64,000 nucleotides of DNA, from IMG/VR virus record IMGVR_UViG_3300034018_003010; one strand, 5' to 3'. Positions 1-64,000 of the stretch are shown here, piece by piece (positions within the stretch are counted from its first letter, which is position 1; each line of letters opens with the position of its first letter). Source of the stretch: a virus. The notes beneath the pieces are model-generated. The model was not told the DNA's origin. It worked only from the letters and a program-made list of their open reading frames with translations, and made no database searches. The translations under genes were made by a program, and so were the position numbers.

Positions 1-305
1 GTCGTTGTAGGAGCTGAAGTAGTCGTACTGGTTGTACTGGTCGTTGTAGGAGCTGAAGTAGTCGTACTGGTTGTTGTAGGGGCTGAAGTAGTCGTACTGG
101 TTGTTGTAGGGGCTGAAGTAGTCGTACTGGTTGTTGTAGGGGCTGAAGTAGTCGTACTGGTTGTTGTAGGGGCTGAAGTAGTCGTACTGGTTGTAGTTGG
201 TGCCGCAGTAGTCGTAGTAGTAGATGTAGTGGTAGTAGTTGTTGTCGTAGTCGTAGTGGTAGTAGTAGTACCAAAAGGAACATAAAAATACTGTGTAATT
301 AACAT
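1..305 (-). CDS. Thr-rich mucin-like putative virion protein, runs off the window edge (not in ORF track)
   Basis: ATG at 305 reads [20 protein letters not shown]...AAPTTTSTTTSAPTTTS, open to position 1; TAAATA box 7 nt upstream; same short-leader plus Thr-tract design as 60614..61108. Confidence 0.75.
   Translation of the reverse strand, partial: MLITQYFYVPFGTTTTTTTTTTTTTTTSTTTTTAAPTTTSTTTSAPTTTSTTTSAPTTTSTTTSAPTTTSTTTSAPTTTSTTTSAPTTTSTTSTTTSAPTT
61..195. repeat. 30-bp coding tandem repeat (TTSAPTTTST)
   Basis: gtcgtactggttgttgtaggggctgaagta x4 exact at 61-180, degenerate copies either side; no spacers. Confidence 0.95.
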
Positions 306-359
306 ATATTTTTATTTATGATTGCAAGATACGAAACATAAAACAAATTGACTGTATAA

Positions 360-809
360 TCAGACAGATGCTATAAATCCCATAATAGTTGCATATACAG
401 TTTGTACTTGACCACTATTGTTATATGCCTTACATATTACACTTTCTGTTGCATTTGCTACAAATCCAGGATCAAAAGAAATTTGTGCTGATGGATTAAA
501 TGCCGAAAGAAATGTTGTTGCCAATAAATTTGTATCTTGATATATTTCTAATTTTACAGGTCCGGAAGAACTAGAAGCTTGAACTGATTTAAGTAAAAGT
601 TTTTTCCCTGCTGAAACGGTGTAAGATGATATTGTAGTGGCAGAACCATCTGCAGGAACTACATCAGAATCATAGTTATTAACGATATCGCCGGTAACGA
701 AATCGGCATTACTTACCGAAAGCTTGCCATCAACAATGGTTGCAAAAGAAGAAGAATCATTGGAATCAACCAATGAAACTGGCAAACCGTATCTACTTTG
801 TTCTGCCAT
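360..809 (-). CDS. Hypothetical beta-rich putative virion protein, probable paralog of 1352..1927
   Basis: 149 aa, SD aagga; C-terminus KAYNN...VYATIMGF resembles KATNY...YSATILGY of 1352..1927. Confidence 0.7.
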   Translation of the reverse strand: MAEQSRYGLPVSLVDSNDSSSFATIVDGKLSVSNADFVTGDIVNNYDSDVVPADGSATTISSYTVSAGKKLLLKSVQASSSSGPVKLEIYQDTNLLATTFLSAFNPSAQISFDPGFVANATESVICKAYNNSGQVQTVYATIMGFIASV

Positions 810-853
810 ATCAAATCCTTATTTTAAAAAACTAATATTATATATTAATTAAA

Positions 854-1339
854 CTAGATATTATCTTCTTTGTTATTATCTCCGTACTGTATATCTCTAT
901 CTGCCCATTTTATTGCCATATTCAATCCTCTACTTAGTATTCCACAAAGAGTAGTTGGATTTCCTATTGCTTCTAGATTAAAGTTTTCAGTAGCTTCTTC
1001 TTCTAGCCAGATCAAAGCAAAGGTTAAATTACTTCTTTTTTTAAGCTCGGCAGCCATTTGGCGACATGTTACTACAGATAAATCTGGAATTCCTTTTTTT
1101 ACAGAAGGCTCTTCCCATTTATTTTTAAAATCATCTAACTTATGTTTATGAAGACACAAAACCATTTCTTTTTTTCTTGTATGAAGGCTTAAGAAATTGT
1201 CAGTTTTCTCAGCTATTCTAGTTATTTTAACAACAAGCATTTCTTCTAAACATTCAAAAAAGATTCTGTCTTCTTCAATTTTTTTGATTACGACACCTTT
1301 GATTTGGCCGAACCAATTGCTAAATTCTTCTGTAGTCAT
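854..1339 (-). CDS. Hypothetical protein
   Basis: 161-aa ORF filling the gap between co-oriented genes; no recognised motif. Confidence 0.7.
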   Translation of the reverse strand: MTTEEFSNWFGQIKGVVIKKIEEDRIFFECLEEMLVVKITRIAEKTDNFLSLHTRKKEMVLCLHKHKLDDFKNKWEEPSVKKGIPDLSVVTCRQMAAELKKRSNLTFALIWLEEEATENFNLEAIGNPTTLCGILSRGLNMAIKWADRDIQYGDNNKEDNI

Positions 1340-1351
1340 AAAATACCAATT

Positions 1352-1927
1352 TTAAGGAACTGTATATCCTAATATAGTAGCTGAGTAGCTACCTTCAACG
1401 CCAGTGTTATAATTAGTTGCTTTTATTTTTATAGCAGTTCCACTTGGAATTACTAAAGGTGTGTCTTTTATATCTAAAACAACATTTGGATTTGCATTTG
1501 TGGTTCTATAAACAAATCTTGGGGAAGTTTCTGTTCCAACAAATACTTCATATTTACCATTTAAATCACTGCTAGCTGTAAATCCAGTAAATACAAATGT
1601 AACACCACTTGGGGTATATGTAACAGCATCATTTGTGGTTCCTCCAGCTAATGCTGTTATAGCTGTTTCCCCGAATGTATTTGTTATATTTGCTGGGGCG
1701 CTTGGAACATTTCTTACTAATAAAGCGTATTCATCTCCAGCGGGTGCCGTATTTTTAACCCTAACTATTTCGTCATAGGCTTGATCTCCTGCTAATAAAA
1801 TTCTTGTTCTACGAACATCTTCTGTGCCGTTTGAAATCAAGGTTTCATCTAATTTAGATCCGTTTGGATATAAAGTGGGATCAAAATAATAAAGCTGAGT
1901 ATAAGTATTTGTTCTTGTTACTGGCAT
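1352..1927 (-). CDS. Hypothetical beta-rich putative virion protein
   Basis: 191 aa; shares C-terminal pattern with 360..809; AGGAG upstream separated from ATG by a hairpin. Confidence 0.75.
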   Translation of the reverse strand: MPVTRTNTYTQLYYFDPTLYPNGSKLDETLISNGTEDVRRTRILLAGDQAYDEIVRVKNTAPAGDEYALLVRNVPSAPANITNTFGETAITALAGGTTNDAVTYTPSGVTFVFTGFTASSDLNGKYEVFVGTETSPRFVYRTTNANPNVVLDIKDTPLVIPSGTAIKIKATNYNTGVEGSYSATILGYTVP

Positions 1928-1983
1928 AGTACAAAAGCCGCAAGGCTTCTCCTATTTTACTATTACATACAATATATAGTTTT

Positions 1984-4284
1984 ATGTCAGAAAATAATGA
2001 GTTCTGTTATTTATTGCCTTATGTAAAAGAAGATATTTTCATGATGCAAACATCTGCCCAACAGGTCGGATGGCATGTATCTGGTTATAATATTCCTGAA
2101 TTATGGAAAATAACACAAGGAGAGAATGTTACAGTAGCTGTAATAGATTCTGGTTGTGATTTAGAGCATGTTGACTTAAAAAGTAGTCTTATACCGGGCA
2201 AAAATTTTGTTGAAGACAATTTACCACCTGAAGACGCTGGCGATCATGGTTGCATAAGCGCAGATGCATTGATTCAAACAAATTTAAATGGAATTCAGAC
2301 AATTGAAAGTTTTTATGATACAATAGATTGTGCTGAAAAAGAAATAAAAACAATTGATGGAACCTATTTCGTAAAAACGCTTGATAATATCAAAACTTTA
2401 TCATATGATGTCGAATCTAAAAAAACAGTTTTATCTCAAATACAATCTGTACAAAAACTTAGAATTAATTCTGAAATAATTAAAATTACTCTTGATGGAG
2501 GAGCAGAATTTAAATTAACCCCCTGGCATCCTGTTTATACCATCAAACATAAAACACATGGAAGAATAGATGTAATTAGAAAAAGAGCAGATGAAGTTAA
2601 TTGTAATGATAATTTTATTTTTGGAAATGGAGATTTTGAAGAAAAAATAAAAATAATATTGCCAGAAAGATTTGTTTGCGCTAACTGCAAACACACTCCT
2701 GCTTATCATATAGGAGAAAAGCCATCTAAATGTAAAAAGTGCTATAAATCATGCTGGACTATTTACAACGATGAAATTGAAATTGATGAAGATTTGGCAT
2801 ATCTTTGTGGAATCGTATTGACTGATGGCCATATGCAACCTGGAAGTTACAGATTCGAAGTTACATCAATTACTGTTCAAATTTTAGAAAAAATAAGGAA
2901 AATAGCAGAAAAAAGAAATTGGAATTACAAAATTGAAGAAAAAAGAATATTAGTATATGGAAAAACGCCTGTAAATTTGCTTGAGAAAATGGACGTATCC
3001 ATAGGAAAAAAAAGCTTAATTCAAAATTTGCCAACATGGGTCGGAAAAGCATCAAGAAATTTAGTTTGTTCATTTTTAGCTGGTGTGATAGATGGAGACG
3101 GATGTGTTTCAACCACAAACACTGGAAATAGAATTATTTCAGCATCGTATGAATTTTCTAATAAGCTATCTGCTCTTCTTAATAGCATAGGATTGTCATC
3201 AATTGTAATAGGACCTATTTTTGATACGAGAAAAAGATTTATACAAAGTAAAAACCCAATTTATCATGTACAATTTTCATCAATAAAAGAAGAAATATAT
3301 CAATATTTATCTCATCCAAAAAAAATTGAAAGAAGCAAAGTAACGCCAAAAGGCTGTCGAAAATCAAGGACTGTAGTATCTGTAGAAAAAATAAAATACG
3401 ATGGTTATTTTTATGATTTTACAGTCGCAAAATATCATAATTATATTGCGAATGGTCACTTTGTATCAAACACACATTGCAGTGGAATTATTGCAGCAAA
3501 CAATAATGACTATGGGGTTGTTGGAGTAGCTCCTAATTGCAAAATTATGCCTATAAAAGTTTTAAATTCATTTGGTATGGGTTCTTTAGAACATGTTGAA
3601 AAAGCTATTTATTATGCTGTTGATAATGGTGCAGACATAATCACCATGAGTCTTGGTGCAAGAAATCCTGTTGAAAACATAAAAAAAGCTATGCAATATG
3701 CAAATGAAAAAAAAGTAGTTTGTTTTGTGGCAGCAGGAAATGCAGGATCTACTAAAAATCTTTTATATCCTGCGGCTTATTCAGAATGTATTTCAATTGG
3801 GGCTGTAGACGAAAATAGTATGCGAGCAGATTTTAGTTGTACTGGCCCAAATTTAGATTTTGTTGCCCCAGGAGTTAAAATTTTTAGTACTGTGCCTAAA
3901 AACTCATATGCTTTTCTTTCTGGAACTTCTATGAGCTGTCCATTTGTTGTAGGAGTTGCAGCTTTAGTTTTATCTGAAAGAAAACAATATGATAAAAATG
4001 CAAAAATAAGTATAGAAGAATATAGAGAAATATTAAAATCTAATTCTTTGTCGATTAAAAATTTAGACCAAAATCTTGATCAACAAGGCAAAAGATTTTG
4101 GCAAGGCATGGGAATTATAAATCCAAGCGAATTTGAAGAATGGGCAAAATATAGAACAATAGAGGAAATAAAAAGAGATTTAATTGTTATCAATGACAAA
4201 TTAACAATAATTAAAGATAAAGCTTTGTTAGACTCTATAAAACCACAACTGGAATTAATTAATTCAAAAATACTCACGAATTAA
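1984..4284 (+). CDS. Subtilisin-like S8 serine protease precursor containing an intein
   Basis: Asp motif VAVIDSG; His motif DHG|THCSGIIAA split by an insert; oxyanion AAGN; Ser motif SGTSMSCPFVVG; about 359 aa after splicing. Confidence 0.95.
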   Translation: MSENNEFCYLLPYVKEDIFMMQTSAQQVGWHVSGYNIPELWKITQGENVTVAVIDSGCDLEHVDLKSSLIPGKNFVEDNLPPEDAGDHGCISADALIQTNLNGIQTIESFYDTIDCAEKEIKTIDGTYFVKTLDNIKTLSYDVESKKTVLSQIQSVQKLRINSEIIKITLDGGAEFKLTPWHPVYTIKHKTHGRIDVIRKRADEVNCNDNFIFGNGDFEEKIKIILPERFVCANCKHTPAYHIGEKPSKCKKCYKSCWTIYNDEIEIDEDLAYLCGIVLTDGHMQPGSYRFEVTSITVQILEKIRKIAEKRNWNYKIEEKRILVYGKTPVNLLEKMDVSIGKKSLIQNLPTWVGKASRNLVCSFLAGVIDGDGCVSTTNTGNRIISASYEFSNKLSALLNSIGLSSIVIGPIFDTRKRFIQSKNPIYHVQFSSIKEEIYQYLSHPKKIERSKVTPKGCRKSRTVVSVEKIKYDGYFYDFTVAKYHNYIANGHFVSNTHCSGIIAANNNDYGVVGVAPNCKIMPIKVLNSFGMGSLEHVEKAIYYAVDNGADIITMSLGARNPVENIKKAMQYANEKKVVCFVAAGNAGSTKNLLYPAAYSECISIGAVDENSMRADFSCTGPNLDFVAPGVKIFSTVPKNSYAFLSGTSMSCPFVVGVAALVLSERKQYDKNAKISIEEYREILKSNSLSIKNLDQNLDQQGKRFWQGMGIINPSEFEEWAKYRTIEEIKRDLIVINDKLTIIKDKALLDSIKPQLELINSKILTN
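2251..3471 (+). mobile_element. Intein (407 aa) with LAGLIDADG homing endonuclease
   Basis: Block A CISADALI; block B LTPWHPVY; LAGLIDADG-like YLCGIVLTDG and FLAGVIDGDG; blocks F/G FYDFTVAKYHNYIANGHFVSN then +1 Thr; removal restores HGTH. Confidence 0.95.
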
Positions 4285-4557
4285 TTTTTTTAATTGCTTA
4301 CAATTTTGTACATTGTCTGGATTCTTTTTGGCTTCGTCATCTATAATTTTTTTTAAAAATTTATGAAATAAATTTGCCTTGCTTTTTTTGCCATTGTGCT
4401 TGTAGCTTTCATCTTGTACTGATCCAATTATTTGTGTCATAATTTCTTCCATAAAAATGTAACAAAAAGAACATCCTACTTTTTGTGTGCGTAGGAAATC
4501 TTCTGACTTCATGCCACACATAAGACAGGTGTAAAAATCATGTTTTATAATTGACAT
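4264..4557 (-). CDS. McsA-like zinc-binding protein (shortened)
   Basis: CLMCG...F...KVGCSFCY..F...HNGKK follows the McsA central pattern CxxCG...GxLGCxxCY..F...HxGK; SD ggag upstream. Confidence 0.65.
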   Translation of the reverse strand: MSIIKHDFYTCLMCGMKSEDFLRTQKVGCSFCYIFMEEIMTQIIGSVQDESYKHNGKKSKANLFHKFLKKIIDDEAKKNPDNVQNCKQLKKLIREYF

Positions 4558-4601
4558 AAAATTAAATCTCCTTACAATTCTAACTAACTAAATATTTTTA
4601 A

Positions 4602-7600
4602 TCAAGAGCATTGTGTAATAGCAGAAAGCCCAGAATTACCTGCTGCCGGATCAGTTGGATATACACACCCACATCCGCCAGTACAATTATTATTTGTAAG
4701 TATCCATGTGCTGCCATCTGAAAAATACTCGCATTCGCCACAACTAACAGGTGCTGTGGTAGTTGTAGCAGGTGCTGTGGTAGTTGTAGCAGGTGCTGTG
4801 GTAGTTGTGGCAGGTGCTGTAGTAGTTGTCGGTGCTGTAGTAGTTGTGGCAGGTGCTGTAGTAGTTGTCGGTGCTGTAGTAGTTGTGGCAGGTGCTGTAG
4901 TAGTTGTCGGTGCTGTAGTAGTTGTCGGTGATGGGCTAGGTGATGGGCTAGGTGATGGGCTAGGTGCCGGGGAGGGTGCCGGGGAGGGTGCCGGTGAAGG
5001 TGCTGGCGAAGGTGCCGGGGAGGGTGCCGGTGAAGGTGCCGGGGAGGGTGCCGGTGAAGGTGCCGGGGAGGGTGCCGGTGAAGGTGCTGGCGAAGGTGCT
5101 GGCGAAGGTGCCGGTGAAGGTGCTGGCGAAGGTGCTGGCGAAGGTGCCGGTGAAGGTGCTGGCGAAGGTGCTGGCGAAGGTGCTGGCGAAGGTGCCGGTG
5201 AAGGTGCCGGTGGAGCTTCTGTAGTAGTCGTAGTTGCAGGTGCAGTTGTTGTAGTCGTAGTTGCAGGTGCAGTTGTTGTAGTCGTAGTTGCAGGTGCAGT
5301 TGTTGTAGTCGTAGTTACAGGCGCAGTTGTTGTAGTCGTAGTTGCAGGCACAATTGTAGTTGTTGTAGTTGTTGTTAAAGAACAACTAATTGCACCATTT
5401 GTTGAATTATATCTGGCCGCAAAGAATATGCCATTTCCATAATCAACTACAGCCCAGTTGCCAGAAACTGGTAGGGGTTTTATTGTCCAAGGAGCATTAT
5501 TTATTGCATATGATACCGATGAATCCGTATTGTCCTTAGTTGCTACAAACATCTGATTCCCGTATGCAAGTCCTATCCATCCATTAGAAGAGCCTAAAGA
5601 ACTATAAACTATATCAGTTCCATCTGTAGTTATTGCAACCTTATCGCTGCTGTAGTCAACAGAAACGAATACGCCATTTGCAAAAATCATATTTTGCCAA
5701 GCTGCTGTATATGTAGTAGCAAACTCTGTCCATGTAATTCCATCTGTGCTCTTCGCCCATTTATTAGTTCCATTATATGCATTCATTAAGAAAATTCCAT
5801 TACCATACGCAACATTTTGCCACGGAGCTGATGTAAATGTAGTTGTAGAATTCCATGAGCTTCCATTGTTTGTACTGTAGTATATTGTACTTGTATTATG
5901 CGCTGGAGCAACCCAAGTATTATTGCCATATGCTAAACCAAAAATGCTATTAGCAGAAGTTGGAGATGGGAAGAATGACCAGTTTATGCCATCTGTAGAT
6001 TTATGCCAAATTGTTTGTTGATCGGCAACAGCTATAAATATGGTTCCATTCCAAACTAGCTTGGTCCAAGAAGGATGATTTGTTATAGTAAATGATGTGA
6101 AATTAACGCCATCAGGTGTATACCATCCAATATTTCCTCCATCGATCAACATAACAAAGTTTCCGGCTCCAAATGCCATAGCGGCACACTGAAGGTTTCC
6201 AGGCAATGTAGTTGGACACCATGTTAGTTCAGCAGGAGATGGTGTAGTTGTTGTAGTTGTTGTAGTAGTAACATTATAAATTGCTCCTACAATATAACCT
6301 CCAACAGAAACGCCAGACCATTTATTTCCTCCCATAATAGTTTGTACTGGAGAGCTTTGTGCCAATCTATTAATGGTATCAGTTCCAGATGTATTATTTC
6401 CCAACTCGGCTCTTTCATTGTCGCCCCACAACCACATTGTGCCATCTGTCTTTATGCCAGCAGAAGTACCTCTTCCAGCGGATATTTTATACCAATTAGA
6501 TTCTATGCCTATTTGTATAGGAGAGCTTCTATGAATTGTTGTTCCATCTCCTAGTTGTCCATACGAATTGCGACCCCAAGACCATAGAGTTCCATCTATT
6601 TTTATTGCAATTGTATAATACCAACCCGCTGCTACTTGTGACCAGCTTCCGCCACACGCAGTCTGTACAGGAGAACTCAATCCATTAAGATCGACTTCAT
6701 TATTGCCTAGTTGGCCATAGCTATTTAATCCCCATAACCAAATAGTTTTATCTTTCTTAATTGCTGCCATGCTACCTTTGCTTGCATCTATATATTCCCA
6801 ATCTTTGCCGCCACAAATAGTTTCGCTTGGAATTGACATATTACTTATATCATTATTTCCTAGAGATCCACTTGTGCCATTTCCCCAAGTCCATAATGAA
6901 CCATTTGTTTTAATTGCTCCTGTTATTCCATAACCACAAGAAACAAGTTGCCAATAATTGCCATTAAATACAGTCTGTCCTGGCGAATAGTATGTTCCTG
7001 CTGGCAAAGTATAGCCAAGTTGTCCATACGCACTACTACCCCAAAGCCATAGGGTTCCATCATTTTTAATTGCACCCACATGTGTGTACCCAGCAGATAC
7101 TTGATACCAATTTTTAGTATTTGAAATAGTTTGAACTGGGCTGCTTTTCCCATCTCCTGGCAGTGCTAAATAACCAAGACCAAGTTGTCCATTCTGATTG
7201 GTGCCCCACATCCACAAACTTCCATCAGTTTTTATTGCCGAAGCATAAGATGCGCTATATGATATTTGACCCCAATTTTCTCCATTTGCTATTGTTTGTA
7301 CAGGCGAACTTTTGTTTATAGTGGTATTGTCTCCTAGGGGACCCTCGGCTGTATTTGTACCCCAATTCCACAATTGGCCAGGAATTGGTGTTGTAGTTGC
7401 TAATGGTGGATATGGAGATGTTGTACTTGTAGATGTTGTAGTTGTAGTTGTTGTTATATTATATATTGCTTGGGCCTTTCCCCATCCAAAAGAAACAGAA
7501 ATCCAATTATTGCCACCCATAACTGTTTGAACTGGAGAACTGACGTTCATGCCAGAATTATTATTGCCAAGCGCTTCAGAATCTCCCCACAACCACAATG

Positions 7601-9842
7601 TTCCATCCGACTTAATACCAGCAGAGTGGTTTCTGTATGCTGCTACTGAATCCCATGTATTTTCTGTACCTATTTGAACAGGAGAACTTCTATGAACAGT
7701 AGATTCATTTCCTAATTGACCTTGACCACCATCTCCCCAAACCCACAAAGTTCCATCTGTTTTAACTGCTAAAACGTGATCCCAGCCAACTGCCACTGTC
7801 TTCCAATTGTTTCCACCACATACAGTTTGCATAGGAGAACTAATTCCAACCCCGCCGAATGTAGACACAAAATTTATGCCTATTTGACCATTGTCATTTG
7901 AACCCCAAAGCCATAAAGAATTATCATTTTTAATTGCAGCTATAGTGTAATGATCCATGTCAACATATTTCCAATCTTTGCCTTCAAATATAGTTTGAAC
8001 AGGAGAAGATTTATTATAAGCAGTATAATCACCAAGAATTCCTGCTCCATTTTGTCCCCATGTCCATAGACTTCCATCTGTCTTAATGGCAGCAGTAACG
8101 TCATCTCCACATGCAACCTGAGCCCAGAAATTACCACCGCAAATTGTTTGCACTGGCGAATATACATCGCCTGTTCCTGCATATCCCAATCCTAAACCGC
8201 CATATTGATTATCTCCCCACATCCATAATGTTCCATCTGTTTTTATTGCTCCAGCATGTTGATAACCGCAAGATACTTGATACCATGTGTTTCCTTTGCA
8301 TATCGTTTGAACAGGACTACTCCTATTAATTAAATTCGTGGTGCCAAGTACGCCCCAACTACTAAGTCCCCACATCCATAATGTCCCATCTGTTTTTATT
8401 GCTCCTACAAATCCTTCTCCAGAAGATACTTGTGCCCATTCATATGATTTTGTAATATTTTGAACTGGAGAACTTCTGTTAATTTGTGTTCCGTCTCCAA
8501 GAGCCCCAGTGTTGGTTTGTACTCCCCAAGCCCACAATTGACCAGGAATTGGCGTTGTAGTTACTAATGGTGGATAGGGAGATGTTGTAGATGTAGATGT
8601 AGATGTAGATGTAGATGTAGATGTAGTACTTGTAGTTGGAACAGCTGTTGTGCTACTTGTGCTAGAAGTAGATGTAGTACTTGTAGTTGGAACAGATGTT
8701 GTGCTACTTGTGCTAGAAGTAGATGTAGTACTTGTAGTTGGAACAGCTGTTGTGCTACTTGTGCTAGAAGTAGATGTAGTACTTGTAGTTGGAACAGCTG
8801 TTGTGCTACTTGTGCTAGAAGTACTAGAAGTAGATGTAGTACTTGTAGTTGGAACAGCTGTTGTGCTACTTGTGCTAGAAGTACTAGAAGTAGATGTAGT
8901 ACTTGTAGTTGGAACAGCTGTTGTGCTACTTGTGCTAGAAGTACTTGTGCTAGTAGTACTAGAAGTGCTTGTGCTAGTAGTACTAGAAGTGCTTGTGCTA
9001 GTTGTACTAGAAGTACTTGTTGTACTTGTACTTGTTGGCTGAATATATTGATTTTTGCATGCTATTACATTTGTGTTAATTAAAGATGATAAACTTTCTG
9101 AACTCCATGTTGCTCCATTATTTGAGCTTATATAAGCAGTTGCAGAGCCTATTTTTGCTCCTATTACAAATCCATTTTGAACAGCCATTCTATCAATAGA
9201 AATACTATTAGTTTTTAAAGTCCATGATATTCCATCTAAAGAATTATAAATTTCACTATCTGTTCCAGATGACATTACAAAATAAGATCCATCAAATACT
9301 ATGCTACTCCATGATTTGCTAGGCGCTGAAGAACTTGTCCAAGATACACCAAAATTATTACTTGCAACCACAGATGCATTTGGACTTGCAGATATTGCAA
9401 CAACAATTCCATTCCCATATGCTGCATCAAAATAAATATTTGAACCATTATATGGCAAGTTTGTAGTGTTTGACCAAGTTATTCCAGAATTTGTGCTTAT
9501 CCAACAGTTTTGATCTCCCTTGAAATTTAAAAAATATCCATATGTATAAAGTAATTTTTTAGATGGAATATTTGATGCTTCATAATAGTTTACTCCATTT
9601 GTACTTCTGTAAATTTTTGAATCGCTTCCTGCAAGAAAAATACCATTTCCTGAAAAATCTAATCCATATGCTAAAGTTCTCCAGCTTTCTCCTGGAAAAT
9701 CGTATGTGTAATTCCATTTATTTCCATCTTCGCTATAAAAAAGATAACCATTAGTAGCTGAGGCAGCCCAAAGACCAAGCTCTTCAGACCATGCAAGTCC
9801 AGTATATGTTAATAGCGGTACTGTTACATCAACCCAACTCAT
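4602..9842 (-). CDS. 1746-aa modular putative virion surface protein: BNR-like propeller, Thr/Ser tract, two RCC1-like propellers, BNR-like propeller, Thr/(PAPS)n tract, Cys-rich tip
   Basis: Many [12 protein letters not shown].N..G.LG...SSPVQ RCC1 units in two blocks; S.DG..W Asp-box motifs; low-complexity linkers; SD aagga. Confidence 0.9.
4750..5378. repeat. Coding tandem repeats ([13 protein letters not shown])n and about 20 x 12-bp PAPS units
   Basis: 12-bp units ggtgccggggag/ggtgctggcgaa at 4963-5211, flanked by 18-24 bp Thr-Ala-Pro units. Confidence 0.95.
8581..9035. repeat. Coding tandem repeat ([17 protein letters not shown])n
   Basis: 51-60 bp near-identical units containing gtacttgtagttggaacagctgttgtgctacttgtgctagaa. 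Confidence 0.95.
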
Positions 9843-9884
9843 ATATTATTCCTTATTCTATAATATAGTTCTTTAAACATATTG

Positions 9885-13373
<3,489 letters not shown>

Positions 13374-13424
13374 CTTGTTTATTTATAGTTAAAAATTGCA
13401 ATTATACTTACAGCAATAATAATT

Positions 13425-15431
13425 TTAAAAACTCCTCCAATATGGTATATTTACATCTCTTGTTATGCTTATCATTTTTGAAGTCATAGATGTAACTGGC
13501 AATCCCAAAAGAGGTGTGTATGACCATGTTATAGCGTCTGATGAAGTTCCTAGGTTATAAGCTCCATTTTCATATGTTATTTCAATAAATTTATTTATTT
13601 CGGGAGAATATTGTATATCTCCATTTTTGCCGCCCCATGTTATTAAATTAAATGTTGTTAAATCACTTGTATATAACACTTCTTTGGTAACGCTACTTGT
13701 TCCATATGACATATAAAACCACAAAATACCAAAAGCTTCTGTGCCAAAAATAAAAGAAGTATATTCTTGTGTAGAAGTTGGTGTGTATATTTTTGTCCAT
13801 GTTATAAAGTCTGAAGATTTCCATATACTTCCATTTCTTTCATCCCCAGTCCATGATTCTGTATTTAAAGGATTTGGATTTACAATAAAAAAATAATTAC
13901 CGCTAAAATATCCAATGTAGTCAATTTTAAAAGGATCTTGATACGATGATATGGGAGCTGGCAAATTAGAAAATTTAGAGGTTTGCCATGTTTTACAACC
14001 ATTGCTACTTAAATAAAATATATAAGGCCTACTTTCTTTTATATATCCTTCTTCTATAAACAAGGCCTTGCCGTTCATAAAGTATATTTTTATAATTTGC
14101 TCTTTAGTAAGAGCTTTGTTTTCATATACTGATTTCCAATCTTTGCCATTTGTTGTTTGTTTTATATTTAATAAATATTCTAATTGTCCTGCAGGCTTAT
14201 AGCTAATAAAAGAATAAAATTGGCTACTGTCTGTTCCTGCTAAATTATAAAAAATAGGATTGTAAAGAAAAGGTGTATAAGTTGATGTGCTTATGTTGCT
14301 TTCTACATTGTTAAACTGACTATCTGCTAAACTATATTTTGATCCTGTATTAGGATTATTATCATAAAAAATCCATTTTGATATGCCTTTCAACCAAAAA
14401 AGTTCTTTTGTAGCTTTAACTCCTGTATCAATCCAGTTTATACCATCTACAGATTTGTAGAAATACCAATCACTAGAAGAATATTGGTTTGCTATTTTGG
14501 GGACCCCAAGTACAAAATTAGCATCTCCCGGTATTGGAGCAGGAGTTGTTGTAGAAGTTGTAGAAGTTGTAGAAGGCGTTGGCGAAGGTGTTGGAATGGG
14601 TTTGCCATCACTAACAGCAAATGCTTGCAATGTTGCCCCAGCTAATGGCAAAGGTCCAACGCCTGCTTTTATAGTTCTTTTAATCCAAACAGGAAAATAT
14701 TCTCCTGGTAATAAATCCCCAACCAATCTTTTATTATCAAGAGTTGGATTATAAAAATTTATATTTGGTGGTTTGCTTAAACTATTTCCTATTTGTTCAG
14801 CATCATTATTTATAGGTGTTCCATAAGAAATTTTACTTATACCAATTGTTGCAGTTAATGAATTAGAAAGTATTAAATTGTTTGTTGCAACAGTTAAAAG
14901 GGATTGTGATTTTTTACTGAATCTTCCAAAAAATTTTATAGAAAAAGAAAGATAATTTGTTCCGCTGCTTAAAACATCCACACCTATTGATCCGGCTCCA
15001 AGAGCATCGTTTAAAGCAAATTGAATATTTTCTGCAAATAATGATGGTGTAGAATTATAATCAATATTATAAGTTGTTTCTCCATATATTCCTAGAGCAA
15101 AGTATCCAGATACTACATTTCCAGAAATAACTAAATTTTGATTATCGTTAGAAAAATTTAATCCTAAAGATAAATTGTTTGGAGTTGATTTTGAATCATC
15201 AAAATAAAGTTCTATAGAATAATAAGGTATAGTTTCAGAATTATTTTGTACATATATACATCTGTATTCTGTTGTTCCTGCTTGCGTTTCTTTTTCGGAT
15301 GCATCTGAAAAAAGATTATCAAGTACTGGTGGAATTTCGTATACGGATTTTAATCCCCCTAATGATTTTTTAGGATTAAAATTTGATGTCCCTCCAGAAT
15401 AGAGGAATACTATATCGTTTACTACAGCCAT
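13425..15431 (-). CDS. Putative virion protein; N-domain paralogous to 9885..13373, P/T linker, BNR-like C-domain (start revised to ATG 15431)
   Basis: MAVVNDIVFLYSGG aligns with the paralog start; gtgga SD and TAGATA box upstream; S.DG..W motifs in the C-terminal half. Confidence 0.85.
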   Translation of the reverse strand: MAVVNDIVFLYSGGTSNFNPKKSLGGLKSVYEIPPVLDNLFSDASEKETQAGTTEYRCIYVQNNSETIPYYSIELYFDDSKSTPNNLSLGLNFSNDNQNLVISGNVVSGYFALGIYGETTYNIDYNSTPSLFAENIQFALNDALGAGSIGVDVLSSGTNYLSFSIKFFGRFSKKSQSLLTVATNNLILSNSLTATIGISKISYGTPINNDAEQIGNSLSKPPNINFYNPTLDNKRLVGDLLPGEYFPVWIKRTIKAGVGPLPLAGATLQAFAVSDGKPIPTPSPTPSTTSTTSTTTPAPIPGDANFVLGVPKIANQYSSSDWYFYKSVDGINWIDTGVKATKELFWLKGISKWIFYDNNPNTGSKYSLADSQFNNVESNISTSTYTPFLYNPIFYNLAGTDSSQFYSFISYKPAGQLEYLLNIKQTTNGKDWKSVYENKALTKEQIIKIYFMNGKALFIEEGYIKESRPYIFYLSSNGCKTWQTSKFSNLPAPISSYQDPFKIDYIGYFSGNYFFIVNPNPLNTESWTGDERNGSIWKSSDFITWTKIYTPTSTQEYTSFIFGTEAFGILWFYMSYGTSSVTKEVLYTSDLTTFNLITWGGKNGDIQYSPEINKFIEITYENGAYNLGTSSDAITWSYTPLLGLPVTSMTSKMISITRDVNIPYWRSF

Positions 15432-15441
15432 AAAATTCCAC

Positions 15442-15471
15442 TTGAATAAGTTATCTATAAATGAGTATAAT
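15442..15471 (+). promoter_or_regulatory. Sigma70-like promoter for the amidoligase gene
   Basis: TTGAAT-18 nt-TATAAT, then aagga SD before ATG 15507. Confidence 0.6.
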
Positions 15472-15506
15472 AGTTTTAGCAATCCAAAAAACACAAGGAA
15501 ATTAAT

Positions 15507-16430
15507 ATGCTCTTAGGTGCAGACCCTGAGTTTTTTGTTGTAAACCATAACAACTATCCAATAAATGTAATAAATGTAATTAAAAATTCTAAATCTAATC
15601 CAATAATAAATAAAAATCATATTTATTATTATGATAATGTTGCATTTGAAATGAATTTTGTGCCATCAAGGTCTTCTAATGAATTTGTTCATACAATAAA
15701 AGAAGGATTTTCGATTGCTAAGAGCATTATTCATCCTTATAAATTAATTGCTAATTCTTGCGTAGAATTTTATGAAACAGATGGAAAAAATAGCAATTTC
15801 TTTGAAGTTGGTTGTGAGCCAGATATTAATGCATACACTCTTTCTTACAACAAAATTAATCCAGACATTTACAAGCACACTCTTGAAAGATATGCTGGCG
15901 GGCATATTCATATGGGTGGAACTTCTTCAGATTTAATTCAAGATGAAGTAATAAAACCAGTATTTGTTTACATGCTAGACTTATTTGTTGGAATTCCTTC
16001 TGTTATTTTAGACCATGATGTTGAATCTTATAAAAGAAAAAGAGTTTATGGGCATGCTGGAAATTACAGACCGAAAGAATATGGTTTAGAATATAGAGTT
16101 CTCTCTCCTTTTTGGCTAAGATCTCCAAAAACAACTGAGCTTTTTTATAATTTATTTGATTTTGTGTTTAATTTTATGAACGAACATATTTATGAGAAAT
16201 TTGTAAAAGTATATCCAGAAAATTTTGGCAATGAAGATGTAGAAAGTATTTACAAAATTTATGGATATGATTATAAAGATGTAGTTAAAACAATTAATTC
16301 AAATAATGTAGACAAAGCTCAAAAGTTTATGAACTTTATTTCTAACTTTATGCCTTCTAAATTAATAAAAGACATAGAAGATGAAATGAACTTTAAGAAA
16401 AAACCTTTAGAATTTTATTGGGATTTTTAA
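15507..16430 (+). CDS. Phage phiEco32-like COOH-NH2 ligase (putative amidoligase)
   Basis: LGADPEFF, DNVAFE, GCEPD.NAY, AGGHIH.G, YG.AG.YRPK.YG.EYRVLS.FW motifs. Confidence 0.88.
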   Translation: MLLGADPEFFVVNHNNYPINVINVIKNSKSNPIINKNHIYYYDNVAFEMNFVPSRSSNEFVHTIKEGFSIAKSIIHPYKLIANSCVEFYETDGKNSNFFEVGCEPDINAYTLSYNKINPDIYKHTLERYAGGHIHMGGTSSDLIQDEVIKPVFVYMLDLFVGIPSVILDHDVESYKRKRVYGHAGNYRPKEYGLEYRVLSPFWLRSPKTTELFYNLFDFVFNFMNEHIYEKFVKVYPENFGNEDVESIYKIYGYDYKDVVKTINSNNVDKAQKFMNFISNFMPSKLIKDIEDEMNFKKKPLEFYWDF

Positions 16431-17100
16431 TTGCTTTTCTTAAATCAAATGGCCTGCATTTCATGCAGGCCCATTGCATATTATTTTTTTTAAATACTTC
16501 CATTTCTTTATTAAATCTTTTTTGATTAATCATTTGCGTGGCATTGCAATTAAAACACAATATTTTTGAATGATTTGACTTTAAATTGATTTTGTTTAAT
16601 TTGTTTTTAATTTTTGGTAATAAAGATATAATTTTTCTATATAAAAATTCTGGCAATTCTGGTAATTCGGTATATGGAACTATATTAAATATCCATTCAT
16701 AATTACATCCTGCTATATGTGCGCTAGGAGGTATTACAGATTGATGTCTATGACCTCTAACTTCAATGCCATCAAATTCAATTTTTGTTAAATTTTTTAT
16801 ATTAGACTTAAATAAATGATGTTTTGATTTGTTGCTTGAAAATACTGGATGATCTACGTCTGCAAGCATGCTATCTAATATTTTATTAGATTCTACGCAA
16901 TCACCTTCTAGGTCTATTACATCTCCTAATATAATACCAAAGTTAATATCTTCTGTGCTGTTTGTTATAATTTTTTCAATTTTATTATATGAATAGTTTT
17001 TTTGCCATTGTCCAAACATAGGAACTTTTGAATTGGGATATAAAGGTATAATTTTGTAGCCAAGATTTTTGTAAACTGAAAAAACTTCAAGTGGCTGCAT
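16393..17100 (-). CDS. Bifunctional primase/polymerase (Prim-Pol) domain protein with C-terminal Cys4 finger (start revised to ATG 17100)
   Basis: Y...GYKIIPL...KVP, NFGIILG..IDLE, KHHLF, GIEVRG...VIPPS.H...Y.W; CFNC...CMKC. Confidence 0.75.
   Translation of the reverse strand: MQPLEVFSVYKNLGYKIIPLYPNSKVPMFGQWQKNYSYNKIEKIITNSTEDINFGIILGDVIDLEGDCVESNKILDSMLADVDHPVFSSNKSKHHLFKSNIKNLTKIEFDGIEVRGHRHQSVIPPSAHIAGCNYEWIFNIVPYTELPELPEFLYRKIISLLPKIKNKLNKINLKSNHSKILCFNCNATQMINQKRFNKEMEVFKKNNMQWACMKCRPFDLRKAIKNPNKILKVFS
16451..16471. terminator. Stem-loop just downstream of the amidoligase stop
   Basis: ggcctgcat-ttc-atgcaggcc; no immediate U tract; lies within the Prim-Pol 3' end. Confidence 0.35.
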
Positions 17101-17106
17101 GAGAAA

Positions 17107-17115
17107 ATTGTAGCA
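17107..17115 (-). promoter_or_regulatory. Extended -10 promoter, probably giving a leaderless Prim-Pol mRNA
   Basis: TGC-TACAAT ends 6 nt before ATG 17100; no SD; lies just downstream of a terminator. Confidence 0.5.
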
Positions 17116-17128
17116 TTTTGCAGGGTGC

Positions 17129-17161
17129 AAAAAAAGAGAGGCGCTGAATTGCGCCTCTCTT
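17129..17161 (-). terminator. Intrinsic terminator of 17185..18003
   Basis: aagagaggcgc-6 nt-gcgcctctctt stem with a T run on the minus strand. Confidence 0.85.
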
Positions 17162-17184
17162 AAAAATAATTAAGTTAATTTAAT

Positions 17185-18003
17185 TTATTTGCTAGAGCCA
17201 TATTGAGCTGCAATAGAAAGAAGTTCTTGCTTTAAAGTAACTGGGCTTACTTTCTTGTTGTTTTTAAGAACATAGCTGCAGAAACCTTTTATAAAGCCTT
17301 TGACTTGTGCTACATTCATAGCATTTACATCGTGTTCATTCATAAATGTTTTTAACTTTCCTAAAGTCAAAGCAGCTTTGCCAACTAATTCTTCTTCTTC
17401 GCCTTCTTCTTCTTTTGCTTTGGGGTCTTTTCCAGCGACAGCAGCTTTAGCAGCTTCTTCTGTCAAAGTGCTTGCGTTCTTGTATTGGCCTTTTGTGCCA
17501 ACCATTCCGGCAACACTTTCCCACCAAGTTTTAGATTGATTATTTGTAGATTCAAACTCAAAATCCATATCTTCTCCTTCGTTTTCGTGTTCGTGTTCGT
17601 CTTCGCTTTCTTCATCTTCGTCTTCACTAGACATTTTTGCTGCAGGGCAGCCGCCAGAATATTCATCTTCTTCATCTTCATCTTCTTCTTCATCGGCATC
17701 CATTTCCATTTCAGATTCTTCTCCATCTTCCATATCTTCATCTTCTCCATCGAATTCCATATCTTCCATATCTTCCATATCTTCATCTTCTCCATCGAAT
17801 TTCATATCTTCTTCGACTTCGTCGCCCATATCGTCTTCGGCTTCAAAGTCTACTTCGTCCATATCGTGCTCTTCTTCTATTGTTTCTTCTGTGTTTTGGC
17901 CAAGGTGTGCTCCAGTAATGCCTAGTGAGTGTGATGGCCTAAATCCAAGATTAATTGGGACAAGTGTTTCATTCAATAATTTCCACTTTTCATAATTTAA
18001 CAT
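17185..18003 (-). CDS. Highly acidic protein, candidate prohead core/scaffold or internal head protein
   Basis: SD aggag; N-terminus MLNYEKWKLLNE; long Asp/Glu/Met tract; own terminator. Confidence 0.7.
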   Translation of the reverse strand: MLNYEKWKLLNETLVPINLGFRPSHSLGITGAHLGQNTEETIEEEHDMDEVDFEAEDDMGDEVEEDMKFDGEDEDMEDMEDMEFDGEDEDMEDGEESEMEMDADEEEDEDEEDEYSGGCPAAKMSSEDEDEESEDEHEHENEGEDMDFEFESTNNQSKTWWESVAGMVGTKGQYKNASTLTEEAAKAAVAGKDPKAKEEEGEEEELVGKAALTLGKLKTFMNEHDVNAMNVAQVKGFIKGFCSYVLKNNKKVSPVTLKQELLSIAAQYGSSK

Positions 18004-18050
18004 GATTTTCTCCTTGAGAATTATCTTATATATTATTTGTCAAATAAATT

Positions 18051-18305
18051 TCAAAACATTCTTTTGCCAGTTGCTCTTTCAATTGCAGCCCTTCTTAGTC
18101 TTTGAATTCTTTCTCTTTCAGTAAAATTATTGGGGATAACAACATTGTTATTATTATTGGTATTATTGGTATTGTTATTATTTAGAGGCATTTGTTGGCT
18201 GGCTGTTTCTGTTCTTACAACATTTGTAAAAGGCCCTCCACCTGCTCTCCTCATGTTTCTGGAGCCATTTCCTAGATTTTTATTGCCACCGCATCCGCAA
18301 CCCAT
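18051..18305 (-). CDS. Small basic protein with MGCGCGG N-terminus (start revised to ATG 18305)
   Basis: Strong SD aaggaggt upstream; 84 aa, Arg/Asn-rich. Confidence 0.75.
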   Translation of the reverse strand: MGCGCGGNKNLGNGSRNMRRAGGGPFTNVVRTETASQQMPLNNNNTNNTNNNNNVVIPNNFTERERIQRLRRAAIERATGKRMF

Positions 18306-18336
18306 AAAGCACCTCCTTATTAATATGTATAAATAT

Positions 18337-18373
18337 AAAAAAAAATATGGGGGATGAACCCCCATATTTTTTT
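18337..18373. terminator. Intrinsic terminator (bidirectional form) after 18388..18720
   Basis: A9-tatggggg-atgaa-cccccata-T7. Confidence 0.85.
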
Positions 18374-18387
18374 AATTTAAGTGTTTT

Positions 18388-18720
18388 CTAGCGTGTGGTT
18401 GAACTATTCTTGGCAGTCTTAGGAGTCGCAGTGCGAGCAACTGTCTTGCGAGAAGCAGTTGTCTTGCGAGAAGCAGTTGTCTTGGTGGTAGTGGTTTCAG
18501 TAGTTCCCTCGGTATAGCTGATTACCGGGGTAAGACCAAGGCTGGCAGCACGATTGTTGCAAGCATAAGTAACAGCACTTTTGGTGCTAAATTGGTTGCC
18601 GCCCTCAATCTTTTCGACTGGGGCTGGGCCAAAGCCTGGGATTATTGCTACGGCTTCATATACCATAGTGTTATTAATGCTGCGAGAAGTGATTTCAAAA
18701 CGAAGTTGAGAACGACTCAT
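18388..18720 (-). CDS. Hypothetical protein with basic histone-like tail (start revised to ATG 18720)
   Basis: SD aaggagg; C-terminal KTTASRKTTASRKTVARTATPKTAK; own promoter and terminator. Confidence 0.8.
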   Translation of the reverse strand: MSRSQLRFEITSRSINNTMVYEAVAIIPGFGPAPVEKIEGGNQFSTKSAVTYACNNRAASLGLTPVISYTEGTTETTTTKTTASRKTTASRKTVARTATPKTAKNSSTTR

Positions 18721-18756
18721 GTGAGCCTCCTTTGGTAATAAAAAACTGAACACTTA

Positions 18757-18785
18757 ATTGTATTTCTTTTTTTCTAGAGATTCAA
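18757..18785 (-). promoter_or_regulatory. Sigma70-like (early) promoter
   Basis: TTGAAT-17 nt-TACAAT on the minus strand upstream of 18720. Confidence 0.65.
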
Positions 18786-19373
18786 ATCATTTTTGAAATT
18801 TCTTTCAACAATTTCTCTACTTAGGTGAATATGCGGCAAAACTGCTGGATTATGTGCTGTAGAACGGTAATTATCCGGAAATGAGAACAGTATTTCTTTT
18901 TCTTTTCCATGTAATCTATTCATAAAATTTATTTTAAAACAATCACTGCAAATCTTGTTAACTTTTGTTTTTAAATATTTAACTTTAAATTTTCTATAAA
19001 TGCCCCAAGCTGTTTTTATATTTTTTTCAATGTTTAAATCTTTACATTTAAAATAAAAACAAAAGTTTTTTTCTTCATAATTACAAAAAATATTATTTTC
19101 AGATATTTTTTTTAAATCTATTTCAATTTTTTTCAAGTAATGAATGCTCCTGCAGCTTTCATAAGTGTCAAAAAACTTTGTTAGCAAACTTTTTATATTA
19201 AAAATAATAATTTTATATTTGCCTTCAAAAAAAAAGTTTCTTTTGCATGTTTTGCAACCAAATTTACTAAATTTATTATCGCTGTAAACAGTCATACATT
19301 TGCTACAAAAGCCAAACATATGTTTCTCTATATCGTTTTCAGTTTGTTCCAATATTAAAAATTCTGTTTTCAT
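18774..19373 (-). CDS. Hypothetical Cys-finger protein (ATG 19373 preferred start)
   Basis: CSKC...CKTC near the N-terminus; Lys/Phe-rich. Confidence 0.6.
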   Translation of the reverse strand: MKTEFLILEQTENDIEKHMFGFCSKCMTVYSDNKFSKFGCKTCKRNFFFEGKYKIIIFNIKSLLTKFFDTYESCRSIHYLKKIEIDLKKISENNIFCNYEEKNFCFYFKCKDLNIEKNIKTAWGIYRKFKVKYLKTKVNKICSDCFKINFMNRLHGKEKEILFSFPDNYRSTAHNPAVLPHIHLSREIVERNFKNDLNL

Positions 19374-19440
19374 TTTATATTTTTTTTTATACACACCCTA
19401 TATAAAAGTAAGTGGTATACTACTTTTTGTGAGGACAACT

Positions 19441-19671
19441 ATGAAATCATTTCTACAATGGGCTGAAAACAGCAAATTAGAACTACCAATCATGGAGAAA
19501 ACAGCTAGGGCTGGAATCGCTCATTGGGCTTATCCAGATGGTTATGTTCGTTCACATTATCCTGCCGGATACTTTATGCCTATAGCTGCTGATGCACTTC
19601 AAAAGATGGGCGACAAAGTTGATGATAATAAAGTCGATCATAAGGGTGCTGGCAAAGATACAGCCCTTTAA
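19441..19671 (+). CDS. Small candidate internal head protein (start revised to ATG 19441)
   Basis: SD gagga; MKSFLQWAE N-terminus; TATATA box upstream; terminator downstream. Confidence 0.75.
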   Translation: MKSFLQWAENSKLELPIMEKTARAGIAHWAYPDGYVRSHYPAGYFMPIAADALQKMGDKVDDNKVDHKGAGKDTAL

Positions 19672-19692
19672 TATTAAAAAATTAATAGAATT

Positions 19693-19725
19693 AAAAAGCA
19701 GGGTGGTTAACACCCTGCTTTTTTT
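19693..19725. terminator. Bidirectional intrinsic terminator
   Basis: aaaaagcagggtg-gttaa-caccctgcttttttt between convergent genes. Confidence 0.9.
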
Positions 19726-20038
19726 AGTTTAACCTGTTATCAATATCTTCTTGCTTAATAGATTTATGTTTGTTATTTAACATTTCTGGTACGCTTGCCC
19801 AATATCCCCATTGATCTTCATTTTTAGGATTTTGAAATACAACACCTATTTTAAGATACTTGAATAAAATTTTTTCTATTTTATCTTTATCTAAATTAGT
19901 TTCTTTTTCTATCGCCCCAACACTTCTCCATACCCATTTTGTATTTCGTGCTAATGATGTAAATACTTTTTGCTCATTATCACCTTGCTGAGTACCTTGG
20001 GGATAAACATCATACCAATGTGGTGGCGTATTCTGCAT
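19724..20038 (-). CDS. Hypothetical protein, possible winged-helix
   Basis: SD ggag; WRSVGAIEKETNLDKDKIEKIL helix-turn-helix-like segment. Confidence 0.65.
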   Translation of the reverse strand: MQNTPPHWYDVYPQGTQQGDNEQKVFTSLARNTKWVWRSVGAIEKETNLDKDKIEKILFKYLKIGVVFQNPKNEDQWGYWASVPEMLNNKHKSIKQEDIDNRLN

Positions 20039-20108
20039 AAATGTCTCCGAAAATTATCAAACCCACATTATAATAATAGTAGATATTTTTTTATAACCAA
20101 GGATCGCC

Positions 20109-20663
20109 ATGAAAAATCGTCGTGAAGATATGCAGAAAAGACTACATCATATTCATTCTGAGCAAAAGGACGCAGATAAAAGTGTAACTTATATTTTTCA
20201 GAATCATAAAAATCATGATTATTCTCTGCCAAAGAAATCTTTATGTGGCAAGAAAATGATTGGCCCAAAACAAACTTTTCACGGCGACGAATATTTTGTT
20301 GCTTTCGTAAAGACTGGCGACATACGAATTATGCAAGTTTTACAGCCCAAAAGCGTAGATACCCCAGAACCTGTAGTCGATGCCCCTGTTGCTGTCCAGC
20401 AAGTAGTTGCTACTGAAGCCGTAGCTAACAAAACATTGACAGAATCTGCTACAATTGTTTGTGAAACATCACAAGGAGATAAAATGGAAAAGTTAATTCT
20501 AGACCAACCAGACAAGGTTACTTTTGACGGAAAGAAAGAGCATCTAGTTCGTGAAACGCCAAAGGTAATCAAAGATCATAAGATTCCTTCGGCTAGACAA
20601 AATGAAGAAGATGTTCTTCTAACCGAAAATCCTATGGCTGGTATTGATGTAATCAGCGACTAA
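20109..20663 (+). CDS. Hypothetical protein
   Basis: SD aagga; 184 aa; TAGATA box upstream. Confidence 0.75.
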   Translation: MKNRREDMQKRLHHIHSEQKDADKSVTYIFQNHKNHDYSLPKKSLCGKKMIGPKQTFHGDEYFVAFVKTGDIRIMQVLQPKSVDTPEPVVDAPVAVQQVVATEAVANKTLTESATIVCETSQGDKMEKLILDQPDKVTFDGKKEHLVRETPKVIKDHKIPSARQNEEDVLLTENPMAGIDVISD

Positions 20664-21196
20664 GATTTAGGACCACGTTTTAAATTAATTTTTATTTCTA
20701 AATTTTTCTTAGGTGGCAAGTTTTCAATACTTGCCATCTTTTCTTTTAGTTTAGAAGCTAAATCACTTGCAGACGGTTTAGCTTCTATTTTTTCAGATTG
20801 CACCACATTAACTGATTTTTTCATTCTATTATAATAACCTTTAGATAAAATAAAATATCCAAGTTGAGCATTATAACAAATCATTCCAACCCATTCTCCA
20901 TCATCCCAATTTCTTGATGAAACTATAACTCTTAAAGGCTTTTCAGTAAAAACTAATTTTACATGATATCCCATTCTCTTAAGAGCAGCACTAACATATC
21001 CTAAAGCAATTTTAGCAAATCCAAAGTTTGTATCATCCATAGTAGTTTTATAATTTACATCAACTGCGTATCTTGATGTTTCTACAGCTTCTTTTATAAG
21101 CGTATATTTTTTCCCCAAATATTCTACGAATATTTCTGCTAATTCTTCAGGTGTCACTTGGACAATTTCGGTTACATCTTTAAGAGGATTTTCCAT
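20660..21196 (-). CDS. Hypothetical protein
   Basis: 178 aa; TAAATA 4 nt upstream of ATG. Confidence 0.75.
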   Translation of the reverse strand: MENPLKDVTEIVQVTPEELAEIFVEYLGKKYTLIKEAVETSRYAVDVNYKTTMDDTNFGFAKIALGYVSAALKRMGYHVKLVFTEKPLRVIVSSRNWDDGEWVGMICYNAQLGYFILSKGYYNRMKKSVNVVQSEKIEAKPSASDLASKLKEKMASIENLPPKKNLEIKINLKRGPKS

Positions 21197-21237
21197 GCTA
21201 TATTTAGGATAGTTACTCTTATATTTTTGAGGTACCC

Positions 21238-22395
21238 ATGCAAGAAATTATTAACATAGAAGACAGAATTGATAATATAATAAAACTTATAAAAGATATG
21301 GAAAGCGCTTTTGATGAGATTCAACAGCCTAGAACAGAATATGTTTTGCAAAACTTTGTTGTTGGCCAACATGATACTATAGAAACACAATATTCGCAAT
21401 GTGTTCTAGAAATGATGGTTAAATATGATAACATTAGAAGAGCTAAGTTAAACAAGAGAAAGCTTCAAATAAAAATTAATGAATATGAATCTAAAAACAC
21501 AGAATTAGATCAAATTGAAGCAGATCTACTAAAAATAGATTTAGAAGAACAAGATCGGGCTATGCTGGGAGCATTAAGAGAATTTGAGGCTTTGTATAAA
21601 ATTTGGCAAGCATTTCCAAAAAAATACACTAGAGAAGAGCTTGATTCAAATCAACCAATTTATTGGGCAAAAAGGCTGCAAAGACAAGCTTATCAAGATA
21701 TTCAGGCAACTGGAAGAGTTGGGGTTGGAAACCATGAAGCTCTTAGACAAGCAGGTTTTGCTTCTGTTCCAGACAATTCGCTTGCATCAAATGTTGAAAA
21801 AAAATATCTTGAAAATGGAGATGCAAAATGTTTATTAGTAGTTGCAACAAGAGAAAAAGTAGAAAAATTACCAAACATCGAAAAACTTGATTTGCCAGCA
21901 GGTCTTCAAGTAAAAGTAACAAATGTACATAGCATGACTGTAGATGGAGCATACAACCATGCTGTAAAAATAGCACTAGAAGATAATGCTGATTTTATCC
22001 TAACAGTTGAAGATGATACTTTTCCTCCAGAAGATGGATTCGTAAAATTAATTAAAAGTTATAGAAATAGTAAAGAAAAATGTATAGTAGGTGGTTGGTA
22101 CCCAAGAAAAAACAAATCTAGACAAGGAACAGCAATAATAATTAAAGATGGATACAGAACAGATTTGCAGCCAGATGGTAATATACATGAAGTCTATAGC
22201 GTTCCTATGGGATTTACCTTGTTCCCAGTTTCATTATTTAAAGAATTAGAAAAACCATATTTTATGACTACAGATAGCCTTACTCAAGATAGCTTTATTT
22301 CACAAAAAGCAAGAGATAAAAATTACAAACTTCTTATAGATACATCTATTATGTGCAAACATCTTGATAAAGAAGCAAATATAATGTATGAATAG
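21238..22395 (+). CDS. Coiled-coil domain fused to a GT-A (GT2-like) glycosyltransferase domain
   Basis: SD gaggt; C-half AYN.AV..AL...ADFILTVEDD, GFTL, QDSF, LIDTSIMCKH, same layout as 61199..61855. Confidence 0.7.
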   Translation: MQEIINIEDRIDNIIKLIKDMESAFDEIQQPRTEYVLQNFVVGQHDTIETQYSQCVLEMMVKYDNIRRAKLNKRKLQIKINEYESKNTELDQIEADLLKIDLEEQDRAMLGALREFEALYKIWQAFPKKYTREELDSNQPIYWAKRLQRQAYQDIQATGRVGVGNHEALRQAGFASVPDNSLASNVEKKYLENGDAKCLLVVATREKVEKLPNIEKLDLPAGLQVKVTNVHSMTVDGAYNHAVKIALEDNADFILTVEDDTFPPEDGFVKLIKSYRNSKEKCIVGGWYPRKNKSRQGTAIIIKDGYRTDLQPDGNIHEVYSVPMGFTLFPVSLFKELEKPYFMTTDSLTQDSFISQKARDKNYKLLIDTSIMCKHLDKEANIMYE

Positions 22396-22533
22396 TCTCA
22401 ACTATTTTAATTAATATGGGTTTTGTTTTTTGATTCAATTTTTATAAAAAAGTACTATCTTGAACTAAATAATCTAGCCCCAATATGTTTTTAATATATT
22501 GGTGCTAGTTATTGTTTATACAAAGGCTAATAA

Positions 22534-22992
22534 ATGGCTGACTTAACTAGAATTCAAACTGCGGCTCCCATACAAATAACTGATGCAAACAGTTCTGTTG
22601 TGGCTTTAACAAATACTTTGCCATCATCAAGCGCAATAGGACTGGTAATTAGAGACGCTGCTCAAGGCCAAGCTTCAATGGCAAATAGCAGGCCGGTTGT
22701 TATAGCATCAGATCAAAAAGTTTCTAGATCAAGCCTTGTATTTGGACAATATTCAGTTACAACATCTGCAGCCGCTATTTCTTCTACATCAAAATTAATA
22801 AATGTTGCAGTTACAATAAAATCAAGCAATTCAAATACTTCAAATATATTTGTTGGAACATCTGGTGTTGTATTATCAGATGGATTTGAATTAGGGCCAG
22901 GTGAAGCAATAACTCTACCAATAGATGATGTGCAAAAAGTATATGCAATATCATCTTCTGGCACTCAATCTATTTCATATATTGGTGTTTAA
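22534..22992 (+). CDS. Putative virion structural protein
   Basis: Ser-rich beta protein (NIFVG...GFELGPGE...VYAIS); first gene of the fibre operon; TAAATA upstream. Confidence 0.65.
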   Translation: MADLTRIQTAAPIQITDANSSVVALTNTLPSSSAIGLVIRDAAQGQASMANSRPVVIASDQKVSRSSLVFGQYSVTTSAAAISSTSKLINVAVTIKSSNSNTSNIFVGTSGVVLSDGFELGPGEAITLPIDDVQKVYAISSSGTQSISYIGV

Positions 22993-22994
22993 AA

Positions 22995-24797
22995 ATGATT
23001 AATGGACAGCCTAATTTTAACCCTGGACTTACAAAAGCAAGAGCAGATCAGCTTTATTTGCCCAAAATATCTGGTTCTATAACAAGTGGATATTTAGGAA
23101 ATAGTTCAGTTCTTTCTGGAAGTATAGGCTCTGGACAAATTGGAGGATTTCACCTTTTAAGTGGATTAATACAGCCTGGAACAGGCGTTTCGATAATAGT
23201 AGATGCAAACAATAATTATGAAATATCTGCTACTGGCGGCGGATCAGTTACATCTGGATCTATAGTAAGTGGATTAATTGGAAATGAAGCCGTTGTTTCT
23301 GGAAGCATTGCATCTGGTCAAATTGGTTATATTCATTTAAATTCTGGATTTGTTTATACCACCGATCTTACAGTCAGCTTGTCATCTGGAAAAACATTTG
23401 GAAGATATATAAACGGCGAAACAATACCATCATCTGGCAAAACTCCAGTTGATGTTATACAAATGGCTATAGCAGAGCCAAAATCTCCAGATGTATTTGT
23501 ATCAGGATCTCCAATTTCGTATCTTTATGGTTTATCTTCATTTGCAAATACAATTTCTTATCAAGCAGTAATAAACACCATTGGGGCTTCTTCTAAAACT
23601 GCTTCAGTAGAATATCGCAAAAATAACACCGGAAGCTGGTCAATATTATATTCTGGCGCTATTTATTCTGGAAGCGTTCTTCATAGCGGAACAAAACTAA
23701 TAACAGATTCAGAACCATTTAATTACAGATATACATTTGTAGATTCTTCTAATATGTCTGGGCAGGCAACTGCAAATATCACAGTATCACAGCCCGCATC
23801 TCCAACTGTAAATTTAACAAGAAGCCCAACTTCTTATCTTTATGGAGCAACAAGTATAAGTAATACACTAACATATTCTGCTACAGTTAATACAAATGGA
23901 GCTTCAGGATATTTAGCAGTTCTTGAATTTAGAAGAGGCGGCGCTGGAGCATGGACATCGCTTTATAGTGGAAGCATATGGTCTGGATCATATCTTCATA
24001 CTGATACAAATACTTTTGGAAACACTTCAACATACGATTATCAATATACTTTCATAGATTCTGCAAATATGTCTGGAAGAGCTTCTGCAAGTGTTTCTTT
24101 TGGATCTTACACAGCACCATCGATAACACTCTATATCTCTGGAAGTACTATTACATCTCCAGAAACTAATTCTTTAAGAGAAATAGGCAATTATTCATCA
24201 AAACTTGGCGGCACTATTGCGAGAAACTCTTCTCTTGTAAACATGCAAACTTATCAATTGCAATTTAATTACAGTGGCTCCTCATGGATTAACATTGGCT
24301 CTTCAACAAATATTTCTGGCTCTTCTACTGTTAACTTCGGTCCAATAACACATAGCGATTCAGTTCTTTCTGGCGTTTCGACTGTAAATTACAGAGTTGC
24401 AGTTACAGATCAACAGCAAACAACTAATGGGACTACAAGTACTGTCAATTTCCTCAATATGATATGGTATGGACCTTCATCTTCTATAACTTCTGGAACA
24501 GCTACTAGTGCAAATATTAGGTCTTTATCAAACAGAATATTTACAAGTGGCTCTAATCCATTTACACTAAACACAGGAACTACAGATGATAATTTTGCAA
24601 TAGCTATGCCATCTGGCAAAACAATAACATCTGTAATTGATACAACAGCTTTGAACACAAATATTACAACGGCATATCTAAACAATCAAATTGATGTAAG
24701 CAACGCTGGGGGTAATCCTGTAAACTACAATGTATATATTTTAGATAATGCTACACCATATACAGAAAACCACGAACATGTAGTAACAAGGAATTAG
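22995..24797 (+). CDS. Fibre-like protein with Ser-Gly repeats and two Ig-like repeats
   Basis: SGSIASGQIG repeats; duplicated SYLYG...W..LYSG.I.SGS.LH...YTF.DS.NMSG.A module. Confidence 0.75.
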   Translation: MINGQPNFNPGLTKARADQLYLPKISGSITSGYLGNSSVLSGSIGSGQIGGFHLLSGLIQPGTGVSIIVDANNNYEISATGGGSVTSGSIVSGLIGNEAVVSGSIASGQIGYIHLNSGFVYTTDLTVSLSSGKTFGRYINGETIPSSGKTPVDVIQMAIAEPKSPDVFVSGSPISYLYGLSSFANTISYQAVINTIGASSKTASVEYRKNNTGSWSILYSGAIYSGSVLHSGTKLITDSEPFNYRYTFVDSSNMSGQATANITVSQPASPTVNLTRSPTSYLYGATSISNTLTYSATVNTNGASGYLAVLEFRRGGAGAWTSLYSGSIWSGSYLHTDTNTFGNTSTYDYQYTFIDSANMSGRASASVSFGSYTAPSITLYISGSTITSPETNSLREIGNYSSKLGGTIARNSSLVNMQTYQLQFNYSGSSWINIGSSTNISGSSTVNFGPITHSDSVLSGVSTVNYRVAVTDQQQTTNGTTSTVNFLNMIWYGPSSSITSGTATSANIRSLSNRIFTSGSNPFTLNTGTTDDNFAIAMPSGKTITSVIDTTALNTNITTAYLNNQIDVSNAGGNPVNYNVYILDNATPYTENHEHVVTRN

Positions 24798-24805
24798 GAT
24801 AAAAA

Positions 24806-27307
24806 ATGCCATTAACACCAGGATTACAAATACCGTTTGGAATTCAGCCAGTACAAGCAGTCCCTGTTGATTCGTGGTCTGGTCCTTATACTGGGGCTGA
24901 TTTGGCAACAGCAATAGCTGCCGCAAATTCTGCAATACCATCTGGCATCAGGTTTCAATCTATGGAAGTTCGCCTTATTGTTGGCGGAACTTCATACAAG
25001 TATTGGTATAAAAACGGAACCACAGACAGCGATTTAGTTGAATTTTCTGGAGGCGGTGTATCTTCAGGTTCGTTTTCATTAACTTCGGGAATTATTACAA
25101 GCGGATATATTGGCAATTTTGCAGTAGTTTCTGGAAGCATCGCTTCTGGAACAATTGGAACATTCCACATATCACAAAGTGCAATTAACAGCGGACAGAT
25201 CAATTCTGGAGCAGTATCTTATGGCAATATCGCTTCCGGCGCAGTAACCAGCGGAATGCTAGGAAACGAATCTGTCGTTAGCGGAACAATTGCTTCTGGT
25301 GTAATTAATCTGAATATGCTGGCATCTGGAGCCGTTTTTTCCGAAAGAACTTTAGAACAATTAAATACTGGTTTGTTATTTGGCGGTGCCTTAACTTTCA
25401 ATTCTGGAGCCTCTACATTTAACATTGGCTCTGGCACCGGAATGATATTAGTTCCTAGAGGAAACTCTTCTGGCGATCCACAATTAACATATGTTCAATG
25501 GAATCAAATTACCAATCAAACGCCAATATATTCTGGAAGTATAACATATATTTCTATTAATTCAGGCGGCGCTGTAGTAAAACAAAACGATCCATTTACA
25601 TTAAATGAATTTTTACAAGAAATTGTTTTGGGATATGTTGTTCATTTAAGCGGAACAATTATAAACAACATACATACACATCCAAGCGTTGGATATGCTG
25701 GTATTTCTCAACTTAATACATTTGCTAGAGTTTTTGGCAGTGTAAAAGTCGAAGGGCTTAATCTTTTTGCAAATGGAGCAAATCTTCAAGTAAACAGAGA
25801 AGCTGGAACTTCGTTTTCATTTGGTGGAAATTATAATTTAAACCCAAACAGCCCAAGTGTAATAACAGACTCCCAAAAAACAACAGTAAATTTTAATTAT
25901 GTTTATAGATCTGCAACACCGGGCAAATTTACTTTTGCAACTCCTGTAACAAATCTTTCTCCCGACTATTATGATGATGGAACTGGAACATTAAATCCAA
26001 TAGGTGGCGGGCAATACACAATACAAAGAGTCTTTTTTGTTCCAAACGATACAAATAATGTTTATATTTACTATGGTAGAGCAACCTATACAAGCACAGC
26101 TCTAGCAGCCCAAAACATATTTGTAGAATCATTTAGTGAAGACGGATTTACCACCAATGCTGCTGTGTTTATTGGTTATATTATTGCAAAAGGTAATGCA
26201 TCAGCATTAAATGACTCGGCACAATGCTTGTTTATTCAAGCTGGTCAATTTAGAAATACAGCAGGTGGCGGCGGTGGCGTAACAGGACAAACAATAAATG
26301 ATTTAACTGATGTTAATGCCGCAACTGCTGTAAACAACCAATTTTTGATGTATGAAGCTGGAATGTGGGTAAACAGTTATGTTACTGCAAACAGCATGGC
26401 ATCGGGATCTGTAACTTCCGGTTCAATCGCTTCTGGAAGTGTTGGGCAATACGCAATAGCATCTGGCTCAATCACAGCAGATCACATCGCATCTGGCGCA
26501 GTAATTAGTGCTGATGTTGCAGACAATGCTGTTATAAGTGGCAAGGTAGCATCTGGTGTAATTGCTTGGTTCAATCTTGCAAGTGGATTTATAACATCTG
26601 GATTAATTACAAGTGGAATGCTTGGAAATGATTCTGTTATTTCTGGTAGTATAGCTAGCGGACAGATTGGCATAAATCATTTAAGCTCTGGGCTTTTAAA
26701 TTCTGTAGCATTTACAATTAACAATGAAAGCGATAACAGAATTTTAACAAGCTTGGCTTCTGGCTCAAAACAAGCAGATGCAGAATCCAATCTGACATAT
26801 GATGGAACAACTTTAAATATTCAATCCACAGCAAGCGGATCTACTGTATTCAGCGTAGATGGAATCTCTGGAAATTTGTTTTCTATCAATGACACTCCTT
26901 ATGGAAACAATATTTTAAGTGTTGAAAACTTAAGTGGTAATTTAATATTTGCAATTAATACAGAAGGATATCAAAAAACAGTATCTTGTCTTGCTTCCGG
27001 TCAAACATCTAATGTAGGAATTTTTTCAGTTAATAAAACCGATGGAAATGCAGCATTTTTTGATTATTATTGCAAAAATACTTTATCTTATTCTTCTAGG
27101 GCAGGTAGTATTTCTGTAGTTTGGGATGAATCAAACGATATTATTGATTATACAGAAACTTCAACAAATGATATTAATGGTTCTACTGAACATTTATATT
27201 TTTCAACAACAATAGAAACAACTGGCACATATAGTGGCAAAATGGTCTTGTCAGCAAACATAAGTAGCGGTTCATGGAATATTAAAGCTGGCGCAAGAAT
27301 AGTTTAA
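24806..27307 (+). CDS. Fibre-like protein, Ser-Gly repeat family
   Basis: IASG repeats; central domain paralogous to 44193..51887; C-domain paralogous to 27439..29694. Confidence 0.8.
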   Translation: MPLTPGLQIPFGIQPVQAVPVDSWSGPYTGADLATAIAAANSAIPSGIRFQSMEVRLIVGGTSYKYWYKNGTTDSDLVEFSGGGVSSGSFSLTSGIITSGYIGNFAVVSGSIASGTIGTFHISQSAINSGQINSGAVSYGNIASGAVTSGMLGNESVVSGTIASGVINLNMLASGAVFSERTLEQLNTGLLFGGALTFNSGASTFNIGSGTGMILVPRGNSSGDPQLTYVQWNQITNQTPIYSGSITYISINSGGAVVKQNDPFTLNEFLQEIVLGYVVHLSGTIINNIHTHPSVGYAGISQLNTFARVFGSVKVEGLNLFANGANLQVNREAGTSFSFGGNYNLNPNSPSVITDSQKTTVNFNYVYRSATPGKFTFATPVTNLSPDYYDDGTGTLNPIGGGQYTIQRVFFVPNDTNNVYIYYGRATYTSTALAAQNIFVESFSEDGFTTNAAVFIGYIIAKGNASALNDSAQCLFIQAGQFRNTAGGGGGVTGQTINDLTDVNAATAVNNQFLMYEAGMWVNSYVTANSMASGSVTSGSIASGSVGQYAIASGSITADHIASGAVISADVADNAVISGKVASGVIAWFNLASGFITSGLITSGMLGNDSVISGSIASGQIGINHLSSGLLNSVAFTINNESDNRILTSLASGSKQADAESNLTYDGTTLNIQSTASGSTVFSVDGISGNLFSINDTPYGNNILSVENLSGNLIFAINTEGYQKTVSCLASGQTSNVGIFSVNKTDGNAAFFDYYCKNTLSYSSRAGSISVVWDESNDIIDYTETSTNDINGSTEHLYFSTTIETTGTYSGKMVLSANISSGSWNIKAGARIV

Positions 27308-27438
27308 TTTATATAATATTTTATATATATTATATTTTTCAATACCAAATATATTTTAGTTTATAAAAAAAAACATATATAGAAGTAGTAGGGGGAAAGT
27401 GCGAACTGATTTAAATTCTTTCAACATGAGGGAGAAAC

Positions 27439-29694
27439 ATGGCACATGAATTAATTGTTAAATGGGGTCTTAATGTAACTAGCGGAGAAATAAAAGGTGT
27501 TCTCGCTAGTGGCATAGTAGTCTCTGGAAGCATTGCTTCCGGTCAAATTGGAGTAAATCATTTAGCTTCTGGTGTTCTAGATTCTGTGACACCAAAATCT
27601 GGCAGTATTGTCAGCGGAATGCTTGGCGATAATTCTGTATTATCTGGAAGCATTGCTTCTGGACAAATCGGTCTAAATCATTTAGCTAGCGGCGTTGCCG
27701 ATGGCTTTACAATTACATCTGGCGAAATCGTTAGTGGACTTATTGGTGACGGCGCAGTCAACACCAATAACATTGCTTCTGGCGCAGTAAGCAGCGAAAA
27801 GCTAGCTGATGGCTCTGTTCTAACAGCAGCTATTGCTTCTGGACAAGTAACTTCAGAAAAGCTAGCCGATGGTTCTGTTCTTTCTGGAGCAGTTGCTTCT
27901 GGACAAATCGGTATAGATCATCTAGCTTCTGGAGTTCTTGACTCTGTAACTCCAAAATCTGGAAGCATTGTCAGCGGAATGCTTGGTGACGGCGCAGTTG
28001 TTTCTGGAAGCATCGCTTCTGGTCAAATTGGTGCTGATCATATTGCATCTGGCGTAATTTCAAATATTCACATGTCATCTGGAGCAGTTACAAGTGGATA
28101 CATTGGTGACGGCGCAGTCAACACCAACAATATTGCTTCTGGTCAAGTAACATCAGAAAAGCTAGCTGACGGCTCTGTATTGACAGCAGCTATTGCTTCT
28201 GGTCAAGTAACATCAGAAAAGCTAGCTGATGGCTCTGTTCTTTCTGGAAGCATTGCTTCCGGTCAAATTGGTGCCGATCATCTTGCTTCTGGTGTAATGT
28301 TTGTATTACAGTCTGGTGCTATCGTAAGTGGATACATTGGTGATGGCGCAGTCAACACAAATAACATTGCTTCTGGTGCAGTAAGCAGCGAAAAGCTAGC
28401 TGACGGCTCTGTTCTAACAGCAGCTATTGCTTCTGGTCAAGTAACATCAGAAAAGCTAGCTGATGGCTCTGTTCTTTCTGGAGCAGTTGCTTCTGGTCAA
28501 ATTGGTGCCGATCATCTTGCTTCTGGTGTAATGTTTGTATTGCAGTCTGGCGCTATCATAAGTGGATACATTGGCGACGGTGCTGTTAACACCAACAACA
28601 TTGCTTCTGGCGCAGTAAGCAGCGAAAAACTAGCTGATGGCTCTGTTCTAACAGCAGCCATTGCTTCTGGGCAAGTAACATCAGAAAAGCTAGCTGATGG
28701 TTCTGTTCTTTCTGGAGCAGTTGCTTCTGGTCAGATTGGCGCATACCACTTAGCTTCTGGTGTGATGTTCACACTAAGCTCTGGGATTGTTACAAGCGGT
28801 CATCTTGATGACGGCTCTGTAAACACCAACAACATTGCTTCTGGCGCAGTAAGCAGCGAAAAACTAGCTGATGGCTCTGTATTGACAGCAGCTATTGCTT
28901 CTGGTCAAGTAACTTCAGAAAAGCTAGCCGATGGCTCTGTTCTTTCTGGAGCAGTTGCTTCTGGTCAAATTGGCGAATACCACTTAGCTTCTGGTGTGAT
29001 GTTCACACTAAGCTCTGGCTCTATTGTTAGCGGATACATTGGCGATGCAGCAGTTGTTTCTGGAAGCATTGCTTCTGGTTCTATCGATGCCATTCACATG
29101 GTATCTGGCACATTGTTCAATGTTGTAGACGCATCTGCTGGCAGAATCCTAACAAGCTTGGCTTCTGGAGCAAATGGTGCTACAGCCGAAACCAACTTGA
29201 CCTATCAATCTGGAACACTAACTGCCGCATCTGTTGGAAGTGGCACCACAGTATTCTCAGTAACAGGACAAAGCGGAACTCTATTCTCTGTAACAGATAC
29301 AGTTTCCGATCAGGTCTTAACTGTCAATGACAACGCTGCAAACCCTGTGCTCATTGTAAGCACAGACAGCTATGTCAAGATTCTATCCGGCGTTCACACC
29401 GGAAAGACAGCAGACGATGTGGTGTTCAGCGTTGCTGACACAGCAGGTCAGGGTGGTATCTTTGATTACTGCGTAACTGAATCTGGTGGCGCTCGCAGAG
29501 TAGGAACAATCATGGCTGTATGGAACGCCGGTTCCGACACCGTTGATTACACCGAAACATCAACAAATGATCTCGGTGGCTCAACAGATGGAATCTACTT
29601 TGAAGCAGCCGTAACATCCAACAATTTTGAGTTGACTGCGAAGATCGCAACTGGAACTTGGGACATTAAGTTGTCCGCAAGACTCCTCAGCTAG
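27439..29694 (+). CDS. Fibre-like protein with five VNTNNIASG..SEKLADG repeat units
   Basis: SD gggag; 234-bp period (28261 vs 28495); C-terminal FDY...DYTETSTND.GGST domain; own terminator. Confidence 0.85.
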   Translation: MAHELIVKWGLNVTSGEIKGVLASGIVVSGSIASGQIGVNHLASGVLDSVTPKSGSIVSGMLGDNSVLSGSIASGQIGLNHLASGVADGFTITSGEIVSGLIGDGAVNTNNIASGAVSSEKLADGSVLTAAIASGQVTSEKLADGSVLSGAVASGQIGIDHLASGVLDSVTPKSGSIVSGMLGDGAVVSGSIASGQIGADHIASGVISNIHMSSGAVTSGYIGDGAVNTNNIASGQVTSEKLADGSVLTAAIASGQVTSEKLADGSVLSGSIASGQIGADHLASGVMFVLQSGAIVSGYIGDGAVNTNNIASGAVSSEKLADGSVLTAAIASGQVTSEKLADGSVLSGAVASGQIGADHLASGVMFVLQSGAIISGYIGDGAVNTNNIASGAVSSEKLADGSVLTAAIASGQVTSEKLADGSVLSGAVASGQIGAYHLASGVMFTLSSGIVTSGHLDDGSVNTNNIASGAVSSEKLADGSVLTAAIASGQVTSEKLADGSVLSGAVASGQIGEYHLASGVMFTLSSGSIVSGYIGDAAVVSGSIASGSIDAIHMVSGTLFNVVDASAGRILTSLASGANGATAETNLTYQSGTLTAASVGSGTTVFSVTGQSGTLFSVTDTVSDQVLTVNDNAANPVLIVSTDSYVKILSGVHTGKTADDVVFSVADTAGQGGIFDYCVTESGGARRVGTIMAVWNAGSDTVDYTETSTNDLGGSTDGIYFEAAVTSNNFELTAKIATGTWDIKLSARLLS

Positions 29695-29717
29695 TACTGA
29701 TTTTATGTTCAACACAG

Positions 29718-29749
29718 GAACCCCAGCCAATTGGCTGGGGTTCTTTTTT
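29718..29749 (+). terminator. Intrinsic terminator
   Basis: 26-bp perfect palindrome gaaccccagccaattggctggggttc followed by T6. Confidence 0.9.
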
Positions 29750-30563
29750 AGATTGCTCCAATTAGAAACAACCTTGTTCTTATATTCTTTCTTATAGCTT
29801 CATCTACATTTGTTGAATTGCTTATATTGTTTAATACAGCAACGACTTCCTTCCATTTTCCTTCACTTCTATTTCCATAAGCGACATAATCCAATCCAAC
29901 TTGTACAAAATTTTCCAAATCTTGATTGCGATAATATTCATTACACAAGAACCATGAATTCCATGAATTTTTTGGATTCTCTTTGTATTCTTTTTGCATC
30001 AGTTTCATATACAATGTGCCTCTTGGCTTATTGATTTCCTGATCATGAATTAAAAATATTTTATCGCTATAATGTTCATTTTCATTGCCTTGTCCTGTAT
30101 AAGACAAATATTCATAAATTGGCTGCTTCCAGACATATTGATGCCTTCTATGAATCTTATTTGTGCCTATGTGTTTTGGCTTTCCTACAAAAACTTCCTT
30201 AGAATAAATATCAAGTCTGGCACATGAAATATTATTCACAGATGAATCTTGTTTTATAATTTTTTCCATTTCTTCTAAAACATTGATGCTAAAGTATTCG
30301 TCTACGTCGGGACTCAAAGCCCAATCAACCTCTTTGGGAATCATATTTAAATTAATATTTCTAGGAATATCAAATCGCCATTCATCTGGACTTACCAAGT
30401 ATTGGTCAATAATTATGCCAGACACTTGTTTAAATGCTTCATAAGTTCCATCAGTACTTCCAGTATCTAAAATCACCCTATAGTCAAAATCCTTGGTATA
30501 ATGTACCCATTGCTCTACACGATTAATTTCGTTCTTGCAAATTGTATAAGCTGCTGTAATCAT
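29748..30563 (-). CDS. GT2-family glycosyltransferase with TPR-like tail (protein/peptide-glycosylating type)
   Basis: YTICKNE, LDTGSTDGT, RFDIPRN, DWALSPDVDE motifs. Confidence 0.85.
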   Translation of the reverse strand: MITAAYTICKNEINRVEQWVHYTKDFDYRVILDTGSTDGTYEAFKQVSGIIIDQYLVSPDEWRFDIPRNINLNMIPKEVDWALSPDVDEYFSINVLEEMEKIIKQDSSVNNISCARLDIYSKEVFVGKPKHIGTNKIHRRHQYVWKQPIYEYLSYTGQGNENEHYSDKIFLIHDQEINKPRGTLYMKLMQKEYKENPKNSWNSWFLCNEYYRNQDLENFVQVGLDYVAYGNRSEGKWKEVVAVLNNISNSTNVDEAIRKNIRTRLFLIGAI

Positions 30564-30614
30564 TTTTTCCTCGGTTTAACTAATTTAAAATAGTCTACTA
30601 AAGAGGAAAAATTT

Positions 30615-31193
30615 ATGATTACATATATTGAAAAGTTTTATCCAGATGCAGAAAAGTTGTCAACTGTTATTGGGCAGATGGAATATACCGCAGCTACTTT
30701 TGGAGATGAATTATCCAATTTCAATCATGTCATGAGCGGTACTTTGGAACAGTTCGAAAGCATTGTGCCATCCCTAAGAGGAAAAGTAGCTTTAGGACCA
30801 AATTCAGGACTCTATAGAAAACCATATAACTTTGTTCACTTTGAAAACTTTGATCAAAATACTTTATTTGTTGCATTAGTAGCAATTGAAAAAACAACAT
30901 TTAAAGTACACAATCATAAAGAAAAGAATGTTACTAAAATTATTGATGTAACAGATGATTTAAACACATTTATTAAAGATGAATGTATGGATTCATTAAA
31001 GTGGGATGACAAACTAACATATGTAATGGAACCAGGAGATATGGTTCTATTTAATCCTTGGTTCTTGCACTCTGTGAGCGGAAATTTAGTAAAATTGTTT
31101 TATATTAATTTAAATGTACAGCAAGCAAATCCAACAGAAGAAATTGCTGAAACTACAGAAGAAACAACTCCTGCACCACAAGAAGATGTTTAA
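30615..31193 (+). CDS. Putative 2OG-Fe(II) oxygenase-fold protein
   Basis: IEKFYPDA start, VHFE (HxE) and distal MEPGDMVLFNPWFLHSV; SD gagga. Confidence 0.55.
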   Translation: MITYIEKFYPDAEKLSTVIGQMEYTAATFGDELSNFNHVMSGTLEQFESIVPSLRGKVALGPNSGLYRKPYNFVHFENFDQNTLFVALVAIEKTTFKVHNHKEKNVTKIIDVTDDLNTFIKDECMDSLKWDDKLTYVMEPGDMVLFNPWFLHSVSGNLVKLFYINLNVQQANPTEEIAETTEETTPAPQEDV

Positions 31194-31282
31194 GACTTTT
31201 CCACTAAACAAACTATAATATGTTAGCTCAATTTGAGCGCAGACAAAATTAAACTAGAGACAATTCATTTAAAGGAGAAAGC

Positions 31283-31759
31283 ATGCCAGTTGAAATTCCA
31301 GTAGTAGTAGCAACAAGTCCTATAGTACAACAACCAGTTGAAACCAAGACATTTGATACTTGGTTTCTTACTGATTTCCGTCTTGTTTCCACACCAGATC
31401 GCAAGTTTGACGCTGAAGTCTTTTGGTGTTTGGGTCGTATTATAACAAGCAGTCAAGAAGTGCCTGTTGAAAGGCAAGTGGAGCAGACTGTGTCTCGTCC
31501 TAAAGTTAATGAGGCGGGAGATACTGTTCTTGATGAAAATGGACAGCCTGTGATGGAAGATGTTGTTGAAACCGTTACAGAGACTGTTATGGAAAGTGTA
31601 ACAAGCAATTCATCTGAATTGACTAATCTTCAAAGAAATTGTTATGTTAGAGACCTTTTGAGTGACGCACAGCTTGCAAAACATCCTGAGATTATTCAGG
31701 TTCTCCCTGGTTTCTTAACTGCTCTTGAAGCAATCAGCAAAAGGGAAGGCCACATTTAA
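31283..31759 (+). CDS. Hypothetical protein
   Basis: SD aaggag; TATAAT at 31214; acidic and Val-rich. Confidence 0.75.
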   Translation: MPVEIPVVVATSPIVQQPVETKTFDTWFLTDFRLVSTPDRKFDAEVFWCLGRIITSSQEVPVERQVEQTVSRPKVNEAGDTVLDENGQPVMEDVVETVTETVMESVTSNSSELTNLQRNCYVRDLLSDAQLAKHPEIIQVLPGFLTALEAISKREGHI

Positions 31760-31810
31760 CTTTTAAGGAATTCCTGGGACTTTAGTCGGGGGAGAAATGC
31801 ACCAAAAAAT

Positions 31811-32266
31811 ATGAATCAGCTTAATTTGAACTTTAAACCTTGTGGAGATTGCCAAGTTTGCTGCCAAGGATATCTTGAAGGGACAGCATATGGTATGAAG
31901 TTTGGGCTTACTCCTGATGGACCCAAGGCTTGTGGATTTTTACAAAAGGTTTGTACAGTTTATTCTGCAAGACCTCCAATGTGCTCCAACTATTATTGTG
32001 CTTGGAGCCAAGGTTTGTTTCCAGAATGGATGAAGCCAAATAAATCTAAAGTGTTGGTATCGGTTCAAACATGGTCTAAAGGGCAATACTTACTAGCTAC
32101 TGTTATAGACAAAGAATTTGATCAAAGAGCGATAGAAGAATTGACTAATTTTTCAGATCAAAATTCTGCTCCTCTTGTTCTCGTTGTTGGCAATAAGGTT
32201 TCTATTAAAGGCGGCGAAGATTTCAAAGAAGAATATCAAAGTAAACGAAGGATACCCTTAGCATGA
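31811..32266 (+). CDS. YkgJ-like CxxCxxCC cysteine-cluster protein
   Basis: CGDCQVCCQG...CGFL..VCTVYSARPPMCSNYYC. Confidence 0.8.
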   Translation: MNQLNLNFKPCGDCQVCCQGYLEGTAYGMKFGLTPDGPKACGFLQKVCTVYSARPPMCSNYYCAWSQGLFPEWMKPNKSKVLVSVQTWSKGQYLLATVIDKEFDQRAIEELTNFSDQNSAPLVLVVGNKVSIKGGEDFKEEYQSKRRIPLA

Positions 32267-32916
32267 TTCCAAAAAAAGCACATGCAATTTGGCTTGGTGG
32301 AAAAGAAATGCCTGAAAAGGAATCTTATTATATTGGCAAAAACCAAGCGGTTCTAAAAGATTACAAATTCAAAATTTGGAAAGATGATGAAGTGAAAGAA
32401 CTTATATCATCTAGACCTAATTTGAAAACTTTTGCCAATTATGCTTTTGAAAACAAAATATATGCACAGTTAGCAGATTTAAGCAAGCTTCTTATTTTAG
32501 AAAAGCATGGAGGATTGACTTTTGATACTGATAATGAGTTCGTAAAGTCTCCAGACGAACACTTGAATTACAATTGGGTTTCTGGATTTGAAAATTATGC
32601 TGGAAGACTTATGCCCATAACCGCCGTCATGGCTGCAATTCCAGAACATGGATTTACCAAGTTCTTGATAGCTGCCTACGAACAAATGGACCCCAAATAT
32701 ATTTGTCACATTCCAAATACAGAATGGATTTCAAATATGCTTTTTAAAATAGGTGTTCAAAACAATAATCAAAAGCAATATATTGAAAATTTAGATTTAA
32801 CTATATTGCCACATAACATATTCTGTGCTACAAAATTTGAAGAAGAAACAGTATCGTTTCATCACTTTTCTGGATTATGGATCCCAAATAATGAAGAAGT
32901 TAAGCGAAAATTTTAA
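32263..32916 (+). CDS. GT32 (DXD, OCH1-like) glycosyltransferase
   Basis: MIPKKAHAIWLGG, ADLSKLLILEKHGGLTFDTD, terminal HHFSGLW; ATGA overlap. Confidence 0.88.
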   Translation: MIPKKAHAIWLGGKEMPEKESYYIGKNQAVLKDYKFKIWKDDEVKELISSRPNLKTFANYAFENKIYAQLADLSKLLILEKHGGLTFDTDNEFVKSPDEHLNYNWVSGFENYAGRLMPITAVMAAIPEHGFTKFLIAAYEQMDPKYICHIPNTEWISNMLFKIGVQNNNQKQYIENLDLTILPHNIFCATKFEEETVSFHHFSGLWIPNNEEVKRKF

Positions 32917-33499
32917 AGTAGAAAAATTTGGTTTCTTCTCAAATGAAGATCCAACCGATATGCTATTTCAGCATGAAATATGCTGGTCTAGAATATATGA
33001 ATACCCATTTGTATTAAATGAAATTAAAAATTCTGGTATAAAAGACCCTGTTATTCATAATTGTTCATGGGGATTTAGAGATATGCATGTTATATTCAAG
33101 ACGTGTTTGGACCTTGAATATAAAAAATCATATCATTCAGACATAACTCCTTCAACATTATACAATTGTTTTGTTTGGGATATAACAGAGACTCCTAGAG
33201 ATTCTTTGAAAAATCATTTTGATATTGTGTTAAACATTTCTACTTTGGAAGAAGTAAAGCACAACCATGTTGAAGTTTTAGAGAATCACTTGGAGCAAAT
33301 TGCTGATAACGGATTGTTTATCGGCACTTTTGATTATCCTGGGCTGCAATTAGATAAAATAGAAGATTATCTTGGTGTTAAAATAAAAGATTGTAAATCC
33401 AGACTGACTCCGAAGAACTCTAGGTTGCCAGACAAAGCTCTTAACCTTCCGCAAGACTTTTTTGTAGGATACTTGGTATTGAGAAAATGTTCACGCTAA
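32891..33499 (+). CDS. Class I SAM-dependent methyltransferase-like protein (ATG 32891 preferred)
   Basis: WSRIYEYPF, WDIT, FDIVLNISTLEEV...GLFIGTFD. Confidence 0.6.
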   Translation: MKKLSENFKVEKFGFFSNEDPTDMLFQHEICWSRIYEYPFVLNEIKNSGIKDPVIHNCSWGFRDMHVIFKTCLDLEYKKSYHSDITPSTLYNCFVWDITETPRDSLKNHFDIVLNISTLEEVKHNHVEVLENHLEQIADNGLFIGTFDYPGLQLDKIEDYLGVKIKDCKSRLTPKNSRLPDKALNLPQDFFVGYLVLRKCSR

Positions 33500-34551
33500 T
33501 TGCTGGCACAAGACCCGAAATAATTAAACTCGCTCCTTTATATTTTGCTCTTCAAAAGCAAAATGTTAATGTGTGCTGGATTCATTCTGGTCAACACGAT
33601 GCAGATACATATGATTTCTTCGGAATTAGACCGGATGAAAAAATTAATTTAAATAGAAAATCCAATAGCTTATCTGAGCTAACAAGCTTGCTAGTAGAAA
33701 AACTTAGCAATTTGCATTTGTTTAAACTATCAAATAATATTGTTGTTCATGGAGATACAACTACTGCATTTTGTTCTTCTTTAGCATCATATTACACCAA
33801 GAAAAAAGTTTTTCATGTTGAATCTGGACTAAGAACTCATAAAGACGAGCCTTTTCCTGAAGAAAAGAACAGGGAAATGATTGCCAGATTATCTAATCTA
33901 AATTTTGCACCAACAAATGAAGCAAAACAAAATTTAATAAATGAAGGCATTAAAGAAGACAAAATTGTTGTGACTGGAAACACAATTGTGGACGCAACTT
34001 TATATGCCAAGTCCAAAATAAAAACTAATACACAGGATGAAGTCAAAACCATTTTAGTTACCGCCCACAGAAGAGAAAACTGGGGTCAAGGTATGCAAAA
34101 TATTTGCAAGGCTTTGAATATTATTGGGGAAAGTTATAAAGATATTAAAATTATTTTCCCAGTACACCCTAATCCAGAATTAAAAAAAATTATAAAGAAA
34201 GAAATCATCTCTGAAAAAATTGAGCTTTGCAATCCATTCGATTATGGAAACATGATTGAAAAACTATGCAAATCATGGTTGGTTATTACTGATTCAGGCG
34301 GAATTCAAGAAGAATGTGTTACTCTGCAGAAGCCAGTATTAGTATTAAGAAACACAACAGAAAGACAGGAAGTTATAGACATGAAAGCAGGAATACTTGT
34401 TGGAACTGATGTAAACAATATTTGTTCAAGCTTTAACAATCTATATCATGATAAAAATCTTTACGATTCTATGCTTTTACCTTTGGAAAAAAATCCATAT
34501 GGAGATGGAACTGCAAGCCAAAAGATAGCGGAAATATTGTCTAAAGTTTAG
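33487..34551 (+). CDS. wecB: UDP-N-acetylglucosamine 2-epimerase (non-hydrolysing)
   Basis: GTRPEIIK, SGQH, VHGDT, HVESGLRT, PFPEE.NR, TGNTIVD, HRREN, TDSGGIQEE, PYGDG. Confidence 0.95.
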   Translation: MFTLIAGTRPEIIKLAPLYFALQKQNVNVCWIHSGQHDADTYDFFGIRPDEKINLNRKSNSLSELTSLLVEKLSNLHLFKLSNNIVVHGDTTTAFCSSLASYYTKKKVFHVESGLRTHKDEPFPEEKNREMIARLSNLNFAPTNEAKQNLINEGIKEDKIVVTGNTIVDATLYAKSKIKTNTQDEVKTILVTAHRRENWGQGMQNICKALNIIGESYKDIKIIFPVHPNPELKKIIKKEIISEKIELCNPFDYGNMIEKLCKSWLVITDSGGIQEECVTLQKPVLVLRNTTERQEVIDMKAGILVGTDVNNICSSFNNLYHDKNLYDSMLLPLEKNPYGDGTASQKIAEILSKV

Positions 34552-35246
34552 AATATCTTATCGCAAATTCTATTATCTTCTGTAGTCTTGTTTCTTGGAA
34601 TGATACTGGTTTCCATGTTTTTATCGAAAGCATAGATACCCATTTGAATTTGGGTAAAAATATCTGCCCTCATGTAGACATCAATGCTTTTGGTAATTCC
34701 AGTTTCTAATACGCTAGATAAAAGCTTTCTTGCCATGAAAGAGTCAATACTATAAGAATGCGCTCTGCAAAGTGTTCTTAATCCATAATATTGCAGATGT
34801 GGAGGTATAGGACCAAATTTAAAACCATTTTTAACTTGTTCTATACTTCCCAAATAATTAATGCAATTGAAAGCTGCATGTGTATCAAACTTTTGAAGCA
34901 TAACAGCATCGTGTTCCAATATGACTATTGGCTTATCAATTTCAACACATCTTGCCCAAAGAGAAACATGTGTCAGAAAATTAGAAATCTCAGCTTTGTC
35001 TAAAGTTGGATTTGGACACTTGATCCATTTGAGCCAGTTTTCATTCTCTAGATGCTTTGGTGCTTTTATGTAATCGCCAAGACCATCAAATGCTTCCCAC
35101 ATCTTGTATGGCATTCCAACTTCTTTGCAGCTTTCTGCACATTGATTTGCCAATTTAACAGATGTTTCATTGTTTGGAAGGTAATTGATGTAAGCTGATT
35201 CAACATCAATTTTATATTTAAATTTAATTGATTCGCTTACATTCAT
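34548..35246 (-). CDS. GT25-like glycosyltransferase (start revised to ATG 35246)
   Basis: WEAFDG, FLTHVSLWARC, VILEHDA, AHSYSID; SD aggag and ATGA overlap with the upstream paralog. Confidence 0.8.
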   Translation of the reverse strand: MNVSESIKFKYKIDVESAYINYLPNNETSVKLANQCAESCKEVGMPYKMWEAFDGLGDYIKAPKHLENENWLKWIKCPNPTLDKAEISNFLTHVSLWARCVEIDKPIVILEHDAVMLQKFDTHAAFNCINYLGSIEQVKNGFKFGPIPPHLQYYGLRTLCRAHSYSIDSFMARKLLSSVLETGITKSIDVYMRADIFTQIQMGIYAFDKNMETSIIPRNKTTEDNRICDKIF

Positions 35247-35926
35247 TTTTTCTCCTTGCCAATTTCTGGAATAGTTGTTTCTCCAGCCTGATCGTATGCG
35301 TAGACTCCAAAGCAAAGCATGGCAAATTTATCAAATCTAATAAAACAGTCTGCAGAGGTGTGAATTCCTTTTTCGATCATATGAGTAACTAGATTTTTTG
35401 CCATAGCAGGGTCAATACTATAAGCATGTGTTCTTAACAAATGCCTATAATCTACATTAAGTTGTGCATGAGGTGGAATCATATTCCAATAATTTGAAGA
35501 ATATTGTTCTATGCATCCAAGATAAACGATTGCATTTATAGCACTATGATTTGTAAACTTTTGGACCATAATTGCATCATGTTCAAGGATTGCAATTGGT
35601 CTATCAAGTTCAATGCATTTGCACCACAAACTAAAATGGGAAAGTAGGCAGCATATTTCTGGCTTGGTCAACTTATGATTTATCAATCGAAGCCACTTAA
35701 GCCATGTTGCATTTTGAGAATGTTCAGGTACTTTTATGCCTTCTATTGTTTTGTCGGTTCCATCAAAAGCATCCCAAATTACAGCCTTTTGACCCACTTG
35801 CTTGCAAGATTGAAGACAGCGTTGTCCCATGCTTTCTGAAGCAGCATGACCTTTAATTGTAATAATGTAAGTATTTTCTACTTCTGTATTCCATTTAGAA
35901 TGAAGTGTTTCGTTTAAAATCTGCAT
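35243..35926 (-). CDS. GT25-like glycosyltransferase, tandem paralog
   Basis: YIIT, WDAFDG, CLLSHFSLWCKC, ILEHDA, THAYSID. Confidence 0.8.
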   Translation of the reverse strand: MQILNETLHSKWNTEVENTYIITIKGHAASESMGQRCLQSCKQVGQKAVIWDAFDGTDKTIEGIKVPEHSQNATWLKWLRLINHKLTKPEICCLLSHFSLWCKCIELDRPIAILEHDAIMVQKFTNHSAINAIVYLGCIEQYSSNYWNMIPPHAQLNVDYRHLLRTHAYSIDPAMAKNLVTHMIEKGIHTSADCFIRFDKFAMLCFGVYAYDQAGETTIPEIGKEKK

Positions 35927-35927
35927 G

Positions 35928-36722
35928 TTAAACCTTTATATTAAATTCATCATACATTGATGCTAAATAAGGTCCAAGAACATCTTTTGGATTAGCACTT
36001 TCTTTTTTTAATGCAGGTCTGATTTTATGCAAATTATCCAGACCCCAAGCCGAATCTTTGTCTTCAGAGCATTTGTTTGCAATATTACCAAAATCATGAC
36101 CAGAATAATCTTCTATTTCTAAAAACTTATAAATATTTTTCAATACCTCTATAGGATTTTTTATTAATTCATCATATTCAACCAAAAACATATTGCTTTT
36201 GTTTTTTTCAAGTCCATGTTTTACACTTTGGTAAGGATCGGAAATATATGCTTTCCATAGCTTTTCCGCCCTGTTTGAAACATTTATCTTTTTATTTTCT
36301 TTTATAAGATCTGCATCTACAAAATTACTTTTACCTTGATTTTTTTCTATCAATGTAATATAAGATGTAATTATTTCAGATATTGGTCTTATTGTACAAA
36401 TTACTTTAGGTTCTTTTCCAGTAAACATTCTTAAAGGAAGTATGTTTCTTGGATGTCCTCTATGCTTATCAAGAACATACTTTGTTGCAACATGATTATA
36501 AAAATTTTCTACTATTGATTTGTAAACATTGTGTGATATAACATTTTTTTCATAAGTATATGTTACATCAAGTTTTGCAAATGCTTCATCTGTATAGCAA
36601 AGAAGATCAAGAAAAGGACTTGTTGGAGTAACTGTAAAATCTGGTCTTTGTCCTATTAAGGACCCCAATAATGTGCTTCCACTTCTTGGAAGACCAGATA
36701 AATAGAAAATTGTTTTATTCAT
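35928..36722 (-). CDS. Sulfotransferase
   Basis: PAPS-binding loop GLPRSGSTLL; R...EIITSY; VEYDELIKNP..VL..IYKFL. Confidence 0.88.
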   Translation of the reverse strand: MNKTIFYLSGLPRSGSTLLGSLIGQRPDFTVTPTSPFLDLLCYTDEAFAKLDVTYTYEKNVISHNVYKSIVENFYNHVATKYVLDKHRGHPRNILPLRMFTGKEPKVICTIRPISEIITSYITLIEKNQGKSNFVDADLIKENKKINVSNRAEKLWKAYISDPYQSVKHGLEKNKSNMFLVEYDELIKNPIEVLKNIYKFLEIEDYSGHDFGNIANKCSEDKDSAWGLDNLHKIRPALKKESANPKDVLGPYLASMYDEFNIKV

Positions 36723-37080
36723 CTTTACTTTCTTGTTCTTTTGCCAACATGCTCAAATATTGCAATTCAGCGGTTGGTCCAATCTTCTTATTAACAGAAA
36801 TATAAATATCAGCTTTTTTAAATTCTTTAATGTTTAAATAAAGTCTAATTAAAAAAGTTCTAATATCGTATGATAGTTTTGTGTTGTTGGAAGAAGCCAA
36901 GGCTTTTTCTGCAAATTTAATGGCGATTGCATCAGCACAAACTTCTGAATAGGCATTTGCCAATTCAAAATATTGTTCAGTTCTATTTGATATATTTGCA
37001 AATTCATCTAAAATATCAAGAGCTAATTGATTCTTTTTAAGCTCTGTCAACCTTTTTGTAATTGCTACAATCTCACTCAT
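36715..37080 (-). CDS. Small TPR-like helical protein
   Basis: ELANAY...AIKFAEKAL; resembles the N-termini of the two adjacent TPR-GT genes. Confidence 0.65.
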   Translation of the reverse strand: MSEIVAITKRLTELKKNQLALDILDEFANISNRTEQYFELANAYSEVCADAIAIKFAEKALASSNNTKLSYDIRTFLIRLYLNIKEFKKADIYISVNKKIGPTAELQYLSMLAKEQESKDE

Positions 37081-38438
37081 AAGCCTAATTTCTCCTGTGC
37101 TAGAATTTTGACATCTTCCATAATATCACTCCAAATTCTTGGTGTCTTTTGTCTAACCAAATCCATGCTGTTTCCAAACCAAGGAGTTTTATTGGTTTTT
37201 GTATTAAAAATATAATAATCGGATATTTGAACAATTGTTATGCAGCTTTTGTCTAATGCACCTGCTGCAGGAGAAATAGATGTTGGGCATGTAATAATCA
37301 AATCCATGCTATTGATATATTCTGCTGTATCTACAAAGCTGTTCATTTGCTTGCTTAGGTCAATTATTTCTGGGAACTCCTTCAATTCATTCATTGAAGA
37401 ATCTTTTTGCAGACTATAAAAGTCAACATCCAAATCTTTTACAGCATTATAGAGATCTTTGAGTGGGAAGTTTCTATAGCGTGGATAGTCGTTTCCAGCC
37501 CATCTTATTCCAACCTTCTTCTTTGTGCCTGCCAACTGCTTTGTACCTGCAGTCATATATGGTCCTGTCCACAAGTCCTTTTCTTCTACTCCTAAAAGGA
37601 CTGGAAGATATTGTGAATAGGTCCAAGAATAATCTTTATAGACTTCCAAATCAAGATTTGTAATTACATCATATCCGCTGCTTCTAAACCATTCTGCGGC
37701 ACCTACTCTTCTATTCGCTGCTGCATTTTGATGCCAGTGTCCATACCACTTGACATCAATTCCTCTTTCTTTCAGGTTGTTTAAAAATCTAATATTAATT
37801 ATTTCATCTCCAAGACCAGCTTCGGCAAAAACAATCAGTTTTTTGCAATCACTTGTTCCTTGCCAAAATTCTAGCGGAAGTTCGCTTCTTGAATGATAAT
37901 AAACACCACCAGATTGTAAATTTCTTAATTTGTTACTTTCAAAAACAACTGATTTAATTCCATCAGAAAAGTTTCCTTCTCTCAGTTGATGAGCACCTAA
38001 ATAAGATCTCCTTTTCACAGAATCAATTTCACTTAGGTTTGAATCATCTACAGTATCAAGAAGTTCTTTTGCTTCATCTTTTTGATTATTTTCGTACATA
38101 CAGCCCGCTTTTTCAATTAGTATAGAATTAGATTTTGTTACCTCATAAACTTCATCAAGTAATTTAATTGCCTTTTCTGAGAAAGCAGTATTTCTATAAG
38201 CAGATGCAAGCATTATTTTTACTTGAAGTTTTAAATCGTCTGGAACTTCCATATCTAATAATTTTTGACCATAATAAACAGATTCATCATTTAATCCTCC
38301 TGAAATCAAAGTTTCAAACACATAGAAAATTTCTTGTGGCTCAGAAGAAGCATCTCCTATGGCTTTTAACATAGTTGATGCTAATTCGAATTTATTTAAA
38401 GAAAATAAAGTTCTAGCAATGTTTCTTACATCAGTCAT
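37077..38438 (-). CDS. TPR plus GT9-like (GT-B, heptosyltransferase-related) protein
   Basis: TPR N-half; AEAGLGDEI...RF, VGIRWAG, FYSLQK, DTAEYI..MDLIIT, TPWF...RQ...W. Confidence 0.8.
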   Translation of the reverse strand: MTDVRNIARTLFSLNKFELASTMLKAIGDASSEPQEIFYVFETLISGGLNDESVYYGQKLLDMEVPDDLKLQVKIMLASAYRNTAFSEKAIKLLDEVYEVTKSNSILIEKAGCMYENNQKDEAKELLDTVDDSNLSEIDSVKRRSYLGAHQLREGNFSDGIKSVVFESNKLRNLQSGGVYYHSRSELPLEFWQGTSDCKKLIVFAEAGLGDEIINIRFLNNLKERGIDVKWYGHWHQNAAANRRVGAAEWFRSSGYDVITNLDLEVYKDYSWTYSQYLPVLLGVEEKDLWTGPYMTAGTKQLAGTKKKVGIRWAGNDYPRYRNFPLKDLYNAVKDLDVDFYSLQKDSSMNELKEFPEIIDLSKQMNSFVDTAEYINSMDLIITCPTSISPAAGALDKSCITIVQISDYYIFNTKTNKTPWFGNSMDLVRQKTPRIWSDIMEDVKILAQEKLGL

Positions 38439-39882
38439 TTAGATATCCCTCTTCCTTTAACTTCAATTTCAATTTGTTCATTGGCTCTGCCCAAGATCTA
38501 GGCTTTTCTTGTCTTAGCAAAGTTAGATTATCACCATACCAAGGAGATTTGTCTCCTGTATGACACCAAGGATAATAAGCGGAAATAGGAACCATCAAAT
38601 AAGCCTTCTTGCCTTGACTTCCCGCCATATGAAGAACGCTTGTACAAGATGTTATAATAAAATCTAAATTATTAATCAAAGCCATCGTATCTTCAAGCGT
38701 GTTTAGTTCGGAACTATGATCTATAATTCCTGGGAAGTCTTCTAACTCTTCTACTCCATCGCCTTTTTGCAAGCTGTGGAATTCTGCATCCATACCTCCT
38801 ACTGCTTCGTATAAAAGTTTTAATTTATAACTTCGATGTAGATCCTGCTCATAGTGAGGGGCTCCTCTCCATCGAACTCCTACTTTTAGCTTCTTGCCTT
38901 TCAATTCCCATTTCTTTACAAAATCTGGACATGCATTAAGATATGAGCCATACCACAAATCCTTGTATTCACAGTTTAAATATATTGGCAAGCGCATCGA
39001 GTATGTCCAATACTTGTCATCAAGATGCTCTACTTCCTTTAAATCTGTAATTACAGGAACATTATTTTTTACAAGAAGTTCTGTCAAGCCGGGTCTATCG
39101 TTTGTGCCCTTTTGACCTTCTTGGGTTGCTGTATACCAATAAGCATTTATTCCCATATCTTTTAAATGCTTCATAAACCTAACATTAATAATTTCGTCAC
39201 CAATGCCTGCTTCGGCATAGACAACCAAGTTTTTAATTCCTGGCTCTCCTTCCCAGAAATCAAGATTTAATTTTTTATTCCTTGAAAAAATACTTTCAAT
39301 TTTCCAGAAATTCATCTTTGCGCCTTCTAGCATAAAATGGCGCAAACCTTTTTGAAGCTTGTCTTGGTACAGATAATAAGTTCCCAAATTGAATTTTATT
39401 TTTACCTTTGTCTGCTCATCAAGTTCGGGAAAATCTACTAGAATCTTTTCTAGAATATCTTTTGCTTCCATCTTTCGATTTAAAAGATAATAGCAATATG
39501 CCTTCTCCATTTGAGTAGCAGCGTCATTTTTGGTTTTTTCTGCCATTAAAATGTATGGCAAAGCCTTTTCTGGGTAGTTATTTTGATTGTAAACATTGGT
39601 AAGGTTTTTTCTTATTATCGCCGCAAGTTCATTAGACTTGCAATCTGCCAAACATCTTTCAGACCAATGCATACATTTGTCAAATGACTTAACTCTGAAA
39701 TAACACTTGCTAAGATTTTCAAATTGGAAAAAATTAACAGCAGTTTTGGAGAAAGCGTCAAGACACTTTTCTGCCAATGCCTTTTCGCCAACCTTATCAA
39801 GAGCAACAATAAATGGCTCTAAATCTTGTATTCCAGGAGTATCATCTTCTGGCTTTTCAAATCCAACAAAATCTGTTTTCAT
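38431..39882 (-). CDS. TPR plus GT9-like protein, paralog
   Basis: AEAGIGDEI...RF, VGVRW.G.P...D..RS, DTMALINNLDFIITSCTSVLHMAG, SPWY. Confidence 0.82.
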   Translation of the reverse strand: MKTDFVGFEKPEDDTPGIQDLEPFIVALDKVGEKALAEKCLDAFSKTAVNFFQFENLSKCYFRVKSFDKCMHWSERCLADCKSNELAAIIRKNLTNVYNQNNYPEKALPYILMAEKTKNDAATQMEKAYCYYLLNRKMEAKDILEKILVDFPELDEQTKVKIKFNLGTYYLYQDKLQKGLRHFMLEGAKMNFWKIESIFSRNKKLNLDFWEGEPGIKNLVVYAEAGIGDEIINVRFMKHLKDMGINAYWYTATQEGQKGTNDRPGLTELLVKNNVPVITDLKEVEHLDDKYWTYSMRLPIYLNCEYKDLWYGSYLNACPDFVKKWELKGKKLKVGVRWRGAPHYEQDLHRSYKLKLLYEAVGGMDAEFHSLQKGDGVEELEDFPGIIDHSSELNTLEDTMALINNLDFIITSCTSVLHMAGSQGKKAYLMVPISAYYPWCHTGDKSPWYGDNLTLLRQEKPRSWAEPMNKLKLKLKEEGYLND

Positions 39883-39883
39883 T

Positions 39884-40429
39884 TTACTTGATTACCAGCA
39901 CTTTCATATTTGTTTTTAGAAGAACATTATTAAATCTTTCAGCCAGCTTAAGAATTTGATCAAGATCGGGCTGCTTATCACTTTCAAGATATTCAGGATT
40001 TATATTGTATCCAAAATCAATTATTTCTAAATCAATTCCCAAAATATCAGCCAAAGGTTCTACAACAAAAGAATTCGAATTTACAAGATCACAATACTTT
40101 TTACTAAATTGTTTAAAATTATCAACAGTTATTGGTCTCTTATGAGTATTATCTGAATACCATGCATTACTTCTATGATGTGTAGATGTAATGTTTATTA
40201 TTGAACCCATTTTGCATATTCTATAGAGTTCTTTAATACAAGTGTAAAAACCATCTCCCAAGTATTCTAGAACATTATTAGCATAAACTTCATCGACAGA
40301 ATCAGTGTCTAATGGGTATGCTTCTTGTTCAAGGTTCCAAACAATATTTGGGTTTAAAAAACTATATCTATCAAGTGTTGTAACTCCATCTTCAACTTTT
40401 TCTTTGCCAAAACCAATGTTTAGTTTCAT
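39884..40429 (-). CDS. SAM-dependent methyltransferase-like protein
   Basis: KLNIGFG, YPLDTDSVDEVYA..VLE, ELYRICK.G, THKR; SD aggag. Confidence 0.75.
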   Translation of the reverse strand: MKLNIGFGKEKVEDGVTTLDRYSFLNPNIVWNLEQEAYPLDTDSVDEVYANNVLEYLGDGFYTCIKELYRICKMGSIINITSTHHRSNAWYSDNTHKRPITVDNFKQFSKKYCDLVNSNSFVVEPLADILGIDLEIIDFGYNINPEYLESDKQPDLDQILKLAERFNNVLLKTNMKVLVIK

Positions 40430-40475
40430 GTCATACTCCTCTAATATATTATAAGGTAAGAATAGGGGAAAAAAA

Positions 40476-41372
40476 ATGAAAATTTGTGTTACCGGGGCAA
40501 GCGGATTTATTGGGTCTAATCTTTGTTATTACCTGAAGAATTTAGGGCACGAAGTTTATCCAATATGCAGTCATACTTGCAAAATTAGTGATGATTTTGG
40601 AGAAAATACAAGATTTATAGGAATGTTTGGATTTGACACCAACATTTTAAAACATGTTGATGGCATAATGCATTTGTCTGCAAATAATGATACTTTATCA
40701 AACCAGTCTAGCGAAATGCTTAGAGCAAACTTTTATGATTCAAAGAATCTTTTAAAATATTCAGTAAAATATCGTCACAAATTTTTTATTTACGCTAGCT
40801 CTACTGCTGTATATGGAAAAACATCAAATGTTATAACAGAAGATATAAAACCAAAAGCAAACACTATTTACAGCAAATCAAAGCTTAAATTTGATAAATT
40901 TATAGTAAAAACAAATCCTAGATTACGCTGGACAGGATTGAGACTCTGCAACATTTATGGTCCTAATGAAATTCAAAAGACAAGAAGAAGTAGTTACTTA
41001 AACCAAATATTAGATAATATGATAGCAAATAAAGATGTGTATCTTTTTGAAGATGGAACACAACAAAGAGACTGGTGCTATGTTGAAGATGTATGTTCTG
41101 CGTTTTTAAATGCAATTAATAATTCAAAAAATGGAATTTACAATATAGCTTCTGGACAAGCTGTGTCATTCATAGATCTTTTTAACGAATGTGCAAAAGT
41201 TACTGGCTATAAAAAATCTCCAATATTTATAGAAAATAAGTATAAAAACCAATATCAAAACAAAGTTATAGTTGATATATTAAATGCAAACAAATATTTG
41301 AGTTATGTGCCAAAATACAATATTACCGAAGGAATTAAAACCCTTTATGAATTGAAAATTAACAATATTTAA
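40476..41372 (+). CDS. NAD-dependent epimerase, closest by motif to ADP-L-glycero-D-manno-heptose 6-epimerase (HldD/RfaD-like)
   Basis: TGASGFIGSNL, FIYASSTAVYG, YSKSKLKFD, GLR..NIYGPNE..K, LF.DG.Q.RD..YVEDV. Confidence 0.8.
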   Translation: MKICVTGASGFIGSNLCYYLKNLGHEVYPICSHTCKISDDFGENTRFIGMFGFDTNILKHVDGIMHLSANNDTLSNQSSEMLRANFYDSKNLLKYSVKYRHKFFIYASSTAVYGKTSNVITEDIKPKANTIYSKSKLKFDKFIVKTNPRLRWTGLRLCNIYGPNEIQKTRRSSYLNQILDNMIANKDVYLFEDGTQQRDWCYVEDVCSAFLNAINNSKNGIYNIASGQAVSFIDLFNECAKVTGYKKSPIFIENKYKNQYQNKVIVDILNANKYLSYVPKYNITEGIKTLYELKINNI

Positions 41373-41396
41373 AAAGAAAATATCGTATATATTTCT

Positions 41397-44126
41397 ATGA
41401 ACATACTGAAGCCTATAAGAATTATGTATCGCACATTAATAAGTGCAAAAAAATATATTTCACAAAATAGTTTGCTTTTTAGCTATGATCCATTAAGTAT
41501 AAAAGACAATTCAACATCTCTTATCAGTTTAGTAAATACTGGAAACAATGGAACTTTGCAAAGTTCTACTGTTGTTTCTGATTCCCCTCCTGTTTTTGAT
41601 CTTAATGGTTCAAGCAATTACATTTCCACAGCCACACAATATGTAAATCCACAAACCTACACAATAGCATTTTGGTTTAGAACAAATGTTGCTAGCGGAA
41701 ATAAAATAATTGGATTTGAAAACACACAAACTGGTACAGGCTCTACAAATTATGATAGACAACTTTATGTTGGTACTGATGGAAAATTATACTATGGTTT
41801 AGTAGATGCTGGAACTCCAAAATATATTACCACATCATTCAGAGTTACTGACAATAAATTCAGATATGTTGTATTAACAGCAACAAGCGGTTCACAAAGT
41901 TTATATATTGACGATGTGCTTATAGGAACTCAAACTGCAAGTGCGTCTGAAGTTTCTACAGGATATTGGAGAATAGGTTCTTATATTCTTACTGGTTGGA
42001 CAAATGGAGCAAATGGATATTTTGATGGTCAAATAGGAACTATTCAACTTTATAATAGAGTTTTATCAAGACCAGAAATAACTCAAAACTATCAGGCTGG
42101 CAAATCTACTTATGGAAACAATGTTTCTTTTAGTTATACAGGTTCTTTGCAAAGATGGGTAGTTCCAAATAATGTTTATTCAATTACAATAAATGCTATA
42201 GCTGCAAGAGGGGGTGACGGAGGAAGCAATGCAAATAGTGGCGGTTCTGGAAGCAATGCAATTTGTAATGCATCAGTTACGCCAGGTCAAACTTTGTTTA
42301 TAATTGTTGGAGGTTATCCCGGCACATCTGAAACTGCTCTATATGGTTTTGGTGGAAATGGTGGATTAAGTGGTGCCACAATAAGATATGGTGGGGCTGG
42401 AGGTGGTCTAAGCGGTGTTTTCACTGATGAAATATTAACTTCTAGCGACATTTTAATTGTTGCTGGTGGTGGCGGTGGCGGTGCTGGTTATAGTGGTAAC
42501 GATGGCGGAAACGGCGCACTTACTTCTACTGGGTCTGGTTCAGATGGAACTACACAAGTAGGATTTGGACATACTGGTGGATATGGTGGCACAACTTCAA
42601 ACAATGGGCTTAAAGGTGTTGCTTATGATACAAATAGCACCCAGCCTACAAATGGTTCAAATTATAACGGCGGGTTAGGTGGAACTGGCTCCAGAAGCAG
42701 CGATTACGGCGGGGGTGGAGGTGGTGCTGGTTATTTAGGTGGCGGAGGCGGTGCTGGTGGTGGTTCCGCAGCCGGTGGAGGAGGTGGCGGTTCTACATTT
42801 GCCCAATCATATACAATTTTTGGACAAGAAAACGATGTAGGACATGGCTCTGTTAACATATCTTATAATCAAACAAATGATGAATTTGATACGGGTCATC
42901 GATACTACAGATGGAGAATATCAGATACTAGAGATGCTGCTAATACAATAAGTTGTCAAGTATCCGAATTCGTATTCCAAAACCAATTTGGTAATGATCA
43001 AAGAATGTATGTTAAAAATATATCAAATCCAAACGGAGGCAGCAATCCAGGGGAAGATGTTTCGAAATTAATTGATGGAAATTTGTCAACTAAATGGCTT
43101 GACAATTCTTTTCAAAATAATAATGATCTCAGCATGATATTATTTGATTATGGAAGAGCGCAAAAGCGATATTTTAATGCATATAGATGGGCTACAGCAA
43201 ATGACGCTACGGGCAGAGACCCAAAATCATGGGTTATAGAAGCAAGTGATGATCAAGCATATTGGTGGATTACAGATTATGTTTACAACTACACAGCAAC
43301 AACTGAAAGACAGACATGGCAAACAGCTAGATCATTGATTAATTTAGGAGATCCAAGTCAATTAGTGAACTTTCTTTATACTGGTTCTGTATCCACATGG
43401 ACAGTTCCTGCCGGTGTATCTACTATTTATGTAAATTTAATTGGTGCCGAAGGTCAGGCTGGAAATGGCGGAATGGCAGGAGGTATGGGAGCCCAAATAT
43501 CAACAGATTTAACAGTCACTCCAAACAGTACATTATATATAGTAGTAGGTAGCACAGGAAGTGGTAAAACTGCAGCCTTTGGTTATGGAGGTGATGGTGG
43601 CGATAATACCGGAGCATCTGGACTAACAAGAGACGGAGGGTGCGGTGGCGGTTTAACTGGAATATTTACTGGCAACATACCATCAATAGCAAATGCCTTA
43701 GCTATTGCTGGCGGAGGCGGTGGTGGTGGCGGTGGTTCTGGCGTGAGTCAACCTTGCGACGGAGGTTCTGCTGGACTCAACAGAGATGGTTCTGGTCAAG
43801 ACGGCAACAGCAACACAAGTTACTTAGGTGTTAGAGGAAAAAAAGGTTTAAATAGTAATGCCGGTAATGCAGGCACTCCTTTTGATACAAACAGCGTTAA
43901 CCCTACTGCTGGTAACGGTTTGCAAGGAGGAAATGGCGGCTGGACAAGTAACTCTAGCTTCAACGGTGGCGGTGGTGGTGGCGGTGGTTATTATGCTGGT
44001 GGCGGCGGTGCCGCTGGTGGGAATGCCGTTGGTGGTGGCGGTAGTGGCGGAACATATAGTACCGGAAATATTATATGGAACTCTGGAAATAGCTCTGGGA
44101 ATGGTTGGATAACTATTTCTTACTAA
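41397..44126 (+). CDS. LamG, Gly-rich, carbohydrate-binding-like and second Gly-rich domain protein (putative receptor-binding)
   Basis: LamG end IQLYNRVLS..EI.QNY; two F.YTGS...W.VP..V...AGGGGG polyglycine domains; central YYRW...LIDGN..TKW...YRWATAND...DPKSW. Confidence 0.8.
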   Translation: MNILKPIRIMYRTLISAKKYISQNSLLFSYDPLSIKDNSTSLISLVNTGNNGTLQSSTVVSDSPPVFDLNGSSNYISTATQYVNPQTYTIAFWFRTNVASGNKIIGFENTQTGTGSTNYDRQLYVGTDGKLYYGLVDAGTPKYITTSFRVTDNKFRYVVLTATSGSQSLYIDDVLIGTQTASASEVSTGYWRIGSYILTGWTNGANGYFDGQIGTIQLYNRVLSRPEITQNYQAGKSTYGNNVSFSYTGSLQRWVVPNNVYSITINAIAARGGDGGSNANSGGSGSNAICNASVTPGQTLFIIVGGYPGTSETALYGFGGNGGLSGATIRYGGAGGGLSGVFTDEILTSSDILIVAGGGGGGAGYSGNDGGNGALTSTGSGSDGTTQVGFGHTGGYGGTTSNNGLKGVAYDTNSTQPTNGSNYNGGLGGTGSRSSDYGGGGGGAGYLGGGGGAGGGSAAGGGGGGSTFAQSYTIFGQENDVGHGSVNISYNQTNDEFDTGHRYYRWRISDTRDAANTISCQVSEFVFQNQFGNDQRMYVKNISNPNGGSNPGEDVSKLIDGNLSTKWLDNSFQNNNDLSMILFDYGRAQKRYFNAYRWATANDATGRDPKSWVIEASDDQAYWWITDYVYNYTATTERQTWQTARSLINLGDPSQLVNFLYTGSVSTWTVPAGVSTIYVNLIGAEGQAGNGGMAGGMGAQISTDLTVTPNSTLYIVVGSTGSGKTAAFGYGGDGGDNTGASGLTRDGGCGGGLTGIFTGNIPSIANALAIAGGGGGGGGGSGVSQPCDGGSAGLNRDGSGQDGNSNTSYLGVRGKKGLNSNAGNAGTPFDTNSVNPTAGNGLQGGNGGWTSNSSFNGGGGGGGGYYAGGGGAAGGNAVGGGGSGGTYSTGNIIWNSGNSSGNGWITISY

Positions 44127-44192
44127 TATTGGGAAAACTTTTGCACCAAATGTAAATACTTTAGTTAATTTTGCGTAATACAAGGAATCAAA

Positions 44193-47100
44193 ATGCCTCA
44201 GTACAATAATAAAGATTTTGTCATCAGAGATGACCTAAATGTTTTAAGTGGCAGTGTAATTTATGGATCAATGGCTTCGGGACAAATCCAATCTGGAATG
44301 ATTGGAGATAGCGCTGTTCTTAACAATAACATTGCATCTGGTTCTGTTGATGCATCAAAATTAGCATCTGGTCTTTCATTTAATTTAACATCTGGTCAAG
44401 TTGTAAGCGGTAATATAGGCAATAATGCAGTAAATTCTGGCAATATTAGTTCTGGAAGTATAGGGCAGTTTCACCTAGCTTCAGGTTTTTCTATAGGATT
44501 TTCAAGTGGACAAGTAACTAGCGGATATATTGGAGATAATGCTGTAAATAGTGGCAATATATCTTCTGGAAGCATCAGTTCCTTTCATTTAGCTTCTGGA
44601 CTTTCATTTAATTTAACATCAGGGCAAGTAGTAAGTGGCAATATTGGAGACAATGCTGTAAATAGTGGCAATATATCTTCTGGAAGCATAGGGACAAATC
44701 ATCTTTCAGCATATGCTGTAAACGGTGGTCAGATAAATTCAGGAGCAGTAAAATTTGGAACAATAGCTTCTGGAGCAATTGGAAGTGGGGCTTTATCCAA
44801 TGCTTCTGTTGTTAGTGGAACAATTGCATCTGGTGTAATTAGCAATGATGTCCTTGCTTCTGGTGCAGTATTTTCCGAGAGATATCTTGAGCAGTTAAAT
44901 ACTGGATTGCTTTATGGTGGCGTTATTTCAGTAAACTCTGGCAATACTACATTTAGTATTGCTTCAGGTACTGGTATGGTTGTTGTTCCAAGGGCTACAT
45001 CTTCTGGCGGTCCTCAACTCAATTATGTTCAATGGAATGCACTAACAAACAATACTCCATACTATAGTGGCGGAACAGTAACTTATGTTTCAATTAATTC
45101 TGGCGGATCTGTAGTTCTTCAAAATGATCCTTTTACATTAAATGAATTTTTACAAGAAATTGTTTTGGGATATGTTGTTCATACAAGTGGAAACATAATT
45201 AATCAAATACATCCTCATCCAAATGTTGGTTATGCTGGCATTTCTCAGACCGAAACTCTGATTAGAGTATTTGGTCAAATTAAAGTAGAAGGTCTTGATA
45301 TAGCAGCAAATGGAGCAAATCTAAATATTAATAGAGGTGCTGGATATGCTTTTGCTTTTGGTTCTAATTATACTGTAAACCCAAATAGCCCAAGTGTTAC
45401 AACAGAAAGTCCAAAGACAACTGCAAATATAATTTATGTTTACAGGTCTGCTACAGCAGGTAAATTTACATTTGTTCCAGCGACAACAACATTTAATCCA
45501 GCTAGTTATGATAATGGCACTGGTACATTAGCCACAGTAACATCCAACCAATGGACAATACAAAGAGTATTTTATGTTCCCGGTGATACCAATAATGTTT
45601 ACATTTATTATGGCAGAACAACCTATGGAACATCCAATCTTGCTTCTCAAAACATATTCCTAGAAGCGTTTAATGAAGACGGGTTCACACAAAATGCTGC
45701 TATTTCTCTTGGTTATATTATTTCAAGAGGTGGCGCTTCTGCTCTAAATGATGTAAATGATGGAATATTTATTCAAGGTGGTCAGTTTAGGAATACAGCC
45801 GGTGGTGGTGGTGGTGTAACAGGTCAAACCCTTAATGACTTAACTGATGTTTCAGTAAGTGCTGCAACAAATAATGAATTTTTAATGTATAACGGTGGAA
45901 CATGGCTAAGCAGTCTTGTTTTATCTCCAAGCATTGCATCTGGTGCGGTTCTTTCTGGAGCGATTGCTTCAGGACAAATTGGAACAAATCATATTGCTCA
46001 AGGGGCTATAACAAATGGAGCTATTGCATCTGGTGCAGTAGTTTCTGGCAAAATTGGAAATGCAGCAGTAGTTTCTGGAAGTATTGCTAGTGGTGCTGTT
46101 AGCCAATTTTCAATTGCTTCGGGAAGTATTACAGCAGAGCATATTGCTTCTGGTGCTGTAATCAATGCAGATGTTGCAGACAATGCAATTACATCTGGCA
46201 AAGTAGCTTCTGGAACTATCGGAAGCCTACACATTTCAACTGCTGGTGTTGATGGTGTTAATTTGGCAAGCAGTTCAGTAACAAGTGGAAAGATTGCTTC
46301 TGGTGCAATTGGATTCGTTCATCTTGCATCTGGAACAATTAGCACAGCAACACTTGGTTCAGGACAAGTAATTAGTGGAAACATTGCATCTGGTCAAATT
46401 GGAACATTCCATATTGCATCGGGTGTCTTGGCTGCTGCTCCAGCACCGGGTTTAAACAATCAATTAGTAGTAAATAGAAGCGGCTCTAATTCAACATATT
46501 CTGGATTAGCTGTAGTACAAGACTATCTTAACAGACCAGAATTGCAAGCTTTAACTTTCTACTCATGGCAAAGTGACGCTTTTGACGGCGGTGAATTAAG
46601 ATTAAACAAATCAAACGCTAGTGGAACAATAAATCTTGGTGCAACTTTTGATGTTTACAGAGATCAGATAAGAATATTTGAAACCGGCGGTGGTAGCAGA
46701 GGTCTTTATTTCGATGTAAATACTGGTTTATCTGGAACCATGTTTTCATTAGTTGGTAGCGGTAGTGTAAGAAGTGGGGAGCTTTCTCCAAATACAGTTT
46801 GGTCTGGGAATATACAACAAGGTCAAGTTGGAGATATTCATCTTGCAATTGCAAGCGTTGTTTCTGGTAAAATCGCAAGTGGAAGTATTGGAAAGAATGA
46901 ACTTTCCTCTGGTGTAATTTCTAGTGGATACTTAGCAGACAATTCAGTTTCAACAAACGCAATTGCTTCTGGTTCTGTTACTAATGCAAAAATTGCAAAT
47001 CCAACAGTAACAATTGCTGGAAGCAGTACTGCTTTAGGCGGTTCTTGGGCTGCAGCAGCTTTAACAACATCTTCTGGTTTATTAGCTGGAACATTCTATG

Positions 47101-50100
47101 TTAGCGGCGCATTAACTATTGGAATAGCATCTGGCGGATTAACTGCACAAATGCATGCTTCTGGTTCGGTATTAAGTGGCAGCATTGCTTCTGGTCAGAT
47201 TGGCGTTAATCATCTTGCGTCTGGAACTATTACTACTCTAACATTAGGCTCTGGTCAAGTAACATCTGGCAATATTGCTAGTGGCCAAATTGGTCATGCT
47301 CACTTATCATCTGGTTTGATTAATAGTGGCAAAATAGCCGACAATGCTGTTGTATCTGGCAGTATTGCTTCTGGTCAAATAGGAAATTTCCATATTTCAA
47401 ATGCAGGTGTATTGAGCGGAAATATTGGCTCAGGACAAATTAGCATGAGCCATTTAGCATCTGGAACTATTACTGGTCTTTCTCTAGGCTCTGGTCAGGT
47501 TACATCCGGCATAATATCTTCTGGACAAGTTGGGCAATTCCATTTATCATCTGGCGCAGTTTTAAGCGGAAGAATAGGAAATGCTGCTGTTGTATCAGGT
47601 AGTGTTGCTTCTGGTCAAATAGGATTTGTTCATTTAGCATCTGGTACAATTAGTACTGCCATTTTGGGTTCTGGGCAAGTTACTTCTGGTAATATTTCTT
47701 CTGGCAGTGTTGGTTCATTCCATCTTGCTGATGGAGCAGTACAAAGTGGCGATATCGCTTCTGGTACAGTGGGTATATTCCATGCTGCTTCCGGCACTCT
47801 ATTCTATGTCCAAAATGGAATTACAAATGGAATTCTGACCAGTGCTGCTTCTGGACAACCTTATGCTACAGCAAATTCTAATTTAACTTATGATGGTACA
47901 ACTTTAGAAATTACTTCAGCGGCAAGTGGCAGCACAGCCTTTATGATTGTAAACGGAGTTGAAACTATATTCGAAGTAATTGATTCTCAATTTAACAATA
48001 TTCTTGATGTTGGCGATATTTCTGGCTCGGCTATATTCTCTGTATATGCTAGTGGATTAATCACTTTAGCACCAACTATTGGTGAAGTACAAACCAATGT
48101 GTTGCATGTAAAGCCAACAGTTAGTGGGACGGTAACAATCCAGACATGGAAAAATGCTTCTGGAACTACTGTTGCAACTATGGATTCTGCTGGTGTATTT
48201 ACCGCAACATTAGCATCTGGAATTGTTGTTTCTGGAAGTATTGCTTCTGGGCAAATTGGACATGCCCACTTGTCTTCCGGGTTAATTAATAGTGGTAAAA
48301 TAGCCGACAATGCTGTTGTATCTGGAAGTATAGCTTCGGGACAGGTTGGTCAATTCCATATTTCATCTGGTTCAATTACTGCCAATCACATAGCATCTGG
48401 TGCAGTTATTACTGCTGACATTGCAGATAACGCAGTTGTAAGCGGAAAAGTGGCTTCTGGAGCTTTAGCATGGTTTAATTTAAGTAGCGGAACAGTAAAT
48501 TCAGGAAATGTGGCAAACAACGCCATAACATCTGGAAATATTGCATCTGGTCAGATTGGTGCATTGCATATTGCATCTGGTGTTTTAAGCACCTCTACTC
48601 TGGGTTCTGGACAAGTAACATCTGGAAATATTGCTTCTGGTTCTATTGGTCAATTTCATCATGCATCTGGAAGTGTTACATCAGGACACATAGGAAATAA
48701 TTCAGTAGTTAGTGGAAATATTGCTAGTGGCCAAATTGGTCATGCTCACTTATCATCTGGTTTAATTAATAGTGGCAAAATAGGAGATAATGCAGTAGTT
48801 AGCGGCAACATTGCTAGTGGACAAGTTGGTAACTTCCATATTGCTTCAGGAGCAATAACAAGTGGAGATATTGGCAACTTTGCAGTAGTAAACACAAGTA
48901 TTTCAAGTGGAACAATTGCAAATGATAAGCTTGCAAACAACACTATAACAATCGCAGGAAGCAGTACTGCTCTAGGTGGTTCTTGGTCACCGCAAGCTTT
49001 GACAACAGGAAGTGGACTGCTAGCTGGAACATTCTACCCAAGTGGTGCATTAACCATAGGAATTGCTTCTGGTGGAATTAGCCACCAGATGATTGCTGAT
49101 GGAGCAATTAATTCAGGAGAAATCGCTTCAGGTCAAATTGGTCAATTTCATCATGCATCTGGAAGTGTTACATCAGGACACATAGGAAACAATGCAGTAG
49201 TTAGCGGAAGCATTGCTAGCGGACAAATTGGTCATGCTCACCTGTCATCTGGCTTGATTAATAGTGGTAAAATAGGAGATAATGCAGTAGTTAGCGGCAA
49301 CATTGCTAGCGGACAAGTTGGAAATTTCCACATCGCTTCTGGAGCAATTACAAGCGGAGACATTGGTAATTTTGCAGTAGTAAACACAAGTATTTCAAGT
49401 GGAACAATTGCAAATGATAAGCTTGCAAACAACACTATAACAATCGCAGGAAGCAGTACTGCTCTAGGTGGTTCTTGGTCACCGCAAGCTTTGACAACAG
49501 GAAGTGGACTGTTAGCTGGAACATTCTACCCAAGCGGTGCTTTAACTATAGGTATTGCTTCTGGCGGAATCAGCCATCAGATGATTGCTGATGGAGCAAT
49601 TAATTCAGGAGAAATTGCTTCTGGTCAGGTCGGCATTAATCATTTAGCATCTGGTGTGCTAGCAAATGCTATTCCAGCAGGTTCTTCTGGTCAGATTCAA
49701 TTCAATAATGGAACAACATTAGGAGCTTCTTCAAGCTTAACATGGGATGGAACTAATTTATCTGCTCCGTATTTAAAAATTACAAACGCTTCTGGAGACG
49801 AAGGTGGTGAATTACTACTTGCTAAAGCCCTAACAAACACAACTTTGTCTGGAACAGGTGTTACAATTGATGTTTGGCAAAATAGGCTAAGATTCTTTGA
49901 ACAAGGTGGTCTTGCAAGAGGTTTTTACTTAGATATATCAACTGGAGCAAATAGTGTTGGCACAAATATTGGTGCGCTTTCGCTTTCTAGCGGAAGCGTT
50001 GTTAGCGGCAATATTGGAGTTGCTGTTGTTTCCAATATCAACATTATTAGTGGAACAGTTGCAAATGACAAACTTACGAACAGCACAGTAACAATTGCAG

Positions 50101-51887
50101 GAAGTTCAACTGCTCTTGGTGGAAGCTGGGCTGCTGCTGCTTTAACAACAGCATCTGGTTTATTAGCTGGAACATTTTATCCAAGTGGTGCATTAACCAT
50201 AGGTATTGCTTCTGGTGGAATCGTCGCTCAAATGATTGCTGACGGAACAATTACTAGTGGTAAAATTGCTTCTGGCGTATTAAGTGTTGCCGTTCTTACA
50301 TCTGGTCAAGTTGTTAGTGGAAACATCGCTTCAGGACAAGTTGGCACATTCCATCACGCTGCAGCAAGCATTCTTTCCGGTCAAATTGGTGCCAATGTTA
50401 TTGGAAGCCCTCACATTCTTTCTGGAAGTGTTGTAAATGCAAGCCTTGCAAACCCAACAGTAACAATTGCAGGAAGCAGTACTGCTCTTGGTGGAAGCTG
50501 GGCTGCTGCTGCATTAACAACAGCATCTGGCTTGTTAGCTGGAACATTCTACCCAAGTGGCGCATTAACTATCGGAATCGCTTCTGGCGGAATAGCATCC
50601 CAAATGGTTGCAGATAATGCAATTATTAGCGGTAAAATTGCATCTGGCAGCTTAACAACAAACGCATTTGCAAGCGGAACAACATTTGGAACAAGCATAA
50701 CTTCTGGATATATTACCAGTGGATATTTAGGCAATAATTCCGTTGTAAGTGGATCTGTTGCATCTGGGCAAATCGGCATAATCCATCTTGCTTCTGGAGT
50801 TTTAGCAAGCCCAGTGATTCTTTCTGGAAAAATAGTTTCTGGCAGTATTGGCAACAATGCAGTAAACAGCGGAAATATTGCCAGTGGACAAATTGGTCAT
50901 GCTCATCTTTCATCTGGATTAATCAATAGCGGAAAGATTGGGGATAATGCAGTAGTTAGTGGCAATATTGCTAGTGGCCAAATTGGAAATTTCCATATTG
51001 CTTCTGGAGCTATTACAAGTGGAGATATTGGTAACTTTGCAGTTGTAAACACAAACATTTCCAGTGGCACAGTTGCTAATGATAAGCTTGCCAATTCAAC
51101 AGTAACAATCGCTGGAAGCAGTACTGCTCTAGGCGGCTCTTGGGCTGCTCAGGCTTTGACAACAGCAAGTGGTTTGTTAGCTGGAACATTTTACCCAAGT
51201 GGTGCATTAACAATAGGAATTGCATCTGGTGGCTTAACTGCACAAATGCATGCTTCTGGTTCGGTATTGAGTGGAAGCATCGCATCTGGACAAATTGGTT
51301 TAAACCATCTTTCAAGTGGAGTTTTGGGTATAGCTGGAACTTCTGGCATGTTGCAATTCAACAACGGTGGAGCATTAGGTGCAACATCTGGCTTAATTTA
51401 CTCAATGACAAGCGGAAACAGTTTGGTACACATGCAATCGCAGACTGCATTTACAACAACACTATCCGTAAAAGCTTCTTCTGGTCAGGTTACAAATCTT
51501 CAAGCATGGACAAATACAAGTGGAAGCGCTTTAGCTTATATGGATACATCTGGTAATTTCTATGCTGTAAGCAAGAGCTTCTTGATCGATCATCCAAGTA
51601 AGCCCGGCAAAAAATTACGCCATGTTTCTTTGGAAGGTCCGTCTGCTGATGTTTATTACAGAGGAACTACTAAGGAATCACAATTTGAGTTACCATATTA
51701 TTGGAAAGATTTAGTTGATGAAAATTCTATAAACATTACATTGACACCAATAGGTTCACAGCAATTATTGTTTATTAAAAAAATAGAAAATTATATTGTA
51801 CATGTCGGGGGAACGGGATCTTTTAATTATAATTATTTTGTCATAGGAGAAAGAAAAGACATACCAAAAATTATAACAGAAGAATAA
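44193..51887 (+). CDS. 2564-aa giant Ser-Gly repeat fibre-like protein
   Basis: Dozens of (V/I)xSGxIASG units; six TIAGSSTALGGSW modules; C-terminal KSFLIDHP...LRHVSLEGP domain; SD aagga. Confidence 0.88.
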   Translation: MPQYNNKDFVIRDDLNVLSGSVIYGSMASGQIQSGMIGDSAVLNNNIASGSVDASKLASGLSFNLTSGQVVSGNIGNNAVNSGNISSGSIGQFHLASGFSIGFSSGQVTSGYIGDNAVNSGNISSGSISSFHLASGLSFNLTSGQVVSGNIGDNAVNSGNISSGSIGTNHLSAYAVNGGQINSGAVKFGTIASGAIGSGALSNASVVSGTIASGVISNDVLASGAVFSERYLEQLNTGLLYGGVISVNSGNTTFSIASGTGMVVVPRATSSGGPQLNYVQWNALTNNTPYYSGGTVTYVSINSGGSVVLQNDPFTLNEFLQEIVLGYVVHTSGNIINQIHPHPNVGYAGISQTETLIRVFGQIKVEGLDIAANGANLNINRGAGYAFAFGSNYTVNPNSPSVTTESPKTTANIIYVYRSATAGKFTFVPATTTFNPASYDNGTGTLATVTSNQWTIQRVFYVPGDTNNVYIYYGRTTYGTSNLASQNIFLEAFNEDGFTQNAAISLGYIISRGGASALNDVNDGIFIQGGQFRNTAGGGGGVTGQTLNDLTDVSVSAATNNEFLMYNGGTWLSSLVLSPSIASGAVLSGAIASGQIGTNHIAQGAITNGAIASGAVVSGKIGNAAVVSGSIASGAVSQFSIASGSITAEHIASGAVINADVADNAITSGKVASGTIGSLHISTAGVDGVNLASSSVTSGKIASGAIGFVHLASGTISTATLGSGQVISGNIASGQIGTFHIASGVLAAAPAPGLNNQLVVNRSGSNSTYSGLAVVQDYLNRPELQALTFYSWQSDAFDGGELRLNKSNASGTINLGATFDVYRDQIRIFETGGGSRGLYFDVNTGLSGTMFSLVGSGSVRSGELSPNTVWSGNIQQGQVGDIHLAIASVVSGKIASGSIGKNELSSGVISSGYLADNSVSTNAIASGSVTNAKIANPTVTIAGSSTALGGSWAAAALTTSSGLLAGTFYVSGALTIGIASGGLTAQMHASGSVLSGSIASGQIGVNHLASGTITTLTLGSGQVTSGNIASGQIGHAHLSSGLINSGKIADNAVVSGSIASGQIGNFHISNAGVLSGNIGSGQISMSHLASGTITGLSLGSGQVTSGIISSGQVGQFHLSSGAVLSGRIGNAAVVSGSVASGQIGFVHLASGTISTAILGSGQVTSGNISSGSVGSFHLADGAVQSGDIASGTVGIFHAASGTLFYVQNGITNGILTSAASGQPYATANSNLTYDGTTLEITSAASGSTAFMIVNGVETIFEVIDSQFNNILDVGDISGSAIFSVYASGLITLAPTIGEVQTNVLHVKPTVSGTVTIQTWKNASGTTVATMDSAGVFTATLASGIVVSGSIASGQIGHAHLSSGLINSGKIADNAVVSGSIASGQVGQFHISSGSITANHIASGAVITADIADNAVVSGKVASGALAWFNLSSGTVNSGNVANNAITSGNIASGQIGALHIASGVLSTSTLGSGQVTSGNIASGSIGQFHHASGSVTSGHIGNNSVVSGNIASGQIGHAHLSSGLINSGKIGDNAVVSGNIASGQVGNFHIASGAITSGDIGNFAVVNTSISSGTIANDKLANNTITIAGSSTALGGSWSPQALTTGSGLLAGTFYPSGALTIGIASGGISHQMIADGAINSGEIASGQIGQFHHASGSVTSGHIGNNAVVSGSIASGQIGHAHLSSGLINSGKIGDNAVVSGNIASGQVGNFHIASGAITSGDIGNFAVVNTSISSGTIANDKLANNTITIAGSSTALGGSWSPQALTTGSGLLAGTFYPSGALTIGIASGGISHQMIADGAINSGEIASGQVGINHLASGVLANAIPAGSSGQIQFNNGTTLGASSSLTWDGTNLSAPYLKITNASGDEGGELLLAKALTNTTLSGTGVTIDVWQNRLRFFEQGGLARGFYLDISTGANSVGTNIGALSLSSGSVVSGNIGVAVVSNINIISGTVANDKLTNSTVTIAGSSTALGGSWAAAALTTASGLLAGTFYPSGALTIGIASGGIVAQMIADGTITSGKIASGVLSVAVLTSGQVVSGNIASGQVGTFHHAAASILSGQIGANVIGSPHILSGSVVNASLANPTVTIAGSSTALGGSWAAAALTTASGLLAGTFYPSGALTIGIASGGIASQMVADNAIISGKIASGSLTTNAFASGTTFGTSITSGYITSGYLGNNSVVSGSVASGQIGIIHLASGVLASPVILSGKIVSGSIGNNAVNSGNIASGQIGHAHLSSGLINSGKIGDNAVVSGNIASGQIGNFHIASGAITSGDIGNFAVVNTNISSGTVANDKLANSTVTIAGSSTALGGSWAAQALTTASGLLAGTFYPSGALTIGIASGGLTAQMHASGSVLSGSIASGQIGLNHLSSGVLGIAGTSGMLQFNNGGALGATSGLIYSMTSGNSLVHMQSQTAFTTTLSVKASSGQVTNLQAWTNTSGSALAYMDTSGNFYAVSKSFLIDHPSKPGKKLRHVSLEGPSADVYYRGTTKESQFELPYYWKDLVDENSINITLTPIGSQQLLFIKKIENYIVHVGGTGSFNYNYFVIGERKDIPKIITEE
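48645..49628. repeat. 492-bp (164-aa) tandem duplication inside the giant fibre gene
   Basis: attggtcaatttcatcatgcatctggaagtgttacatcaggacac starts at 48645 and 49137. Confidence 0.9.
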
Positions 51888-51927
51888 TCTTTACTAAGAC
51901 TTTATAAATAAGGCATAGGAAATTAAA

Positions 51928-54543
51928 ATGGACCAAGATGTATCAAAAACTTCAAATGCAAGTAGCTTAAATTCCAATACTGCTATTAAGTTTGTAGGAA
52001 TTTCTTCTGGTGCAAGCACTATAACATTAGGATTGAATGGTTTATCTGGAACAGCTACAGATACAATACTTTCTTATACAACTAACACAGATGAAACAAT
52101 TAGTATATCTAGTGGAATTGTCAGAACAACAAAACTTGTAGTTAAAACATCAGAAATAAATGCTCAAGAATGGCAAACATTATCTGGAAATATAGTAGCT
52201 TCAATTAATAACAGTGGATATTTTGCTGGATTTTTAGCATCTGGCGTTGTTAATTCAGAGTCGGTTTTATCTGGAAGCATAGGAACAAACCAACTTGCTT
52301 CGGGAGTTTTGCAATCAGTTCCTGCAAATATTCAATCTGGACAAATTACAAGTGGATATTTGGGGAATTCATCTGTTAATAACATAAACATAAATAGCGG
52401 AACAATTTCAAATGATAAACTTGCAAATAACACAATAACAATTGCTGGAAGTTCTACTGCTTTAGGCGGTTCTTGGGCTGCAGCGGCTCTAACAACGGCA
52501 AGCGGATTGCTAGCTGGAACATTCTACCCAAGCGGCGCATTGACTATCGGAATTGCTTCTGGCGGTGTAGCATCCCAAATGGTTGCAGATAATGCAATTA
52601 TTAGCGGTAAAGTTGCATCTGGTAGTTTAACAACAAATGCATTTGCAAGTGGAACAACATTTGGAACTAACATAACTTCTGGATACATTACTAGTGGATA
52701 TTTAGGTAATAATTCCGTTATAAGCGGATCTGTTGGCTCTGGACAAATTGGAATATATCATTTAGCATCTGGAACAATAAGTACAGCATTGCTTGGATCG
52801 GGACAAATAGTAAGCGGAAACATTGCCTCTGGTCAGATTGGTGCAAACCATCTCGCATCTGGTGTGATGTTCACACTAAACTCAGGTTCAGTAAACAGTG
52901 GAAATATCGCCAACGAAGCAGTAGTAAGTGGATCAATAGCAAGTGGCACAATATCCCAACAGCATACAAATACTTATTTCGAATTGCCTAAGAAGGGTGT
53001 AGGATCTAGCGGTTTCTTTTCTTATGCTTTAGGAGAAGGAACTTATGCTTCTGGCACAAGTTCCATTTGTATAGGAGCATTGGCTGGTGTCGGAGTCTAT
53101 AATATATCTTTTGGTAATAATTTTATTGGTTTTGGCGCAGGATACAGCAGTGGAAACGTCCAATATAAACAATTTAATGTAGGTGTAGGAAACTGGGCCG
53201 CAACCAATAATGGTTATAGCTGTACTGCCATTGGTAGTCAAGCACAATACAAATCCGGTAATTATTCAATAGCTATTGGTGCAGAAGTTAATCAGGCGAA
53301 TGAATCTTACTTTAGTGGTAGAACTACAGCTTTAACTCAAATCGGTCTAAATATATCAAATGCCAGAACATTGATTTATGGTTTGGCTAATTTTCCTCAT
53401 GGAATTAATGTTACCAATACATTAGGCGTTCTTAAAGCATACATGTCATCTGGCGGCGAGATATTCGGAACATTAGCGTCTGGATTAGTGGTATCAGGAA
53501 GCGTTGCCTCTGGCCAGATTGGTATTAACCACCTTGCTTCTGGTGTATTAGCAAGCCCAACAATTCTATCTGGAACAATTGTTTCAGGACTAATTGGAAA
53601 CAACGCTGTAAATTCAGGCAATGTTTCTTCGGGTTCTATTGATTCTATGCACATAGCTGATGGTGCTGTTGCATCTGGTGATATCGCTGCGAATTCAATT
53701 GGCAGTCCACACATACTTTCTGGAAGTATATTAAACAACAGTCTTGCAAATCCAACAGTAACAATTGCAGGAAGTTCTACTGCTCTTGGTGCTTCTTGGG
53801 CTGCTGCTGCATTAACAACATCTAGTGGTTTGCTAGCTGGAACATTCTACCCAAGTGGCGCATTAACAATAGGAATTGCTTCTGGTGGTTTGTTGCCACA
53901 AATGTTTGGATCTGGTTCAATATTGAGCGGAAGTGTTGCTTCTGGACAAATTGGTCCAGATCATTTATCAAGCGGTGCGTTAGGAATCGCTGGAACTTCT
54001 GGCATGTTGCAATTTAACAATGGTGGTGTGTTTGGTGCTACATCTGGCTTAAATTACTCGATGACAAGTGGAAACAACTTTGTTCATATGCAAGCGCAAA
54101 CCGCATTCAACACAACATTGGCAGTCAAAGCAGCATCTGGTCAAATAACAAACTTGCAATCATGGACAAACACAAGCGGCAGTGCATTAGCTTACATGGA
54201 TGCATCTGGAAATTTCTTTGCTGTTAGCAAAAGCTTTTTAATTAATCATCCAAATAAACCCGGCAAAAAATTACGCCATGTTTCTTTGGAAGGTCCGTCT
54301 GCTGATGTTTATTTCAGAGGAAAGAGTAGTTCAAATACATTTATTTTGCCAGATTATTGGAAAAATTTAGTTGATGAAAACAATATTGATATAATATTAA
54401 TACCAATAGGAAGCAAACAATCATTATATGTTGAAAAAATAGAAAATTTAATAGTGCATGTTGGTGGATGTGAAAAACCATATTATACATTTTTGGCTAT
54501 AGCAGAAAGAATTGATATGTCTAAAATTGTAGTGGAGGAATAA
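51928..54543 (+). CDS. Ser-Gly repeat fibre-like protein with YadA-like beta-roll segment and KSF..HP C-domain
   Basis: S..IG..A / AIG..A repeats; C-terminal about 250 aa paralogous to 44193..51887; TATAAATA and SD agga upstream. Confidence 0.85.
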   Translation: MDQDVSKTSNASSLNSNTAIKFVGISSGASTITLGLNGLSGTATDTILSYTTNTDETISISSGIVRTTKLVVKTSEINAQEWQTLSGNIVASINNSGYFAGFLASGVVNSESVLSGSIGTNQLASGVLQSVPANIQSGQITSGYLGNSSVNNININSGTISNDKLANNTITIAGSSTALGGSWAAAALTTASGLLAGTFYPSGALTIGIASGGVASQMVADNAIISGKVASGSLTTNAFASGTTFGTNITSGYITSGYLGNNSVISGSVGSGQIGIYHLASGTISTALLGSGQIVSGNIASGQIGANHLASGVMFTLNSGSVNSGNIANEAVVSGSIASGTISQQHTNTYFELPKKGVGSSGFFSYALGEGTYASGTSSICIGALAGVGVYNISFGNNFIGFGAGYSSGNVQYKQFNVGVGNWAATNNGYSCTAIGSQAQYKSGNYSIAIGAEVNQANESYFSGRTTALTQIGLNISNARTLIYGLANFPHGINVTNTLGVLKAYMSSGGEIFGTLASGLVVSGSVASGQIGINHLASGVLASPTILSGTIVSGLIGNNAVNSGNVSSGSIDSMHIADGAVASGDIAANSIGSPHILSGSILNNSLANPTVTIAGSSTALGASWAAAALTTSSGLLAGTFYPSGALTIGIASGGLLPQMFGSGSILSGSVASGQIGPDHLSSGALGIAGTSGMLQFNNGGVFGATSGLNYSMTSGNNFVHMQAQTAFNTTLAVKAASGQITNLQSWTNTSGSALAYMDASGNFFAVSKSFLINHPNKPGKKLRHVSLEGPSADVYFRGKSSSNTFILPDYWKNLVDENNIDIILIPIGSKQSLYVEKIENLIVHVGGCEKPYYTFLAIAERIDMSKIVVEE

Positions 54544-55229
54544 TGGGAATATATTATAATACATCAATTATAGTAAATGGCGTGGTTTTAGGCATAGACA
54601 TAGCTAATCCAAGATCATATCCTAGGTCTGGAAATACAATTGCAGACTTTTTGAACCCCTCGTCCACTTACACAATTGCTGGAACTGCTAATTTTAACGC
54701 TGGATCAGGTGGTAATATTATATTTGATGGATCTACAAATTATGTTAATTTTACTGCTCCAAATTTAGGAACAACTACAACTGTTGAAATGTGGATGGCT
54801 TTGGGTGCTGGATATAGTGGTAAAATGCCTTTTGGCTGGTTTAGATATTCTGTGTGGTGCGGATCTGGAGGAATGGGATTCAACACAGGCAACAGCGACA
54901 TGTACGGCATTAATTCAACCACCGTTTCTAATCTTGGATTAGTTGGCAATCCAAGACATTATGTTTTTGAGATGCGAAGCGATGTTTCTTACATTAATAA
55001 TAAAATGTATATCAATGGTGTTTCACAAAGTTTATCACAACAATTAGCTACAGAATTATCTGGACAGAGAAATTTCAATAGCGGAGTTGGAAGAATATCT
55101 GGCTGGACTGATACTGCAGGATATGACATGCCAATGAGTTTGTCAACATTTAAAATTTACAACAGAGCTTTAACTCAAGCAGAAATAAATACTAATTTTA
55201 ATGCATTGCGAGGAAGGTTTGGTGTTTGA
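54543..55229 (+). CDS. LamG/ConA-like domain protein 1
   Basis: D.ANPRSYP, FDGSTNYV, KIYNRALT..EI..NFNALRGRFG; TAATG overlap. Confidence 0.85.
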   Translation: MGIYYNTSIIVNGVVLGIDIANPRSYPRSGNTIADFLNPSSTYTIAGTANFNAGSGGNIIFDGSTNYVNFTAPNLGTTTTVEMWMALGAGYSGKMPFGWFRYSVWCGSGGMGFNTGNSDMYGINSTTVSNLGLVGNPRHYVFEMRSDVSYINNKMYINGVSQSLSQQLATELSGQRNFNSGVGRISGWTDTAGYDMPMSLSTFKIYNRALTQAEINTNFNALRGRFGV

Positions 55230-55888
55230 TGGGTTTGGCGCATTATCCTTCAATAGTATCAAATAGTTTGGCGCTTCTTGTAGACGCTGCCAACCGCAAA
55301 AGCTATTCTGGCTCTGGTACTAATTTATATGATATTAGTGGGAATAATAATACTGGAACGCTGGTAAATAGCGTAGGATTCAGTTCGGCAAATGGAGGAA
55401 TCCTAACATTCAATGGAAGCAATCAAAGAGTATCCACAACATTTAAGCCTAGCGGTGCAAGAAGTTATTTTATTTGGGTGAAATACAACTCTATAACAGG
55501 ATTACCGGCTGGATATAGCTTAACTGGAACACAGGAAGTAAATGCATATAATTATATTGGCATATCTGATGGTGGTTATTTTTATTATTACGCAGGCACA
55601 ACAGGGAATCAATTTAACAGTGTAGTTCTTAGCACAAATACTTGGTATCAACAAGGTTTTGTATTAAATTCTGATGGGTCGAGAACATTATATTTAAACG
55701 GCAGCGCTATCGCAACCGAAGCTGGAGGAATTGGAGTTACCTCTACATCTGAATTTTCAATTGGATGTATAAATCAAAGCCACTGGGTGAATGGGTCAAT
55801 TTCTGTTGTTACACAATACGGTCGTGCTTTAAGTTCAGCAGAAGTATTGCAAAACTTCAACGCATATAGAGGGAGGTTTGGCATATGA
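55229..55888 (+). CDS. LamG/ConA-like domain protein 2 (ATG 55229)
   Basis: DAANRKSYSGSG, YGRALS..EVLQNFNAYRGRFG; TGATG overlap. Confidence 0.85.
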   Translation: MGLAHYPSIVSNSLALLVDAANRKSYSGSGTNLYDISGNNNTGTLVNSVGFSSANGGILTFNGSNQRVSTTFKPSGARSYFIWVKYNSITGLPAGYSLTGTQEVNAYNYIGISDGGYFYYYAGTTGNQFNSVVLSTNTWYQQGFVLNSDGSRTLYLNGSAIATEAGGIGVTSTSEFSIGCINQSHWVNGSISVVTQYGRALSSAEVLQNFNAYRGRFGI

Positions 55889-56556
55889 CAGCAGCAGCAG
55901 GGCCAGATGTAGTAGAAGATGGATTAGTTTTAAGTTTAGATGCAGCAAATGGTAAAAGCTATCCGGGTAGCGGAACCACTTGGACTGACCTAAGCGGGAA
56001 TGGCAATACAGGCACTTTAACTAACGGACCTACATACAGTTCATCTAATAATGGATCTATCGTTTTTGATGGTGTAGACGATTACATAACTACATCGAAT
56101 AATCAAAATCTTTTACCTACTGCTGGTTTGTCCATTTGTGCTTGGATTAAAACTAGCGTTGCTGATAAGTGGTGTGTAGACAAAACTCCTTCCGTTGGTG
56201 GTCAGGGCTATATTTTTGCAGGTACTTCATTAAGCACTTGGGCTATGAATGTTAACAGCTCCTCAGTTCAATCTGTAAGCACATACACCTCAAACACTTG
56301 GAAGTTTATAGTTGGAACTTGGACTCCTTCTGCTAGTTTGAAGCTTTATTTTAATGGCGTTTTAGACGCTATAAACACAACCAGCATATCTGCAACTATA
56401 ACGGACCCATCCGTTGATTTATGGATAGCAAGAAGAAGAAGTGGCGGTGATTATTTTAACGGAAGTATATCTAATATTAGTATTTATTCTGTAGCCCTAA
56501 CAGACGCACAAGTTATCCAAAACTACAACGCATTAAGAGGAAGATTTGGATTATAA
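55885..56556 (+). CDS. LamG/ConA-like domain protein 3
   Basis: GLVLSLDAAN.KSYPGSGTTWTDLSG, FDGVDDY, QNYNALRGRFG; ATGA overlap. Confidence 0.88.
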   Translation: MTAAAGPDVVEDGLVLSLDAANGKSYPGSGTTWTDLSGNGNTGTLTNGPTYSSSNNGSIVFDGVDDYITTSNNQNLLPTAGLSICAWIKTSVADKWCVDKTPSVGGQGYIFAGTSLSTWAMNVNSSSVQSVSTYTSNTWKFIVGTWTPSASLKLYFNGVLDAINTTSISATITDPSVDLWIARRRSGGDYFNGSISNISIYSVALTDAQVIQNYNALRGRFGL

Positions 56557-56595
56557 GATAATTATTAGAACCATAAATAAATTAAAGAGGTTAAA

Positions 56596-59500
56596 ATGCC
56601 ACAAGATATTTTGATTACACCAAATAAGGGAAGCAATAATTCGGGCGGCAAAATTGAATTCACAGGTTTGAATTCAGGTGCCGGTACTATTACTTTAAGA
56701 GTTTTAAACGATTCCGCCTTGTCATTCGAAGGGTCTGCTGGTCAGTTATTTTCAATTAATAATGTTCTAAGTAGTGGTACAATATTTTCTGTTAATGATG
56801 TTTCTGGCATTCCAAGCCTTGATATAAATTCAAGTGGTTTAATTAGACTAGCTCCATTTACTGGTGTTGTTCAAACAAACACAATGATTGTTCAGGCTAA
56901 TCCACAATCTGGCACACAGAACATGATGGAATTTAGGAATGCAAGCGGAACTGCAGTAGCCTCGGTCAATACAAGTGGCATGTTTGCTGGTTCTTTATCA
57001 TCTGGAATTGTGCTTTCAGGAAACATTGCTTCGGGACAAATTGGGGTAAACCATTTCGCTTCTGGTGCTATAAATTCAGTTGGAATTGCATCAGGACAAG
57101 TAAATTCAGGCAACATCGCTTCGGGTTCTGTTAGTCAATTTAAGCTGTCTTCTGGCTCTGTAAACTCAGGTCAAATTAATAATAATGCAGTTGTTTCTGG
57201 AAGTATAGCTTCTGGACAAATTGGTCATGCTCATCTTTCATCTGGATTAATCAATAGTGGAAAAATAGGAGATAATGCTGTTGTATCTGGCAGCATTGCT
57301 TCTGGAAGCGTTGGAAATTTCCACATCGCTTCAGGAGCAATTACAAGCGGAGACATTGGTAACTTTGCAGTAGTCAACACAAGTATTTCTAGTGGAACAA
57401 TTGCAAATGATAAGCTTATAAACAGCGCTATAACAATCGCAGGAAGCAGCACTGCTCTAGGCGGTTCTTGGTCGCCGCAAGCTTTGACAACAGGAAGTGG
57501 ATTGTTAGCTGGAACATTCTACCCAAGTGGTGCTTTAACAATCGGTATCGCTTCTGGTGGTATTACGAGTCAGTTAATTGCTGATGGAGCAATTAATTCG
57601 GGAGAAATTGCTTCTGGTCAAATTGGGTTAAACCATTTGGCAAGTGGTGTTTTAGCAAATGCAATACTTGGTTCAGGACAAGTTGTATCTGGAAACATAG
57701 CTTCTGGTCAAATTGGAACATTCCATTTGGCTAATGGAGCAGTTTTGTCTGGAGATATTGGTGCAAATGTTATTGGTTCTCCACATATTTTGGCTGGTTC
57801 TATTGCTAACGCCAGTCTTGCAACAAGTACAATAACAATTGCTGGAAGTTCTACTGCTTTGGGTGCTTCTTGGGCTGCTCAGGCTTTAACAACAGCAAGT
57901 GGATTACTAGCCGGAACATTCTACCCAAGCGGTGCATTAACAATCGGTATTGCTTCTGGTGGTATTACAAGTCAGTTAATTGCTGATGGTGCTGTGGCAT
58001 CTGGCGAAATTGCTTCAGGTCAAATTGGACTAAACCATTTAGCAAGTGGTGTTTTGGCAAATGCAATACTTGGTTCAGGACAAGTTGTATCTGGAAACAT
58101 AGCTTCTGGTCAAATTGGAACATTCCATTTGGCTAATGGAGCCGTACTTTCTGGAGATATTGGTGCTAATGTTATTGGAAGTCCTCATATTCTTGCTGGT
58201 TCTATTGCTAATGCAAGTCTTGCAACAAGTACAATTACAATAGCTGGAAGCTCTACTGCTCTTGGCGCATCTTGGGCTGCAGCAGCTTTAACTACTGCTA
58301 GTGGTTTACTAGCCGGAACATTCTACCCAAGTGGTGCATTAACAATTGGTATTGCTTCTGGTGGTGTTGCTAACCAAATGATTGCTGATGGTGCAATTAC
58401 TAGTGGCAAAATTGCAAGTGGACAAATTGGGGCAAACCACTTGGCTTCTGGTGTAATTGGAACAGTAACTTTAACATCTGGGCAGGTTGTTAGCGGAAAC
58501 ATTGGCAACAATGCTGTAAATTCTGGAAATATCGCTTCTGGAGTTATTGGAACAGGACATCTTTCTAGCGGTGCAGTAATAGGAAAAGCAAATACCGTTC
58601 CTACCACTGGAACAAACAATGCAAGTGGAATGTTTCAAATTACATTCGCAAGTGGTAATGCTGGTAATTCTTCGATGTATGTTTGCTCTGGTTTCTTTTA
58701 CAATCCAGCTATGAGAATGTTATTTATCGGATGTCCCGATAACGGAGGTACTTTTAGTGGCGGCATACACCTTTGGACTGGTTATAATTCAGGATTTATA
58801 AACAACACTTTGATAGGTCTTGGTGCTGGATTTGGTTCCGTAGACCATGAAATGTCAACTTTAATAGGAGCTGGTGCTGGGGCGAGTGGCAAAACAAAGT
58901 GGTGCGTTGGTTTAGGCGATTCTGCGCTACTTATGTGCAGTGGAAACGCAGATGTAGCCATAGGAGTTTCTTCTATGGCACAATCTGTAATTACGACATC
59001 ACAAGGACAAAATACAGCAGTAGGATATTTTTCTCTTAAAAATAGTCCTAAAGCTAATTATAATGTCGCAATTGGTACTAATTCATTAAATAACACTAAT
59101 TCTGGCTATCATGCAACTACAGCAGTGGGATTGGGTACAAAATCTTTTGGCGTTGGAATAGTTTCTGGTTCTATTTTTATTGGCACTTGGGCGATGGGAA
59201 TAGGAACTAAAAACGAAATAGTATGTGGATATCTTTCTTCTGGACACGGAGATGACACCATAACAATAGGAAATACACTTCATATTTCTGGTACAATTTT
59301 TGGAAACATAAATTTCCCATATGGAATTAGATTTCCTAGCGGTGGAGTGACATCTGGAGGTGTTTTTACAGCTTCTATTGGCTCAGGACTAATTCGAAGC
59401 GGTGCCATAGCATCAGGGCAAATTGGTGCAAATCATTTTGGTGCGGGAGCAATAACATCTGGATACTTCCTAAGAGCAGATGGAACCGGCATTCTATCTT

Positions 59501-60582
59501 GGGGAACAACTTCGGCAGCATCACTTACATCTGGGCAGGTTGTATCTGGTCTCATTGGCAACAATGCTGTAAATTCAGGAAATATAGCTTCTGGACAAAT
59601 TGGTAATTTCCATCTTGCTTCTGGTGCAGTTACTAGTGGAGATATTGGACAATTTGCCGTTTTAAATATTAATATTGTAAGTGGAACAGTAGCAAACGAT
59701 AAACTTACCAACAGTGCAATAACAATCGCTGGAAGTTCAACTGCTTTGGGCGGTTCTTGGGCTGCTCAGGCTTTAACTACAGCAAGCGGCTTGTTGGCTG
59801 GAACATTCTACCCAAGTGGTGCCTTAACCATCGGTATTGCAACGGCAGGCGTAGTAAACGCTATGATTGCTTCTGGAGCAGTAACATCTGGAAATATCGC
59901 TTCTGGAAGCATTGGAACATTCCATCTTGCTAATGGTGCGGTAGTATCTGGAGATATTGGTGCTAATATTATCGGAAGTCCACATATTCTTGCAGGAAGT
60001 ATAGCAAATGCTAGCTTGACAAATAGCTCTATAACAATTGCAGGAAGCTCTACTGCTCTTGGTGGTTCATGGGCTGCAGCGGCTTTAACTACAGCTAGTG
60101 GTTTGTTAGCAGGAACTTATGTTCCATCTGGTGCCTTAACCATCGGTATTGCAACGGCAGGCGTAGTAAACGCCATGATTGCTTCTGGAGCAGTAACATC
60201 TGGAAATATAGCTTCAGGACAGGTTGGTAATAATGCACTAACAAGCACAATTGCCGACAAGACGATTGTTGGAGATGTTCAGGCAATAAATTATCAATCT
60301 GGCGCTTATACACTTGTTTCTGGGGATGCTGGAAAGCTAATTACAATAAATAGTGTAAGTACAGCTAATTTAACAATTCCAACAAATGCAAGCGTTCCAA
60401 TGACAATAGGAACACACATTGACTTTATTCAGTTGGGAGCAGGTCAAGTTACAATTAGTGGAAATATTGGTGTAACTATAAATTATACTCCTGGAAATAA
60501 ACTTAGAACTCAGTATGCCGGTGCATCGGTTATTAAAATTGGAACCGATACTTGGTGTTTGGTTGGAGATATTTCAGCTTAA
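56596..60582 (+). CDS. 1328-aa Ser-Gly repeat fibre-like protein
   Basis: IASG repeats; five TIAGSSTALG modules; beta-roll N.A.G..S segment; C-terminal YTLV..DAGK...KLRTQY...DTW.LVGD domain; SD gaggt. Confidence 0.85.
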   Translation: MPQDILITPNKGSNNSGGKIEFTGLNSGAGTITLRVLNDSALSFEGSAGQLFSINNVLSSGTIFSVNDVSGIPSLDINSSGLIRLAPFTGVVQTNTMIVQANPQSGTQNMMEFRNASGTAVASVNTSGMFAGSLSSGIVLSGNIASGQIGVNHFASGAINSVGIASGQVNSGNIASGSVSQFKLSSGSVNSGQINNNAVVSGSIASGQIGHAHLSSGLINSGKIGDNAVVSGSIASGSVGNFHIASGAITSGDIGNFAVVNTSISSGTIANDKLINSAITIAGSSTALGGSWSPQALTTGSGLLAGTFYPSGALTIGIASGGITSQLIADGAINSGEIASGQIGLNHLASGVLANAILGSGQVVSGNIASGQIGTFHLANGAVLSGDIGANVIGSPHILAGSIANASLATSTITIAGSSTALGASWAAQALTTASGLLAGTFYPSGALTIGIASGGITSQLIADGAVASGEIASGQIGLNHLASGVLANAILGSGQVVSGNIASGQIGTFHLANGAVLSGDIGANVIGSPHILAGSIANASLATSTITIAGSSTALGASWAAAALTTASGLLAGTFYPSGALTIGIASGGVANQMIADGAITSGKIASGQIGANHLASGVIGTVTLTSGQVVSGNIGNNAVNSGNIASGVIGTGHLSSGAVIGKANTVPTTGTNNASGMFQITFASGNAGNSSMYVCSGFFYNPAMRMLFIGCPDNGGTFSGGIHLWTGYNSGFINNTLIGLGAGFGSVDHEMSTLIGAGAGASGKTKWCVGLGDSALLMCSGNADVAIGVSSMAQSVITTSQGQNTAVGYFSLKNSPKANYNVAIGTNSLNNTNSGYHATTAVGLGTKSFGVGIVSGSIFIGTWAMGIGTKNEIVCGYLSSGHGDDTITIGNTLHISGTIFGNINFPYGIRFPSGGVTSGGVFTASIGSGLIRSGAIASGQIGANHFGAGAITSGYFLRADGTGILSWGTTSAASLTSGQVVSGLIGNNAVNSGNIASGQIGNFHLASGAVTSGDIGQFAVLNINIVSGTVANDKLTNSAITIAGSSTALGGSWAAQALTTASGLLAGTFYPSGALTIGIATAGVVNAMIASGAVTSGNIASGSIGTFHLANGAVVSGDIGANIIGSPHILAGSIANASLTNSSITIAGSSTALGGSWAAAALTTASGLLAGTYVPSGALTIGIATAGVVNAMIASGAVTSGNIASGQVGNNALTSTIADKTIVGDVQAINYQSGAYTLVSGDAGKLITINSVSTANLTIPTNASVPMTIGTHIDFIQLGAGQVTISGNIGVTINYTPGNKLRTQYAGASVIKIGTDTWCLVGDISA
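57430..58370. repeat. 402-bp (134-aa) tandem duplication
   Basis: caaattgg...aaccattt..caagtggtgtt starts at 57619 and 58021. Confidence 0.85.
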
Positions 60583-60613
60583 TACTAGTTTAAATTTGAG
60601 GAACTATTAAAAA

Positions 60614-61108
60614 ATGAGAAGAGCTTTAGCGTTTGAAAGACCAGTTATTACAACTACAACTAGTACTACGCCAGTTGTTACAACTACAACTAGTACTACG
60701 CCACCAACACCAACACCAACACCTTCCCCTTCCCCTTCCCCTTCCCCTTCACCTTCACCTTCACCTTCGCCTTCCCCTTCACCTTCGCCTTCCCCTTCAC
60801 CTTCGCCAAGTCCTTCACCTTCGCCAAGTCCTTCTCCTACTCCATGTTGGGTAGCTAGAGAAATTTATGGCGAAAACAACCCTGAATGGGTATTGTTCCG
60901 TGAATGGTTGTTTAATGATGGTCCTACTTGGTTGCAAAAGACATATACAAAATATGGAGAAAGTTTTGCGAAACTAATAAAAAGAAGAAGTGTTATTAAG
61001 GCAAGCATTAAATTCTTTATGGATATGGTTATTAAAAATTCAAATGTCAAAAATGAATATGCAGAAAATGAAGTTAAAAACTATATGTTTAAAAAAAACA
61101 ACAAATAG
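60614..61108 (+). CDS. Thr/(SP)n-rich protein with C-terminal CWVAREIYG domain
   Basis: SD gagga; TTTTSTTP x2, long (SP)n, then CWVAREIYG...W..FREWL...Y..YGE.FA. Confidence 0.75.
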   Translation: MRRALAFERPVITTTTSTTPVVTTTTSTTPPTPTPTPSPSPSPSPSPSPSPSPSPSPSPSPSPSPSPSPSPSPSPTPCWVAREIYGENNPEWVLFREWLFNDGPTWLQKTYTKYGESFAKLIKRRSVIKASIKFFMDMVIKNSNVKNEYAENEVKNYMFKKNNK

Positions 61109-61127
61109 AAAATCTAGAATATCTTGA

Positions 61128-61166
61128 AAAATAGTGTGTTTCAAAAATTTTGAAACACACTATTTT
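61128..61166. terminator. 39-bp AT-rich palindrome (terminator or operator)
   Basis: aaaatagtgtgtttcaaaa-a-ttttgaaacacactatttt, perfect 19-bp arms. Confidence 0.6.
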
Positions 61167-61198
61167 ACTTTTACAAACAAATAAAACATGGAGCATAA

Positions 61199-61855
61199 AT
61201 GGCAGGATCATGGGAACTAATTAAGCTAAATAGAGTTTTATGTTGTATATTGACAAGAGAAAGTGTTACAACAACTTGGGCTTTAGGATTTAAAAATCTT
61301 CAAATTCCTGGCACTTTTTGCACACTTTCTGGAATGCCTTTCGACCATGCTAGAAACACAGGATGTCAAAAACTACTTGAATTAGACTGGGAATGGTTGT
61401 TTTTCTTAGACGATGATGTCATTTGTCCTCCAGATACAATTCATAGACTAATTAAGCATCAGCAACCTATTGTTAGCGGTGTTTATAATAGAAGAAACCC
61501 TCCATTGGTTCCAGTAATGTTACGCTGGAATAAAGATAAATTTGAATGGGTTTCAGAATATGAAAAGGATAAACTAATTGAAGTTGATTTGGTTGGAGCG
61601 GGATGCTTGTTAATTCATCGTTCTGTTGTTGAATCCATGCAACCTTTGAGCAATAGATGTCGTTGGTTTGAATGGAGATGCGACAGAACAGATCTTGAAG
61701 CGGTAGAAAAGACCAGTGAAGACTTTACATTTTGTACACATGCTAAAAAGCATGGTTTTAAAATCATGGTAGACACAAGCATACATTGCCGACATATTGG
61801 ATATGCCGAAAGCAGATGTGATGGAACATTTGTACCTTTGGAGCAAAAAGCATAA
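61199..61855 (+). CDS. GT-A (GT2-like) glycosyltransferase
   Basis: DHARN, WLFFLDDD, IVSGVY, VGAGCLLIHR.V, SEDFTFC, VDTSIHC.H; SD ggag. Confidence 0.85.
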   Translation: MAGSWELIKLNRVLCCILTRESVTTTWALGFKNLQIPGTFCTLSGMPFDHARNTGCQKLLELDWEWLFFLDDDVICPPDTIHRLIKHQQPIVSGVYNRRNPPLVPVMLRWNKDKFEWVSEYEKDKLIEVDLVGAGCLLIHRSVVESMQPLSNRCRWFEWRCDRTDLEAVEKTSEDFTFCTHAKKHGFKIMVDTSIHCRHIGYAESRCDGTFVPLEQKA

Positions 61856-61857
61856 AA

Positions 61858-62889
61858 ATGAAAAATAAACTTAAAATTTGTGTTATTTCAACAACAGTAA
61901 TACCTTGTCCTCCTTCTGGATATGCTGGATTGGAAATGATTAGCTGGCAGTGTGCCAATGGTTTAAAAAATTTGGGACATGAAGTTCTTTTAATTGCCCC
62001 AAATGGATCTAAAACAGATACAGATTTGCATGAAACTACTCTAAGAGAAAGAGAAAGATATGCATATTATGGGTATAAAGACAGACTTAAAAACTATGAT
62101 GTAATTATTGATCATAGTTGGGAGAAGTGGTCTTATATTTCAAAGATGACAGAAGGCTTGAAGGTGCCTATTTTGGGTGTTCTTCATGCTCCTGTTCATA
62201 CTATGTACAACGAGTCTCCTCCTGTAGAAAAGCCGTGTTTTATTACAATTAGCAACGATCAAGGAGAAGGTTGTAAAGAACATTTAAAGTCAGAATTCAG
62301 AACAGTCTATAACGGTGTTGATGTTGATTTTTACACAAATAAAAACAAGAAAAGAAACGACAGATATCTTTTTCTAGCAAGAATTAGCACAATTAAAGGT
62401 CCTCATATTGCTTGCAATGTGGCGTTATCTGCAAAGGCTAAGCTAGATGTGGTTGGCGATGACACCCTAACAGGCGAACCATCTTTGGTTGAAGAAGTAA
62501 AGAGGGCTTGCAATCAATATCCTAATCTTAGGTATGTTGGTCCCCAAAGTAGGGAAGAGTGTGTTCAATGGTTTAATAAGAACAAGACTCTTCTACATCC
62601 AAACGAGCAGTTTAGAGAGCCTTTTGGATTGGCTCCAGTAGAGGCGCAACTTTGTGGAATGCCTGTTATTGCTTGGGATAATGGTGCAATGAGAGAAACT
62701 GTAAAGGTTGGCGAGACTGGTTTCTTAGTTAAAACACAACAAGAGATGTTAAGTCTTGTTAAAGAAGATGCAACGGCAAATTTAAAAGCCAGTCGATGCC
62801 GAGAATGGGCAAGTCAGTTCTCTTATCAAAACATGGTTAATCGCTATGAAGAAGTTTGTTTTGAAGCTATTGAAACAGGGGGTTGGTAA
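61858..62889 (+). CDS. GT4 glycosyltransferase
   Basis: PP.GYAG.E, GHEV, VYNGVD, RIS..KG, EPFGLAPVEAQLCGMPVI. Confidence 0.9.
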   Translation: MKNKLKICVISTTVIPCPPSGYAGLEMISWQCANGLKNLGHEVLLIAPNGSKTDTDLHETTLRERERYAYYGYKDRLKNYDVIIDHSWEKWSYISKMTEGLKVPILGVLHAPVHTMYNESPPVEKPCFITISNDQGEGCKEHLKSEFRTVYNGVDVDFYTNKNKKRNDRYLFLARISTIKGPHIACNVALSAKAKLDVVGDDTLTGEPSLVEEVKRACNQYPNLRYVGPQSREECVQWFNKNKTLLHPNEQFREPFGLAPVEAQLCGMPVIAWDNGAMRETVKVGETGFLVKTQQEMLSLVKEDATANLKASRCREWASQFSYQNMVNRYEEVCFEAIETGGW

Positions 62890-63903
62890 GTGCAGGCATA
62901 TTTTACTTGTGATAGAATAGGCGCAGAAACAGGCGGTGGAATTGTTACATTCCACGAATATAATGCTTTGAAAGAAATGGGAGAATTAAAACTATTCAAC
63001 CCAAATCCAACTGCAAATCCTTTTGAATCTGATGAGCTAACTGCAAAAGAAGACTTTTCAAATATAAAGTTAGCGCATTTTTATTCGGGTACTTTTTCAG
63101 AAACTATAAAAAAATTAAAGGACCAAGGAACAAAAGTTGTTTATACAGCCGCTGCACATGATCCAGATTTAAGCAGGCAAGAATTTGAAGCTTTAGGAAT
63201 CCCCTATGATCTTCCACATATGACAGATAAAAATTTATTTAATAAGTATATAGAAGGATATCTTTTAGCAGACTTGGTTATATGCCCTTCAAATCATAGT
63301 AAATCCATAATGGAAAAGTTTGGATGCAAAAATGTAGCTGTTATTCCTCATGGAATACATTCACAGAAAAATAAAATAAAGCCAAAGCCAAAAACTTTTG
63401 TCGTCGGATATTTAGGACAAATAGGACCAGATAAAGGCTTGAGATATTTAATAGAAGCGTGGGCAAAGTTAAATTATAAAGACGCAGTGTTATATTTTGC
63501 TGGTGCTCAATCTCCTGATTTAATACATCTTATAAGATACTTTAAAAAAGGCAATTACAATATATTAGGATGGGTAAATAATATTGCAGATTTTTACAAC
63601 TCGATAAGTGTTTATGTTCAGCCAAGCGTAACAGAAGGATTTGGAATCGAAGTTTTGGAAGCCATGTCATATGGAAGACCAGTTATATGTTCAAATGGTG
63701 CTGGATCTTCTGATTGTGTAAATAAATGTGGAATTGTAGTTCCAAAAAGATCTTCTGATATGTTGGCTTATGCCATAGAAAAATATAAAAACAATGAAAT
63801 TCCTTCTGAAGATGATTGTATTTCAAATTCACAATTATATTCATGGGAAATAATTAGACAACAATATAAAAAGGCGTGGGATTCTTTGCTGGGGGTCCAA
63901 TAA
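62890..63903 (+). CDS. GT4 glycosyltransferase (GTG start)
   Basis: VIPHGI, GQIGPDKGL, PSVTEGFGIEVLEAMSYGRPVI. Confidence 0.9.
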   Translation: MQAYFTCDRIGAETGGGIVTFHEYNALKEMGELKLFNPNPTANPFESDELTAKEDFSNIKLAHFYSGTFSETIKKLKDQGTKVVYTAAAHDPDLSRQEFEALGIPYDLPHMTDKNLFNKYIEGYLLADLVICPSNHSKSIMEKFGCKNVAVIPHGIHSQKNKIKPKPKTFVVGYLGQIGPDKGLRYLIEAWAKLNYKDAVLYFAGAQSPDLIHLIRYFKKGNYNILGWVNNIADFYNSISVYVQPSVTEGFGIEVLEAMSYGRPVICSNGAGSSDCVNKCGIVVPKRSSDMLAYAIEKYKNNEIPSEDDCISNSQLYSWEIIRQQYKKAWDSLLGVQ

Positions 63904-63904
63904 T

Positions 63905-64000
63905 ATGAGTTATACCTTACCATTTGTAGGAAATGTTCTTGAGCTTGGCGGAGGAACACAACCTGTTTTTAGACCGAATCTTGATGTAAGAGCGGCAGAA
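63905..64000 (+). CDS. Probable SAM-dependent methyltransferase, truncated by the window end (not in ORF track)
   Basis: ATG 1 nt after the previous stop; MSYTLPFVGNVLELGGGTQPVFRPNLDVR has a motif-I-like VLELGGG. Confidence 0.55.
   Translation, partial: MSYTLPFVGNVLELGGGTQPVFRPNLDVRAAE

Follow-up and report, generated by a model that had tools for sequence, protein, structure and literature searches.

The window analysed here, a stretch of 64,000 nucleotides, belongs to a huge freshwater phage whose enzyme genes are scattered among tail-fibre genes, with a central enzyme block on the strand opposite to the fibre genes. Between positions 21238 and 64000 it encodes eight firm and two weak glycosyltransferases, a sulfotransferase, WecB, an HldD-like epimerase, a 2OG-oxygenase-fold protein, one methyltransferase and 12 fibre-type genes (Table 1). 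An earlier note on this DNA had listed ten glycosyltransferase-like genes, and all ten are present; the sulfotransferase, WecB, epimerase and 2OG-Fe(II)-like genes that it named were likewise recovered through Pfam, NCBIfam or predicted fold, and its count of at least 11 structural-type genes rose to 12. Of its three methyltransferase-like genes, only 39884-40429 could be verified, the remaining two could not be found, and no TPR was detected in the 29748 protein, which it had described as a GT2-TPR fusion.

Table 1 Features of the window that bear on the proposed modification pathway
Feature	Position	Strand	Basis
1746-aa protein, two seven-bladed RCC1 propellers, BNR-like end domains	4602-9842	-	PF25390, 418 bits
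1162-aa protein, 576 residues of poly-Thr/SP mucin-like tracts	9885-13373	-	sequence composition
Weak GT-A-like protein, N-terminal domain of unknown function	21238-22395	+	Pfam GT2 19.9 bits; PHROG 1409 on residues 20-170
Four fibre-type genes (22534, 22995, 24806, 27439)	22534-29694	+	tail-fibre PHROGs 892, 28766, 16641
GT2 glycosyltransferase	29748-30563	-	PF13704, 27.8 bits; PHROG 13126 'beta-1,4-glycosyltransferase', E 5e-35
2OG/Fe(II)-oxygenase-fold protein, DUF6445-like	30615-31193	+	AF2 model, pLDDT 91; Foldseek
Cys-rich CxxCxxCC-type metal-binding protein	31811-32266	+	eight invariant Cys; atlas lead to PF03692
GT32-type DXD glycosyltransferase	32263-32916	+	PF04488, 33.9 bits
WecB, UDP-GlcNAc 2-epimerase	33487-34551	+	TIGR00236, 351.4 bits (cutoff 210.15)
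Two GT25 glycosyltransferases (34548-35315, 35243-35926)	34548-35926	-	PF01755
Sulfotransferase	35928-36722	-	PF13469/PF00685
Free-standing TPR-like fragment	36715-37080	-	weak DUF7017 match; phmmer matches TPR ends of TPR-GT9 proteins
Two paralogous TPR + GT9-fold glycosyltransferases (37077-38438, 38431-39882)	37077-39882	-	TPR by Pfam; AF2 model
Small class I SAM methyltransferase	39884-40429	-	NIGSG motif; PDB methyltransferase 3dli, E 6e-5
NAD-dependent sugar epimerase, HldD-like	40476-41372	+	PF01370; best NCBIfam heptose_epim
Seven fibre/adhesin genes	41397-60582	+	Pfam LamG, ALK Gly-rich domain; tail-fibre PHROGs
Small protein with Thr/Ser-Pro mucin-like tract	60614-61108	+	sequence; followed by hairpin at 61133-61161
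GT-A-like gene and two GT4 glycosyltransferases	61199-63903	+	Pfam, PHROG; same trio contiguous in L011, 54-66% identity

The two weak glycosyltransferase assignments fall at either end of this region. The 21238-22395 protein scores below the Pfam GT2 cutoff of 23.3 bits, and the 61199-61855 protein gives a weak GT2 match (19.8 bits) with a PHROG 'glycosyltransferase' hit at E 5e-6; the GT4 genes at 61858-62889 and 62890-63903 were identified by Pfam. Both weak proteins have 58-66% identical homologues inside a contiguous enzyme cassette at locus L011, which the 58% identical homologue of 21238-22395 ends. The 40476-41372 epimerase of the SDR type finds ADP-heptose 6-epimerase as its top family (TIGR02197, 163.8 bits, below the 274.6 cutoff), with GalE next at E 3e-23. 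No flippase, polymerase, initiating phosphoglycosyltransferase or lipid-carrier enzyme family was matched by Pfam in the window, and no hydrophobic 19-residue stretch was detected at KD 1.8 in any of its 48 proteins. A Wzx/Wzy- or ABC-type O-antigen or capsule conversion locus was rejected within the window on these grounds.

The fibre-type genes (22534, 22995, 24806, 27439, 41397, 44193, 51928, 54543, 55226, 55885, 56596 and 60614) include five that match tail-fibre PHROGs and four that carry LamG domains. The 41397 protein combines LamG with a Gly-rich region, 44193, 51928 and 56596 are giant repeat fibres, 54543-56556 encodes three LamG proteins, and the 27439 protein is made of SGxIASGQI-type repeats. 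The earlier note had described fibres with low-complexity regions rich in hydroxyl acceptors. Ser+Thr make up 19-28% and Gly 2-20% of the 12 proteins; most of the long poly-Thr/SP/AP tracts lie outside 21238-64000, at 3-305, 4602-9842 (344 residues in mucin-like linkers) and 9885-13373, with only 60614-61108 inside. Mucin-like Thr/Ser/Pro tracts add up to about 1150 residues in this phage, and no export signal was seen. The suggestion that the Ser-Gly fibres are the glycosylation substrates was not supported. Repeats of the 27439 type occur in 48 phage records, including phages of 38-47 kb, and Geobacillus PK3.6, the one small phage checked in full, has the repeat and no annotated glycosyltransferase; the earlier note had itself named repeat proteins kept without the cassette as evidence against its idea. 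Because the repeat is present in small phages, one of them lacking an annotated glycosyltransferase, it reads as a structural repeat and not as a sequon. The Ser-Gly fibres thus appear to be neighbours of the enzymes, a substrate role for them being unsupported, and the RCC1 protein at 4602-9842 is the best candidate substrate.

Structure prediction, one of the checks that had been proposed, gave confident models of the TPR-GT9 transferase (pLDDT 94.8) and of the 2OG-fold protein. Residues 1-176 of the transferase are an all-helical TPR, and the remainder is predicted to adopt the two-Rossmann GT-B fold of WaaC and WaaF. VIA structure comparison of this GT9 domain returned WaaF (1psw; Z 18.0, rmsd 2.9 over 235 residues), 3tov (17.4), WaaC (2h1h; 16.7) and TibC (15.9), with the tier below the GT9 structures at Z about 12. 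Neither window protein matches Pfam PF01075 (GT9), a profile that their distant homologues and multi-domain relatives pass; the domain family reaches 9,569 cluster representatives with an E value of 1e-30 or lower. The Asp of the GIGDE motif (D211) is invariant in 45 sequences and, counting from the start of the structural alignment (model residue 199 to WaaC residue 1) rather than from a residue-level superposition, falls at about position 13. In GT9-type enzymes the catalytic Asp follows strand 1 (WaaC Asp13, TibC Asp110). A Foldseek search with the whole model ranked XcOGT, SPY and OGT first (E 7e-7), but at a TM of about 0.3, and GT41 structures reached only Z about 11 with an rmsd of 18 in VIA; judging from the model, the TPR + GT-B architecture is all that the window proteins and GT41 clearly have in common.

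Several further enzymes could tailor a glycan or a protein. The closest solved relatives of the sulfotransferase are protein-tyrosine sulfotransferases, and its family profile matches TPST1 (E 1e-11). Its PAPS motifs (5'-PSB and 3'-PB) align, GLPRSGsTLL with GVPRSGTTLM (the PRSGTTL motif) and vRD...S with its counterpart, and R13, R112 and S120 are invariant; at the place of the TPST catalytic Glu after the 5'-PSB, where the alignment is weak, the family has no conserved Glu. For the 30615-31193 model all top Foldseek matches are 2OG oxygenases, at a TM of only 0.4-0.5; it has the double-stranded beta-helix fold with a conserved H75-x-E77...H152 triad and also resembles the protein hydroxylases NO66, MINA53 and P4H. 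The PF03692-type CxxCxxCC family, to which the Cys-rich protein leads, includes the flagellin lysine methylase FliB.

A core module, consisting of the TPR-GT9 transferase, small methyltransferase, sulfotransferase, 2OG oxygenase and CxxCxxCC protein, is conserved in at least 173 viral contigs, where it sits in myovirus tail-fibre/baseplate operons with a tail sheath gene close by. In 80 viral loci the TPR-GT9 gene belongs to a same-strand run of often overlapping genes, in the order gp7-like baseplate/tail-fibre, RCC1, tail-fibre PHROG 10508, RCC1, 2OG oxygenase, RCC1, sulfotransferase, CxxCxxCC, methyltransferase and TPR-GT9. Homologues of the sulfotransferase were found in 64 of these loci, of the methyltransferase in 51, of the oxygenase in 38 (typically between RCC1 genes), of the CxxCxxCC protein in 23 and of the epimerase in only eight. 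GT25 homologues come after the sulfotransferase in L003, L007 and L011, and phage BUCT-ZZ01 has the methyltransferase fused to a GT9 domain. The constant companion of the module is an RCC1 beta-propeller protein rather than a Ser-Gly fibre. Of 22 sequence clusters of GT9, 20 have RCC1 in the flank of the GT9 gene and 18 have it no more than 3 kb away; Bdellovibrionales chromosomal loci with cellular neighbours, away from LPS genes, are among them. A close RCC1 match occurs in four of 50,697 phage records, and TPR-GT9 in the same four. Eight enzymes that are dispersed in the window are contiguous in L011, which represents another phage lineage, at 54-70% identity and adjoining giant collagen-like fibres. 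Since the dispersed enzymes form one cassette there, a single pathway is suggested, and these comparisons support the view that the enzymes behave as one inherited set.

We propose, with a probability of roughly 0.55 and on genomic grounds, that the phage encodes a wholly cytoplasmic pathway that decorates its own fibre or adhesin proteins before assembly. The TPR of the two GT9-type transferases would dock on a fibre protein, most plausibly one of the giant RCC1-propeller and mucin-like proteins at 4602-13373, and the GT9 domain would add the first sugar to a hydroxyl with the invariant Asp of GIGDE as base. That sugar may be a heptose, for which the HldD-like epimerase nearby is the only hint. 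The GT25, GT4, GT2, GT32 and GT-A enzymes would then lengthen the glycan, drawing on nucleotide sugars of the host and on WecB-made UDP-ManNAc, the sulfotransferase and small methyltransferase could cap it or modify the protein directly, and hydroxylation of the protein may fall to the 2OG oxygenase. A protein-directed reading is favoured because the soluble protein O-glycosyltransferases OGT/SPY and FlmG share the TPR + GT-B architecture; the earlier argument from TPR-fused transferases to protein substrates finds support in the Pfam matches and model of the TPR-GT9 pair. The virion-glycosylation pathway that had been suggested is supported in part: the enzymes are soluble, physically linked to fibre genes across numerous unrelated phages and co-inherited, and the unsupported part is the Ser-Gly substrates. 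Some observations count against fibre decoration: GT9, GT25, GT4 and HldD are also LPS/LOS-core families, the window's RCC1 gene lies 27 kb from the GT9 genes, outside 21238-64000, and mucin-like tracts adjoin the enzyme module in only one of the 80 loci. Poly-Thr tracts of this kind appear to be specific to the present lineage. A more elaborate version, tentative and appreciably less probable, would have a sulfated, methylated hetero-oligosaccharide coat, TPR-GT9-primed in the cytoplasm, on the RCC1 propellers and roughly 1000 residues of poly-Thr linkers, in an RCC1-GT9 system common to Bdellovibrio-like predators.

The main rival, which we regard as unlikely, is that the enzymes remodel the host envelope during infection, acting on the LPS/LOS core or another inner-face surface glycoconjugate, possibly to block superinfection or to keep progeny off debris. 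GT9, GT25, GT4, the HldD-like epimerase and WecB are core-oligosaccharide and ECA synthesis families, PHROGs call related genes 'moron/auxiliary metabolic gene', and the central block runs opposite to the fibre genes. The earlier note had taken the lack of a flippase, polymerase, phosphoglycosyltransferase or membrane protein as an argument against LPS/capsule conversion; these absences were confirmed, but they do not exclude LPS-core work, because the GT9, GT25 and GT4 core transferases are themselves soluble or peripheral and need no flippase of their own. What weighs against envelope remodelling is the fusion of GT9 to a TPR protein-binding domain, its company with RCC1 even in Bdellovibrionales chromosomes, its place in one same-strand run with tail-fibre genes in most phage loci, and the absence of a lipid-linked step or a Kdo/lipid A enzyme nearby.

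Less probable again is direct protein modification by the core, in which RCC1 propellers are tyrosine-sulfated, hydroxylated and methylated, glycosylation is just one mark among several independent ones and the extra glycosyltransferases are a separate add-on. The TPST-like sulfotransferase, the protein-hydroxylase-like oxygenase model and the route from the CxxCxxCC domain to the FliB family would all suit it. However, conservation of the TPST catalytic Glu is not evident, the folds matched are of a generic kind, and related loci add glycan-tailoring enzymes, namely a NodU/NolO-like carbamoyltransferase and, in S-SRM01, a NodZ-like fucosyltransferase (PMC8557907), which points to decorated sugars. 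Least probable is a mosaic of accessory genes with several targets (DNA bases, small molecules, host proteins), as might be expected of tail-fibre regions, which are hypervariable islands where unrelated accessory genes gather: gene order differs among the window, L003 and L011, promoter scans gave nothing tying the enzyme genes together, and Pfam finds a phiEco32-type COOH-NH2 ligase, of a family linked to DNA base modification, at 15507-16430, but two lineages have inherited the same eight enzymes together in spite of rearrangement, core gene order is kept over many divergent loci, and in the searches run none of the enzymes resembled the phage DNA glucosyltransferases already known.

To our knowledge, mycobacteriophages are the only phages for which virion glycosylation has been demonstrated, and they use one or two transferases for it; we know of a virus-made 'glycocalyx' from giant eukaryotic viruses and not from phages. 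The mycobacteriophage transferases act on the C-termini of capsid and tail-tube proteins, as shown by mass spectrometry in the work of Freeman et al. 2023 as cited in PMC12619734. Both systems have phage-encoded soluble glycosyltransferases with the phage's own structural proteins as targets (proposed targets in our case); the present one differs in having about ten transferases with sulfo-, methyl- and hydroxyl-adding enzymes by fibre and RCC1 genes. LPS core biosynthesis uses WaaC/WaaF GT9, LgtB-type GT25, WaaG-type GT4 and HldD, the same families and the best structural matches, whereas the TPR fusion, RCC1 linkage, tail-fibre operon setting and lack of Kdo/lipid A genes set the phage system apart. 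FlmG of Caulobacter, a flagellin O-glycosyltransferase whose TPR binds flagellin (PMC7591256), was compared by architecture; like OGT/SPY (GT41), it is soluble and cytoplasmic and pairs an N-terminal TPR for protein recognition with a C-terminal GT-B domain, acting before export or assembly, as proposed here. The phage catalytic domain is nearer to GT9 than to GT41, and its partners are phage fibres. The bacterial autotransporter heptosyltransferases (BAHT) TibC/AAH, with their adhesins TibA/AIDA-I, have a four-Cys iron finger as defined in PMC4358343. They resemble the phage TPR-GT9 in their GT9-type GT-B domain, probably in an Asp that lies at a corresponding place early in that domain, in being soluble enzymes for a repetitive adhesin in the cytoplasm (proposed for the phage), and in being paired with a presumed substrate gene. 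In the phage-borne enzyme, however, TPR replaces the N-terminal beta-barrel, there is no sign of a dodecamer, and the partner is an RCC1 propeller instead of a beta-helix autotransporter. A search of the alignment for an iron finger found one column above 50% Cys (67%) and none invariant; with neither barrel nor finger, BAHT (TibC/AAH) membership was rejected.

The proposal can be put to a direct test, because the core occurs in two cyanophages that are in culture, S-SRM01 and BUCT-ZZ01, the latter on Synechococcus elongatus PCC 7942. If it is correct, the linkage of a conserved set of enzymes to RCC1 fibre proteins would point to a widespread, unstudied chemistry of host recognition, shielding or stability in aquatic phages, and the set would be a source of protein glycosyl-, sulfo- and methyltransferases that are soluble and whose partner proteins are defined.

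The earlier note had proposed that the region 21238-64000 encodes a phage O-glycosylation system interleaved with fibre substrates, and most of the enzymes that it named could be located. All ten glycosyltransferase-like genes were borne out, eight of them firmly and two weakly. The sulfotransferase, WecB and SDR epimerase were confirmed by family matches, and the 2OG-Fe(II)-like gene was upheld by a structural model whose top matches were all 2OG oxygenases. Of three claimed methyltransferases, one small enzyme was recovered and the other two were not located. The claimed lack of membrane proteins also stood, as no window protein contains a transmembrane-like segment; family searches of the window likewise brought up no initiating transferase, flippase or polymerase. 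PDB searches with profiles or single sequences returned nothing for 30615, 31811, 21238 and 32825, and no family assignment was obtained for genes 31283, 32825, 20109 and 20660. Among solved structures, the sulfotransferase family comes closest to protein-tyrosine sulfotransferases (E 1e-11), and both PAPS motifs align. Given this kinship, but with the catalytic Glu of those enzymes not evident in the phage family, the sulfate acceptor could be either a sugar or a protein.

Enzymes and candidate acceptors located in the window
Feature	Position	Strand	Remarks
GT2 glycosyltransferase, firm	29748		
GT32 glycosyltransferase, firm	32263		
GT25 glycosyltransferases, firm (2)	34548, 35243		
TPR-GT-B glycosyltransferases, firm (2)	37077, 38431		
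GT4 glycosyltransferases, firm (2)	61858, 62890		
Weak glycosyltransferases (2)	21238, 61199		below Pfam thresholds; 58-66% identical homologues in enzyme cassette elsewhere
WecB			351 bits against a cutoff of 210
SDR epimerase			best family ADP-heptose 6-epimerase, 164 bits, below the cutoff of 275
2OG oxygenase-fold protein	30615-31193		double-stranded beta-helix, pLDDT 91; H-x-E...H triad conserved
Small class I SAM methyltransferase	39884-40429		
Cys-rich CxxCxxCC-type protein	31811-32266		
RCC1 protein	4602-9842	-	outside 21238-64000
Poly-Thr/SP/AP tracts	3-305, 4602-9842, 9885-13373, 13425-15494 (short), 60614-61108		

The enzymes are dispersed in the window, and comparison with other contigs argues that they form one predicted pathway, since they are co-inherited through rearrangement. 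Contigs of the L011 type carry about 11 kb of contiguous genes for a TPR-GT9, a sulfotransferase, two GT25, two GT4 and proteins like 61199 and 21238; these are 54-70% identical to the window copies, which are split over three separate places. Window positions 27439-44193 are colinear, at 73-96% protein identity, with a closely related 135,617-bp contig (CAYVOK010000005.1) binned in an Acidimicrobiaceae MAG, which is probably a mis-binned phage contig. Promoter scans gave no further tie between the genes: the candidate late promoter TATAAATA occurs eight times, at chance level (8.6 expected), and sigma-70-like and terminator-like sites were likewise at chance level, which makes these sites uninformative about co-regulation. 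Two strong hairpins are likely terminators separating enzyme genes from fibre genes. One, at 29716-29745, has a 13-bp stem with 8 GC pairs and lies where genes 27439 and 29748 converge; the other, at 61133-61161, has a 12-bp stem and lies 3' of the gene 60614-61108.

The window is densely coding and AT-rich (GC about 30-44%), with no tRNA gene found and no capsid or terminase gene inside it. A megablast of 24 kb of it against phage records gave no match, and no RNA dataset was present among the sequencing runs listed for its DNA. Its large proteins match tail-fibre PHROGs, an uncultured phage of 595 kb has a match to one of its proteins, its enzymes have their nearest relatives in IMG/VR viral contigs, and near-identical DNA occurs in lake-water metagenomes of several studies; for these reasons we regard the window as a piece of a large freshwater phage. 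Other genes of the window include a subtilisin-family S8 protease (1984-4284, +) split by an intein that carries a LAGLIDADG homing endonuclease (Pfam families Peptidase_S8, Intein_splicing and LAGLIDADG_3), and a phiEco32-type COOH-NH2 ligase (15507-16430, +) whose 3' end overlaps that of a Prim-Pol primase-polymerase (16393-17130, -). Hypermodification of DNA bases has been associated with this ligase family. A 272-aa protein that is very acidic (17185-18003, -; Glu 21%, Asp 10%) matched no family.

In the AlphaFold model of 37077-38438 (pLDDT 94.8), ten TPR-type helices precede a GT-B domain. Bacterial and eukaryotic OGT/SPY ranked on top in a whole-chain Foldseek search, and domain alignment of the catalytic half gave Z scores of 18.0 for WaaF, 17.4 for a Veillonella GT9, 16.7 for WaaC and 15.9 for TibC, against about 12 for unrelated GT-B proteins. 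As modeled, the catalytic half clearly groups with GT9. The invariant Asp of its GIGDE motif probably lies at about the place of WaaC Asp13 and TibC Asp110; the beta-barrel and iron finger of TibC are both missing. At E 1e-30 or better, a search with the GT9 domain returned a family of 9,569 cluster representatives, whose multi-module top members pass Pfam GT9. The strongest relatives (P0078, P0080 and P0098) span 1400-3100 residues, in which TPR-GT9 modules alternate, three to six per protein.

An alignment-based scan of viral contigs found at least 173 TPR-GT9 relatives, which a single-protein scan had failed to return, and 80 loci were analysed. Near the TPR-GT9 gene, the sulfotransferase has a homologue in 64 of the 80 loci, the small methyltransferase in 51, the 2OG oxygenase in 38 and the CxxCxxCC protein in 23; RCC1 propeller proteins are near it in 56. 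The genes typically run on a single strand, often with a stop overlapping the next start. First comes a large protein whose end resembles gp7 (baseplate/tail fibre), and then RCC1, a protein of a tail-fibre PHROG, RCC1, oxygenase, RCC1, sulfotransferase, CxxCxxCC protein, methyltransferase and TPR-GT9. Variable transferases and a NodU/NolO-like carbamoyltransferase or an epimerase follow downstream, and a tail sheath gene is close by; the tail-fibre protein of about 210 aa has no conserved stretch. A 955-aa protein joining a glycosyltransferase, a methyltransferase and a GT2 (L062:11149-14016) lies 3' of TPR-GT9 in many loci. Among cultured cyanophages, the block adjoins an annotated tail fibre in the myovirus S-SRM01, and in BUCT-ZZ01 an RCC1 protein is followed by a fusion of a methyltransferase with a GT9 domain (L002:8272-9996). 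The GT9 gene again adjoins a large RCC1 protein in a prokaryote genome collection, mostly on MAG contigs of Bdellovibrionales where the surrounding genes are ordinary cellular ones. When the GT9 domains were clustered at 60% identity, 20 of the 22 clusters had an RCC1 gene in the flank, 18 of them within 3 kb. An RCC1 match occurs in only 7 of 50,697 phage records; TPR-GT9 is present in four, and these are exactly the four whose RCC1 match exceeds 40% identity. This linkage across loci, clusters and phage records makes RCC1 propellers the constant partner of TPR-GT9. Prediction of a complex between TPR-GT9 and the first propeller of the RCC1 protein scored 0.00, which is no evidence either way.

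The Ser-Gly acceptors proposed in the earlier note were not sustained, as the SGxIASGQI-type repeat found in 27439 and in the giant fibres is present in 48 phage records, including 38-47 kb podoviruses and siphoviruses, and one carrier checked gene by gene, Geobacillus PK3.6, has no annotated glycosyltransferase; the repeat is a common structural unit of fibres rather than a sequon. The mucin-like poly-Thr/SP/AP tracts (about 1150 residues in all) seldom go with the module: among 80 other loci, L003, which is the closest relative, is the only one to have both. Loci of the L011 lineage have giant collagen-like Gly-x-Gln proteins as neighbours instead. Two such giants (L011:1509-6632 and L013:3-5879; Gly 26-29%, Gln 18-24%, G-x-Q runs reaching 207 residues) adjoin a contiguous enzyme cassette with two GT25, the family of the animal collagen galactosyltransferases. 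The module thus accompanies several fibre kinds, most faithfully RCC1 propellers. The window's own giant RCC1 protein has two propellers; its N-terminal and C-terminal domains bear SxDxGxxW motifs of the BNR/Asp-box-like type, and its C-terminal tip is rich in Cys. The proteins of 9885-13373 and 13425-15494 share PHROG 13135 at their N-termini. Every blade of the phage propellers keeps (K/R)SSPVQT, with Ser-Ser-Pro near-invariant, giving seven regularly spaced hydroxyl pairs per propeller; this conservation may be simply structural.

We favor a reading in which the phage decorates its own fibre and adhesin proteins in the cytoplasm, with a rough probability of 0.55. Soluble TPR-GT-B protein glycosyltransferases are known from FlmG (PMC7591256), GT9-type protein heptosylation of adhesins from TibC (PMC4358343), and PMC12619734, where it cites Freeman 2023, describes virion glycosylation as established in mycobacteriophages. 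The main rival is that the enzymes remodel the host LPS core, for which GT9, GT25, GT4 and HldD are core families and no flippase is needed; the TPR fused to GT9, the RCC1 linkage in cellular genomes away from LPS genes and the operon context of the module speak against it, none of them decisively. Glycosylation of DNA is unlikely because nothing matched DNA transferases in the searches made. The literature search found no paper that links RCC1, GT9 and sulfotransferase as a module in phages; one candidate, PMC12906663, was rejected, its RCC1 mentions being culture-collection numbers. The module, larger than usual in this phage, is a real gene system with a predicted function, and under the favored reading of fibre and adhesin decoration its enzymes would modify these proteins within the host cytoplasm.

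Follow-up and report, generated by a model that had tools for sequence, protein, structure and literature searches.

The window (the whole 64,000-nucleotide stretch analysed here) comes from an uncultured huge phage and encodes six virion fibres in which the dipeptide Ser-Gly (SG) recurs throughout, and the question it raises is what holds so many of these pairs in place. The first-pass annotation had proposed that SG is the acceptor signal of a phage-encoded initiating glycosyltransferase (GT). The fibre ORFs, together with one shorter virion protein encoded among them, are as follows:

22995..24797, + strand: fibre protein, 600 aa; SG-pentad stalk at the N-terminus (aa 1-126), followed by successive FN3/Ig-like sandwiches
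24806..27307, + strand: fibre protein, 833 aa; pentads in two blocks; matches phrog_16641 and phrog_892 tail fibre
27439..29694, + strand: fibre protein, 751 aa, ~70% pentad repeats; phrog_13518, 892 and 28766
44193..51887, + strand: giant fibre protein, 2,564 aa; six copies of an 'AGSSTALG...YPSGALTIGIASGG' module
51928..54543, + strand: fibre protein, 871 aa
54543..55229, + strand: virion-protein paralogue, 228 aa; borderline SG excess (7 vs 3.0)
56596..60582, + strand: fibre protein, 1,328 aa

Ser-Gly excess in the fibre proteins

All six fibre ORFs start where the first-pass annotation had placed them, the last ending at 60582, and the recurrence it described in their repeats was borne out: the stalk unit is the pentad SGx(I/V/L)x, 373 of the 479 SG-SG intervals are multiples of five, and the six proteins pooled contain 485 SG against 147 expected (observed/expected, O/E, 3.3). 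Each protein contributes to this excess, with observed and expected counts of 28 and 10.3 for the 22995 protein (shuffle z 6.8), 41 and 13.1 for 24806 (z 9.1), 61 and 17.1 for 27439 (z 12.8), 201 and 58.5 for 44193 (z 21.3), 59 and 18.0 for 51928 (z 10.8), and 95 and 29.6 for 56596 (z 14.5). SG is thus far above what composition predicts and GS is not (O/E 0.98–1.65 per protein, about 1 overall); GS, SS, SA and ST do not exceed expectation in the six proteins, and the pooled O/E values are 3.30 for SG, 0.38 for TG, 0.34 for NG, 0.61 for AG, 0.18 for QG and 1.36 for DG. The claim of hundreds of sites per fibre applies as it stands to the 2,564-aa protein (201 SG per chain), and to the others only as trimers.

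There is no genome-wide SG bias, the remaining 42 ORFs pooled having an O/E of 0.91 for SG and 0.83 for GS. Per-protein counts agree with the earlier remark that SG is sparse in the enzymes and in the poly-Thr proteins of the window; these mucin-like proteins are more conventional O-glycosylation substrates. Against reading SG as a sequon, other S/G-rich virion proteins in the window have no SG excess (O/E 0.78 for the 41397 protein, 0.42 for RCC1, and 1.0 for the 55226 and 55885 proteins, neighbours of the 54543 paralogue).

Every example of SG that had been quoted from unrelated non-repeat domains is present, and these domains are enriched as a class: in the 2,902 aa outside runs of at least four pentads there are 102 SG against 37.8 expected (2.7-fold), with GS at 1.06 and the next-ranking dipeptide at 1.57. 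The ratio was unchanged (67 vs 24.4) when the segments of the 44193 and 27439 proteins, which include the obvious paralogues, were left out. The Ser codons at SG are a normal mix of TCN and AGY (34% AGY), in 21 distinct codon pairs, and the excess is therefore not explained by recent copying of DNA. In this phage lineage, selection for the Ser-Gly pair has acted on the protein.

The same repeats and domains in other phages

Profile searches showed the pentad repeat to be homologous to tail-fibre repeats (phrog_13518, 2.7e-66; phrog_892, 3.9e-47), and the 27439 protein has tblastn matches in the tail fibres of 80 phage records; the N-terminal 80 aa of the 24806 protein are common to fibres in L006–L009. 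The wider family (phrog_892, 13518 and 28766; cyanophages P-SSP3 and NATL2A-133) shares this period, I/V/L recurring at each fifth residue, but has D/T/N/A-x in positions 1-2 with Lys in position 3, whereas the lineage studied here has SG and is nearly uncharged. SG occupies positions 1-2 in 50% of 688 pentads here vs 0–3% in five other phages, among them GT-poor 45-kb cyanopodoviruses. The SG positions are not kept in small GT-free or GT-poor phages, T7-like cyanophages having D/T/N-x where the fibres here carry SG. Within the stalk repeat, SG fills predicted outward or turn positions.

The AF2 model of the 22995 protein (pLDDT 81.7, FN3/Ig matches) places 17 of the 18 SG sites in its globular part within three residues of a predicted strand end, an indirect sign that these Ser are exposed rather than buried. 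Among 115 homologues of this part, only those with an SG-pentad stalk are SG-rich (8–18 SG vs 2–7 expected), and these form one clade even when SG is masked; the 104 outgroup homologues pooled have 1.22 times the expected SG. Inside the clade ~10 SG sites occur only in one subclade and ~8 only in the other, and the median number of novel SG sites per protein is ~7, vs 1 in the outgroup. Ten control dipeptides tested for novel sites showed no shift, SG being alone of the eleven in excess. Ancestral states at the novel sites are diverse, the pairs replaced in the Ig-like domains including S-V, T-V, V-A, K-T and I-L. The unrelated C-terminal domain of the 51928 protein (7 SG vs ~2 expected) follows the same pattern, only its relatives with SG-pentad stalks being SG-rich. 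In shared domains, then, SG has replaced other residues, and has done so only in the SG-pentad-stalk lineage; it has been gained repeatedly, at what the model predicts to be strand ends.

A serious rival to the sequon reading, which may well be true although we lean against it, is that SG is purely a structural turn motif. Ser would cap a turn (ST-turn) and Gly would occupy a tight inward position of a beta-helical or triple-stranded stalk; the lineage would have fixed S-G and repeat amplification spread it, while the GTs would act on other targets, such as the poly-Thr proteins with their more conventional acceptors, host surface glycans or DNA. Position 1 of the homologous pentads is a polar cap residue (T/D/N/S/A) and position 2 is always small (A/G/S/N/D) and on the strand face of buried position 4, so that Gly may be a packing requirement, and the mild enrichment of DG in the SG slot is what an Asx/ST-turn cap would lead one to expect. 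The preference also differs by lineage (A-x makes up 86% of Arthrobacter phage pentads), SG in the globular domains sits at strand-loop junctions, where turn-formers belong, and distant homologues of the candidate enzymes described below occur in genomes without SG fibres. However, with the same folds only 1.22-fold enriched in the outgroup, the excess tracks lineage, not fold; the pairs that SG replaced in the Ig-like domains are non-turn pairs, NG and TG, likewise classic turn pairs, are depleted, and gains went on independently in two subclades.

We consider it improbable that an SG-rich, nearly uncharged surface has a physical or binding role without modification, whether as a hydrated, non-sticky or flexible surface or in recognition of host polysaccharide. 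The confinement of the excess to fibre proteins would suit such a role, as would the low charge of the pentads (D+E+K+R 5.0% vs 16–20% in cyanophage, Geobacillus and DSS3 homologues), but it leaves the order Ser-then-Gly unexplained, given the values for GS, SS, SA and ST, and the Ala-rich repeats of Arthrobacter phage Mimi are just as low in charge. Least probable, and very doubtful, is a neutral origin by founder effect and concerted evolution, in which recombination would have homogenised one amplified SG repeat across paralogous fibres and the excess elsewhere would be chance or hitch-hiking: the six proteins do have repeat blocks and entire modules in common (the AGSSTALG module occurs 13 times) and the SG-rich 22995-domain homologues all fall in one clade, but the two Ser codon classes and 21 codon pairs, the excess in non-repeat domains of different folds, the lack of excess novel sites for any other dipeptide and the differing positions in the two subclades all speak against it.

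The enzymes encoded beside the fibres

Returning to Ser-Gly as a putative acceptor, a plausible initiating enzyme adjoins the fibres, in the form of two proteins predicted to combine TPR with a GT9 fold, accompanied by an HldD-like epimerase. The relevant genes are:

29748..30563, - strand: GT2-family glycosyltransferase (PF13704)
32263..32916, + strand: DXD-type glycosyltransferase (PF04488)
33487..34551, + strand: UDP-GlcNAc 2-epimerase (PF02350, E 2e-91)
34548..35926, - strand: two GT25 glycosyltransferases (34548-35315 and 35243-35926; PF01755), conserved in the cassette
35928..36722, - strand: sulfotransferase (PF13469, PF00685), conserved in the cassette
36715..37080, - strand: small TPR protein, 121 aa; position conserved in L014–L017
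37077..38438, - strand: candidate protein O-glycosyltransferase; TPR (aa 1-180) and GT9-type GT-B (aa 195-453)
38431..39882, - strand: paralogue of the 37077 enzyme, TPR and GT9-type; 33% identity, same invariant residues
39884..40429, - strand: conserved cassette member, 181 aa; weak methyltransferase and GT-B-half matches
40476..41372, + strand: NAD-dependent sugar epimerase (Pfam Epimerase); best family HldD (ADP-glycero-manno-heptose 6-epimerase), below the equivalog cutoff
61199..63903, + strand: weak GT2-like ORF plus two GT4 glycosyltransferases, all downstream of the last fibre

In L010 a GT4 cluster similar to the last of these is found next to the SG-rich fibre P0092.

The AF2 model of the 37077 enzyme (pLDDT 94.5) has high-confidence TPR and GT-B parts. 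At full length Foldseek matched it to XcOGT, SPY and OGT (E-values of 1e-6 to 1e-4), and its catalytic half to WaaC/WaaF/TibC; the VIA Z scores of the catalytic domain were 18.2 for WaaF, 16.5–16.9 for WaaC and 15.8–15.9 for TibC (240 residues, rmsd 3.0). The top eight structural matches were all ADP-heptose transferases (Z 15.8–18.2), other GT-B enzymes scoring 12.4 or less. An invariant G208-x-G210-D211 lies six residues past the strand 200-205, as placed by homologue alignment and the monomer model; in WaaC the catalytic Asp13 belongs to a G-D motif that follows the first strand. The PF01075 (GT9) profile had no match at E ≤0.01 on either TPR-GT-B enzyme, but it is carried by the distant homologues P0185, P0188, P0190 and P0191, and the Atlas neighbours are TPR + PF01075 clusters. 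For the 40476 epimerase the HldD model TIGR02197 gave an E-value of 5.4e-48 (163.8 bits vs a cutoff of 274.6), followed by GalE (2.9e-23).

The TPR-GT9 pair is conserved in L014–L017, where the cassette order is also kept, and in G004; arrays of 5–6 SG fibres adjoin the cassette in G004 and G013. Besides the missing PF01075 match and the sub-cutoff HldD score, several observations run against the sequon reading. No SG-rich protein occurs in complete genomes that carry distant TPR-GT9 homologues, G020 encodes (G-x-Q)n collagens, in which the position is not O-glycosylatable, and SG-rich ORFs lie within 10 kb at only 5 of 79 loci, a count that is an underestimate. The co-occurrence of enzyme and fibre is not independent, as it is confined to one phage lineage, and GT clusters of cyanophage-like genomes are also read as host-surface modifiers.

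Among known systems, AAH/TibC acting on AIDA-I/TibA would be alike in that a cytoplasmic heptosyltransferase-fold GT-B enzyme hyper-glycosylates Ser on a repetitive beta-solenoid surface protein encoded nearby (PMC4358343). The first-pass annotation had these enzymes modifying Ser in SG(G), which is half right: TibC heptosylates Ser, not Thr, in beta-helix repeats, and one mapped site is N-S-G-G but another is T-S-A-A (PMC4358343). The N-terminus of these bacterial autotransporter heptosyltransferases (BAHT) is a flattened beta-barrel (PMC4358343), whereas residues 1-180 of the enzyme here are modelled as all-helical TPR. BAHT also has a beta-hairpin thumb, a dodecameric ring and a four-Cys iron-finger insertion, the last of which is absent here (no invariant Cys among 45 homologues, and Cys positions that differ between the two paralogues), and its substrate is an autotransporter with a motif that is not strictly SG, whereas the proposed substrate here is phage fibres. 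The predicted TPR-then-GT-B order is that of the FlmG flagellin O-glycosyltransferases and OGT/SPINDLY, and FlmG binds its protein substrate through the TPR domain (PMC7591256). However, the catalytic domain here is nearer to GT9 heptosyltransferases than to GT41, and FlmG uses a CMP-pseudaminic acid donor and has no short sequon.

The BclA3/BclA exosporium fibres resemble the SG fibres as repetitive surface fibres with a hydroxy residue directly preceding Gly. They are O-glycosylated at many sites: SgtA, whose gene adjoins that of the fibre, modifies the hydroxyl-bearing residue that precedes Gly in GPT repeats and accepts Ser for Thr (PMC7157674). The BclA scaffold is a sporal collagen served by another GT family, whereas the fibres here are viral, of pentad beta repeats and Ig-like domains, and the window fibres contain no collagen G-X-Y triplets; collagen-like giants, (G-x-S)n and (G-x-T)n, are found in the relatives L006, L009, L087, L095 and G022. 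The eukaryotic proteoglycan xylosylation site, which the first-pass annotation had invoked, pairs a Ser-Gly O-glycan acceptor with a sulfotransferase in the pathway, and a sulfotransferase is encoded here too, but this is analogy only: the acidic flanks are missing (D+E 3.5% in pentads), and no xylosyltransferase-type GT was found in the window. Mycobacteriophage capsids and tails are glycosylated by virus-encoded enzymes. The same is true of the virion surface fibrils of giant viruses (reviewed in PMC9614988). In both cases the virus's own GT set decorates its own structural proteins, as proposed here, although hosts and enzymes differ. To our knowledge, no short dipeptide acceptor that saturates its substrate has been described for virus-encoded virion glycosylation.

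Ser-Gly as a putative acceptor signal

The threefold SG excess, together with adjoining enzymes built like protein-glycosylating transferases, suggests that Ser-Gly may be a sugar-attachment signal. That it is an O-glycosylation acceptor read by the adjoining cassette is partly supported, and we hold it tentatively, with a chance somewhat short of even: the excess, the GT-free homologues, the lineage-limited replacement and the candidate enzymes favour this part of the original proposal, and lineage confounding and the distant-enzyme genomes without SG fibres weaken it. Ser-Gly would then be the acceptor in the infected cell and the cassette beside the fibres its modifier. The TPR domains of the 37077-38438 and 38431-39882 enzymes would dock on the fibre and the first sugar would be placed on Ser; from the fold match and the HldD-like epimerase next door, this sugar would probably be heptose. 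The GT25s, other GTs and the sulfotransferase would lengthen and sulfate it, and each fibre chain would end up bearing tens to hundreds of glycans.

A fuller picture, which taken whole we think rather unlikely, is that of a half-megabase freshwater phage clade with a Ser-Gly sequon, TPR-tethered GT9-type protein O-heptosyltransferases and hundreds of sulfated glycans on pentad fibres and Ig-like tips, amounting to a proteoglycan-like glycocalyx; selection would keep adding new sequons, and substrate and enzyme would thereby co-evolve.

If SG is purely structural, a repeat position and unrelated domains have drifted together to one dipeptide, which would need a structural explanation. If Ser-Gly is the acceptor, it would be a shorter and denser O-glycosylation sequon than any other known from a virus particle, and its enzyme the first heptosyltransferase-fold protein O-glycosyltransferase assigned to a phage. 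The enzyme and its tag would make a compact pair for glyco-engineering, virion glycan coats would become predictable from sequence alone, and the large GT clusters that huge phages carry would gain a candidate function.

Ser-Gly excess in six fibre proteins

The window is gene-dense and AT-rich (33–40% GC) and comes from an uncultured phage whose genome would be about half a megabase, as related 91-kb IMG/VR contigs were scored as 15% complete. The first-pass annotation had placed fibre ORFs at 22995, 24806, 27439, 44193, 51928 and 56596; all six were found there, and they match the tail-fibre PHROG families 892, 13518 and 28766, with no Pfam family for any of the six. On four IMG/VR contigs (L006–L009), fibres that differ in the rest of their sequence begin with a stretch 68–79% identical to the first ~80 residues of the 24806 protein (24806–25050), and this region looks like a shared virion-attachment adaptor. 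We also found a strongly conserved module of ~65 residues (TIAGSSTALGGSW...YPSGALTIGIASGG) in six, two and five copies in the fibres at 44193–51887, 51928–54543 and 56596–60582, respectively; this module is 53–77% identical in other IMG/VR contigs (L098–L105).

Several further genes of the window are referred to here by position:

1984–4284, plus strand: subtilisin-family (S8) protease gene split by an intein that carries a LAGLIDADG homing endonuclease (Pfam PF00082, PF14890, PF14528)
15507–16430, plus strand: homologue of the phiEco32-like COOH-NH2 ligase, between structural blocks
16393–17130, minus strand: Prim-Pol domain protein, between structural blocks
3–305, minus strand: poly-Thr protein (60% Thr)
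9885–13373, minus strand: poly-Thr protein (36% Thr)
4602–9842, minus strand: 1,746-residue RCC1-repeat protein

The annotation had read the Ser-Gly dipeptide (SG) as an O-glycosylation acceptor signal, and the excess on which it relied holds in every fibre (observed/expected counts of 28/10.3 for 22995, 41/13.1 for 24806, 61/17.1 for 27439, 201/58.5 for 44193, 59/18.0 for 51928 and 95/29.6 for 56596; shuffle z-scores of 6.8 to 21.3), while the reverse dipeptide GS, which it had proposed as the comparison, reached ratios of only 0.98–1.65. Pooled over the six fibres there were 485 SG observed versus 146.7 expected; TG (0.38), NG (0.34), AG (0.61) and QG (0.18) were depleted, and DG stood at 1.36. 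SG was not raised in other structural proteins rich in Ser and Gly (0.78 in the LamG/Gly-rich 41397 protein and ~1.0 in those at 55226 and 55885). The poly-Thr proteins, where SG had been described as sparser, lack the excess, as does the RCC1-repeat protein (0.42); these proteins could form a second class of substrates for the glycosyltransferase (GT) genes.

Most of the intervals between SG pairs (373/479) are divisible by five, the unit being a stalk pentad, S-G-x-(I/V/L)-x. Genome-wide composition or dipeptide bias was ruled out as the cause by the remaining 42 ORFs of the window, which pool at an SG ratio of 0.91, and a DNA-level motif or recent duplication by codon usage: SG serines are encoded by TCN (66%) and AGY (34%) in a mix matching that of other serines, and 21 codon pairs are used, so that conservation is at the protein level. 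The claim that SG also recurs outside the repeats was borne out, with 102 observed versus 37.8 expected in the 2,902 residues that lie in no run of at least four pentads, where no other dipeptide is nearly as over-represented (the next stands at 1.57, GS at 1.06); leaving out segments that include obvious paralogues did not change the ratio (67 versus 24.4). Cryptic pentads were mostly ruled out as the source of these sites by the low share with a hydrophobic residue at +3 (46%, compared with ~100% for pentads and 34% for the remaining serines), the figure in the globular part of 22995 being 4 of 18. Based on the codon mix, the non-repeat enrichment and the scarcity of hidden pentads, the SG excess is more than a mere repeat effect.

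Homologous fibres and the structural alternative

Tail-fibre repeats homologous to the pentad repeat occur in 80 phage records. Pentad positions 1–2 are SG in 50% of cases here versus 0–3% in five of these phages (two 45-kb T7-like cyanophages, DSS3_VP1, a Geobacillus phage and Arthrobacter phage Mimi), in which T/D/N/A is followed by A/G/D/N/S; conservation of the same SG positions in GT-free homologues, which the annotation had named as grounds for abandoning its reading, was thus not seen. For the globular part of 22995, which an AF2 model depicts as a chain of FN3/Ig-like sandwiches, we gathered 115 homologues. The majority are carried on collagen or other stalks and have SG at 1.22 times expectation; twelve with SG-pentad stalks have 8–18 SG versus 2–7 expected, and group as one clade when the tree is built after masking SG (SH-aLRT 92). 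Within this clade about ten SG positions are private to the query subclade and about eight to its sister, with four or five common to both. SG at columns rarely SG in the outgroup numbered 7 per clade protein at the median, versus 1 in the outgroup, and none of ten control dipeptides showed a comparable shift toward novel sites. The 23 novel SG columns arose from varied ancestral pairs, including T-S, S-V, V-G, N-G, D-G, K-T and I-L.

This pattern recurs in the unrelated C-terminal domain of 51928: every relative with at least 58% identity, RCC1-propeller fusions included, has 7–8 SG (~2 expected), and homologues at 43% identity or less have a median of ~2. In the homologous proteins P0197–P0201 of related phages, the C-terminal domain of the 51928 and 44193 fibres is fused to RCC1 propellers, with 7–8 SG and ~15 SG pentads kept. 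The SG enrichment is lineage-specific, at the protein level and continuing, on one class of fibre and in stalk and tips alike.

The main rival to the acceptor reading, and a real possibility, is that SG is a structural turn motif. Such a turn would account for the small residue at pentad position 2, for D/S interchange and for the placing of SG at strand ends, 17 of the 18 sites in the 22995 globular model lying within three residues of one; however, it is hard to square with the lack of SG excess in the same folds elsewhere, with the depletion of NG and TG, and with the replacement by SG of non-turn pairs in the Ig-like domains. For the stalk itself, the AF2 monomer model had pLDDT below 50 for residues 1–57 and 81–114, and a PDB sequence search found no solved structure; its matches to Ika8/Ika4 were spurious, being of WD40-like low complexity. 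A physical or binding role for SG is unlikely, and we regard a neutral founder effect as more improbable still.

Candidate enzymes and their association with SG fibres

Genes interleaved with the fibres encode a GT2, a DXD GT, a UDP-GlcNAc 2-epimerase, two GT25, a sulfotransferase and two GT4. The two TPR-GT9 proteins at 37077–38438 and 38431–39882 are paralogues (33% identity) with 19 positions invariant across 45 homologues. A Pfam search with these enzymes gave no significant PF01075 match and a sequence profile against the PDB matched the TPR part only; language-model neighbours were TPR plus PF01075 clusters. The AF2 model (pLDDT 94.5) has TPR over residues 1–180 and GT-B over 195–453, and, taken whole, looks like XcOGT, SPINDLY and OGT, which are protein O-glycosyltransferases. 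In this model the catalytic domain is closest to ADP-heptose transferases (Z of 18.2 for WaaF, 17.6 for a Veillonella GT9, 16.5–16.9 for WaaC and 15.8–15.9 for TibC), followed by two plant NDH subunits (~14.3) and other GT-B enzymes (12.4 or less). Both paralogues have an invariant GxGD after the first strand, the point at which GT9 enzymes carry their catalytic Asp. A divergently transcribed epimerase (40476) had ADP-heptose 6-epimerase as its best family, with a score under the equivalog cutoff. The beta-barrel and iron finger of BAHT (PMC4358343) are absent, so these proteins are not BAHT members; they would join a catalytic fold like that of BAHT to the manner in which FlmG/OGT hold a protein substrate (PMC7591256). 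The enzyme's sole occurrences in cultured phages are annotated as a TPR or hypothetical protein.

The cassette (a 181-residue protein, two TPR-GT9 proteins, a small TPR protein, a sulfotransferase and two or three GT25) is kept on related contigs. Neither 37077 nor 27439 retrieved any loci when used as a single query sequence; a profile and a conserved module did. A scan of ±10 kb around homologues at 79 viral loci found SG-rich ORFs at five, an underestimate because whole-contig searches of G013, G014 and G030 placed SG-pentad fibre arrays 13–30 kb from an enzyme only 35% identical. On the related contig G004 five SG giants lie directly upstream of the enzyme pair, and three of seven contigs found via the SG-fibre module (3–38% complete) encode either the enzyme itself or its catalytic domain alone. 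No SG fibre was present in six complete genomes whose enzyme homologues are more distant; in G020 there are just (G-x-Q)n collagen-like proteins, the collagen-like proteins of G022 are rich in T-G and S-G, and giant (G-x-S)n proteins occur in other relatives. Since every positive comes from a single phage lineage, the association is one of co-inheritance, which is compatible with an enzyme–substrate pair without proving one.

Further proteins are encoded at the related loci. Collagen-like (G-x-S)n giants, often with an aromatic residue or Ile at X and with up to 610 SG in 2,381 residues, lie close to a homologue of either the fibre N-terminus or the TPR-GT9 enzyme (L006:11921–19063, L009:12971–16567, L087:16790–20926, L095:3083–4345). 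In 18 ORFs, (G-x-Q)n collagen-like proteins flank TPR-GT9 homologues (L027:1557–6629, L028:2133–5876, G013:138351–144509, G020:108809–127148), their unusual triplet having an aromatic residue, His or Asn at X and no hydroxy residue. The SG-fibre array of G004 has immediately upstream of it (1618–12843) a mucin-like giant of 3,742 residues, most of it (S/T)-P repeats ('SPSPTPSPSPS...'). Just upstream of the cassette, L016:6061–7845 and L017:6989–8749 encode a 590-residue DUF7487 plus Mom-like protein, with a T4 gp13-like neck protein as its neighbour.

A tentative model of fibre glycosylation

The conserved cassette neighbouring the fibres contains two enzymes with the predicted architecture of protein O-glycosyltransferases and a modelled core of heptosyltransferase type. 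We tentatively lean toward SG as an acceptor signal, in which case the SG serines would be the acceptors, the two TPR-GT9 enzymes would initiate glycosylation, and the first sugar would be a heptose that is later extended and sulfated. Each step is plausible given published precedents: TibC modifies Ser and not Thr, with N-S-G-G among its sites (PMC4358343), and SgtA, whose gene adjoins that of its substrate, modifies the residue preceding Gly in GPT fibres (PMC7157674). Our literature searches turned up no account of an SG motif in the glycosylation of phage fibres or virions, none of SG-saturated phage fibres, and no paper on a phage TPR-GT9 protein glycosyltransferase. Pending biochemical proof, this system would belong to a known kind, in which a dedicated glycosyltransferase encoded nearby hyper-O-glycosylates repetitive surface fibres.
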